Below are positions 1 through 64,000 of a stretch of 64,000 nt of DNA, piece by piece. The notes below the pieces were generated by a model that saw nothing but the letters and a program-made list of their open reading frames with translations, searched no databases and was not told the DNA's origin. Each line of letters begins with the position of its first letter. Within the stretch, counting starts at the first letter, position 1. Origin of the DNA: Catajapyx aquilonaris (lineage: Eukaryota); the NCBI GenBank assembly GCA_000934665.2, contig KZ538106.1:1-64000 (forward strand), in the 5' to 3' direction. The translations under genes were made by a program, and so were the position numbers.

Positions 1-114
1 TGCCTGCGCCGCCAAAAAATTGTGATGAAATTGTGCTGGCAAAATTAGAATGGCCTCAAATGGCGACGAGAGAGCTACTCTTGCAGTGTTACACATGAAA
101 TTCGATATTTAGTA

Positions 115-1790
115 TCTGCACCTATATCTAATCAGCTCCAGAAACAATTGCTGCTTCAGCAAATTCAAATTTCGCGCCATTTTCAACGACCTTGGCTTCT
201 CTCCGCTTCATACCGTCCTTATCCCGATCGTAACATTGTCGACATTGCATGTCATCCAGCGGAAGCTAACAAACTAACGGTGACATCAAGCCACACTGTG
301 GTTTCCAGGACCAATGTTGAAGCTTATGGCGCCTGCGCAAATTAATTGTTGCCCTCAGGCAACAATGCCCGCTACAGGGTTAAGGTGTGGTATAAAGGTA
401 TAAGGTGTGTAAGGTGTGGCATAATGTGGTCTACGTAGGTACTGTGTCATGTAGTTTTCAATAATTTTTTTTGCATTTGTTTGTTTTTTCACTTTCTAAC
501 GTTTGGATCTCCACATTCTCAACACCCCAACGACTTAAAGATGGGCCTAAAAACCATAGTAGCATTGGCAGAAGCGCATTGGATACACGCAGAGTTCGGC
601 TAAGGATGAGAGACCAAGAGACTGAGGAAGAACACCAAGCATGTCTCCCCTCTATGAGAAACGCGGCCATCAGTCGGAGATTAGCTCCATTTTTATCAAC
701 CCACCTCCTACATGCCGCTTTCCACTATACTCAGCAGACATTGACAATAATTCTTCTGTCGGTGTTGTTGCAATTGGATCTATGTCAGAGGGATGCCACC
801 ATTGTCAGGCAAAGAAGTGGAAGGGTGAAACAAAAACGATCTGTTGCTCCATTGGAAAGGTTAGCCTTCCTCTACTGGCTGAGCCCCCACAGCTACTTAA
901 AATGCTCCTCTCAGGTACGTCGTCTGATTCAAAACATTTCCTGAAGACCATCAGAAATTACAATTCGGCCTTCCAGATGACATCTTTTGGGGCCAACGTT
1001 GTTAGAGAAGGGGGCTTCATGCCTACATTCAAAGTGCAAGGGCAAATTTACCATCGCATGGGATCACTCCTTCCTTCAGAAAATCAGAGTCCGCGGTTTC
1101 TGCAACTTTACTTCGTGGGGAACATGCAACAGCAGGCGGAATACCGTTGCACCTACTTAAATGGCACACGCCTCCACATCACACTGCAACTTCAGGAGAT
1201 GATCCACATTCCACTCACACTTACGTCAAAAGCTTCAAGCTTGCACTTGAGAGTCCTCCTCCTCTCGAATTTGACTTGGTCATAGATATACAGACAAGCG
1301 ACCACAAGGCGAGCATCGTGGTCGATTCAATCAACCTTCTTGCAATGAGATTGCTCTCATCATGAGTGGTCAGGAGCATGGTAATAAGAGGGATATTGTG
1401 TTGAAGCTTCGAGACAACACGCTTCATCTGTGCAATTATGAACGTAATTGGCTATACCAAATATTGCATGTGCATCAAGTTCAGAAAACACACATTGGAT
1501 ATCAGATTGTAAGCTCTGCCATGCTGGAGCTTCTACATTCTACATTTACTTCTACATTTACTGCACAACCTTCAATTTTCCATGACATACTTTTGCTGGA
1601 TTTTGGAGGTGTATTGTGTATTTTCTTACAATCCGACATCCTTAGTGTGTTGTTTGGACTTCATGCACATGCAATATATGCTCCATGTCACTGGTATGCC
1701 AACATTGTATAGCCATAATTATTGCAAATCAATGAGTCACTCCTATGGAAAAGTATTTCATAACCCGAGCAACGCCGGGTATCCTGCTAG
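115..1790 (+). mobile_element. Helitron, internally deleted and non-autonomous; retains the 5' part of RepHel and the 3' terminus
   Basis: ORF 641-1285 has RepHel N-terminal motifs: CHHC-x12-CC, NYNSAFQMTSFGA, GGFMPTFKVQGQIYHRMGSLLP, PRFLQLYF. Frameshifted continuation to ~1430 (YVKSFKLALE; RFNQPSCNEIA; RDIVL). 3' end is hairpin ACCCG-agcaacgc-CGGGT (1763-1780), then CTAG (1787-1790), then T. The 5' A|TC end at 114/115 is tentative. Confidence 0.88.
641..1430 (+). pseudogene. Helitron RepHel N-terminal fragment, frameshifted and truncated before the Rep and helicase cores
   Basis: Recognisable motifs are spread over several frames (ORFs 641-1285, 1147-1365, 1362-1712). Similarity ends ~1430 and no PIF1 helicase motifs are seen. 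Confidence 0.85.
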
Positions 1791-2306
1791 TACCATCCAC
1801 TATAAATATATTAAATTTGATTACATGATGGAACAATATTTTCACTTGGGCCTCCCCCTCCCTGCATTACGTCTATTAACGAATCTGCGCAACAATTCTA
1901 ACACATTTTGGCTAGATGGATATGTTGTTATAGATTCGATGATATTCAGTTCTGTACTCTTTGTAATGAATCCTCCTCCTTCTTTAACTTGCATCACTTT
2001 CTTTACTCTTGTCGCTTTTAAACAAATTGTAGACAGCGTTACCTAAGTGATATGCCTTCAGCGCCACCAAATAAATTCCATCATGTTTTCTGTGGCTGTT
2101 CTAAACCTGACATTCTTAATTTGTATAATTTTTTCAAAGATGCCTGTAAGTTATTGAAATTTTGTGATATTGTTTTGTAGAGTGCTCGGTTTCGACAACA
2201 TTTGTTATTTGTTACTATATATGTGAGTCCCCCCCCCTACTATGGAACGCCAGTTCCCTTTGGGGGGAGTATCAATAAATTTGATTTGATTTGATTTGAT
2301 TTGATT
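1791..2306 (+). mobile_element. 3' end of a 5'-truncated non-LTR retrotransposon (RTE-X/CR1-group-like)
   Basis: YKYIKFDYMMEQYFHLGLPLPALRLLTNLR is followed after a frameshift by a CCHC knuckle CTLCNESSSFFNLHHFLYSC (1953-2012). Then a C-run/G-run hairpin (~2228-2270), AATAAA, and a (TTTGA)n tail at ~2280-2306. Confidence 0.65.
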
Positions 2307-2308
2307 TA

Positions 2309-2749
2309 CAGTTGAATCCGGATATAACAGCCTCGGCTATAACATACTTGGTTATAAAGGCTGTCCCGTCATGCTTCCATTAGGCACTGTGTATTTTCAC
2401 TCCTGATATAACAGACTCATTTTCACCTCACCTCGGGTATAACAGACCATTTCTTGGACCCTCCTCGGTGGGAAAATACAGTATTGTTTTCCAGGTATAA
2501 AATTTGCAAAAAGGAGACGGCAGAAGGAAATTTCGGATAATTTGGTCCTACATAATTTTCGGGTGAGCCATCAATATTGCATTGGTGACAGATTTCATTA
2601 ATCGGTATGTAGTCTAGTAGTGCATAGTACAGCCACATTGAAAGCGGAAATTTATGTTTTCGTTGCATGACGATTCGGCTATAACAGACCTCGGTTATAT
2701 CAGACTTTTTCCGCAGTCTCTTGAAGTCTGTTGTATCCGGATTCAACTG
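2309..2749. mobile_element. MITE, Tc1/mariner-pogo-like, TA target-site duplication
   Basis: 22-bp TIRs CAGTTGAATCCGGATATAACAG / CTGTTGTATCCGGATTCAACTG (1 mismatch). TA at 2307-2308 and 2750-2751. Internal repeats of TATAACAGAC-like motifs. Confidence 0.85.
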
Positions 2750-2751
2750 TA

Positions 2752-2913
2752 CAGTACTGGCCAATAATCGAGGCAACGACTAGCGACATTTTCCCGAAGC
2801 GGCAGAAGAAGGAATCTTGCTCGCCCGGCTTCTAGCATGCTTATCTTCGATTCCTTCTTCTGCCGCTTCGGGAAAATGTCGCTAGTCGTTGCCTCGATTA
2901 TTGGCCAGTACTG
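2752..2913. mobile_element. 162-bp hairpin MITE, CAGT termini, TA TSD
   Basis: Perfect 65-bp inverted arms (2752-2816 / 2849-2913) around a 32-bp spacer. TA at 2750-2751 and 2914-2915. Confidence 0.88.
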
Positions 2914-3001
2914 TACTATTAACCCCGTTCGCTCCCTGCTATATCGCCATCGCCAGGTAATATCGGTCAACTCTTAAGCTAATTTAATTATGAAATTATG
3001 T

Positions 3002-3545
3002 TACAGTATGCGGAATATCTACCTTGAGAAATGTGCCAGACTAATATTTGCTGCAATCGTTGCATTTCGCGAAAATGAAATAAGTTTGGGAGTTTTCAGA
3101 TGTGACAGAGGCAAGCCACACATAGTATTGATTTAATTCTTGGAAATAAGTTCCACCATTTCAGTTAATTCGTCTGGTATGGTTCTCAATGTAGATAATT
3201 GAAGGGTTGCCCCGAATAATGTTGTAAGTGACATTGGTGTCAGTTGTCTAGTTTTGGTTTCCGCGGGTCCGGGAATTGGAAAAGATACATGTCCTGGGCA
3301 TATACACAGACATACTGTCCGTTCGTTACGCAGGTTTTGCAGACATGTACTTGCGTATTTTATTATAACGTGCCAGACGAACAGATTTGCTGAAATCGTC
3401 GCATTTCGCGAAAATTAAGTACGGTTGGGAGTTTTCAGATGTGAAGGAGGCAAGCCGCAGATAAGTATTGATTGAATTCTTGCAAAATACCACGATTTCA
3501 GCAAATTCGTCTGGTACAGTTCTCAATGTATATATTCCGTATATT
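3002..3545. repeat. Degenerate repeat with imperfect terminal inverted repeats and an internal ~165-bp diverged direct duplication
   Basis: ~3033-3196 and ~3370-3534 share GCATTTCGCGAAAAT, TTGGGAGTTTTCAGATGTGA and AATTCGTCTGGTA. The ends CGGAATATCTACCTTGAGAA and TTCTCAATGTATATATTCCG are approximately reverse-complementary. Confidence 0.55.
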
Positions 3546-3747
3546 TTAGCGTATAGGCTATTTCATAATAATTAAATCAGACTAACCGTTGGCTGGTAGC
3601 ACTCGACTTTTGTTATTTTACGACTATCTCTGTGAAAATAATTTTAGGGACTTCTAAGCGACGAAAATCGTCTCCAATGCATTCATAGTGCAGACTGTAT
3701 AGTGTAGAGCATAAGTTACGTGTACTGTCAAAAAAGAACTGAAATTA

Positions 3748-4532
3748 GATCAAAAACTTTCCCTTCAGTAAAAAAAAGAGAAGACCTCCGCGGCGGAATA
3801 AAAGTACTGATACAAGGCAGGCGCACGTAAGACCTTCACCAATTGATTTAAGCTGTACCATAGGTCTTACTCAAGCAATTCTCAAGTACGGTATGGAACG
3901 GCTCATAAAACGACTGCTGCAAACTACTCAGAGCAGTATAGGTAGTATTTTATTATGAACAGAAGAAAAAAATGGGAAAAACTAAACCCATTATAACAGA
4001 TCGAACCAATCGAAAAAGACCCTCTAAAATTCACCAATTAACGTTTACGTATATATGTGAAAAATTAAACGTTAGAGTTAAAATGAGCATCTAAAAGAGG
4101 TGACGATTCTGCATGAATGTTTCATGGCAATAATTCGCACTAATCGCATAGAAATTCAATGTGCTTAATATTGAAGTTCCTAATTATTTCATAAAACACT
4201 AATATGGAGTGGCTCATGGAAAATTAATGGGTGGAATTTTCGTCGTACTACTATTAACTATATGTCTGTAGTTACTGCTAACTTAGCAGTACCATTGCGC
4301 TACACTGGTACTGCTAAGTTAGAAGTAACTAGTAGTACTACAGAAATTCCACAAATTTGTTTTCAGAAAGGAGATTTCATGAGCAGTGAATTGGGAATTG
4401 CTTGAGTAAGACCTATGGTACAGCTTAAATCAATTGGTGAAGGTCTTACGTGCGCCTGCCTTGTTTCAGTACTTTTATTCCGCCGCGGAGGTCTTACTTC
4501 TTTTTTTTTTACTGAAGGGAAAGTTTTTGATC
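3748..4532. mobile_element. Foldback/MITE element with ~135-bp terminal inverted repeats, TA-flanked
   Basis: 3744-3881 is the near-perfect reverse complement of 4395-4536. TA at 3746-3747 and 4533-4534. A second hairpin lies inside (~4270-4331). Confidence 0.8.
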
Positions 4533-4994
4533 TAATCAACCATTTTAAATCATTAAAGCAGAAATTGATGATCTTGTAATTGCTGCTCTTGTACATTTCA
4601 ATTAGCCTGAGAATATTTATGTCTCATCATGCTAATTGTGCAAAAATACACTTTATGCTGGTACCGATACTCTTCAACAACTGAATAAAATTGTTGACAA
4701 TTATTATATGTCACCAATGTGCTGCACTTGAACTCAATTCATCTAGTGCACAACATGCATAAAGGTGCTATAAACCCCTGCCTTTTCCTCAACCAACAAC
4801 CACTTTAGTTCAGGAAGACTCGGATTTTCTAGCAGGAATAGTCGCAATTGGCAGCTTGGGAGTTCATAAAAAAAGGCGACGATAGAGACGGCCATAAAAC
4901 TAAAGCCCATTGAAGTCGGCAGAGGCTCGAGTTCCCTGCTGCTGCATTCGTTATTCATTCCCAGCTGCTGGAGCTGCCCTCGGACTCATCTGCC

Positions 4995-7684
4995 ATGAAA
5001 GGGTGTGCCATGTTCCTGGGATTCTCTGAGCTTAAGTTGGACAAGAAGAGGCTGCTGAAAGGGGCCGTGGCGGAGTTCCTCGGGTGCTTCTTCCTTCTAT
5101 TTTTTGGGTGCGGAGCATGTCTGGACAGATGGGACGAGCAGATGGCACCCAGTGTCGTCCAAATCGCACTGTCTTTCGGCCTTATCATAGCCGCCATGGT
5201 TCAGGTCGGTACCGCTAATTTACCAGTAATTAACTCGTAGATATTAGGATCAAGCTGATCACAATTTCACTGCCTAAATATTCGTATAAAGAAGGAACGT
5301 CCTACATTAGTTAGTAACTGATGAGATGAATAGTTTTGCACATGCGTATTTTATGTTAGCTAAAATAGTATGTAGACAAACTCTGACACTGAATGACATG
5401 TCAGAGAACAATGTAAATCATATCTTGGCGACTGTAAATTCCGATTGTGACCTTTTGTAAATATCGGTACGCAGCAGGTCTACGTCGGTGTCTGAACTAT
5501 TGGGGATATTTTTCATGGAAGTGTGTAAAATCATATGAAAAATGTTACCATACTGATTTCATTTACCATGCTGATCGTGTCACCCCTACCAATCACCAGT
5601 AGAAAACAGGATTTTATAGATGTGTGATCGGAAAAATACCTTCCAGGATATTTTATCCTGCACGATAAATATACAAAATAATTAGGTTGCACAGATCAAG
5701 TCACACCTCTGCATATAGTGATCCTCCTGCCCACGTAAAAGTTCGGTGTTATTATGAAACACCCTGTGGCCGTATTTACGCCGTGAATAAGGAAATATTT
5801 AAATTCTCGTTTAGGCTATACAATCCCTCTGAATTACACCCTTGAAATTATTGTTAATGCCTGAGCCGGACCAAACACAAAACTGTGTGACTAAAAAGGT
5901 AATTGTTTGTAAAATCCAAAATCACGTACCCATGGAAAAACCGATTCTTCCGAGAGCAAATATAAACCGTTTCGCTTCAGATCAGCGGTCAAAAAGGAAG
6001 TAAATTTTTTTTACAGCTTTGGAAATGAACCTAACTTTTTTTTCCGGATCAGTAGCTGTGGATGTCGCACAAAGCTACTCCCCCCAAAAAAAACCTAGCA
6101 TAAACTCCACTCATGGACGACCAAAAGTACGCAATGCGACCGTAAATTGCCCACGGGCCGTAAAATGCAACCTTGGAAATTCCTTACAACCCTATACACT
6201 GTAGTTTACTGCAGTGTACTTGAAAATATGCTTTAACGTGTGATTACTGGCTGACGTTATCATCCGCTTCGTCCCTAATTTTCATGCAAAAACTGAGACT
6301 AAATATGTTGTCCACAGGAATGCCCCGCACTTAAGAGCTGTTATTACAACATTTTTCTTTAAAAAACAAGACCAAAAAGTCATTCATAACCATTAAAGCA
6401 GAGATGCTTTTGTCTAACCTGCCATTGTGCATTAAATACTTCCTAGGGGTTTAAAAATATCGTAAACCCGACCTTTTCAACGTTAATCACAACTCACAAA
6501 CACGCAGTCAATGTCAGACAAGGCGGTGTAGCACTTAATTAATAAGCACACGTGGAGTAGAACGGTGCGTTGCAAGCATAAAAAAGTGGGCTCGGTACAG
6601 TACATGAAACAACTCATAGGAAAATTATTTCGCACGAAATTAAAAACCGGTGCAAACCAGATAATTATACAGGACCATAAGATATCGGCAATCTCCCGGA
6701 AAGTTCACTCCCGCAGGGAAACCTGACCTTCCAAGAGAGCATGAATAATGGTTTATCAGGATAACGGCAACGTAGTACTCACCAATGTCGCAACTCGTTA
6801 TCTCGAAGGAACGAGCTATATACCGGCTTGTGAAACAGCTTCTGTGTTATTACAAGAAATGCATTAACTTACTTTCAGGTGACATGCAACAGGTAAATTA
6901 ATATTAAAAGTAATATTTGCCACGCATGTTAAGAGACGCAACTCGAGTGTCACTTATATTTTTGGTCATTTTGCTTGATTGCAATGATTGGGTTTTCAGG
7001 TGACAGGCGAGGTGAGTGGAGGTCACCTGAACCCGGCCGTGACCTTTGCTCTGCTGCTGATAGGTCAGGTCAGCATGATCAGAGCTGTGTTGTTCATGGT
7101 CATCCAGATATTGGGCGCAGTCGCAGGGACTGCAACCCTTAGGGCTCTGGCTCCTACCAATATGACTCCAAAAGAATTTGACCTGAGGGTGATCTCTGAC
7201 ATGCACCCTGACCTCAGCCAGGTCCAGGCCTTTATCATAGAGGCGCTCTTGACCTTCGTGCTCATGATGGTCATTCTGGCTGTCACAGACCGGAACAGGA
7301 ACGGCGGCCATGCTCAAACTGTAGGGCCCATTGTCATTGGACTCACCGTGGCTGCCGGCCATCTCACTGGGGTCAGTTGACACATTGTTGGGTGTTTGTT
7401 ACTAGCAGTTTCAACAATGACCACAATTTCAGGTGACACTGTCTGGGTCCAGCATGAATCCAGCCCGCAGTCTTGGTCCGGCTGTGGTTATGAATAATTA
7501 CCGCTATATCTGGGTTAGTAATATTTTGTACGAACCATACCAATATTACTTTAAAATTATTCAACAGATTTACTGTGCTGGCCCGACCCTGGGATCTTCA
7601 GTGGCCGCCCTGGTTTATCGGTTTGTGCTCAGGACAAGGCTTGAAGACGTCTCAATTTCGGAGGAAGAAAGCGCCGATTTTTAG
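4995..7684 (+). CDS. Aquaporin (MIP family), classical AQP4-like branch; paralog A, 4 exons, ~259 aa
   Basis: Exons 4995-5204, 7000-7371, 7433-7513, 7568-7684, all GT-AG and phase 0. Motifs [39 protein letters not shown]. Confidence 0.95.
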
Positions 7685-8479
7685 AAAGTTTTCTTTGGTG
7701 GTATGCCCTACCTCCGAAAAAATAAGTGGGAACTCCCTATTACTGTGCAAATTTTATGACTTTTGCATGTTGTTGGGTTTTTGCAAAACCTCAGTAATTA
7801 TGTGGCAGTAAAAAAAGCAGATTCATTATTTTTTGTTGCTTCTCGGAGTAATAGCTGACCTCCTTCCGCACAAAGTGAAACATCCTTAATAAACAGCCTC
7901 GAATAAATCATAAGTTAAAAAAAAAAGTGAAATGCTGTAGTTTTTAAGCATCATTCTACTTTTTCAGAACAATGATAATAAGTACGTAACTAATAAGTTT
8001 CCAATCTTGCTTTACACATTCAATTCGTTCCAGTCAGTGTCCTACAGAATAATCCTACAATACGTCAGCCAATGAGGGCGTTCATACAATTTCACTGGTT
8101 TTACTTTTCTTGCCAACGATTTTAACGCAGAATTGTTCTATTAGAGTTTGCAACTTTAAATTATATGACTGAAATATTGCATATATTTTTTCCCGTTTGT
8201 TTTACGTAGGTGAACGATACTTCCTGGAAATTAGATGACACGCTTAACGCTGATGGTTGAGAGATGGAATAACCCGCAGGAAGTGTATACCGTTATTCAA
8301 GTGGGTTAAGAAAAATTAATAGCTATATTCAATAGAACAAAATTATCTAGCGGAATCTGACTTAGAAATTCATCTCCGATATTAGGCAACAACGTAAATA
8401 TTTGCATTACTCAGAACATTCGTTTGCAATTACCTCGCAGAGTTTTACTAACGCTTCAGGTAAAATAATCTAATCATTA

Positions 8480-8640
8480 AGGCCATTTCACAAAAAAAAA
8501 TTCGCGCGGCAAACGGCGCGACTTGCGACAAATTTTTATTTATATTTATTGTTGCCAATTGTTGGCAACAATAAATATAAACAAAAATTTGCCGCAAGTC
8601 GCGCCGTTTGCCGCGCGACATTTTTTTTGTGAAATGGCCT
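8480..8640. mobile_element. Palindromic PIF/Harbinger (Tourist-like) MITE, TTA TSD
   Basis: The whole 161 bp is an almost perfect inverted repeat (AGGCCATTTCACAAAAAAA...TTTTTTTGTGAAATGGCCT). TTA at 8477-8479 and 8641-8643. Confidence 0.85.
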
Positions 8641-10382
8641 TTATGCAGTAATTTTTTATATTGCATAACACATGATTCCGTATTAAAACCAGTGCTGTCC
8701 TGTATAATTGCATGTTTTCTTGTCCCCCACCTTTAAAAATTCAGAAAGGAGGACACCATAGCACAATTTCTCAAGCCATATCCATATATCTAGACTGTAA
8801 TAGGCTCGAAATTACACCTTCACACCTCACAATATTAAAACTTCCCGGGAAAAAATGGCGATTTAAGTAGGACTCCGCCTTCTTTTAGTTACAAAAGGGT
8901 TGACTGCTCAAATGTTTTTGAACCTTGGTATCCTGGCACTAGATAACCATCAGACCTCTAGGAAGCTGGGACTCCTAATATTGCTCCAGTGCTCATGGTC
9001 ACATAGCGTCAGGATACATTTGTCTAACACGTACAGTGCAGTAATAATCATCAACAGAGTGAGTTTCTACGATCCAGTGTAAAATTGATGTTTTAATAAT
9101 TTTGCCATTCCACGCTTCTAGCAAAGGTTACGTCCCTTTACTAACCCAATTATTATTCCGATCAAAGTCCATTCCCTATTTTGCAACCGAAGCAGCCTGA
9201 ATAAGAACAGTGCAGCTATCCATCGAAGTGTCACTACACACGTCGGAGACAAATAGCCAGCGATACACAATCTCTGTTGGTGCGTGGGCGTGTGCCGGCG
9301 CAACAGCCCAGCTTCATTTCCCTCCCGCCAGGGCGCCGCCACACCCTGTCAAAAGGGGCCTCCAGTTTCCACACACTCCCCCAGCCCTGTAATCATACTC
9401 ACTCACTCATTCACTCACTTCACACAAACACACAAACCTTGACCGCCTTGGACACACGGATCAATGAACCACTGTTGGGTGGGCGCACTGCCAAAGACAG
9501 CAACCGGTTGCTGGGGTGAACAATCAGCAAACTTATATATTTCCCTCGAATTGAGTGCATTGACCACAACGCTCCATACCACTTTTTTAACGCGTTTTTC
9601 ATTACCTACAGCCTCAAGCTGTTCCAGATTTGAACTCTCGAATGACTTTTTGACCATAATTGCAAGAGCCATGTGGACCAACACTATTCAAAACCGGGTA
9701 GTACAATACCTGTCGTACAACTCCATGGGTGTGGACTACACTTCTCTTTCTTTTCTTTTTTTTGTTCATTGGCCGGGTTCAAAATGGCCAATATTTGGCG
9801 CGAGAGTACAGTAGCAAGGTGGGCCAATGATAACACAGGTGTATACAAAAAAAAAAAAAAGTGGCCTGGTCTGTTCACAAGCGGGCCTTTACTTATTGGG
9901 GTCATTCACGCTCGCAATCAAAGCCTTCGCGCAATTCCTTTCCAGCCCATTTGATGTCTTGGCTCCGGTGTCTTCCTATGAATGCCATTGAAGTCCTTCG
10001 ACTCCTCAGAGTCTATTGGAGACGCCTTTGGGGTCAAGCTCAATATGCCATAAAATCGCATTAGTTGAATGGTTTAGGGCATCTCTCTCTCTTCCCCCTC
10101 TTGTTATATACGTACAAGTATATTGTTGCCCTGGCTGATCTGAACTTCCTTTCACTCTTTTATGACGCAACCTTCCCAAAAAGAAATATCGTGAGCGAAA
10201 GGATTACCCATGTTATCATTACTCGCTTATGATTATTATTCTTCAGATTTTATGGCTGATTTTCTCACACCTGTCGAATTAACAGCCTTCATTGCATTAG
10301 ACACGAAAACGAAAGGTGTGCAATGCTCTCCCTTCCCCATTACTACGCTATTTACCTTTGAGTTGTGGCCATTATATGTCAC

Positions 10383-10468
<86 letters not shown>
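10383..10468. repeat. (AAT)n microsatellite
   Basis: About 28 uninterrupted TAA units. Confidence 0.98.
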
Positions 10469-13400
10469 GCTCAGAGGACACTTTTGTTTGAAACTCATCA
10501 CAGTGGTCAAATAGAGTCTTTCGTGACTTTCAGACGTTCATTCAAAGCAGAAATGGGGCCAGACAAATTTTGGCGCGGTTAGTGGCAACATATAACTAAT
10601 TGGTGTTGGACCAAGGTTACACGCTGCCAATCCAAATAAGTGGAAGAACCAGTTCGTGACATACGAGTCGGCTTGTAGATGCACTTCTTTTATTTTATTT
10701 TTTATGTGCGTGCATAGCAGGGGGGCCATCAGAAGACGACAGATTCGCATGGGAAGCATTGCGAAGAAATGGAACAGTCGGAATGTCCTTGCGGCGAAAA
10801 CACAAGCAGCTCACCACAATTTGCATTCCTTGGCTGCTGATACTATTTGCGTCTTGTTGGTACCGGTGCCAATAGGACATACGTGCCAATTTCCGACACT
10901 GAGAAGTGCCTTTTGTCTCGACGATTATTTCCCTGGCAAAAATACACCCCAGCCGAGCGCCACTATTCTCCTGGAAACGACCGCACGACATTGCATGATG
11001 CGCGACAGTTCTTGTCACAACTGATGGCATGCTCCTGGTGCACTGCGTCGACGAATCAACCTTGCCCATATCTTCCGGGAATGACCTGGCAGTTTCACCT
11101 TGGTTCTAAGTGATTCATGTAAGGCACGGAAACTCCCCCAGACTGTTTCCCACAATAAAAGTATCAGTTGACGTCATATGCACTGTGTCTCTACTTTCTT
11201 TTTTTCCCTTATTGCTGTCTTGTTTGCAGGCGGTTACGCAACCAGCAATGCAATGTCTTAATATTAGACATGACCTACCGAAAGGAGACCGCTCCTCCCA
11301 AACAGGTAAGATTGGGTCCGATGTGACACCTGAGATACCAAGGGCATTTCAAAGGAGGGGAGTCGAAGAAGCGGCTCTTTTTTCTTATGTAGCTCACGTG
11401 TAAGTGATGGATGTCCCCAGGGCTCTGATTTAATACGTGAGCTGAGATTGTAAAATGAAACGTTCGCTGGCTTATTACCACCAGCTGGTTGTGTGGGCAG
11501 CCCGGGCCGAACAGTTACCATTGGCTATTTATCACACTAGCGGATGCTTTTGTGGGTGAGGAGAGGATTGTTTTTTTGTGTGTGTGCGAAAGTTTGGCCA
11601 ATATTTTGCATGCTGACAGGCAGCATGGGCAGTATGACAAAATCGCGCCAAACTGGCATTTTTTCTAATTGAAGTGATTTTTAAAAATGTCAATATATGG
11701 CCAGAAATTCAGATTTTTTAAATAGGGCTGCCCGATGTCAAAGAAAAATATATCATCCCAACTGCAATCAATTGGCCATGAAAAATATCATTATGGCACA
11801 AGTAGGATAAAGTACGCCATGGGCAAGTGCGCAGTTTCATTTTTCTACCAGAAATGAAAACCGGTTGAGATATATGCAAGCTGACGAGGCCGTCAATCTC
11901 TTCCCTATAATTTTACAACCGACTCGTCATGCACATCAGAACCAGATGCGTAGTTATATAGCAGCTTCCTAAACTTATATAGGAATCCTATAGATGCATA
12001 GAAACTAGTGCGACGTACAATCGGGAAGTATTGTGAAACAACCTCCCGAAGCAAAAGTATCAAACCGCAATAATTTTGTACGCAACAAATGATGAATTGC
12101 ATATGTCCTCGATTACTGTATATGGTCTATAAAAATTACATCAGTCTGATTAATCACGGAGACAAAACGCGAGACCAAATATTTACAGCCGGTGTAATTT
12201 AACGTCGTAAATTCGTGAGCGTCACATTAGGCACGGGAATTGCGTAGCACCTCTTTGCACTTGGCGTGGAAACAGCATTAGCCAGATGAAAAATGCTAGA
12301 ACTCTCATCTTGGAACAAATGGCGTTGAACGCTGTCATAGAAGACAAATCTAAGCGGTCAGGTTGCTTGAGGCCATCCTGGGCAAAGTAAACGCGCACGT
12401 ACTTATGTACAGAGAGATTAGCCAGTGAGCGTGATGAAGCAGGGCTCCGAAGGCAAAGAGAGCGCGCAGTTTGGGGTTGGCCACGATCTGACCAGGCCCG
12501 AAAGGATAATTGCATTTGCACGCCCATCCTGTGTGCTGCCTTAACCCCTCTTTGAAATAAAGAGAAAAACACTCGTATTTCTCAGGATTTCTGCGAGCAA
12601 AGCAGGAATCAATCCTGGATCAGCGGAATGTATAACGGAAATGGCACTTTCGTGGGTCCTTGAACTAGTTGGGGCGGCGCTTTCTGCTCTTGTGAGCACT
12701 GCTTGGTTTTGCCTTTCATTTTCTTCCAGCGGCATAGTTCCCACACACTGCTGCTGAGGACTGCGTACATGCTAATGGACACACGGGAGTCACGCCTTTC
12801 TCCATTGGAGCTTCCAGGACTAATCTAATGCCGAACATTTACCAATATTACTCCGCCTAGGGGGAAGATGCACTGTGGCTAAAGTAGTCCCACATACGCG
12901 ATGAAAATTTTTCTCCTAAGTTGGGGAGAGTAGGCATATACTTTTCAATCGGTTCGTTTGCGGCGAAAATGATATAATCGGGGGTTTGACAGTGGTGGGT
13001 GATGGACCCTGACGTCGTTGGCCATGAGGAGATTACTCACTTGAGGTCATCGGCGTGTCCATGACTAGGAAGTGAATAGGCTCGTGGGAAAATTATGAGA
13101 TTTCGAAATTCTGGGGTTTGCGTTTATGACTAGGACGGCCGTTACAACGGATGGAAATGACATTCCTTGCAAATTAGTATTTGGTGCAGAGCCGCATATA
13201 GCCCGATATTGCATTGTTCTGCAGGTGAAAAAAAATATTTACTGCTCCATAAAATAGCGCAAGTCATTTTCTGTTTGCCAACACAGGACGCATAGGCGGC
13301 ACGATAATGTTCAATTAATCCCTGCTGATGACGATTGGACGCTTATATCTTAAATGGAAGGCCACACAGGCACCGAAGACGAGGAGGGCAAGAGACACAC

Positions 13401-15327
13401 GAGTAAAAAATGGCCTGCAAATTGCTGGCGGGCAACCTTTCCAAGCCCCAAAGAGAAGAGACCCCACTCTCTTTTGGCCTTCACTCCTCATCTCCACCCA
13501 TGCAAATGGGTCTTTGAGACAATGCACCGCGAACGACCAACCACCGCCCTGCCTCGACCACTTCGCCATTACGTACTCGACAAACACGTAAATAAAAAAG
13601 CCATTTTTGACCAGGTTGGCTCTTTTTTACTATATGATATTACGAGCCGAAAAATTGTTGATCTTTGGTGCTTATTTCTGGCGAAATATTGCATTTTTTC
13701 TCCAAGGAGAGTGGATCAGTCATGTTTACAACTGGAGATGAGAGGTTGTTCTTGGTCCTCATGAATTATGTAACGACAATGCTCAGTCGCACCTTCAAGG
13801 TCGCGTTCACCTACGTTTTCACGTTTCTTCCGAAACAAATGCAGATGAATTGTCTTCGGTCCCTATAGAAATCACCCTTTGCAAAGCCCTTTTCAATTGG
13901 AAACTGGTGGGTGTCATATATCTTCCTTCTTAACAACAGACAGGACATGCCCAGTCCACTCCCAAGCGGATTTAATGTAATGTATACGCCTCGTATAGCA
14001 AGTACTGGGCGCAAATCGAATCCATTGGAATATTATACAGGAGGGTGGAGAAAGAATATGCACGTATAGGGAAAAATGTAAATTATGGGTTGCAACAGTG
14101 ACGGACAGGTTGACAAGTCTTCCTTTGATGTCCGACATCCATCAGAGCAGCTCCCAAACAGCACCGCGGTGTCGCCTAGCTTCCTTCTAAAGAATTTATA
14201 CTGCACTATCTGCATGCCCCAAATGCATTTGACCCGTATGCATTGAAGATTAAGCCAGAGTCCAGTGCACTCGTTTACAAGGGTAAGGGTCAGAGCTATT
14301 GGCAGTGGGTAAATCCGCGATGTACTTAAATATCATGCTAAAATGTTCGAAAGAAAATGAGTAAAAATTAAGACGATGAAATTTCCACACTTGCGAATTA
14401 TTTCTTGTGCAAAGTACAGGACGATATAGGATGCAGCCAACCGTTTTATGCCCCTTCACCTCTATAATATGGCATCACTTTAAACAATACAATATTTATC
14501 TCTCCAACCATGAACCCTCCCCACGTGAGTAATGTGGGAAATGAATGTTAAAATTACAGCTGCTACTCATTGACACGCCTGTTATAAACAGTTATATCGA
14601 CAAGAGTGTGAGCAGCATTCAGAATCAGGAGGAGAGCAATATACCCGAAACCTTGCCCGAAACATTAAGTTGGGAGTTTCGCGAAAAAATAATACGCCCG
14701 CCTATCTTCCACTTCCTAGTAGGCCTATTAAAATAGCCATAACTTTCAATGCTATTGGGCGTGTATCGTGTCCCACTTGAGTGCATTTCCTAATGGTGTT
14801 GCCATAAGTGCATATAGAGCTTCATTATGCAACAACCTACGTTTCTTATTCATTAGTTTCAATTAGAATTCTGTAAGGACAACGTACTTGCATAATTGTG
14901 GTGCACCCGGTCTTTTCCCTCACATTTCACATGCAAAGGTCACATTATCTCAACTCAAGGTCTGGTTGAATCTCTCTCTTATAGAAGACGAGTCGCGATA
15001 TCTTCCGTATGCAATGACACGAAGACGACATTATAGAAGGGCATAAACATGTCCAAAAAGCAATTAAATTATATAAATCCAAAACAGGATGCCGAGCCTC
15101 GCATTTACTACTACCAAATTGTGTTGGTGACAATTACGCAATATAACTCGAGTGAGTTACGCGAACTTAATATCATAAAACACCACTTTGACTCCAGGAA
15201 TTTCTGACACACTTCCCCAAGCAGGAAACACTAGCGAGAAAATTAATGATGCAGCATCCTCCACTATCTTTTTTTATTTCACCAGAAGTCAACCAGAGGT
15301 TACATCTCTGCGAAGAAAGATATGGGG

Positions 15328-15329
<2 letters not shown>

Positions 15330-15387
<58 letters not shown>
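15330..15387. repeat. (CT)n microsatellite
   Basis: Uninterrupted TC run. Confidence 0.98.
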
Positions 15388-15388
<1 letters not shown>

Positions 15389-16139
15389 GTGATGTTTGTT
15401 GTCTGACGAATTTTTCAGTATCAAACTCTACCGCCCTAAATATTAACCCTGAGAACATCCGTTGGGTCGGGTTAACTTCCGCTAGTTTCACGATATAACA
15501 ATCGCGGTCAGCCCACTGCATTTGTATCTCAATTATCCCTTCAAAAAAGACGATAATGTTCCCCGACACAGGACATGATTAGAAGAAAACCGCGTAACAG
15601 GGTCACTCGAACCTCAACCAGTTTTTATGCAAAATACGGAAGTAACGGCACCGCATGTCCAACACTAGAAATCCTTCACCCAACAGATTTCGGAATACCC
15701 AAGTGTAGTGAACTGTCTCGGAGGATGGGAAACACAACAATAGAAAAGGGAGTCGAGGGGGTTTTTCCTGGTGACCTTCCAGCATCACGATGCCCAAGAG
15801 ATTACCAGCGGCCTTCCCCAGATCTCCTTGGTCCCAATTTCTCACTGCATTTCAGCTTTTTTTTTTTTGGCCTGAAAATGAAACTTCCGTTTAATAAGCA
15901 ATTATTGCACATCACATAACATCTACTTTACATACACACGGAATTCCCACAGCAATTTGTGCATGCCCTTCCTCTAAAATTTGCGGCCAGAAAAAATCCC
16001 TTACCCCAGGTCACTTCTGGGAACATGACCAGTAATCTCGGGCATGATGACGAATGCCAGCGTGGGTCAGCGTGCAAGGGGCTGTTCCGCCCCGGGGGCC
16101 ATGCTTCACCCCACCCCACACCACCCCGAGAGATAACGC

Positions 16140-16310
16140 AGCCGGGGCCAATAAGAGATGGCGCTGAGTAAGCGTGCATTTGGAGTCGGCTTGAGTAGCG
16201 CCAGTTGGAAGTCCTGCATTATTCGGTGTGTTCAGGCCATCTCGCCTGTCTGCCCCTTCCTGCACTAAGCCGTCGTCTGCCGACAGGGAAGGACTTTGCA
16301 CCCATACACT
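16140..16310 (+). promoter_or_regulatory. Possible promoter and non-coding first exon of aquaporin B
   Basis: GC-rich patch with a CCAAT box (~16148) and a donor ACT|GTGAGT at 16310/16311. The aquaporin B ATG is preceded by a splice acceptor (TTCCAG 18379-18384), which implies an upstream UTR exon. Confidence 0.3.
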
Positions 16311-16553
16311 GTGAGTACATAAGTAGATGTCCTTATATGAGATGAGGGACATGCGTGTGAATTCATATGATGTGTCAGTTGAGGCTAGTTGATATGCTTC
16401 AAATGTTTGTTTCACGGTCAGTTTCACAATATGCAGTTTTCCGGGGTGCTTACCGGCTTCTTGCAAGGTTGAGGGGGAATAACAAGGTCTATTTTTATTT
16501 CAAGCACTATTCCGAGTATTATTTTGGCGTACGCTGTGAAATCGTTTTGTTAT

Positions 16554-16922
16554 TTATTTTTGCTCCGAGTAACTTTTCACACAAATATTGTGTCCAATTT
16601 ACTAATATTGCTTCCAAAAATCTGAGCTTTAAATTTTTTGTCACACTTAAAGAGTTGCACTTTTTGCTCAAAAGAATCACGACGTATTGCCATGTAAGCG
16701 TGCATAATTATTTTTGCTCCGAGTAGCTTTTCACACAAAATTTAAGACAAATTTACTAAAATTGCTTCCAAAAAACTTATTCTTACTAGTGCAATGTCCG
16801 AAAAATTTTGATCAAAAAGTTCAAAATGTGAGCAAAAATTTAAAACTCTAAAATATTTGCTCACATTTACGAGTTGAACTTTTAGATCAAAATTTTTCTG
16901 ACATTACACTAGTAAGAATAAG
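16554..16922. repeat. Direct plus inverted repeat remnant, probably a DNA transposon end
   Basis: A ~65-bp direct repeat (TTATTTTTGCTCCGAGTA...TTGCTTCCAAAAA) at ~16554 and ~16708, followed by imperfect inverted arms ~16777-16836 / ~16856-16922. Confidence 0.6.
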
Positions 16923-18405
16923 TAGATATTGACGTGTAAGCTTGCATAATTAATGTTCGTATAACCAGTCCTGTGTATGGTACCATGTCAAATATGAAGG
17001 GCGGTATTTCTAGGGCAGTCTGTTGACGCGAGTAAATGATTTATGAAGCCGGCGGATGATCGTCCGGACGTCTCGAGGGTACCAGGCATAGATAGATATC
17101 CGACCACCACATCAATCCTATCCTTTCACTTAGTCCCCCTCCAAGTGGACTCGGAGCCAACAAACACTCTGAGAATACTTCAACCGGAGACAAAATAAGA
17201 CAAAAAAAATATATGCAACTTGACATCCTAACATACTCTTTGAGATAACAATATCTGAGAGCGGCATCTTCTGGCCAAGTTATTGCGATTTGTGGTCATT
17301 TTTTTGTGTTCCGTTTATTATTACTGTATGGACTGCACGCAATTTTTCTTGTGTTACGCAACTTTGTGATTGCGGCCGCGAGAATGTTTTCATTCAAATT
17401 TAAGTGGTGCTTATAGGAGAGAAAGGAAGCGTAGGTCTCCTTTGATGTAAAACTATTTTTTTATGTGGAAGGTTACTCGGCTGCCCCTCTCGTGAGACCC
17501 TGACCCTTTGAATGGAGCACCAATTGAAGGAAATTGGTGGAACAGAAAATTACAATTTAAAGGTCAAGAACCGCGGCCATTTAAAAAAAGGGCGTAGGGT
17601 CCCCTCTAACTGTTGGCTTCAAAGCAGCACTTGAAACGTTTAGGACCCCCCTTTTGATGCACCATCATTTTCTTGATTGTGTCTCGTCATGTGTCACACA
17701 ATCAATCTCCGTTTTTTGTATTCTGGTTTCTAGCTTGGATAATAGTTTGCCGGATATAATGCGTACCGGTACGTCAAAAAATTTCCGTTGCGTGCAATAA
17801 TTTTGCCATCAGATTGATGTGGGATGTATTTTTGAGATAGCTGTAACATGTGGTTTTTGGACAGTGAGATTTGGGGTCACAAGGGAACGTAGTCAGTTCA
17901 GTTCGCGATCCAGATGACAGTTGCGAATGTGTGGCAAAGTAAAGGGCGTAAGTAAGTGGAAAAGCAGTGCCCGAGGCATCTCTCGCGCCAAGTCCTTGAG
18001 CCACCTTCCGAGCTCACATGTTGCACTCTGCACACACGTTTTACAATCTGGTTTGAAGGGGTCTTACTTGACAAAAACCGCCGGTACATATCAGCAATCA
18101 ATCCTTATTATCCGATCGCTTTTTCCGCCACCATCTTCAGTGATTTCATATGTTGTAGTTACCAATTTTGGTGTTTGTTTATATAAAAAAGCTTCAGACA
18201 AGTCTGGAAAATATTGCGGATATTTCAATTTGAATCGACTGTTATGTCTGCCTGATCAATAGACTAGCAAGGGTGAACGTCCTTTTTTGAAGCCACGCCT
18301 AGTATATTTATTCAATTATCACTTAGGAAAACCCCCACAGGAAAGTAAATGGTTTTTTCTCATGTCCATTTTTTTATATTCCAGTAGCAGGCGTGCACCA
18401 CCAGA

Positions 18406-20379
18406 ATGGGCAAGTTTACGGAGCTCCGCGAGCGGGTGGCCTCCCCCGATGTGCTGAAGAACAAAGACACGTGGAGAGCGCTGGGTGCAGAGGTGCTGGG
18501 CACCCTCATCCTGGTCTTCATCGGGTGCGGGGCATGCCTCGGGCAGACCAAGCTCGGGGAAGGATCCTCCATCGTGCAGATCTCTCTGGCCTTTGGATTG
18601 GCGGTGGCCTGCATGGCACAGGCCATCGGACACATCAGTGGGTGCCACATCAACCCGGCGGTCACCATGGGCTTCCTGGTCACCTGCAGGATCAACATCT
18701 TCAAGGCGGTGCTCTACATTATTGCGCAGTGTCTAGGAGCCATACTCGGAGCGGCCATACTCAAGGTACGTGCATCATGCCAGGGGCACAGGTGTGCGAT
18801 TGTTGTTATTCGATCGCAACAAATAAACATTCTTGTTTTTTTGACGCGAACAATACAGCAGGTCACATTCCAATAGCTGTTGTGATGAGCATAATGGCAC
18901 ACGAGGCCAATATTGTTCGGTGTTTTTCGCTCCCAACTGCTGTGCACCATTCAATGAATATCCGGTGGTATAGGGGATCATAATAGCTTAATGGTTTAAA
19001 TGGGGGAAAAAAACACAAACTGATCACGTAGTGTCAAATTACTGATTAATTTATTAACACGAATTTCCAGGCCCTGACTCCTGAGAGTGTTCAAGGCGAA
19101 TTGGGCTCCGTTGGACTGCAGGGTGATGTGAGTCCTCTGCAGGGATTTGGAATCGAGTTCCTGGCTGCCTTCACCTTGGTCATCGTGGTCTTCGGAGTGT
19201 GCGATGAGAACCGCCGAGACATCCAGGGGTCAATCCCACTGGCAGTCGGCCTCGCTGTCACCACCGCTCACTTTATTGCCGTAAGTCATACCATTGTTGT
19301 AGTGCAAATGTGTAATTACTGGGCCGAGAGTAGAACAGGGCTGCACGAGTATACGTGTTGAAAATGGAATAAGTATAATTACGACTTATATCCCTCCTGG
19401 GAAATATGAGTTCTCACTCGCTCTAAATACCTTCAGGGGGGTCACTCTTTTTTACGGTTGACAGGTACGGGTAACGCCCGCAAAAAGGATGTAGCTGGGG
19501 CAAAATGTGCGTGACTGTCATGCCACATGCACATACGTCTTCTCGTATGTTTCCAGTATGGTTAGCACTTTGTACGTATTATAGTGGGCTGGGATTTGGT
19601 GGGGGAGAGAAGTGAAGGTGCTGAGTCAATAAGATAAGGGCGAGGTGGTTTACGGTTATTGTATATGGTGGTGCCTCGCAAGCAAATTGGGCAGCTTACA
19701 AGCAGCGTTCTTCATTGCTGCCTCAATTGAGCTTAATGACGTGCCTACTACTTGGCATGCCTCAACTCAACCCACTCAAGCAATCTTAATCCCACTCCAC
19801 CAGACTTTTTTGTGCAGTATGACCTACTCAATTGCCAGCGTATCTCGGAGTTCCCCCCCCTGAAGCCATCGGTACCTACAAGGCGGTACTTGCAATCATT
19901 GAGATAAGACCAAGGGACGTCAGTGAATTTAATCCGGTGCCATATATTTGGCTCAACTTTCTTGGCGAAAAAATTGCGATATGTGTACTCAGGGCAAGGT
20001 CACATTTTTGCACGTATTTGAACCCGGCCGCAAGTGATGTGTCTCAAACCGCAATGACTGCACACACGGAAATAGAGCCTCACCCTATTCTTGCATAATT
20101 GTTCCTGTTGTGTAACATTCGGTTTAATTTTGACAGGTGAAGTACACCGGATCGGGCATGAACCCAGCCCGTAGCCTGGGTCCAGCCGTCTTCAGCGAGA
20201 AATGGGACAACCACTGGCTGTACTGGCTTGGCCCCCTGGCTGGAGGAGCCGCTGCTGGGCTGCTGTACCACCATGGTTTCAGGGCTGCTGAAACCCGCGG
20301 GAGACACGAAGAGGAGGAAGAATTGGAGTCTGGAAGCAAGCCACCCAAGGCACACCCGGAGGACACCACCCCGGTCTAA
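18406..20379 (+). CDS. Aquaporin, classical (Drip/Prip-like); paralog B, 3 coding exons, ~270 aa
   Basis: Exons 18406-18765, 19071-19280, 20137-20379, GT-AG and phase 0. Motifs [50 protein letters not shown]. Confidence 0.96.
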
Positions 20380-22123
20380 ATCACCCACAAAAAATGTTGC
20401 AAATGGACATTTTTTTTTTGCCAAAGTGTATGTGAGACTCCCCCCCCTTTCCCACCACTATCATCTATCATTTACCTGGACTGATTTTCGCTTTGGAGCA
20501 AAAAAAAATGCTTTGTTTGTGTTTGAAAATCGTGTTCAATTCATATCACCACCTGCATCGCGAATTTGTACCTTTTTAATTCTGGGCCCCTCGACATCTT
20601 GATGCTGTGTTACATTCCGGCGAAACATGTGTTCACTCACATTTTGTACCTAGCCCATAACAAAACTGTCGCTTCCCCCACGTTTTGCTGTATTTTTACA
20701 TGATCCATGACCACAGCTTTCAAAAAAAAAAATTGCTGTCATTTTCCCTCCTATTTTATGCTATAGGCTAAGTCCTAAGGTGTATATGTATGTGCCAGTC
20801 ATAATTCACCCAGCGTGAAAAAATAAAGAGCCAGACCGGGGAGACGACCTAGTTGAGTGTGTTCTAATAGTTTTTCCCCCACACCCACTTGTGAATCGAG
20901 GCCACGCCATCCTCTTACTTGATGTAAGATTGGGTCCCATTAACACAATTGGTAGCAGACGCTCTTGTTTCTTTTGTCTTTTTTTTGTTGCTGCCATTAT
21001 TCCCACGCACAGGATTCGTACAAAGTTGCATCGCCACCAGACAACGAGTTCATCGCACGAGCCGCCAATAATAAGTAATTCGTACCCACGCTTCTTAACA
21101 ACTAGAAGGCGTCTCAATCAGTACCCATGACAGCTTGCATACCAAAAACTATAGTCTTATCAACACCAATTGCTTTGCATATGGGCGTGATATGAATCCG
21201 ACAATTTCCGAGTATGACGTTGCGGAATAAAAATTATGACGTATGTGTGCGTGATGCCGAATAACGCGCCAAGGATGCAACCAATTTGAAACCGATTTTC
21301 GCCGAACACTCATTGTGCAAAAATTCTTAACCTTGAAGCAGGCCATTTTTTTACCTCCAGTAAAAAGTGGCGCGTCTCATCGTTCTGAAGGTAAGAGTGT
21401 TTTTGGGTATAGCCGGTTTCATACATAGAGGCAGCAGCAGCATTCATCCAGCCTAAGGCCGTCACGTGTGGTACGTGTGTGTATGCGTGCTGGTTGGTTG
21501 GGGGCTGTAGGGCGGTGTCCTGCATCACCAAGCCAGCTATACTAAGAAGCATCACACGAGTCGACAGGTGGCGACCCACAGGTGAGTCGGATTTTCTCTA
21601 TGGGTACCGTTTCTCATCAGGCTCATTTTAAGTCTCTTCATTTTTTTGATACCCGTAATCAACAGTTCTGCACGCTTCGGTTAATTAACCACATTGCAGT
21701 GGCTGTGTGTGGGCGGGTGGAATTTTTATTGTTGGGTATGAAAAGGAACAGGCCTGGTTGTTTGAATAAGTGAGGTCTGGCCTCGTTGCAAACCACGACG
21801 TCGAGGTCGTGTTATCAGGTACATAGAGTATTAAATAATTGAGTATTTACCGTCGTCGGTTCGATTCGTCTAGACTTGAGCGGGTCAAGGTTAAACAGTA
21901 CCGTCTGAAAAATCAAAGTGCCGCCATGCAGTGTGTGATGTCCTGCGGAAGACATCTGTCATGAGGGTCGGGGGTACATATTGGTCACATCCGGACGCAT
22001 TTGTAATAAGGGAAGGATGGGCCAAAATATACAACATGCGTGAGAAATTTGATGGTAACAATGCGAAAAATATATTCAAGGTTGGTAATAAAATCGGAGC
22101 GATGTCATTGACCTGTTACAGAA

Positions 22124-25100
22124 ATGGCGAAGGTGGCCAAGATTTTGGGTAACCTGAGCCTGTGGAGGTCCCTCATCGCAGAGGCCCTCGGAAGCTTCTT
22201 CCTGGTACTGGTGGGCACCGGATCCTGCACCGAAAAATGGGATGAAAATTACGAACCTTCCGTGGTTCACATTGCCCTGGCCTTTGGTCTGGTCGTGGCT
22301 TCCATGGTACAGGTAAGGGAAAATGCGTGCTTGCAATTTTTTTTGTACCCCCATCTTTTCCTCCATTGCCCAACACTCTCAAAAGTTGATGTAGCGTCAC
22401 TTCCGGGAATTACGCCCCTACTTTTTATTGGACCGAGAAATTAATGATTGGTCATGTTTTCTGGTTGGTGACTAAGCCCACCGATGCATTCCATTCACAA
22501 AAGGGGGGGCTGTGAAGAAGATGCAATACATCTCCCTTGATGCCTAACTGCTTTTCCTCTTGAAGAAGGGCTCAATGACTTGATGACCCTGCTTTATGTC
22601 CTGAATCAGGGCAGCCGTCACTTGCCCTCAGATTACACCCCCGTCAACCATGTCTGACTGTATACTCTCCACTTCCTTATTATCCCTCCCATGACCTCCC
22701 ACCTTGACATGCGGAGCAAATCATCAGCCATACCCGTATTCAATTCACTCATTTTCGATAAGACGAAACAGTCATGCTGGAGATTATCTCTTATCTGTCC
22801 TGCCCAATTCCCAAGCTGTCTTCAATTTACCCCCTGCATGTCAACCTTTCATTATTCCCAACATCTGGGGGGCGAGTGACCATGCAGGAGTCAGTGACCT
22901 TGACCTCGAGTGAATTTTCGCTTGATGTTCACTTCCAGAGATGGACCCCAGAACGATGTTGCGGAGTGACCGGACCGGTACAGCCGGCATTCTTGCGCCA
23001 TGATTTACGCCCTGCTTAAATATCCCGCCCCATCCACAGGTGGTTCGCCAGACACGACTTGGCCGAATACTCTCAAGGCGTTGCTGCACTTCTTCCCAAT
23101 TTACTGGCGGTTTTCGTGCAGTGCTCCACTGGGAATAAGCTGTCTGGAAAAATCCGGTATTTTTGGGAGTCGTAGGCTGGGGAATTCCGTAAGCTGGTAT
23201 TATGAGTCAAACCTCACCTAATCTGGCGCCTTCTGTACTTTAAAAGGGTTGTCGCGACTTTCAGACGTTCACAGATAAGCCAACTGCCGAAAATGCACGC
23301 CTATGGCCCAAATCCCCTCTTTTCTACAAAAATAGCCAGGCTTAAGATGAAAAGTTTGCATTATCTCTCATGGAATTATTTCCCAAACATTAAACTAATG
23401 GCGTCTCATTATTTACGTAAATAATTACATCATCGGAAAGCGCACAGTATTTCACAATTTTGACCAAAATTTGACTTCAGATCGACACATGCTATAAAAT
23501 AATAGTGAATATGGCAAGTTGTATTTTGAGTGGATTTCTGGGTCTACTGCATGCAAGTTGTACACTTTCACTGCAGCTGGCTGGTTTTTTACGTGAACTG
23601 TTGGCGCAGATGTGAAGACCTGTGAGAAAACGGCGCATGTGATATCAAGGTTGTCTTTTATAGCGTAATGTAACAATTCGCTTCAGCGGCGCAATTTTGT
23701 ATAATAATAGGGGGATACATTCCGCAAAAAAAACATGGGAGTAAAACTTCACGCGGACTTATATAACTGAGTCAACATTTGTCATTTTATATGGATGGGG
23801 TGGTATAAAACCGTGGTTGTAATAGACGCAATAATATCAAGAATGCGGATCATCACTTGTCGCAAAAAATAGACGTGAAAAAGTCTTTACCTACAGATAC
23901 TCCCATATATAGAGCTATAAACTTATAGCATTCTTTTGAAAGGCAACTACTACCTGCTGGGTCACGGGTTCTAATGTTAGGCCTGACGAAACCGAAAGCC
24001 CGAGTGGGAAGTGGTGGAAGGATAGCAAGTTTTCTCGTCCGGGCCTAGCTAGACTATATTTCTTAGTTAGGAATTGTCCGAGTCATGTTTCGAATAGTTG
24101 TCCACACTCCTACACTTGCTGCTCCACTATTTGGCGAGTGGGACGACCAACCGCAAAATATATCAGATCGCACAACCGCTTAATGAGATATTTTGCAATG
24201 TGCCCGGCAGCCTATTTCTTCTGCCTGTGTCACATTGACACAATAACAAACTGTGCGGCTTATTGATCGAGAGTACAGTACTTATCGTATTTACTCTTGA
24301 GAAGCTCTGCCATCTACTGTTTCTCGACTTAACCTAGTGAAGGAAAACGTACAGAGCAGGCCGGGTAGATGGCACTGAAGTCCTATCTAATAGTCGTCCT
24401 TTTTGATTATCCTTGAAGTGTGCAGAAATAATATAAAAATCAAAAATTTCACACATATAGCCTACTGCAGGGTTGTAAAAATACCATAAAATACCTGACA
24501 GAAATTATCTACACAAACGTGTCAAATAAATAACAAGCTGAACTTTCCAAGTCGTTTTATGATACAGGTAATTCAATTATCAGGCTCCAGAAAATATTGC
24601 CCTTTATGTTGCAGGAGGCCTATTGGCTATTTTTTAAAGATTCAAATGTAATCACATCAATTTCATGCCATTTTATTTGTTCTGATTTGCCGCAGTAGGC
24701 TATAGGAAGTTGACATGTGGGTGAGTAGGCCTATTATAATTGCTTTGCTCATACAAGTGCATGTTGTTTCTCAATTATTTATACTTGTACGGGTATTTCG
24801 TGGGCACCAGGGAATCAGTTGGTTTCCGAAGCGTTGTTTTGTTACTGAGATAATTTATTAGCTTTAAAATAACAGAGTGCAAAATTCTACATCCTTTTTT
24901 GCGCTGGGAAAGCCTGTGACTTTTGTTGTTTCGGCCACTGCCTATTACACCAATTATTATCGGATGTGAAATAAAGCTGCGATGAGGCCATGTCTATTAA
25001 ACAAAAAGGCACGGTCGTATGGAGGGACGCATACCTGCCAGGATAATCTGTACTTGACTTTTCAAGCCAGTAGTATGTTGCACCCTATCGAGGCTGCGTG

Positions 25101-26705
25101 TACCACATGGTATGTCTATATAAATTACTGTTGTGACTAGTATGTAAGTTCATTTGACTCATGGTACGAAACACTTAGTACCGGTATAGACCTAGTACTG
25201 TACAAGAGAGCTTGCTGTCTGACGCTTAAGTGACTCTAATGGTCTTCTGCCAGCCTGCGCATTAGCAGTGTTAACAATATTGCTGAGTGACAGGACATTA
25301 TTATCACGTACGTCTCTGGACAATAGATGTTATAGTCATTAATTGCCCTTGGGTGGGTTTCAGGCAATGGGCCATGTGAGCGGGTGCCACATAAACCCGG
25401 CGGTGACCTGCGGGATGATGGCCACAAGCAAGATCCACCCGTTGAGGGGCTGCTTCTACGTGGCTGCCCAGTGCTGCGGGGCCATATGCGCATGCGCAAC
25501 CCTGATGGGGCTGACCCCAAAGGACAACAGGGGCGACCTGGGCATGACCCAGCTGCACCCCGGCCTCCTTCCTGTCCAGGGATTCTGCATGGAGTTTATC
25601 ATCACCTTCATGCTGGTCCTGGTTGTGTTCGGGGTTTGTGATCGGAACAGGACTGACCTCGGGGGGTCATCTCCACTGGCCATCGGGTTCGCTGTCACCG
25701 CCGGACACTTGCTTGCAGTAAGCCGCTCTCTTAACATTTTTCGCGGTGATCGACCGCTAATGTGAAATTTCTATTACATCATGCTGAAATCTACTCTGGA
25801 AATAGGGTAATTTCATTTCTCGGTAGAGACGTGGAGCGGAAAAGACCCATTACTCAATCAGTAAAAATAATCCAGCGCACCATACCATGTTGTTAATGGA
25901 GTGCATGATACGGACATATACTGTGGAAGCTCCAGTAGCAGGCTAAATTATTTACAAATAGTATTATTGCAAGTGCATTGAACCATTACTTTCATAAAAA
26001 TCATAAATTCATAATTTACGTCACACGGATATTCCGTTACCCCAAATGAGAAAGGTTTGGTCTGCAGTATTTTTTCCCATAATGACCAGCATCGGCACAT
26101 GTTATAAATTGGGTTCATTATAAAAGTAATGCTCTCTCCTGACCTTGCTGACCTATATTAAGCTACTGCACTTGTAGATTTTAATTGCAAATTACTATTC
26201 TGTTGCAAGACGTGACCATATACCGTCACTGATATACAGTTGCGACATAATTTACAAAACGATTCTCATGGCCATAATAATTACCTCTTTCGATGATACT
26301 CATTTGAATGGTAATGACCACTCGCCATTTAATTGCTGATCCACCAAACAATGATTCATTTTCAGATCAAATACACCGGATCCAGCATGAATCCAGCCAG
26401 AACTTTCGGCCCAGCAGTCATAACCGGAATTTGGCACGAGCACTGGGTAGGTTTGAAACATCTCCACTAGAAAAGTTAACATGATAACAAAAATGGTCGA
26501 TTAATTTGATCTTCTTCCTAACTTGTAGGTCTACTGGGCAGGACCATGTTTGGGTGGCATGGCAGCAGGGGTCTTATACGAGAACGTGTTCCGGGCACCT
26601 GCTCCGGACCACAACTGCTCATTTGCTGCCAAAACCAAGAAGTTACCCGGAGAAAAGGACAATGCCGACGAACTTCTAGTGCCAGATCGCACAACCTCAA
26701 TTTGA
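22124..26705 (+). CDS. Aquaporin, classical (Drip/Prip-like); paralog C, 4 coding exons, ~266 aa
   Basis: Exons 22124-22312, 25364-25717, 26366-26446, 26529-26705, GT-AG and phase 0. Motifs [47 protein letters not shown]; ends DRTTSI*. AATAAA at 26834. Likely UTR-exon donor CAG|GTGAGT at 21581. Confidence 0.96.
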
Positions 26706-28474
26706 GAAAATCGCACAAACTGCATCCACCCTTGTTGGCAGCAAAATTCATTGTGATATTGCATTTCAAGAGTACTTCCAGAATCGTATGCCGTCCACTG
26801 GTTTTGTTTTGAATTCTTCACGAGTGTTTATTCAATAAACTCGGTTTTATAGTTTTTTGTTTCTGCACATTTCATTGAAGTTTTTGCAGCGATAAGGACC
26901 AAAGTAATGGTAAGCCATAAAACAGCTCCGTGTCATTGTTCTTATCCTTTACACACAACTCGCATATTCTGTGAATGTCCTGATACTAAGCACGTAGGCC
27001 CCATTGCCTGAAACCTGGCCAGCAATAATCGTCCTTACAGTTAGAGTAATTGCCCAGTGCAAGCTACAAAAACGTATGAATTCTCCCCTGGAGCTGCTGA
27101 CCTTACCTGTCTGTCTGATGCACCTGCCTGACGTCACCAAAACTATGCAAGTATACCAACTGGTGACTATCAAATAGACTACTCTTTGTGGGTAAGTGAT
27201 CTGACATGTACAGATGCTCCTGCAGAGGCCTGCATGTGTTCAGTGGTTAGAGATTTTCTCCGCTGTTGACATTTTCACAGAACAATGCCGCGTAGATAAA
27301 AGAGACATACTATAGTTTGTGAGTGATACCGTCGCATCATTCTGGGCCTGGAGGCTTGACGGGTAAGCAATACTGTTAATCCTCTTCTCGCTAAGGTTTG
27401 GAGAAAATTTATTAACTCTTTAGATTTTTATGTCCATTTATGTTATCATTGACGTAGACTGTTTGAATACCTCAAAATCGTCTTATTAGGGTTAACAACC
27501 AAAAGCGAACTTGTCCGAGTTGTGCCTACTTTCCTGGGGTATCCCCGCAGGACATTGGTGTATTCAAGGACCCAGTCATTGCCCAATCATTGCAACACAT
27601 TTTATTATTGAACGTATAAGCAAATACTGAAGTAATTTTCTGAGGATTTTGATAACAAAATGTTATCACTAGACCCACTTCAGAGTAAAAAACCGATTTT
27701 GACCTGTAACACGCTAATCATACAATTTCCAGTAATATGTTAGGAATGAAAATGACAAGTGACATTAAAGACATCGGTTAAACCAAACTTGTTTTTGAAA
27801 AATGTCATGTCTGGTCAAGAGTAAAAATGGAGGCTAAAAAGCCAATATAAATGCGACCTCGAAAATTACAAAAAAAAAAAATCAAAAAAAAGAAATAAAT
27901 ATTTCCTTATCATTACAACATTAGTGCATGTGACGTTTCTTTTTGGCCTTTATGTTTTCCCATTGACAAAAGGCTGGCCCCACACAATTACGTGTAACCT
28001 GCTGAGAAGAATACTAAATCACTCAGTATTAGGTCAAGGATGAATGTTATTCTGCCCATCAATGTACGTACAGGCAAGCAGCAGCACCTGTGCTAGGGCA
28101 TAATGACCTACTCTGATTATGTTGTGGATGCCTCAAGTTGCTGTCTGTATCAAGCGTTTGTTTCTCCGTCATTAGGATCTGGTATTGTTTGGTTTTTTCC
28201 CCGGCGCACTTCCTTTCGCGGTAAAAGCTATACGTACACGGTGACGCCCGTTGCACAGCAGTTGAGGGCCAATCTAATTCGTCCCGCTTTTCCCTACAAT
28301 TGCTTTCTCTTTGGTCAAGCACGCCATTCGCAAAACTTGACCGTGCCCACGCTAACACCAGAAAGTGCACAACATTTTCAGTGCAAAATTTGTTTGATTT
28401 TTTTTGCACGCATTTGTTATAGAGCGATGGTAATGTGATGCTGTTGCAGTGAGGGGACACATCTCGGCATAGCG

Positions 28475-31400
28475 ATGGAGAATCGGGGCTTTGAATGTTC
28501 GGGTAAGTGTATGACACTTTTGTATTGTATGTAGTCTGCTGTCACGCATGTGGAACAGAATTTATAATGAGGGGTATTCGCCTACTGCAATATTGTGAGT
28601 TGTCCTTGAATATCTTCTCATTTCCAGTTTTGTGCTTTTTCACTTTCGGGCCTATTACGATTACGATAAAAATGTATGAAATTTACAGTACAGCCTGTCT
28701 GTAGCTTTACCTTGATGTAGCGAAAATTTGACGACTCCGGATTTTTTGCGGTTGTAGGAATTTTGTTGGAGGACTTTGGGGAAACTCGTCAATGCGCCTT
28801 AAATTATTTTCCAATGTTAGTACAGTAAAGTATTGTCCGATATAATATTGGATACGTGTCGGTTAAGGAAATGTTTCGCTCATAGTTTCATATATTGTAT
28901 CAGGTTACTGCACCCTTCGCATACACTGAGAGGTGATAATACACACTATCTACAGTAGCGTATGTTGTTATATGCCATGTCTCCAGGTCTTGCTTAGGAA
29001 TATAAAATCCTTCCAATTTGCCAGCTTTATTTACTGAATCGAAGGCCGTAATATAAAAACATCTTATTGCACTGTTTTATGGTGTGTTAAATACATTGTA
29101 TTGCATTTTAATTACTTTATAAGCTGAGTGTGAGTATGTACAAAATGATTAACTAAGAAAATTGCACCTGTCATATCTTTTTGGCGGGAAGTAATGTCTT
29201 ATCGGCACCGGGCCATGCATTTGGCGGGTTCATGATGCAATCTGTATTTACTATGTAGTAGGCCTACGCAATTCCTGCTGGCGGTTGACTTTACGCAAGA
29301 GATAGCTTGGCGATAGCGGCTGCAGAATAAGCTTCAGGAATGATTGAGCGCAGCTGTCATTGCTTTAAAAAGCTTCAGTAATCCCCTAATCATTTCTAAA
29401 ATTACATACCTTCGCCAACACTGTAATGATAAATAATTAAACGCAGGGAGAAATTAATTATGCGCGGAGATCAGCATCTTGTACACTCCTGTAACGCATG
29501 GATCTGCTGAGTAATGGGAGTTGCATAAGGAATAAACGCTATCACAGGTCACGTCCACATTTTTAAACCAATAATAACAACGTGATTAAGAGAAACTATT
29601 TTGCATTATTTTGGCTGCTTAACATAATAAGGTATTTTGAAACCTTCGAGAATGCTTGCTGAGTATGCATAAGAATGTCCTAATTGAAATGTCACCAACG
29701 TCTTAAACATAAAACACTGCAATGTTTAAAATTGCTAATCAAAAGTACACGACTGACTGAAAACTTCGCTTAAACCAAGAATTCGACCCCTGGTTCACCC
29801 TTTGAATAGTCATGTGTACGTAATGAGAAAGCCTTCATAAATTATATTCTCTCTTGGCTTTTACTCTTCTTTAGCAGGCCTTTTGCATAACTATATCCAC
29901 TTATATTCTCTAATAACGACCAGCTGTTCCTCGTTTCAGGCGAAGCAGAAACTACCCGACACCTGAATAGTTCTAAAGTGAATGGAAAGCAAAAAAACAT
30001 TCCTGATACAAATGGAACAACAGAAGCAAGAGATAAAAACGACAATGTCGTCCAGCTTAAAAAAGAGCTAGGGCTTTTCAGCGGAATTGCTCTGATAGTT
30101 GGGAGTATGATTGGTATGTCTAAGCAACATTACTTGACCCCCCATTTTCCTCTCCGTAATTCCCAACACCCAGAATGTGTTTTCCCTCTTGTTTTTATAG
30201 GTTCTGGAATATTCGTCTCTCCAGCAGATCTTTTGAGCCAAACAAATTCCGTTGGCCTGTCTCTGGTTATCTGGGCGGCATGTGGAGTATTATCAGCATT
30301 AGGTAAATACTGCTGCTAAATCTGGTTTTCGTATTATAACTAGTGCACGTTCTTTCAGGTGCGATAGCCTATATCGAGTTGGGCACAGTGGTTGAATCAT
30401 CAGGAGCTGAATATGCATATCTGTTGGCAGCCCTTGGCCCCATCCCAGCCTTTCTCTTCGCGTGGGTATGCACCCTCATCCTGAAGCCAGCCCTGGTTGC
30501 TGTCATATGCCTGGCTTTTGCGGAGTATGTGGTCAACTCAGTCACAGGAGACGAGGCACCTTATTACGCAGTCAGGCTGGTTACAGCAGCCACCATATGT
30601 AAGGATGGTCAATTAAACTACAGGAAGTTTAGTAATCCTGAAAATGTTTGTGCATATTTCTGCAGTGTTAATAGCCTTCATCAACTGCGTGAGTGTCAGC
30701 CTGGCTGCTAAAGTGCAGAATCTGACCACAGTAGCCAAGCTGGTGGCCATTGGCATCATCGTGGGTTGTGGGTTCTACCAGTTGGCGCAAGGAAACACGG
30801 AGCATTTGAGCAGGGGGTTCGAAGGAAGTACCACGTCTCCTGGAGTCATTGCCACGGCCTTCTACAGCGGCCTCTGGGCCTACGATGGATGGTCAGTATT
30901 GAATGAATGACCAAAATTACTGTAGAGTGTTACATCATTCCAATGCACTCATTTTGTTTGTCGTTCTTACAGGAACAGCTTGAACTTTGTCACAGAGGAG
31001 ATTAAAAATCCGTATAGGTAAGTGGGTGTCTGGAGTTTGGCGCCAAGTTTGCACTGCACTCAAACAAACAAAGAATAGTATTTACGAATCGCGTAAAGCA
31101 AACATTATTGACATGATTGTGTTATTATGTTTTCCAATAAATGTGTGGCAACGAATGCTAACGGCGACGTTCTAGACATTTCCAAAAATGTAACGCCTAT
31201 ACTTGAAATGTCAGTTCAGCCGGCCTTGACTCTCTTAATTTCTCACTTTAGGCTATATCAAATATTTAAAACCTCCGTAAAATCACTTAATTGCAGGAAC
31301 CTACCGCTGGCCATATTAATTGCGCTTCCTCTAGTCACCGTCTGCTACTTGTTAGTCAACATTGCCTACCTCACCGTTTTGTCTCCTGAAGAAATGATCG

Positions 31401-32447
31401 CATCTCGTGCTGTGGCTTACGTGAGTAATCATCTCTGCTACACACTTGATATCAAGTTAGATAACCAGCCGGTATAACCAGCAGCTGAATCGATCTGAAA
31501 TAATAAATCTCAAAATGAAAAAAAAAAAACTATATTGTATCATAACATCGACCAACTGTATCAATTCTCAGGATTTTGGAAATCGAATTCTGGGTCCAGC
31601 TGCATTTCTGATGCCTCTGGCAGTGGCTTTGTCTACATTTGGTGCTGCAAATGGAGCTCTTTTCGCCTCGGGAAGGTAAATTAAAATTCCTTACAACACA
31701 CAAATATTTAAAAATTATAGGGTACCACACGTACCATTATTACGTGGGAAATTATTATCCTTGCAGGGTACCCTACGCAGCCAGCAAAGAAGGCCACTTG
31801 ATGCAGTTCCTTTCGTATATTGATATCAAGAGGTTGACGCCTTCTCCAAGCATCATTACCAATGTAAGTTTAATGACATCGACCCTTTTGTTGCTGACTC
31901 TAATGATCTGTTCTTATATTTCAGACTTTAGTGTCTCTTATCATGGTGATTCCTGGGGATATCTCATCATTGATTAACTTATTCAACTTCACTGCTTGGA
32001 TGGTTTATGGTGCAGCAATGGTGTCACTCATTATTCTGAGGTACAAAAGGAAAGATGCCTTTAGACCTTTCAAGGTGCGTAACAACGAAAGCGAATTCCC
32101 CGGATCCAGCTGAATCCAACTATTTGTATTGCAGGTCCCTATTGTCATTCCAGTAGCAGTTTTTCTAATATCAATATATCTGGTGCTGGCACCAATAATT
32201 GACGACCCTAGGATTGAATACCTCTACGTCGTTGGATTCATTTTACTAGGAGCTGTTTTCTACTTAATATTTGTTCATTTCAAGTTTTCCCTACCAGGAG
32301 TTGGTACGTATGTTTTAAAATATGTCACCTAAAGTTACATACAACATAGCAAGAGCTAAATTTCTTTTTCTTCCAGATACCTTCACAAAAGTTGTACAGC
32401 TTGCATTGAACGTCGTTCCTCCGAAATCAGAAGATCAAATTATGTAG
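28475..32447 (+). CDS. SLC7 L-type amino acid transporter light chain, b(0,+)AT/SLC7A9-like; paralog A, 12 exons, ~509 aa
   Basis: Exons 28475-28502, 29940-30113, 30201-30302, 30359-30598, 30666-30891, 30973-31017, 31297-31420, 31572-31675, 31767-31863, 31925-32074, 32135-32303, 32377-32447 join in frame (1530 nt). Motifs [47 protein letters not shown] at 32740. Confidence 0.95.
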
Positions 32448-33433
32448 ACTTTTCATTCAAAGCCTGCATACTACAGTACTGCACATACAGTACAGAAAGT
32501 ATTTCACTGATGCTTGAATGAAGGCAGGCGCAACCAAGCGGGCACCATTGAAACCTGGGGGGATTGTCCACTAGACCCACCAGATGGGGGTCGATATCAA
32601 TAGCACTTACAGACAACAGTGTTGCAAATATTTGCAACATGTGCCGAGGGATGTTCAAATAAAGCCCGGAATCACGTTCGTCGGACTGGTGTAAATAGTG
32701 CGAAGTGCGAACTATCAAGTGCTACTTAAACCACCTGTAAATAAAATGTGTTATGTTTGTTACAACTGCTTACTGTTTCATTACAGCAAGGATTATTATA
32801 AATCTGTCTCTCTGCTACATTTAGCTTTTAATTTATTACTTTTTTAGATAAAAAGAGGATCATGTTTTAGTGAGGGAAAGTGCCAGTAACACTCTGGGCT
32901 ATATAACAGTGACAGAAATAATAAATCTCAAGTTCTGGTCAATATTATAACTCTTGCTTATTGGGATATAGCCTAATAGCCATGCGTCCTATTTATGGAC
33001 GATAAGCAGACTAATGTGGATGCTAATGACCCCTGAGTTGCACGCTATTGACAAGTGAATCATGCTTCTTAAGACTCAAATACTTCACAAAAATGATTAG
33101 CAGATATCTGATCAACGTGCACAGAGTGATTGACCAGATACAGATCCAATAGCGATTTTCGACCAATCAGCTGACCGCTGTCACATTTTCCTTTAAAAAA
33201 AAGTGCCGAAAGGAGGTACAATATCTGCTTGCCCTGCTGACCTTCCAATTTTATCTTGTGGCACCTTGCCCACTCAGCCTTGTTTTCAAGAGGAAGAATA
33301 GAAAGAAGCAGGTAGGCCTACAGTTCACACCAGAAAACCTGCGCAACGCATGAGATCTTCCATCACATTGGTGTGGATGAGCCATTAGATAACTCCCTCA
33401 CTGTATACCTTTTAAAGTTAACGCCTTCATAGT

Positions 33434-36400
33434 ATGAACCCCTCGGAACACCTAGGTATGTATGCACCCAATTTTTTAAGTAATATTTTTTGCGAGCATG
33501 TCTGTACGGTCAGTTGTGAACTTACAAATGACCCTGGTAGGCAAATACGATTGCGATTACGGGGCTTGGGGTCAAAAACCACTTCTGTCCACTTCTTATT
33601 TGATTGACCCTGGTCTTCTGTGGCAAAAAAAATGGAATCAATTCGATTAAAAAGCCGTTTGGAGGGCCAGGCTTCTCATTGACGGATAAGAGTGACAGCT
33701 GGCAAGTAACTGGTATTCCGGATTAACTTCGTGTTACTCATTTCTGTGTCCTATGCTTGTGACACACACGGGCTTTTTTCGGCTAATACCATCCTGGTAT
33801 TAGCCTCTCTGTACACATCAGTTGCTTTGCATTATTGCGAAGGTGAGCGAAGGTATTAGTATGGTTGAGATATCCATGGGCGAGAGGCAGAATCTGTTAG
33901 GCAGCTCACGTCGCAAGAATGGAGTCAGGATATACACTAAAGGTGAGTGCAATTCGCGCAAAGACACGTGCGATGGAGCCGGTGGTTTCATTCAAAAACG
34001 TGTAATTAGTGTGCTCGGCATGGGTGACGAAGGGTCTTCGTGTGCATGTCTGATAGACTCTAATCTATAGCCAAGGCCGGAGTTCCCCAGCTTGTTTGAT
34101 AATGTAGTTCAAAAATCCACTCACAACCGCCTTCGGTTAGTTTGACGACTCTGTGATACAATGAATACCATGCATATGGGCAGTGCATGTGCTTTATACG
34201 TCTTGGGCACATGGTTTAATCATGTGGAGGATTGGCGTAATAATATGTAGGCCAAGATGTAGGCTACTGTGCTGCCTGGTTCATACGCCTTCTAAACAAA
34301 CCAAGCTGTCCCGTGTATTATGATATCACCTTTTTATGAAACACATGCTTGTATAATATGACCTTGCTTTGACACAATATCAAGATGATGGGCAATACAA
34401 ACGGCATTAGTAACGTGACACTGAAGTCATAATTAGATATTGAGCAACTTCATTTTGGTACCTACTCATTTGCTGTTCATGTATTTTGTGGGGGCACTAA
34501 TTTAATATATGAACAGTCATTCAGAGATGTACTATATCAAAAAAGGTTTCGGCCAGTCTTAAGGCCTGTTTCCACCGGCATAGTTTTTGAGCACAAAAAG
34601 AAAGGCACAAAAATGGAACACAAAATCAAACAGTTTGGAATTATTCCAAAGTACAAAATTTTAAACTTTTCACAAAATAATTGTGTCAGGCACAAAATGG
34701 AAATACGAGATGGTCAACCGTGGTGGACTTATAGGAATTATTGTCTAGTGATAATTCAAGCACAATTGACGGGTAAATTAAGCTAAACGATTTTAGGACG
34801 GGGGTTCAGTTTAAATAAAATACATTCGGAACTTTGGGTGCTCCCTTCCGAGCGCTCATTTTTGTTTCTTTTTGTGAAAAGAACAAAAATTGTCCTGGTT
34901 GGAACAGGTGTTCATTTGTGCTGCACGAAAATCTTCAAGGAAACAAAATTATTCTGGCATAAATTATATCCGGAACAAAAACTATGCCGGGAAACAGGCC
35001 TTTATCCTGTTTACATTAACCCATTACATTACATTAGAGATTAGACCAAGGTAAAGTCTGGGGAAAACCTACTGTAGCCTATTCTCCCGAGTGATGATGG
35101 TTGCGTATCTCCAGGATACGCTTGGCAGTAACTTTTATAACATAGGCTTACAGTAAATATTTGTGTAGTTAGATCTATCTGGCGTGGAAGGTCTAACACC
35201 CTCATTCCCTCATTACTTGTTTCATAATTCATGAATGGATTCACTGCAGCGTGTCAAAAAATAATTAGCGAGGTTTTCCATAATGAAACTTCGTTCACTA
35301 ATATATTGTAAACATCGTAACAAACTGACGCAGGCATCCGCAGAAGAACAACATAAACGCATAATTATAATTTCAGATGCAGAGTCAAGTATCTCCACAA
35401 TCACTGAGGTTCATGGCAAGAAGAAATCCGAAAAAAACACTCCCGTGGCCCTCAGGAGGCAGGTGGGCCTCTTCAGCGGGGTGGCCATCACCTTGGGAAC
35501 CATCATCGGTATGGCAATAATTCTCTCAATAATCCTCAAAGCTTGTTACTCTTCTACTTTGTATATCCGGTGGCAGGATCCGGCATCTTCGTATCTCCGT
35601 CCAATGTCCTGGTCAGAAGCGGTTCAGTCGGCGCCTGCTTGGTCATCTGGCTCGCATGTGGCCTTATCTCGCTCGTATGTAAGTCTGCTCCTGGCTCACG
35701 CACCCACCCACCCCCAATGCATCCAGTCAATGTGGTACTGGCACAAATGTGCATCTGGACCTAACTGATGGCCTCCACTCCACTGCGCAAACAATCGGCT
35801 TGAAAAATTCCGATTAAAAGACGATTATAAATCATTTTGAAAAGTTCCAAATTTTAACAACTCACTAGCCGTTTTTGTTGCTGACATTAAAAGTCACAGT
35901 TGTTGTAAAGATGACGTCAGTATCCAAGTTACAATGCTGCAATTTATGAAGCGTCGCATACCGTACAAAAGTATACGGATCGAAAGAAGTTACGTGATCT
36001 AGGCCACTTGTGTTGCTCTCTGTCACGCGCCATCTCTGGTCGAGTGAGTCAACACCGACCGGGTTGTGTCATAGCACATTGACGCAAAAACCCCTTTTGA
36101 AGTCCTATAGATCCTTACGAATGCGGAAATGCGGGGGGGATATTTTCAGCTGCGATGGCGTTCGCTGAATTGGGCACCCTGATCCCTCGTTCCGGAGGGG
36201 ACTACACCTATCTCCTGGCTGGGTTCGGGGATCTGCACCCCAAGTGGGGGCCTCTCCCTGCATTCCTGTACGCCTGGTGCAATCTCCTGGTCTTCCGGCC
36301 AGTTGCACAAGCCATAGTTTGCCTCAGTTTCTCACAGTACGTCACAGCATCATTCATCCAGGGGAAGGATCCCACTTGGATCCTCTGGGGACAAAAGATG

Positions 36401-38951
36401 CTGGCAGTATTCGCCATGTGTGAGCCACCTTTTGCATTCGCAGCATACCATGATGGCATTACAGAGGTATTTTTACATTTCAGGGACTATCACGCTCATC
36501 AACGGAACTAGCGTGAAGTTGGCCACCCGTCTGCAGGATGTCATTATGGTGGCCAAACTAGGGGCTATAGCTGTTATTGTGGTGATGGGATTGTATAAAA
36601 TAGGGGAAGGGAGCACACAGTATTTGGAGACTGGGTTCCAGGGAGACATATCGGCCGGAAACATCGCTATTGCCTGCTATCAAGGTCTATGGGCCTACGA
36701 CGGATGGTGAGAAATTTTTTTGTTTTCTCTATAGGAGGTGGTCCCAATTTTGCAGTCAAGTTGTGATCAATTGTTGGCATTGCAGAGCCATATAGCAATG
36801 GGGTGGAAGGGAAGTCGACAAAACATTTTACACGTCCCGTTTCTTCCTTAGGAATATGATCAACTACGTGACGGAAGAACTGAAAAATCCGCAAAGGTCG
36901 AGTATTGCTTATGTACATGGTTCAGGTGTCACTTTTTTCTGTCTCTATTTACACATAACCCCATGACCCCATCTTATCAGCAGTCTCAAAACCCCATTCA
37001 TAATATCATATCAGGCTATTTTTACATGCACATTTCTGTATTTTTACACCCGCTGCACTCCCTCGCAATATGACGCTATTGCACTCTATCTATATCTGTA
37101 AACATGCGTAATGATTTTTGCCAACAGGAATCTTCCTATGGTTTTGGGGCTGTCAATGTTGGCAGTCACCCTTTCATTTGTTCTCATAAATGTGGCTTAC
37201 CTGGCAGTACTGTCGCCTCAGGAAATGGCCGACAGTCATCAAGCAGTGGCCGAGGTGACCCTCTTTGCTTACATACACATTTGGAATAACTCGCCATGTG
37301 TCACTCATAATTTGCTTTGATTTCGAGTACAGGCATTTGCAGAGAAAGTTATGGGAAAGGCCAGTTTCCTTATGCCAGTGGCTGTTGCCATCGTTACTTT
37401 TGGGTGCGCCTTGTCTGGCCAGTTTGCCGGAGCCAGGTAACCTCATTAATTTTACACGTGGAAAATAATAATTTTAAAAGCCATACTTGAACGCAAATGT
37501 GAGCTCCCCGCAGGCATAATTGAATTTCAGTTACAACATTGCATCCTGGCGCACTTAAGGCGGACTCTTCCATGCAAAATGTAATAAATCAGCAGTGATG
37601 TTACATTTCCTGGGACAGTTTATTAGTAGGGAGATCCGGGGAGATCATCTTTGCGTTCATGTAAACATAGTGCATGAAACGACATGAAACTTTCTTTGAC
37701 GACATTGTCCGGCTAATAATTGTTTGTTGGCAAAAATTGACAGGTTGAATTACGTGGTGAGCCGAGAAGGCCACCTGGTAGAATTCCTCTCATTCATCCA
37801 TGTGAAAAGACTGACGCCGCTTCCGGCCATATTGTTCGCAGTAAGTCTCTCCTATATACTCTGCATAATTTATTAATCATTACCGGGCCTGCAGGCTACT
37901 TTAAATGGGATGATCCAAAGTCCCTGTTCGTTTAATTTAGCTATTCCGGCAGTAATCCGTTAATTTTTTGTTTCTGAACAGACACTTTAATTGGATATCA
38001 AAATATGACCTGCCAGTATAATATAAAATGAAATCGTTTACTTTAGGCAAGAGGCGATGATTTGTTAAGCCAATAATAAGCGTGCAAATATTTCGTTTCA
38101 GTGCTCCGTCAACACTATATTTATTGCAGTAGGAAACATTACTTCCCTGATAGATTTCTTCGGATTCACAGTCTGGATCTTTTATGCCGGGTGCATGGTG
38201 GCATTGTTGGTGATGCGAGTCACCAAGAAAAACTGCCACCGTACATATAAGGTGAGATCAGCTGAAATATTCTCATAGTGAAGCAAGTTCCTGATTCCAT
38301 TTGTGTGTAGGTGAACATACTGGTGCCCTTCACGGTGATTCTCATCGCCATATTCCTGGTCCTCGTCCCTCTCGTCACTCAGCCAAAGATGGAGTATCTC
38401 TACACTGTGGTGTTCATTTTAATAGGTACTGTCGTGTACAACGTGTTCATTCTCAAGGAAAAACGCTTCAAGTGGACTGGTAAGTTGGTGTCATCATGGC
38501 TCCAAGCAGTCAAAGGTGTTCTTTCTCCATATGTCGAGCCCTGATAATACTGTAGTCGTGCCGAAGAGGGCTTCTAGCACATTTTTTGGTCTGGCAAAAA
38601 CTGAGATAACAGCTGCAACAGTGGCTCTGAGTTTCTTGTTAATTCACACGTGTTATAGGAAAGTTACAAAACTTTTGCCTAACTTTGTAAACATCGACAA
38701 TGGGAGAGAAGCTGTTTCGTGTTATGGTGTTATTGATCCAACCAGAGAGTGGTACTGACGTCACAAGCATCTAATTATCAGTGTCGTTAATGATACTGTC
38801 ACTGTTGCCCATTGTGACATCACTACTATGCTCTTGCTGAAGTAGGAGATAGTAGCCTACCTAAATGTTTTTCTTTTCAGAATCAATTACGCACATATCT
38901 CAAAAGCTCCTGCTAGTCATCGCTAGCGAAAAGGCTGTGGAAGAAGAATGA
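33434..38951 (+). CDS. SLC7 light chain, b(0,+)AT-like; divergent paralog B, 12 exons, ~503 aa, first coding exon uncertain
   Basis: First exon is either 33434-33455 or 33876-33942. Then 35377-35508, 35577-35678, 36150-36419, 36484-36706, 36852-36896, 37128-37254, 37333-37436, 37744-37840, 38102-38251, 38311-38479, 38881-38951. Motifs [53 protein letters not shown] at 38964. Confidence 0.93.
34562..35001. mobile_element. PIF/Harbinger-type MITE in intron 1 of SLC7 paralog B, TTA TSD
   Basis: TIRs AGGCCTGTTTCC(AC)CGGCATAGTTTTTG / CAAAAACTATGCCGGGAAACAGGCCT. TTA at 34559-34561 and 35002-35004. Internal repeated CACAAAA motifs. Confidence 0.85.
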
Positions 38952-40539
38952 CATAAGTGGAATAATAAACACATAATTCATGTCGCAGTTAACTCTCTCT
39001 TTACCCGTCGCTTTTTACAACTGTTTCTTCCTTATCTCCAACCCTTTTTAGCACCTACGCCGGTAGCAAAACGACGTAGTTGTTGACGTCAATAACGTCG
39101 ATCTGGAGGGAGCGTGGGTGGCATATTGGCGAGTTACTATTCCCTGTGACTCCCTAAAAGTTGGGTATGTCATTGCTCATACAGTATAGCCTACAATTTA
39201 CTTCACGAGAATCAATATCATCCTGTAAATCTGAATTAGCCCGGCACACTTGGGAGGCGGCCTGGAAATAACCCACACATTTCAGGCCATAGTTTGACGT
39301 TCATCTCAAAATATTATTTAACCCAAAGAAAAATTGCAAAGTTGCGACGAAATGGCACCAAACTAACTTATAAATAGATTAAGAGACGAATAAATTTTAA
39401 ATGCAGAATAACGGTATGCAGGCTCATTCCTGACTTAATCGTAGGCTCGATAAATTCTGTGATTTTTAAAGCGATAAATTCCTGATTACGTCACAAGTGG
39501 AAAATATAGCATATTACCTCTATGATGCTGCCAAACAGCAGGCCTTGTTGACAATGCACAGTTGCACACCCACACATTGAAGCGGTTTTCTATTTTCTCA
39601 AAATAAGCTGCGCAAAATTTAAGTCGGCCTGTAGGTCGTAAACAAATGCAAACTGACATGAAGGTGCACTTGAATGTTTTTATGTTGCAACGACCGTTGC
39701 AGTGTGAACAGGAGAAATATATTTTTATATTGTTAAAAGAAACTATCTTTCTGTTGTTTCAAGAGAGTCAATAACTATACATTAAATATGCCGCTATACA
39801 AATACAATATTATTGTTGTTAACATAATTGGTGTGGATAATAGAAATAAAACGTATGGATAGTCATATGCATTGCAATTAGTAACAATAATAACTGTGCG
39901 CCTTTGATCTTAAAATGCTTCGCTTCTCTGAACTTGTTATATATTATGTCAACTCTTTGTTGCTTTAACGAATTGCGGTCTGCACGCCTGATGCCTTTCA
40001 ATCAGGTCAAGTATAGACAAACATGAAGCAACGCGACTCATTTGCCCATTGTTTTCATTTCCATGCTGAATATCGATTCATTACTTGCCCGACTTGCAAT
40101 TTATGCAAGTGCGGGGATCACCCATCGGATAAATACTACGTAAACAAGCGCCCATGAAGTATCTCATGGATTTTTTAAAAAGTGCACTTTGGACGAATAA
40201 ATGATGCGAAATTCAGTTTATGCTTTTTAAAGTGGTTTGTTTAAAACTGTAAGTGGAATTTCCAACATTCTTTGTAGGCAAAAAGGTTGAAGCAGAAAGA
40301 GTCGATATGTTATGTATGTTCTTCCATCTCTGTCAATATTACCACAACCTTATCTGCTATAGTGAATGTGAATCGCCAAAATCGGTGAAACACGTGGTGA
40401 CAAAAGGTAGGGCGAAAAAATAATGTCTCTGATGTGACCCCACCCTTTGATGAAAAGCTAGACGTTAGTGGCGCCCATTGTGACCTACAAGTTCGTCTGG
40501 TGTGGGCTGGAAATATTTTCATCCTGCCTTCCAGTAGTG

Positions 40540-42420
40540 ATGATTACTTTCAAAGTCCAGACATACTTTTGCATCTATTTGGTGACGAAATTACACGCCA
40601 TGGTTCCAATGTCACGAAATAATGAAGTTTCCTTAAGAGAAAATGTGGAGCTGGATATCTTAGGCAACAACATTTGCCACTTCATAATGAAATATGAATA
40701 CAAGTGCGGCATACTGTTAGCCGACGATTACGTCGTCATTCCTGACATTATACACCAACATTTCTCTCGGCTGTACGATGCCAGAGATGTCAGTTACGTG
40801 CGAATGAGTCTGCCACCAAACAAGAACTGTGACTCTTCAGTTTTCAACTTCAACGTAAGAAACATGAAGTGGAATTGCTTTCTGACCGTAATCGTCAGTA
40901 GTGAAGCGCAATTCCCTCATTTGGTCAACTGTCTTACTGAGAAGAACTGGACGTGGCCTGCAAGAGATCGGACAGTCGTATGGAGTCGAGATGGATCGTC
41001 CCTCTCACTGCTGAGGTCAGAGGTCATGAAGGATTTCAAAGTAAGAGCAGCTGCTTATGTCAAGTGGAACGCAACGGATCACATGCAAGTCGACATAGCT
41101 TGCGGAAACTGCTTTGCACATGGGAAACATTGGTCAGAGGTGCCTGTGAATAACCTCATGGAAATGATGGAATTCTTTAGCGTGTTGGTCCACGGCCAGT
41201 TCAAAATCAAGACCTTTGGAGGCGGGGAGGTCAATATCTCTGACCCTCATTTTTGTCACGAATATGCTGCGACAGGCAGTCATCGTGACAAGCTCTACAA
41301 CATCGTTGACCTCATGTCCGAGGTAATGGATTTCACCTGGAAGAGCGTCGGGCCAAAGAGCCACTACACAGGCCACGAGTTGGACAACGGAACGTGGGTC
41401 GGAATCATAGGCGACATTGGCAACGAAGTTACATTCACTTCTCCGTACATGCCCGTCACGAGAGAGCGGCTCGACTTTTTGGAATTTGCATTCCCCATCA
41501 CAATGGACCGCCTGACCTTCAAAACTAGGAGACCCGATGTGACCTTTTCTGCCACGGCCGTCCTTCACCCTTTCTGTTCCCGTGTCTGGATCCTGCTCGG
41601 TGTCGCCTGCATCCTCACAGCTTTTGTCTTCAAGTTCATCTCCAAGACTCCTACAACCCTCCTTGAAGCAGCCCAACTCTTGATCCAATCGGCCATCGAC
41701 CAACCGACCACTCACCCGTCCTCAAACCCAGCCCGGGTCACCTTTCTCTCCTGGGTCATCTTCAGCTACGGGATGGGAATGCTCTACAAGAGCAAGCTGG
41801 TCGAATTCCTCACCACCCCAACCTTCGACCCGGCCATAAATCGGTTCGAAACCCTGGCCCAGACCCCTGGTTTCCAATGGGGCACTGACCCGTGGACCTT
41901 CGACGAGCTGGCCACCGTCGGGTCCGAGCTGGTCACCATCATCGAGAAAGTTCAAGTAGAGGCTGACATGATGACCTGCATGACCAAGGCTGCTGAGGGC
42001 AACTACGCCTGCATCACCCTGGAAAAGCAGCTCCCTTGGTACGTCGGCAGTCACTTCTACGACAGCTGCGGACGGAGCCTGCTTCACACAGCCACGGACG
42101 ACACCTTCTACGTGGCGATCGGGATGCCCCTCAAGAAAGGGTCGCTGTACCGGTCATCCCTGCAGAGGCTGGTCAGCGCCATGGTGGAAGCAGGGCTGGT
42201 CAGGAAGTGGGCGAGGGATGACAAGTGTCACGAGGTGTTCAAAGGAATAGAGATGGCCAATCAAGCCAGGGGCACGTCCTTCTACGGCTGCTTGTATGCC
42301 ACGTCCACACACCGAATCAATATGTGGCACATGACCAGTCCATTGTGGATTCTGTCCATCGGATTCTTCCTGTCTTTCCTGCTCTTTCTGGGCGAAATAT
42401 TTGTGGCCAAGGCACGATAG
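40540..42420 (+). CDS. Divergent ionotropic receptor (iGluR-related chemoreceptor), intronless CDS, ~626 aa
   Basis: Single long ORF, first ATG at 40540. S1: NGTWVGIIGDI and VTRERLDFLEFAFP. M1: LHPFCSRVWILLG. M3: RVTFLSWVIFSYGMGMLYKSKLVEFLTTP then AINRFETLA. S2: MVEAGLVRKW. M4: PLWILSIGFFLSFLLFLGEI. No large ATD. AATAAA at 42505. Confidence 0.92.
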   Translation: MITFKVQTYFCIYLVTKLHAMVPMSRNNEVSLRENVELDILGNNICHFIMKYEYKCGILLADDYVVIPDIIHQHFSRLYDARDVSYVRMSLPPNKNCDSSVFNFNVRNMKWNCFLTVIVSSEAQFPHLVNCLTEKNWTWPARDRTVVWSRDGSSLSLLRSEVMKDFKVRAAAYVKWNATDHMQVDIACGNCFAHGKHWSEVPVNNLMEMMEFFSVLVHGQFKIKTFGGGEVNISDPHFCHEYAATGSHRDKLYNIVDLMSEVMDFTWKSVGPKSHYTGHELDNGTWVGIIGDIGNEVTFTSPYMPVTRERLDFLEFAFPITMDRLTFKTRRPDVTFSATAVLHPFCSRVWILLGVACILTAFVFKFISKTPTTLLEAAQLLIQSAIDQPTTHPSSNPARVTFLSWVIFSYGMGMLYKSKLVEFLTTPTFDPAINRFETLAQTPGFQWGTDPWTFDELATVGSELVTIIEKVQVEADMMTCMTKAAEGNYACITLEKQLPWYVGSHFYDSCGRSLLHTATDDTFYVAIGMPLKKGSLYRSSLQRLVSAMVEAGLVRKWARDDKCHEVFKGIEMANQARGTSFYGCLYATSTHRINMWHMTSPLWILSIGFFLSFLLFLGEIFVAKAR

Positions 42421-42954
42421 ATAGCGTCGTTACTTGCACACACATTGCCCTGTTATACTCTGCACGTAGTATCACAGTAATGATGTAAACGTGTACTGTA
42501 ATTAAATAAACCTGCTGATTAAGGAGTAGTACGATTGTATCCTGGACATACCCGCAACCCAAGTGCCCCCGCTGCTCTCCTGGTTGCATAATCTGCAGGA
42601 AAAAAATATTGCATATTTATTCCCCGAAAGTCAACGGCCCATGAATGATGCCTTCCAGACTTTGAACCCGCATGTGCCGCATACCCCGACGCAATGCGTA
42701 CGGCGCACCTGTGGATGCAAAATCGAGTCTGGATGAATCCAGCGACCCCTTAGTTCCAGGCCCTAATATAGACGTGTGGTGTCCCGGGTGCAAGTAACCT
42801 CGTTCAGGGACAGAGGGTGGTGGTTTTGGCGCCTGCGCTGTGTGTACGCGCCAACTGAGAGCGACGGCGGCGTCGGCATCGGCGGCGGCCAACCTCAGAA
42901 GGACATGCCTCGGCGTCCGAGTCGCTCCTTTCCATCCTTCGGCTTTGCGGAGTC

Positions 42955-45900
42955 ATGCACCAACATGACCGGAAGGGAAACTACCGTAAGTACACTTTAA
43001 TTTAACGATGCTTAGTAAACCCGTTGCGTCATATCCGGCCCGGTTTTTGCACGTTTCGCTCGGATTTTGCACGTAGAATAAACCCGGATCCGCCGTATCG
43101 ATCTACCCGGGTACTCACATCATCCCCCCGACGCCATCCCCCCTTCCTTCATTTATAGCCTCTTCTATTCAGTCAACGTAACCGCTATTTTAGGAAAACG
43201 CACTTAACCGCACTTGCTACAAGTTTACGGTCATGACCATGCTGCTTTCCCCCGCAGTTTGTTTTGAAGTACAGTATACAGTACATGTTTTAGCGATGTG
43301 CCAAAAAAGGTCACACACTTTCAAGGTTAAGGCTATCGTTTACACGCACTTGCCTTAATGACATTTTCATGCACCGACGATATTGCGTACACGAATGTTC
43401 AATCGGGCTTTCCCATGACTTCCTATAGGAAGTTTCAGATATCCAAAAGTAAGGCTCTTCCTTCAACCGACGAGGGAGATGTTCTTAATTTAACCTGCTC
43501 TGATTTTGGAATTCGGCCCAACCAGAGGCTGCCAGCAGGAGACGAGACATCGCCTACTTCACTCACATAGTTTCTTAGAATCAAACAAAAGGCTAAGACA
43601 TGCTTTTTAACTAATGGGCAGGTTATTCTTCCTCTTAGAAGGTGCGAATTTGAATAGCAAATTACGTGCCTTTGTAGCCCCCGGTCTGATGCAACCCTCC
43701 TAATCATCTTGCATGGCAAACCCGACCGCACCTCCCATTGTGTTTATTGACCCCAGTGCAAGAGAAAAAAAAGGGCTAAATAGAATCCCAGGAATCGAGC
43801 AACGTTGGTGTTGTTAGTATCACGCGAGATCTATTATTCTAGACGCTCCTTAATTATGCAATATCCACTTGACTGGAAATACTCGAGTCGGCGTACTTAT
43901 GCAGTGTTTCGTAATGACTCGAACATGAGCATCATGGAATCGTAATATTGTGAAATAACATAGTATTAAATATTCTGGCATGTATCCTTCAGTATATTAA
44001 AATCCGCCGTTGTATGATCGAGGCCTCCGTTCTGCGCCTGCGCAATGGGGAGAGGCGGCGCCTCTGGTGGATGGGAGATGGAACTAGCATTATTTATTAA
44101 AATTCAATTGCAGTTTCAGATTTTATCTATTCTTCGTATTGAATGAAAATATGCGAGTTATTTTTCTTCTCACTTCAGTCTATAATTACTAATGACAGCT
44201 CTTACACGAGAAGTTTGGCTGAATGATTACGAAACACCAGATGAGCTGGATCAACAGGAATATTATTAGCGTCCGATGTATATTGGGATTTGCTGATAGA
44301 TTGGCTTCCGAAAGTGGAGCGGAGGAAAGGCATGTCTTGGCGCGGCTCATATTTAGCTCGTGAACAATTATGGATGTCATAAAACAAGTTGGATGGGAGA
44401 GATATTAAATTTCTTGGACACTTTCCCTGGAGGCTTTCACACCTGTCGAGCGTCTCCCGCGGGTTTTTCGTTCATTAAAAAAGTTATGGGCAACTTGAAA
44501 TTAGGAGGATCCTGCATCAAACTCATGGCAGGGTGAAGTAATTGCCGAGGACATTTTCTGGGCCAGTTGCGTTCACTCAAATTAGGCAAATTCCTCATTT
44601 ATTCACAGGAATGCTAAGATTTCCTCCTTAATTTGAGCTGATAGAACTGGATGTAAGTTACGTAACACGCTGCGATCAAGGCAATGCTTCTTAGAGCAGG
44701 GTCGCCAACACCTAGCTTCTTTCCCTGAATTGGAAATCGTTGATTCGTCGAGGCTGAAAAGAATACCAATGAGAGTAGACGAGAAAGGGGAATGGAGGTG
44801 AGGGTGGGTGGGTGTGTGAGCAAATTCCTCGCACGTTCGGAATAATGCGACTGCGGAATAATGGCGAAATACGTCGATGCGAAGCCTGAATAAACAATGG
44901 CATGCATTCTTCGCATTGACAGCGACAATAACGTCGTGTAACTGCATACAGTCACATGCATCAGTGCATTAGACCCAGTATTTCCTAGTAATAGATGGGG
45001 ATTAATATTTCTAATAGACTGCACTGCTTGGTATAGCACAATACGGTACTAAACTTGTGACAAGACAAGCAAAGAACTTCTTCGCGGATAATGTCACATG
45101 CTGCTCGTCTGCTTCCTTCAAAGGACAATAAATGACAAAAGGATAGTAAGTAACTGGAAGAGACCACTGCAGTGTTATTACCACGATCTATCCGACTTTG
45201 GTGCAGTGGCCATATTGCCCAACTTTTTATAGACCCGCGGGCATTGTTAATGAAACCATTCGACCTTTCATGTCATCACACTAAAAGCCTAGGTGAGTTG
45301 TCCCCAGAAGATTCGGTGCTCAGCATCTATTTATTCCCACCCATTCCACTCTTGTCTGAATGATCATGAAATCTGTCTCTTTCCGCTTTCCTAGTGGTTA
45401 TATGTCATGAGAAGCGGTTGAGATGACGTCAAGGATGTCCTGACGCACGCGCGACTCGTGTTTGACCCAATAAATTCCCTCCAGAGTTAGTGCACATGGC
45501 CCAATGCCCGTGTTGCTTTAAACCAAGAAGAAGAGTACATCACATGACTTTTGCTGGTGGTAAGGGATAATAATAAACAGAGCAGACGGCATACGCGTAA
45601 TCCCAGGCGCGAAAACCACATACACTTCACTCTCTATCTGCTGTACGATCATCTGCTGAGTACATTTGCGTCGATTCTCGGCCGTTTTAACTCTCAGCAT
45701 GGCAGAAAATGAAATTACGCGGCAAGTGCTGCATAATCGGCAGATGCTTGGAGTTTAAGTCTGAGGAGGACTTGCAAATTAACTGCTTGTCGTAAACTTT
45801 CCCACGGCATGTCAACACGCCTATTTCACTGCCAAGTTGGTGCAGTACAGTGCTGCTCAAAAATTCAGGAACAGTTTATCCAACTTTTTTCAGGGGCATT

Positions 45901-48900
45901 GTGTTGAAATGGTACACTCGCATCAAAATTTTTTAAAAAAACTACACGATATCACATTTTCTTTTAATTTGCGTCCATTTATTAACGATCAGTAAGAAGA
46001 TGGACAGAACAGGCGTGTGACGTCCACATTGTTATGAAATTTTATTGTCCAAAATGTTAAATACATCGCAGCATGTTGTTATAAAGAATGTGGCTTGCAC
46101 TTCATCGCGTTTACTGCCCTGGAAAAAAACGGCCAACGGAAAGACGTAAAAAGGTGCCCTTCCTCTAAGAATAGGCGAGTCGAACATAATTATTGTTCTG
46201 GCGAAACAGCAGCGTGGTCACGGCTACACAGCCCACGAGAAGAGCCTTGCAACATTTCGTCACCGACCACCGACCAGACCCCAGCGTCCAAAAACTGCTG
46301 CGGAAATCTATAAATCGTTCGGTTCAAGCCCTTGAATACTACAAACCTTGACTAAGTTCAAGAGTTCTTGGCTTCCATTTTATTTCCGGTCGAAGAACCC
46401 GCAACATGTATTGTTCCGACCTCTAGGGAGGTCGCATGTGCCGTTTAAGGGCAATCGATGCCAAATGTTTCATCAGGCCTTAATATTCAGTCTAGGGATT
46501 TATGATGGGCAAAACTCTGGGATGAGTGTGTCCCTGGGAAAAATAGAATCTAGGGCGTCTCATGTGGACGGGAGGAGTTCATCACAACAAAGCTGAGTTT
46601 GTTTGTAAGTCTATTACATGATCCGGAAACGCCCACCTGTCCTCTTTTGGCGACGGCCTGATTTTTAAACGCCGGCTTTTGGCACCATGGGTGGGTTCAA
46701 ACCGCATACATCTTCTACGATTTAGTGCACTGCCAGGCCCGAGAATGCAACTTGCAAGGTGCAACAACATGCCCATGTCTAATGATAGTCTGCAATGTTG
46801 ACGTGACAATTTCCATGCAAAAGAAACAATGGGAAAGACTACACAGCAGGCATAAAAATATTTATAGGCAATTATTCATAATGCGATTGTTAACCCAGAA
46901 ACCATGCGTGATGATCTTTTAGGAAAATGCACGCAATTCTTTGAATTTTTATAGCTCCAAGCCTAGAATTGGCAGCGTCCAAATATAACTGCTGAAGATA
47001 AGATAGGTCCCGAAATGAGATCGATGCAAATGCCATGTGGACTCAATTTATTATTCAAAGAAATGTCATAAAGTTTCGCCTCCTCTATATCTACAACCAT
47101 GACGTATGGTTCCAGTCCTTTTGACGTAATCTGTGACCTCCGGCACAACGTAGACGATCCTCTGCAAATATACTTTGCAAGCTCCATAAGATTACAACGT
47201 CACTTCTCTCTGACGGTTAATTGCACACCTTCCGGCCATGCTTCCTCATAAAATGCACCATTCTTTTGATGACAGTGGCATCCAAGGCTCCGGCTAATTA
47301 ATTGCCTAAATTAATCTTACGCTTTTCCCCCGTTTACCCATCGCCGCAGGTAAACAAGCCTTGCACATATAGCATTTCGCCTAAACTTATCGCTCGACCT
47401 TCATGTGATCACTTTGACGGAAACGCCTTTAATGAAGCAAGGCTGGGTGGGACCTACTACGACGCACCTGATGTCTGTACAGAGTGAGGTAGAACGTCAG
47501 ATCGGCCGCAATCAGACGACAAATTTGCAAAAATTCCGCACTGGATTCGTTCTATTTTTAATCAAATATACAGGCCTCCAGACTATGGAATTCAATTACC
47601 ACATGAACCCTGAACTTTCTTTTTGTACTAATTTTCCCACAGTAATTTAACTTCCCTCCCAAAACTTTGTTACCTGCAGGCCCTTTTCTTTTCTTCGGGT
47701 GTCTTAAGTTTTGAAACAACTGGCACACTGCCATATATGCAACATGGCTAGACCTGAAGACAAAAACTCGTCACCCACGCCCTGAACCGACAGAGAAGGC
47801 CCCGGATAAAATTCGGGTCTATGTTGGTGGTTATCGATCTATCCGGAGAGGGCAAGATGCTGGCGGCAGGAGAAGGGCCCGGATGTTGAGTTCATGCCCT
47901 TGCTTAGGGGACGAGACGAGGATCCTCACATAGAACCAGCCCTAATATCTGTCTGACCTCCATGTGACCCTTGCTTGATCACACCGAATTTTTGTCCCGA
48001 CTGCGTGTCAGAACCTTGGCTTCTATTATTTCAGATCAGATTTTGCAGCTGTGGATCGTTTTTTTTAATTTTCCATTATTATCCTTCATGAGTAGGAGCC
48101 TGATCCTCTTTGGGTGTAAATCACGGGCGGCAGACGTGAAATTGGCCCTTGTCATTGAGCAAGGGCAATCCGTCACGACTTCAGAATTTATGGATATGTC
48201 CTTTTTAGGAGAATTTGAATAATTAGCGGATTTTTTGGCGGGTCTCTTGCCCTGTGGTGCGTCATGGGTGCAATTAGCTTGAAGCGCGCGTGCGGAAAAT
48301 TATGATCTCTCATGGGAATTTGCAAAGAGCATAGATGTTCGTCGAATTCTATATAATGTACAGTATGCGGCTATTCATTAGCACAATGAGAGTGGGGATT
48401 ACGTAACGGGATGAAACTGCACCAAGAGTTGGACTGTACGCAGTTTGGACCTAGCAAACAGAAGCCAAGCTGTAATATAAGCACTGACAAAATAGTGTAT
48501 CATACAGTTCGGTGTATTAGAATGTACGTCGCAATGAGTGAAAAACGTGGCAACAAAAGCTAATTCACAGAATCGACGCAATACTTCAACGCCATCTCAT
48601 AATGAATTCATTTAAAAAAAAACTTTCTTAATGTGATTGAACGTCATATGATAACAAATCATCTTCCTAATTCTTACTAGTTCATCTTGGAAATGAGTTA
48701 AGAGCACATTTCAATTTGGATTGAGGATGAAACTCTACTGGGAAAAGGTTTCATCCTGGAAATTAGATATCCCACCCGCTTGAAAAGGGGGATTGGTTGC
48801 CTACACTTCAGGATCACTTCACTTTCATTTGTCACGAATGCAGAGAATATCATTGGTCACACACCTATTTGCATGGGAATGTAGAGACTCTTTCCATTCA

Positions 48901-51900
48901 GGTCAGCCGATGCTCCGTCGCGTCGTCGGTGGCTAACAATCACAGCTTAGGATGATCCTGCAAGAGTAATGAAATGAACATGTTAAATATATATCAACTT
49001 CATCGATATACGGGATTACCTCCGCATAAAATACACTGTATGCACTGGACCTTGCGTGTCACTGCATTGTATAACGCTCATGACCAAATAGTTTTGTAAC
49101 AAGACCAATAAAATGACAGTATATTCTCAGCACTATACAAGATGAGACATGCAATTTATACCACCTCAGGTCTGGTTGCGGCGAGGAAAAAACATCTCGT
49201 TTGAGCTAGTAGTATTTCTGGGAAGCGGTACAACCCGCCCTTTAATTATTAGAATGAAACTTAAATCTAGTGAGTCAGTTCCTCTGTTCATTATGCTTGA
49301 GCACCCCGAATAATCGGAACGGATGGCAACCTTAGTGATAATCTCGGGTAATCCTATAAACATGATAAGAGTCAGTGTGTGTTGAATCTGAATTATAAAT
49401 TGCTTCTTTTCAGTGCTAGTCTCTCCGATGTTATATAAATAAAACCCTCCCTTCACTCTGCTACACGCTGGAGTATGGCCAGAGAGTGGCAAAAAAGTAG
49501 CGTGCTTCTTTAAAGTAACTTTGGTACTTCACAAACCTGCTTTGCGTGTTAAGCGCAGTCGGACTGTTAAACTAAACTTTAACTCGTCGCCCACCATTCT
49601 CATTCCATGAATACCATTTACACCACTCAGTGAATCACCACACCGTGTGGCATTGCAAGTGGGCCGATTCATAATTACTTCATTATCAAATAAAAATGAC
49701 CATGGTCCGCACACGAATTTTCAATTTCGAATATGTCAATTAACACACCCAATAGCTGCGGTTTCCCCACAACCCACCAAAAATCCCGCCTTACTGGCTG
49801 TAAATCCAATTACCCTAAATAAAATAATCACGATCATAATTGACAACAACATGCTGGCCTTATTACGCGTCTAAGTGCAACAAGCTAAAGGCCATATACC
49901 CCCGAGGCTGTTCACATAACATACCGCATAAACACCCACCCACACATTGTATCTGTGCGGCAATGGTCAATCTGTATTCCTTCCGCGCAAGTGCAGAGTA
50001 TTCCCGACACTATTGCAATCTCTCTTTTCTTGGCATGCTGGTTGTAATATACAGTAACGGGGCAATATTGTGCCCGCGCCAGAGGGGGCCGTACGAAGGG
50101 TTGTCCGCCTAATATACACACGCGCACGCTGAAACACTGTAAGGGAGAAGACCTCGAAGCAGCCGGATTGTGCAGTTACGCTGATTCGATTAGCTCACGT
50201 TATTATTTTTTTTGCTAATAACTGTATAAGTGAAGCCTGCACGTGCGGTAATTCAGACGGGACGCATACTTTGCAGGATAAATATATGGGTGTGTAGCAT
50301 GTGAGTACTGGTAGTGTTCGGTTGATAACAATGGTTTGGATTGTTGTGTTGCAGGCAAGCGCAATGGGAGCGTCCTCGGAGTCAAATGCGTCGTCGTCAA
50401 CGGCCTCGGGCAAGTGGGTGCCCTGGCAGACGAAGAAGGCAGCACAGGCAGCAACGGCTCCGGATCGTTCTCAGACGACGGTGTCACTCCGGGAACCAAC
50501 CTGGAGGGGTCGGACGCAACTTCGGATGACGCTGTTAACCTCAAGAGACGGGTGGGACTCCTCAGTGGGGTGGCTTTAATCGTCGGAACCATGATCGGTG
50601 AGCAAAACCGAACATTTTCCTGGTCCTGGCACCAGATTCCTCACATGAGTCAGTGGCCAACAGTTGACAGGGGCCATGACCCTTGTGAGGCATCCAATTT
50701 GGCCCCGAGACTCGACCGAAAAACCTATACAGAGCCGGCGAGAGTGCAGGCACGTTCAGTACCTACCCGCCCTTGAAATATCCCAACCTTCTGCATAGCT
50801 GGGGCCTAAAAATAAAGTGGCCCCAAGGAAACAAAATCTGACCACTACAAATGCCTATTGCACGCTCTAAAATAAGACTCCTTCTGTAAACAGCAACACC
50901 CCTTTTGTTCGGATGTGTGGGCAGTGAATCACGATGTACCGGAAGCTATTAAACTCCAACCGATCATTTGCATTGTCTTTCAGGATCAGGTATCTTTGTG
51001 TCCCCTTCAGACCTGCTGGCACGCACGCATTCCGTGGGCCTCAGTCTCGTCATCTGGGTGGCTTCCGGTTTCCTGTCAATGTTAGGTATGTCCTACACAA
51101 TTATACCTAGAGGATGTTCATCCAGCTAAATGGATGAATGCATTTCAGGAGCGTTAGCTTACGCAGAGTTAGGCACGATGAACGTAAGCGCTGGCGGCGA
51201 ATACGCGTACTTCCTGGAGGCGTTCGGACCGCTGCCGGCCTTCCTGTTCTCGTGGGTGTCCACGCTGGTGCTGAAACCATCGCAGTTGGCCATCGTCTGT
51301 CTCACCTTCTCCAAGTACGCCGTGGAAGCCCTCGCAGGAGAGTGCGGGCCTCCGGACGTGCTGGTGCAAATAGTGGCAGCCCTCACCATCGGTACGGGGA
51401 CGCCGTCGAGGGAGGGCGCCACCAGGATACCTAACTGACACGTCTGTTTCTCGTTCCAGTCGTCATCTTGTTCATCAACTGTTATAGCGTCAACCTGGCG
51501 ACGGGAGTCCAAAATGCGTTCACGGCTGCCAAGCTGGTGGCCATCTCCATCGTGGTTGCAGGAGGAATGTACTTTCTGAGTGCGGGACACACTGAGCACT
51601 TGAGCCGAGGATTCCAAGATACATCCACTTCCATTGGCAATATAGCCACTGCCTTTTACAGCGGAATGTGGGCTTACGACGGATGGTCAGTATACATAAC
51701 TTATGCAGCTTTGATTCGTGCCCATTTACATGTGCTTCCTTTCGCAGGAATACCTTGAATTATGTTACGGAAGAGATGAAAAATCCGCATGAGTAAGTAT
51801 TAGGGAGAGGTGTTCGTGTCATTAAGAGTGGTATCGGTACTGCTTTAGTATGTCTTCGGCATAACAGACTATATAGCAATGATTTAGTGTCGTTGCACCC

Positions 51901-54900
51901 TTCCTGATGCCAATGTAGCATCATGTGATACAACCCATTTGAAAGAAGCCGTGCCAGAGAATATTGCACTGTCCAAGCTGCAGTTTCCAAATGCAATCAC
52001 AAAATCTTTTATCACGTGGAAAAGTGCCCATAAAACATCCACCAGCGCTTATATTGTGAAAGCTATCCGTTAATCAGAATACGAATTACTGCTGCTCATT
52101 GACAAAAATTCGGCGAATGGAGTAGATAAATTTAATGGTGCTTATGATATGGGCATTTCTGCAACCGAATCATTATGGCTGCGTATTGCAGCAGAAATTA
52201 TTGCTATTATTCGACTAATACTAAAATATAAATCTGTAATTATTACACTAGTACCGTGCCATTCTGACCTTTGCGTGACACTGGTACCTGCAACTGCTTT
52301 TCTAATTTCAGGAATCTTCCACGATCCATTATGATTGGAATTCCACTAGTGACGATCTGCTATTTGCTCATGAACATTTCATATTTGGCAGTCATGTCAC
52401 CAGCTGAGATGATTGCGTCAGAGGCTGTGGCAGTGGTGAGTACTCGACGCATTCGTGATTTGCATTTTATTTACGCAGAGATTCATTGGCCAGGAAAGCA
52501 TGCACCAATCATTTAGTTTCCAAATTGATACGCAGGGGCATTATTTTGACTGGTAAGCCATGTGTGAATGTATGAGGGAACGACCATGCTGAAACCAGCA
52601 AGGCTTTTCCTCCATGTCAAAGAATGCTTTTTAATTAATGATCATTAAACACATATTTCCTTGATTAATTGATCAAATCTGACACATATTATTAGCAAAG
52701 AGTAAATGTGGCACTAACTAAGCCGTTTCCGAAACGAGTGCATGATGCACCACTAATGATGTGTTGACACTGTCTGGTATGGCACTAAACGCCTGGGCTA
52801 GATTAAATGTGCACCAAATCTGTCTGTTAAATTCACTCTTAAAGGTCTGGAAAATTGTCCATTTTTCGTAAAAATTGGGTCTTTGATAATTGTGCAAACT
52901 GTGGAACTTCCACTGTCTTTTTTGACTGTCTTTAAAGCGCGTGAATAATATCGTGTACTGTTGCACCTGTAGAGTTGAGACCTCAAAATGTTGGCCCTTT
53001 AGGTATGTGACAGAATGGGATTACGCCTATTCACTAGTTGACCTAGAGTGCTCCTATTTTTTGCACGAAGGCGGCCTGATTACTGCTCAGCCATGATTCA
53101 GCTGTGATGTTTACTCCTTGTTTTGCTTCTTAGTCCTGTACATATACATTATGCCGCGCTTTTTTCGACGCCCAACTCCCGCTGGACCGATCTATATTCT
53201 GCATATACTGCAGCTAACCATACCTCTTGTCACGTTCGCTCATGAGGCAGTACATGATGGATAGGCCTAATCCGCGTTTATCTTCTGCATATTAACACTT
53301 TTACGTCTATATACTCCCACACCTTAACGGCTAATTTCTTGTAGACAATAGACGCAAGTCACTTTGTAAATATATTAACTCCCACTACACATTTGAGTTG
53401 GCAAAATTTTTAATGGTGTGCTTGAGTAGTCAATCATGCCAGATTCACTATACCAAAAATGGATCAGGTAGGTACAGGTCGTATTAGGAGAGATCGAAGT
53501 CCAATTAAAACGAGAGATGAATATATCGTAAGGGTTAATCACATTGGAAATTTTTAGATCATGGAAAAATATGCATTTTATAGCTGAAATATAAAATATT
53601 GAGATGTTTATTAGTAGAAGATAGAGCCATGTTGGCAGTTGGAAGACTTACGTACCATAAAATGTGAATTTCTTCTCAAATGAAAAGCAATAAAAAAATC
53701 AGTTTTACACTGCTGCAGATATTTGCTTTTATGGCAGTAAGTCCTTCAATTGCCGGCGCGTTGGGATACGCTTGAACTCAATGCGCACGTAACATCAATG
53801 AAATCTTCGCATGCACACAGTAACGATATAATCCTGAAAAAAATAGCGTTCATTGTTATCTGAACTAGTAACTATTATGATTTTAAAAAACTTCATTGGT
53901 GTTGTAAATTGGCTGTACCGAACAAATTAATGATCAGAGAGAGTGGCGGTGGTGAGTGAAGGTAATTAATGAGTGATATATGCCACTGGTGAAGTGATCG
54001 CTAAGGATTTGAGAAAAGAGTCTACTTTATATTGTGATGAACCTGCTGCGAGCACAGCTACACCCGATCCAGGAAGAGGAGGCGCCAGTTTCTATTGGGA
54101 GCATGTCCTTTTGTAGGTGTAGGTGAGCCCAAGGAGCAATGTGTGTGTGGCGAGACCTGCTCTCCGCTACATGTAGCTCCTTATGTGAAGAGGCAAAAGG
54201 GCACTGACGTACGAGTGAGTGCCCGGGTCACCTCTCCGGGGTGGGTATGGTCCCATGGGTCGGTCCAATTGGCCCATCTAAGCCTTGATGCTCTTGTGTG
54301 AATCACTATATCTATCAGATTGTCATCCTATTTGTCCGTCACCTCTTTTTATTTTTTAAAAATTCTTCAGTACTTCCTATGTGTCTACACCCTCAGCTAT
54401 ATGTCTCACCTGATCCAACATACGTTGACCTTCCGATTCACACAGCAGACACAAGGCAGTGACCTCCCTGCCTGATCCTCCCCAGTCGCTTCAGAGAATT
54501 TCACTTTTCCGATACCGAGCCCACAATTTTGAATTCAATATCATTGCACATTTGATGAGATGGGCAACAAAAAAAGATAAATTCTCTGCAGGCGTTCCCT
54601 TCAAGGGTTGGTCCTCTCCATCCTTCCCTGTAATTTGCATGTCCCCGAAAAAAAGCGTCACTCGATCCACAAAATAGGAAGCAAATGCAGTTACTTTTTT
54701 GTTTTCTTTTCATTTTCTGTCAGAGACGTTTCTCTGTTTCTTTTGTCCGTGTGCCTTATGGCTAGTGAAAGACAAATGCCTTAGCGAGACTGAAAACTTT
54801 AGAGAGACCTGAAAGTTTAAAGCTGACTGCAACTGGGTAATGGACTCAAGGCTAGTTGTTACTAAATCATGAATAAATTGCGCCGTCAATTTGGATCACA

Positions 54901-56575
54901 TAACCTGACACCTCTTTAAAAATTTTATTTCGCTCCTAATCTGGTCTAGTAAATATAAAATACACCAAGTCCATATCCCAGCATATGCCTCCAATGCTAT
55001 AAAGTGAAAAACCTTTGATACTTGTTAAACTGCATGGCAGAGCGAGATGTCTTGCAAGGCATCTCAACTGCGATGACATTCTCAAAAGAAACAATTTTTA
55101 AAAAATTCAATAATAATAAAAAGAATGGCACCGCATGAGTTCTAGCCTCAATTCCGTACGTTTCATATGCGTTGAATTTGCTTTTCAGACATTCGGTTAT
55201 CGGGTTTTGGGCGTGATGGCTTGGTTGATGCCTCTGTCAGTCACCATTTCCACCTTTGGTTCAGCCAACGGAACTCTTTTTACTGCAGGAAGGTAAGGAC
55301 CTATCTGGCTCTCTCTATTTTTAGGAGCTCGACTAACTCGCGCAATAACGTGAGCAAGAATTTATCAGCCATTGGGAAATAATATTATTTCATCGACATT
55401 ACTTTCTCCCCCTTCTGCCCTTTGGACCTGTGGACTTAAGCAGTGTACCCACCTTATATGCAAATGCTACTATCAAACGGTTGCACCTTTTTACCTACCT
55501 GTATATTGACACACCTCTAATCCACAGGGCACCGGGCCAAGGCTTGAATCACCTAATGAACAGGCACTAAAACACGCGTCCAACCGAACTACTCCTCTGT
55601 AGAACAGACACTGATCACGATACACCGTCTCTATATGCAGTCATTAGACAGAAAATTCTGTGCATCAATTTCCTGAAATCAAATTGGGCTTCTTGTCACA
55701 CGTAAAGATAAGGCACATGGCGTGGAATAAGCATACATGGAACAGCTCTCGACAACTCACATTGCACTGATTTCATGATTTAATTAATGGAAAGAAGAAC
55801 GTGGTCTGAGCTGATTATTACTTTTATCTCTCTTCCAATGATGCAGATTATGCTTCGCAGCGAGTCGGGAGGGCCACTTGATAGACATCCTATCATATGT
55901 TCACATTCACCGTTACACCCCAGCTCCAGCTCTTATTTTCCACGTAAGTCAACAAGTGTGTGTAAACACAATCTATAGCGAGTAAACTATAAAAAAACGA
56001 TTTTGATTCCGTTCCAGGCTGTCGTCGCTATCGCTATGGTGTTTTCCGGAAACATTGCGTCGCTTATCGACTTCTTCAGTTTCACTTCTTGGATTGCTTA
56101 CAGCGGGGCCATGATGTCCCTCATCGTCATGAGACGCACCAAAAAGCACGCCACACGACCATATAAGGTATATAAAAAAAAAGCAAATGCATCAAAATAA
56201 TGGCACACTATTTTGTCTCTGTATGGTACTTCGGAAGCATCTTCATTTTGTGGTTCCTTTTCCAGGTTCCCTTAGCCATCCCCGTGTTCGTGCTGGTGGT
56301 GTGCATGTATCTCATCATAGCTCCAATCCTTGAGAATCCCCAGATCGAGTATCTGTATGCGTCGCTCTTCATTGTGGCCGGACTTCTGGTTTACATTCCC
56401 TTCATGCACTATCGCTTCCAGTTTTTCTGCATGGGTAAGTCACATCACCTGCTGCCTTCATTTGCATCCACCTAATTTGACCTTTGTCCTTCCAGACAAA
56501 GTGACCGTCTTCTTCCAGTTGCTCCTCCAAGTGGCGCCTCCATCTGCGGACGTGTCCCTCCCAGCATGCCCCTGA
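42955..56575 (+). CDS. SLC7 light chain, b(0,+)AT-like; conserved paralog C resembling Drosophila CG9413/sobremesa-type proteins, 12 exons, ~537 aa
   Basis: Exons 42955-42985 (inferred, [10 protein letters not shown]), 50355-50597, 50984-51085, 51149-51391, 51460-51685, 51748-51792, 52312-52435, 55189-55292, 55847-55943, 56018-56167, 56266-56434, 56496-56575 join in frame (1614 nt). Motifs [61 protein letters not shown]. The orthology is from recalled similarity, not a search. Confidence 0.94.
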
Positions 56576-56585
56576 CTTATTGAAA

Positions 56586-56606
56586 CAACAACAACAACAA
56601 CAACAA
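56586..56606. repeat. Short (CAA)n repeat in the 3' UTR of SLC7 paralog C
   Basis: About 7 CAA units just after the stop codon. Confidence 0.8.
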
Positions 56607-59600
56607 AATATCAGAGCTCTATTTTCGACAGGTCATACAAGTAACCCACGAAATCAGTACTTACTATAATAAGCCTCGATTACCAGCTTCAGATATGTCT
56701 TTTATCTTTTTTTGGCTTTTTTTCTCTTCCATGACGAAGTTAACTTAGTACTGTAAACCTTTAGTTTCGCTTGGTTTGTATTGTCGCTCGTTAGCACTTT
56801 TTTGTATCTGTCGCAATACCGCGGTCTTAGTTTTGCAAATCATTTGAACTATCATTCGAATCATTCTGCAGCCAAACATTCCAGTTGATTTGTCGCTTTT
56901 TTAAAAAAACCAATCATGACTTGCTGCAGGATGTTGACAGATGTTTTGCGACGGCTCATAATGTAATGTAATGTCATCCCATTGCGTCCACGTGCCACGG
57001 GCTGCGTATTTTTTGTGCGCTGCTAATAATAATCAAGCAACGATCGACGATCTTCCCCGCAGTCACATAGGGAATAGAACATAATAATTATGTCCATGTA
57101 CGTGTACTGAACATCACACAAATAAAGACGTCGTGTATGACAACTCATGTTGGTTTTATTCTACAGTTAACTTTGGTGCAATTTATTCCGAATAGTCTGA
57201 GCAACACAGGTAGGCTACTGTGCTTATGGAGTATATATATTTGAAGTTTCTGAGAAGTAAATTTAATTAATAAGTAAATCTGATATGAAGCAGTTAATAA
57301 TAGCATCAAAAGTACTGAATGGGGACGTCGGACTATGAAGCATATAAGCTTTACATGGCAACGTGCCAGACCAAGGCCATCTCTTACAATAGAACAATAT
57401 TGTGAGCAACGCATAAATTTTGCTTGTTGCATTGTGTCGGCATATCCTGACTCTCTGATTTTTAATAGTCCTAAATGTTGAACATTCTGCTGCAGGTCTA
57501 AAGCTGTAGTGGTTCCAACAGTAATTCCTTATAGCACATTATGTGTTTGTATTAATTTACCTGAAAAGCTCAATTTTGCAACTAGGTCAGATTGTGGGAA
57601 CTTGAGCAAAAATTTCACTGATGCAAGACTGGGGCACAACCCAAATTTTCAAGCTTCGGAATTGAGCTCAGAGGTGGCCCTGGCTTCTGTTTGAGCCTGA
57701 AGGAGCCAGAGAAAAAAAAATCTTATTTTCGACTAGTGATGAAGATCCAGATGGGGGTTTTTGCACCAAACTCCCCTCTCCGAATCTTCATGCCGACCTA
57801 CTTACATGTGAGTAACTTTTCTCGCAAAAAATATATTTTTCGCTCATTTTTAAATGTGCATTGCTAACTGTATAATAGTCGTAGAACATTAAATACAATT
57901 AGATCCAATATACTTGCAATACCCATTACAGAGTACAATCTTCGACATTGCTGTGCTAATTTTTATTGTTTCTTGCTAATAATATCATGATAAGTGCAAT
58001 AGGGATACCAGTGAACCATTGCAAATTATGGCTCATTATTGCTGCGACGCGGAATTAATAGTCCTATTGAAAACAATGTCGCTGGTTTTATTAGGACAAT
58101 CCCGCAGTTGGCCCGAGTTGGCACTAGAAATAGAATTGGTAAAGGCATCTGGAAACAGCCTGTTGCACAAGCGCCGCATTACATAAAATCCCAATTACTG
58201 CCAAAATAGTTGGGGGTCAGGTCAAACGAAGTGATCCTCTCTCTTACACTCAATCACCAAGTAATGACCGCGTATTTTTAAGCAGCGCCATCGCTCGCTG
58301 ATCGAATCTCTGACATCATCATTTTTAAAAATAAAGGTCCACTTAATTATTGCGCGACACTTACAAATGTCATCACCTGCTTGAACTTGCCTCAGCACAC
58401 AGGAAAGCATGGATGATGACATTCATGGCACTGTCGAAAAATTGTGGACTATCGCGTGTGGCTCTTATTCATGACACCCATATCTGTCACGAAATATTGT
58501 GCCATTCACCAGCTGTTGATTATGATAATTTATTCTGTCGCATAATTAAATCACGCCCAGTTGGCGTTTTTACGAATACTGTATCATACTTGGTATTATT
58601 ACTGACATGTCAGTTTTTGATGGCGATTTTCGGTATAAGCCCCTATTTTTAATCGATTAATTTGAAATAGTACTTAAGTGGTTATAAAAAGAATTGAGTA
58701 ATAACATTATAACTAATTGTATCAATTATCCGAGCTTTAAATGGCACTTCCAGATTGGGAATGACCCATTCGAACAATTATTATTATTGGGATCGACCGT
58801 CTATTACAGAATTCATTTTTTTGCAGTCTTTAAAAAGGATTGTTATAGTAGCCTACATGATTGTGACCTAATATTAGCACCTAGTATTAATACTTAATTG
58901 ATAATAATCATTAAAAGTACGATGCAAAAATAGCTGCCGCAAACAATAGCTTAGTTACACAAATCTTTAACGGAAATGGAAATTACAATTGGAACCTCAC
59001 ATTTTTAATACGGTACGTAAAGAGAACGCATAGCATTTTTTTTGTCCTCGCAGTATAATTCTCACAATATTACTAATTAATCAGTCGATTGAGTCTAAAT
59101 ATTCAACAGTCCAAATAATGAGGTGGTTTTTGCCGGCACGCGATTTGTGACCTGCATTTATATTAGGACTGATCCTCAACACCATGGCTCTTTTGCCCTA
59201 AATTGTTGATGTCTGACTAACGTACAGTGTGTTCCAGTATATGTTATTTTTTTCTCTCCCAGTGCTATTATGTTGTTGATCTCGGTTGTTCCACTCAGGT
59301 GCTAGTTAGTGAAAATACTTTGCCTAAGGCTGGATTAATTATTGCAGTACAGCAGCGCATAAAGGATTGCACCCATCAACTTAATATTAGCGGGCACTAA
59401 TGTGTAGACTGACTACGTCACAAAATAAACTTGGAAAAATAAAAACTTAAAAATAAGCTGCTACGTGCGAAAAATCGCTGCCAACTATGGACACTTCACT
59501 CTGTAGTCTATTTGTTGATAGTAAATCACATGGGTACAATAATTTTGTGCCCATCGTACACGTAGACTACTGCTAATAGGTGGACTTTTACTTTCAGTAA

Positions 59601-61980
59601 TTGCTATCTCCTTGTGTACTTATATATAGCCTACATGTGTTCTTCGACTTGAAAATTGTGACTCGTAGTGTCAGTGTAACAGGTTAATATTATGTAAGCC
59701 AAATTACGGTAAATATATACTACACGTTTGAATGGCCTTCATTTTTTCAGGTAGTAAACTCATGCATGCGTATATAGGAGTGCACAAAGTCATACGTGTT
59801 CCTAATTCACGGCCTCATGAGCACATTAGTGCACTTTCTTTCCCTGCTACTTATGCAACATTCGCCAGAAGGTGTTATCGTTCATCCTGTCTCTATTTTG
59901 CACTGCATATGATAAATAATGCTGAGTGTAATTGACAGTAGACAGAGAAAATAGGTGCTTTCTTCCTCGATCTGAAGAAGTATGACTTCAACCAGCAAGT
60001 TTGAAGTGCACAAAAATATAAAATACTGCCTAAAAAATCTAATGGGATATTTTTCAGAAACATAAGTTTATGTATAGTCCTTTTCCAGTTCGGACGACAA
60101 TCCACTGTAGTACACATACAGTATCACAAATGAATTAATATGAATATATCGTAGGTTATGCCTGCTTCCGTCACCGTCAGTTGCACGCAACTAATCGTAA
60201 CAGGTGTGTAGAGATCCGCCTCTTCCCCTACAACGAGTGCACGCCATGACAAATTCATGAAAGGCTGCTCCACAAGGTCGGAAGATGAACGGTTTTGCGC
60301 GTTATGCGAACTCGAGACTGATTTGACCAGTATCAGTCTTGGAGCCTCGTGAAGCAAGTGCCTCTGGTCAGGACCTCTAATCTGAACCAACTGGTGTGAA
60401 ACCTGCCTACACCACCTTCTCAGATTCTTCACATATCATACATCTAGTCAGGTGAAATTCATATAAAGGTATTACTGTGGTATGCGACTGTTACCATATG
60501 CGCACTCATGCCTGAAGGCTCCATTTCGGATTCAGATCACAATTTACATTAGAGCTCTTAATGTAGGGTACCGGTATACGAAATGAGTGATTATTCTCTG
60601 TATTAATGCTATACGCGACTGAAATCGCAATTCCATTTGTGTGGGAGAATGATATCATTCCACACAGTGACATAATATATGCAGTTGCACAATAAGATCT
60701 GCTTTGTGGGTGCTCGTCGTTCTTTGATTGTAATTATACACTGGGTTTCTACATATTCAGCAGATATACCGTATCTTATAGTGTGACACTAACTTGGTGA
60801 GTCAAATGACAGTAATTTCCCGGCAGATTATTTTCTCATTCACTAATTATCATCATCTTTTACCCAGTTGTTATAATGCTTAAGTGCATGTAGGATATAC
60901 ACTAATGCAGACTTGATCAAATTCAATTGATTACAAGTATTTTATTTCACTTTGAATGGTAAGAAATGTCAACGACTCCTGACAATAAGATGGCAGAAAA
61001 CTTTTTAAAAACAATGTACATGATGCCAGGAGTCATAATTAGATGTGTGCAAATTAATAATTACAGAGCTTATTTGTTTACCATGTGATGTGAAGCAAGT
61101 CAACGAGACACTACATCGATATATTCGCACAGCTCATTAGCACGTTTTTAATTTCCCGAAGGTAGAATTGACAATCGTGATAATATACCTAACGCATTTT
61201 TTTGCCAATATTCTACTGTATGGTGTTACAGTATTACGTCACAGCAACACTTGAATGTCCTAATCATCGACAAAAACGAGAGGAGCTGCAAATCCCGAGC
61301 ATTATTACGGTTCTCCAGGTACACATGTGTGCAATTCAGTGCGCCGGATAGGCCACGTCAAGGTTAAGCCTACTCATTACATTCGGAACAACCTTGGTGT
61401 AACATTACATAAAGCGCAATTAGCACCAAATAATTTTCCCCTTCCCTTACTTCTCGCCTGTGGAACCAGAATTCTGCTCAAGGATAGCACGCCACAAAAT
61501 ACAAAAGGACCGCCCTCGCACAGATATAGAATGTCAACAGACTCAAACAATGTCATGGAGAAGAGAGAAAAAAAATGCATTTTCCAAAAGCAGAGTGGAA
61601 ACATCAGAATCAGCTGGCGTGCAGTAAAATATTATTCGCCAGCACTGTTCCTTTGTTCGCAGACATCATCATCTATGCAGCATTGTTCACCAGCACTCGC
61701 AGAATATCGCGCCCGTAACGCTGCCGCATCGTCACTTCACTCTCAAGACAAATGACCCAAGGAATTTCCTCGCCTTTCCAACAATCGGTATACACAAAAG
61801 GACTACCTCACTGCCCTATATTTTGCCCCGTGATTGATAATAACGCCCGTCAGCAAATAACGGGTTCGTTTCTCTCTCTTTTTTTTATTTGTTGACAGTA
61901 TATGCCAGTTGAGGGCAAGTTTCTGTAATTCGTCGCCTCGGGATCTGCAGAGTGAAAAGACCTTCCACACTTTATCAGAC

Positions 61981-63988
61981 ATGGAGAATCGGGCATATGC
62001 CGCCTCCGGTAAGTTTCAATTCAATTTTTCCTATCGAACATATCCTTCAATGGAAAGTCATCTCAGTTTAAACACATTTTAAAACAGTAATTTTTAAAAG
62101 TGGACAATCATCTCAACTCCCAGCAACTGGATTAACTTTTGGTCTTGAACATTGATGTCATAGCTGATGTTGACCCAGCCATTGTAACGTCAGTAATGCC
62201 GACAGCTCAATGCACTCCAATAAATCTACCCGCAGGCAGTGAAAGACAACTGGACGAAGCAAGCAAATCTCCGACTTCACAGGTCAGCGACAAGGATGAC
62301 ACGAAAGATGGGGACAGCCTGCGTCTGAAGAGAGAAGTTGGTCTCTCCAGCGGGATAGCACTTATAGTTGGCACCATGATCGGTAAGCCTGCTTCAAAAT
62401 TGGCCTGCTCTTTATGCACAGCCAAAGGCAACTTCCTTTCATGTCAGATGCCAAATGAGTAGCCTCGAGCAGCCTTCATATTTCTGCTGTCAGATCACCA
62501 TTGTAACTGATCTCAAAACCTAAACCTGTCTAGGTTCTGGCATCTTCGTATCTCCTGGCGAGCTGCTGATGCGAACTGGTTCCGTGGGCCTCTCACTGGT
62601 TATCTGGGCCGCTTGCGGAGTCCTATCAACCTTAGGTGAGACCAGCATCGGACTGCGTACAGCAATCATTATGCGCGTAACGCCGACTGATTTCCCTCAG
62701 GATCAATGGCGTACATCGAACTTGGGACTGTGGTGGCGGCCTCTGGTGGTGAATATTCATACCTGCTGGCTGCACTGGGACCTCTTCCGGCCTTCCTCTT
62801 CGCCTGGGTGTCCACATTCGTGCTCAAACCGTCTTCCACGGCCATCATTTGCTTGTCATTTGCCGAGTACGCCGTGGAATCAGTGCACGAAGGATACCAG
62901 ACACCACCTGTAGCCGTCAAATTAATAGCTGCTTGCGCCATTCGTACGTCTTTTGGATCACCCTGTGCAATCAAAATGATGACACTTGGCAATATTACTA
63001 AAGAATAAATTTTGTCATTTCAGTGCTGATTACGTATGTGAATTGCGCGAGCGTGAAGGTGGCCACCAAAGTGCAGACAGTGTTCACGGCTGCGAAACTC
63101 CTGGCCATTGCAGTAATCGTGGTGATGGGAGTCTACTTGATTTCCCAAGGTGATTTGGAGGTATTGTATTGTAATCGGTGAAACGTCAAAGCCCGGGCTG
63201 GCGCAACAATGAGTGCGACCTTGGCTATTTTCAGGGAGGACGGAGCACTTGTCCACTGGGTTTAAGGGCAGTACCAATTCCTTTGGAGATGTGGCCACGG
63301 CCTTTTACAGCGGACTCTGGGCATACGATGGATGGTCTAAAAATTCCCCGTATTCATTTCTGTTTACAAAGTAACAAAACGACTCATTAACCGCACTGAA
63401 ATATTGCAGGAACAATCTCAACTACGTAACGGAAGAAATTAAAAATCCGTACAGGTAAAGGCCAACCAAATGAGGACTGGCTACTCCAGGCCAATGTCCA
63501 ATTTGTGGATAATTTCAGGAACCTTCCACTGGCTATACTCATTGGGCTTCCTCTAGTGACCGCGTGCTACCTGCTGGTCAACGTCTCCTATTTGACGGCT
63601 ATGACACCGGACGAGGTCATGAGCTCTCCAGCAGTAGCTGTCGTAAGTTTATAGCCGGCAGGAAGACAAGGCAACATTTTCATACTTGGCATATACTTTT
63701 TTCTTGCAGACTTTTGCGAGGCGCGTGTTGGGTCCTGTGGCATTCATGATGCCCATTTTTGTAGCCATGTCTACCTTCGGAGCAGCCAATGGCTCTCAGT
63801 TCACTGCTGGAAGGTTACCAGTAACCTTTTCTGCTTGATTAGCTTCTTGGTTTCATTTGACTTACTTTGAAAAAACAATTTATCGTTTCAGAATAACTTA
63901 CGTAGCAAGTCGACAGGGACACCTGGTTGACGTCTTGTCGTACATTGACGTCAAAAGTTACACACCTTCTCCTGCCCTTATTTTTAAT
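61981..63988 (+). CDS. SLC7 light chain, b(0,+)AT-like; paralog D, 3' part runs beyond the window end
   Basis: Exons 61981-62008, 62236-62382, 62534-62635, 62701-62943, 63024-63149, 63235-63334, 63410-63454, 63519-63642, 63710-63813, 63892-63988. Motifs [38 protein letters not shown]. Confidence 0.93.
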
Positions 63989-64000
63989 GTGCGTATACTG

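Follow-up and report, generated by a model that had tools for sequence, protein, structure and literature searches.

In human b(0,+)AT (SLC7A9; solved as 6li9, 6yup, and 7nf6), the light chain that partners rBAT, Cys144 bridges Cys114 of the heavy chain (from a passage of PMC8478756), and Sbm-PA, from Drosophila Sobremesa (CG9413, Sbm), makes a DTT-sensitive heterodimer with CD98hc, according to an excerpt of PMC6167638. The interface between light and heavy chains is described as having four parts, EL2 among them, with TM4 as the light-chain helix packed against the TM of the heavy chain and with an EL2 of fixed length that has flanking prolines and an aromatic residue at position 3 (bioRxiv 10.1101/577551). 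The transport properties of human LAT1 are reported to hold with and without the disulfide between hLAT1 C164 and hCD98 C109 (a passage of PMC6023973); after reduction of LAT1-4F2hc with TCEP, native MS showed no reduced heterodimer that was still intact (as stated in an excerpt of PMC11065870), and the determinants of SLC3 dependence for ER exit are debated for both LAT1 and b(0,+)AT (portions of PMC11065870 and PMC7589757). In Caenorhabditis elegans, AAT-1 to AAT-3 bear the cysteine and pair with a heavy chain, and AAT-4 to AAT-9, which have no loop cysteine, are stated in one portion of PMC6284198 not to interact with ATGP-1 or ATGP-2; that AAT-6 interacts with NRFL-1 is stated in the title of PMC3419730. 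Among the literature matches listed, none dealt with cysteine-less or heavy-chain-independent SLC7 light chains of arthropods. AAT-9 is said, from the 2004 work of Veljkovic et al., to work alone in oocytes, and a 1998 paper by Pfeiffer reportedly described mammalian light chains that function without the disulfide.

Using tblastn with P0008 followed by splice enumeration, we found four tandem SLC7 light-chain genes of the sobremesa or b(0,+)AT type, A, B, C, and D, on the plus strand of the window, by which we mean the whole 64,000-nt stretch of DNA analysed (Table 1). The earlier note had placed this cluster at 28475..63988; the four genes are there, but nothing that codes for the cluster lies between 28475 and about 29890, and tblastn with P0008 over positions 1-29900 returned no further copies. 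Exon lengths and intron phases match across A-D, and all splice sites are GT-AG. Exon 3 is 243 nt in both C and D, in agreement with the equal length reported before, and is 240 nt in A and 270 nt in B, where the surplus consists of a 7-residue insert between TM2 and TM3 and 2 residues after the loop. Further, B is without the last intron found in A and C, and D has an intron of its own (85 nt, 63150-63234). Alignment with insect orthologues of 530 amino acids runs end to end for the spliced models of A, B, and C and up to the window edge for that of D, which stops at about residue 406 of the 530-residue reference.

Table 1. Positions of the four SLC7 light-chain genes, their exons, and their loop features in the window
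Feature	Position	Strand	Remark
Paralog A	29987..32447	+	eleven exons detected; tblastn, splice enumeration
A exons 1-6	29987-30113, 30201-30302, 30359-30598, 30666-30891, 30973-31017, 31297-31420	+	
A exons 7-11	31572-31675, 31767-31863, 31925-32074, 32135-32303, 32377-32447	+	
A TM3-TM4 loop	30523..30561	+	without Cys; one residue shorter than in C
Paralog B	35283..38547	+	ten exons; ATG at 35283; most divergent copy
B exons 1-5	35283-35508, 35577-35678, 36150-36419, 36484-36706, 36852-36896	+	
B exons 6-10	37128-37254, 37333-37436, 37744-37840, 38102-38251, 38311-38547	+	
B TM3-TM4 loop	36335..36373	+	Lys at the Cys position
Paralog C (sobremesa orthologue)	50492..56578	+	eleven exons detected
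C exons 1-6	50492-50597, 50984-51085, 51149-51391, 51460-51685, 51748-51792, 52312-52435	+	
C exons 7-11	55189-55292, 55847-55943, 56018-56167, 56266-56434, 56496-56578	+	
C loop-cysteine TGC codon	51343..51345	+	conserved position
Paralog D	62196..64000	+	nine exons visible; continues past the window end
D exons 1-5	62196-62382, 62534-62635, 62701-62943, 63024-63149, 63235-63334	+	
D exons 6-9	63410-63454, 63519-63642, 63710-63813, 63892-64000 (window edge)	+	
D TAC (Tyr) codon	62895..62897	+	conserved-Cys position

The exon-3 translations of all four copies score above the cut-off of 27 bits against the Pfam family AA_permease_2 (PF13520; A 31.6, B 40.0, C 30.5, and D 39.5 bits), and their best match among solved structures is b(0,+)AT (E 1e-17 to 1e-24), as it is for exon 4 of A (E 1.8e-17). 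The motifs GSGIF (unwound TM1), AKL, and WAYDGWN, which had been claimed for all four genes, are seen in each spliced model; A, B, and D thus keep the substrate-site motifs of TM1 and TM6, the latter in the b(0,+)AT-like form GLWAYDGWN, and the TM6 stretch GLWAYDG is shared by human b(0,+)AT with every copy. All helices of the 12-helix core are retained in A and B, with helix boundaries in A-D that follow the general topology of the fold and not a computed prediction. We conclude that the array is, as judged from its sequence, an old tandem set of sobremesa/b(0,+)AT-type SLC7 amino-acid exchanger genes.

Only C has the canonical HAT light-chain cysteine between TM3 and TM4, as the earlier note had proposed and as alignment with the b(0,+)AT structures confirms. 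The cysteine of C aligns with the disulfide cysteine in 'yvgCkpp' of human b(0,+)AT (6yup/6li9), whereas the place of human Cys144 is taken by Tyr in D, by Lys in B, and by a one-residue gap beside Asp in A. The codons for Cys in C and Tyr in D lie exactly where they had been reported, and the loops of A and B, likewise without cysteine, could be placed in exon 3. A disulfide made through another extracellular cysteine had been named beforehand as an observation that would speak against SLC3 independence; no cysteine occurs in any predicted extracellular loop of A, of B, or of the visible part of D. Because both the loop cysteine and any substitute extracellular cysteine are missing, A, B, and D cannot form the canonical disulfide to an SLC3 heavy chain. 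Counted on the match columns of the alignment, the cysteine is present in 120 of 120 sobremesa-type relatives listed, and among the 149 proteins P0121-P0269 it is present in 132 sequences, replaced by another residue or a gap in 15, and in a column left uncovered in 2. Cysteine-less members of other SLC7 clades also occur, with named examples in Orchesella cincta and Procambarus clarkii.

The change in A, B, and D appears to extend beyond the cysteine. Five EL2 columns are conserved in 11 or more of the 12 orthologues that bear the cysteine. Of these, A changes four (p=0.009) and D three (p=0.023), p values that come from only these 5 columns and are uncorrected for multiple tests; B also changes three, which is not significant. 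The sobremesa clade as a whole is without the first EL2 proline. It seems, then, that A, B, and D lost most other conserved EL2 features along with the cysteine. Region boundaries were set from the LAT1/b(0,+)AT fold topology rather than by computing a model. With these, pooling the four regions of the heavy-chain interface shows no significant enrichment of changes in A, B, or D; none of six conserved TM4 columns is changed in A or in D, and of six conserved EL3 columns none is changed in A and one in D. B differs at 80 of 247 otherwise conserved columns, and nine conserved columns, among them a cysteine in TM8 and two residues in EL4, are changed in A, B, and D alike. The C terminus of A bears a VPP-like VVPP, and C also has a VPP-like C-terminal motif; in human b(0,+)AT, the VPP motif is reported to drive traffic of the heterodimer from ER to Golgi (in a passage of PMC8478756). 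No canonical PDZ-type C terminus is present in the A or B models. Sequons for N-glycosylation were considered as a mark of stand-alone, CAT-like trafficking and dropped as uninformative: the long extracellular loops contain none, and close to the outer side there are only two, NITS of B, in an EL5 of 4 residues, and NFTA of A, which is assigned to TM10.

In both trees, C and eight insect sequences form one clade (support 100/98), so that C is the canonical sobremesa orthologue; its overall identity with three insect orthologues is 70-74%. Like C, Sbm and its insect orthologues, which carry the annotation 'b(0,+)-type amino acid transporter 1', have the loop cysteine. The pancrustacean b(0,+)AT/Sbm clade (100/98) includes A, B, and D, which lie outside the clade of C and insects; A is sister to D, and B, on a long branch, has no firm placement. 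Forcing A, B, C, and D into one clade costs 18.6 lnL (AU p=0.036). Compared with Sbm, A, B, and D are without the cysteine needed for the CD98hc bond and are faster-evolving (branch lengths of 0.54-2.18, with B at 2.18, versus 0.44 for C). Identity among A, C, and D is 56-64%. A word-based search with exon 3 of D returned four matches among longer proteins (best Cyprideis, 62% over 74% of the query; Pollicipes, 58%) and one among proteins of near length (56%). When the aligned exon-3 sequences of A, B, and D were searched as a profile, 4497 matches reached E<=0.001; among the best 150 there was nothing closer than 63% identity to A (a partial match of 65 residues), 58% to D, and 51% to B.

Pairwise among A-D, pS is 0.71-0.79, i.e. 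saturated, and pN is 0.23-0.36, so that dN/dS is at most about 0.11-0.18 rather than the value near 1 that the earlier note had set beforehand as telling against it. Codon-position identity follows the order 2>1>>3 in six of six pairs. Together, the saturation, the low dN/dS, and the codon-position pattern indicate that the copies are old and constrained; A, B, and D are divergent copies kept by purifying selection and not drifting. Despite 36-55% amino-acid divergence, no frameshift or in-frame stop occurs over the 9-11 exons of each copy. The earlier claim of open frames thus holds for the detected exons; the first detected exon of A and of C contains no ATG, their 5' exons were not found, and D is cut by the window.

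It is very improbable, given these constraints and the canonical splice sites, that one or more of A, B, and D are duplicates that are not expressed or died recently, with loss of the cysteine as part of decay. The start codon missing from the first detected exon of A might suggest this, as might the dependence of the D frame on splicing of its own 85-nt intron, but the first detected exon of C has no ATG either, and this trait is therefore not specific to the cysteine-less copies. An altered role, in which these copies would sit in an internal membrane or act as sensors or regulators with no need for surface delivery, would suit the long branch and many changed columns of B and the nine columns changed in all three. 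We nevertheless consider it improbable: the substrate-site motifs are kept, and the sequences point to no particular compartment, and A and B are without a PDZ-type end.

There is a real chance that A, B, and D still pair with SLC3/CD98hc non-covalently, through TM4-TM1' packing, EL3/EL4 contacts, and the C-terminal tail, and that the heavy chain is still needed for ER exit. LAT1 transports without its C164-C109 bond, TCEP leaves the LAT1-4F2hc equilibrium between heterodimers and super-dimers the same in mass photometry (a passage of PMC11065870), and EL2 is one interface part among four. The near-intact TM4 and EL3 columns of A and D, the null result of the pooled interface test, and the VVPP tail of A all count against SLC3 independence. 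Loss of the cysteine alone is weak evidence of independence, because the mammalian disulfide is dispensable for function. However, LAT1/CD98 bridging-Cys mutants and reduced complexes, although without the disulfide like A, B, and D, have a remaining interface that evolved for a heavy chain, whereas in A, B, and D the cysteine has been absent long enough for synonymous saturation and change of the whole loop, with its length altered in A and B. Invariance of the cysteine in the sobremesa-type relatives implies that selection evidently acts strongly on the covalent bond where a heavy chain is used, and it is proposed that assembly or localisation in vivo may depend critically on this bond (as put in a portion of PMC11065870). 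Further, the natural cysteine-less light chains studied are the nematode AATs only, and the relevant passage of PMC6284198 describes these as not using heavy chains.

The earlier note had named traffic alone, non-covalent binding of SLC3, and use of another partner side by side, an inference that covers every outcome and does not choose among them. We tentatively prefer the reading that A, B, and D work without an obligatory SLC3 partner, because the genes are intact and constrained, an otherwise invariant cysteine is lost, EL2 is eroded, no substitute cysteine is present, and nematodes offer a precedent. The three proteins would reach the membrane and exchange amino acids either alone, for which AAT-9 would be the model system, or with a non-SLC3 helper, as AAT-6 with the PDZ scaffold NRFL-1. 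Like A, B, and D, AAT-4 to AAT-9 are natural cysteine-less LAT-type SLC7 proteins that exist beside Cys-bearing paralogs, but the likeness lies in function and structure only. The nematode proteins are described as the members that least resemble mammalian HATs, whereas A, B, and D lie inside the b(0,+)AT/sobremesa clade, in tandem with the canonical C. A broader history is doubtful, namely that an ancient lineage of pancrustacean transporters, derived from b(0,+)AT/sobremesa and including A, D, and perhaps B, split from the canonical gene before the lineage of the window separated from that of insects, became SLC3-independent, was lost in insects, and is convergent with AAT-4 to AAT-9.

Overall, the locus holds a real feature, a known kind of cysteine-less light chain with nematode precedent. 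It overturns nothing, as both the cysteine-less light chains of nematodes and the dispensability of the disulfide in vitro were known before, and its interest is for specialists; labels assigned automatically, for example 'b(0,+)-type amino acid transporter 1-like', conceal members without the cysteine. C beside three long-retained cysteine-less paralogs makes a compact natural experiment on SLC3 dependence. If the broader history given above is true, LAT-type heavy-chain dependence would have been shed repeatedly in animals, and the array would offer a natural pair, C versus A or D, with which to map the features that cause a light chain to require its chaperone.

A tblastn search of the window, which has the character of eukaryotic DNA with short GT-AG introns, was conducted using the insect b(0,+)AT1/sobremesa protein P0008 as the query and returned exon matches in four collinear groups, all on the + strand at 29987-64000, corresponding to the SLC7 light-chain paralogs A, B, C, and D, and no exon match at positions 1-29900. 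The genes were modeled by enumerating all GT or GC donors and AG acceptors between adjacent matches and retaining the open combination that aligned best to the reference. The four models share exon lengths (102, 240-270, 223-226, 45, 124-127, 104, 97, 150, and 169 nt) and identical intron phases, with GT...AG at every junction. An 85-nt intron (63150-63234) is present only in D, inside an exon undivided in A, B, and C, and the D frame breaks unless it is spliced; further, in the region 38252-38547, B is missing the last intron, with which A (32304-32376) and C split the final two exons. No ATG was found in the first detected exon of A or of C, the 5' exons of which lie beyond the models. The core motifs GSGIF, AKL, and WAYDGWN, which the earlier note described as kept, were found in all four models, and GLWAYDG also occurs in human b(0,+)AT.

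Features of the tandem array and neighboring open frames
Feature	Coordinates	Strand	Details
Open frame	626-1285	+	219 codons
MIP (aquaporin) open frame	6988-7380	+	Pfam, E 4e-32
MIP (aquaporin) open frame	18388-18876	+	Pfam, E 7e-34
MIP (aquaporin) open frame	22112-22444	+	Pfam, E 1e-7
MIP (aquaporin) open frame	25343-25765	+	Pfam, E 1e-36
Paralog A	29987-32447	+	11 exons; last exon from reading of downstream frames
Paralog B	35283-38547	+	10 exons; in-frame ATG 35283
Open frame between B and C	40462-42420	+	652 codons, unbroken
Paralog C	50492-56578	+	11 exons
Paralog D	from 62196	+	9 exons visible, window end cuts gene; in-frame ATG 62196

The MIP frames, which precede the transporter array and share its strand, seem to represent a tandem series of several aquaporin-type genes. 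The 652-codon frame, which matched Lig_chan (ligand-gated ion channel) weakly (20.9 bits, below the 30.8 cut-off), may be a divergent ionotropic receptor-like gene, and the 219-codon frame had no Pfam match.

The closest solved structure for the exon-3 translations of all four paralogs was b(0,+)AT (SLC7A9; E 1e-17 to 3e-24). The C cysteine (TGC, 51343-51345) aligned with the cysteine of 'yvgCkpp' in b(0,+)AT, which is human C144, given in PMC8478756 as bridging to rBAT C114. At this position, D has tyrosine (TAC, 62895-62897), B has lysine, and A has a one-residue gap with an adjacent aspartate. The column was cysteine in 120 of the 120 sobremesa-type proteins listed. In a set of 149 proteins (P0121-P0269; four from a search with D exon 3 and 145 new among the best 150 of 4497 profile matches), it was cysteine in 132, another residue or a gap in 15, and uncovered in 2. 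In two of the 15, a cysteine stands one to three residues from the column, possibly through an alignment shift, and one of the 15, P0124, is a distant protein. The alignments and tallies bear out the claim of the earlier note that three of the four neighbors lack the loop cysteine, including the codon positions it gave for C and D. From these tallies in relatives, we consider that the absence is real and unusual, yet not unique.

All cysteines of A-D were then mapped on an approximate 12-helix topology, the boundaries of which we assumed from the LAT1/b(0,+)AT fold rather than computed. The predicted extracellular loops of C contain a single cysteine, that of EL2, and no substitute cysteine was found in the predicted extracellular loops of A, B, or the visible part of D. 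The long extracellular loops of the paralog models contain no N-x-S/T sequons. An otherwise conserved TM8 cysteine ('RLCFAAS' in C) is replaced in A, B, and D.

Pairwise Nei-Gojobori comparison of A-D gave a saturated pS of 0.71-0.79 versus a pN of 0.23-0.36. Where dS was computable, dN/dS ranged from 0.11 (A with D) to 0.18, values that are upper bounds because dS is saturated; the earlier note had named a dN/dS near 1 as telling against its proposal, and none exceeded 0.18. Codon-position identity followed the order 2>1>>3 in all six pairs. Alongside frames without breaks and splice sites of the canonical type, this pattern shows purifying selection of long standing on the cysteine-less copies.

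Identity is 70-74% between C and three insect orthologues, 64% between A and D, and 56-60% when A or D is compared with C; B shares 45-49% identity with the other paralogs. A 23-row tree (IQ-TREE, LG+C20) recovered a pancrustacean b(0,+)AT/sobremesa clade (100/98), C with eight insect sequences (100/98), and A with D (97/95), to which B joined at 86/85; branch lengths were 0.44 (C), 0.54 (D), 0.81 (A), and 2.18 (B). When the longest outgroups were taken out (17 rows), C with insects (100/98) and A with D (98/93) held, and B had no resolved place. Constraining A, B, C, and D to one clade was worse by 18.6 lnL (AU p=0.036), a result that is only a hint that the duplication would be older than the split from insects because the grouping was chosen with the first tree already in view and long branches are involved. 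No orthologues of A, B, or D were found among the matches listed (best 150 of 4497). The replacement states (gap/Asp, Lys, and Tyr) fit a single loss as well as several, and the replacements common to A, B, and D (TM8 cysteine and EL4 tryptophan) fit common descent of all three. ODN02262.1 (Orchesella cincta) and XP_045593137.1 (Procambarus clarkii) are also cysteine-less and fall in other SLC7 clades of the tree. Further, the metagenome fragments P0149 and P0270 carry a sobremesa-like exon with a cysteine-less loop, 'DG-EAP', one residue shorter as in A, the remainder of the exon being like the canonical gene; this exon suggests that cysteine loss recurs.

The four LAT1-CD98hc contact areas described in bioRxiv 10.1101/577551 are TM1'-TM4, linker/EL2, EL4a, and EL3. 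We compared 247 columns (191 covered by D) kept in no fewer than 11 of the 12 orthologues that bear the cysteine (C, eight insects, Pollicipes, Hyalella, and Owenia).

Changes at conserved columns in the cysteine-less paralogs
Region	A	B	D
All conserved columns	54/247	80/247	28/191 covered
EL2	4/5 (p=0.009)	3/5 (n.s.)	3/5 (p=0.023)
TM4	0/6	3/6	0/6
EL3	0/6	1/6	1/6
EL4	5/15	7/15	4/15

The excess of change was not significant when the four interface regions were pooled. Comparison of the EL2 and TM4 counts indicates that the predicted EL2 as a whole is freed from constraint, with the membrane-embedded contact helix still constrained in A and D at any rate. Nine of 191 columns were altered in A, B, and D alike, including the EL2 cysteine, the TM8 cysteine, and two EL4 residues, with W to F in all three. 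The common changes at the TM8 cysteine and EL4 tryptophan fall at C residues 292, 294, and 319. [quoted passage not shown]

Drosophila Sbm-PA is described in PMC6167638 as forming a DTT-sensitive heterodimer with CD98hc, with which it co-localizes, and on this basis C can be regarded as a light chain of the conventional kind. For A, B, and D, decay seems very improbable given the unbroken frames, canonical splice sites, and purifying selection in these copies, and a changed role appears unlikely. That they keep pairing with a heavy chain non-covalently is plausible, if somewhat doubtful. In mammals, transport properties do not require the disulfide according to PMC6023973, and PMC11065870 reports by mass photometry that TCEP reduction leaves the LAT1-4F2hc heterodimer/super-dimer equilibrium unaltered; the same source reports that the intact heterodimer was absent in native MS of the reduced complex, and its authors suggest a possible role of the bond in assembly or localization in vivo. 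Without 4F2hc, human LAT1 and LAT2 are active in Pichia and inactive in mammalian cells (PMC7589757). The interface pattern and VVPP fit both non-covalent binding and disuse of the heavy chain.

In C. elegans, PMC6284198 describes disulfide pairing of AAT-1 to AAT-3 with ATGP-2 and states that AAT-4 to AAT-9, which like A, B, and D are light-chain homologues without the loop cysteine, have no heavy-chain interaction; AAT-6 is reported in PMC3419730 as a partner of the scaffold NRFL-1. Cysteine-less light chains as such are already known from nematodes, and our literature search found no report of them in arthropods among the results listed. We tentatively favor, at nearly even confidence, the view that A, B, and D would work without an obligatory SLC3 partner, because the nematode proteins are the sole precedent in nature and agree with it and because light chains that use the partner otherwise always keep the cysteine. 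Overall, the analysis confirms that A, B, and D are old, constrained paralogs incapable of the canonical disulfide and that C is the canonical sobremesa orthologue.
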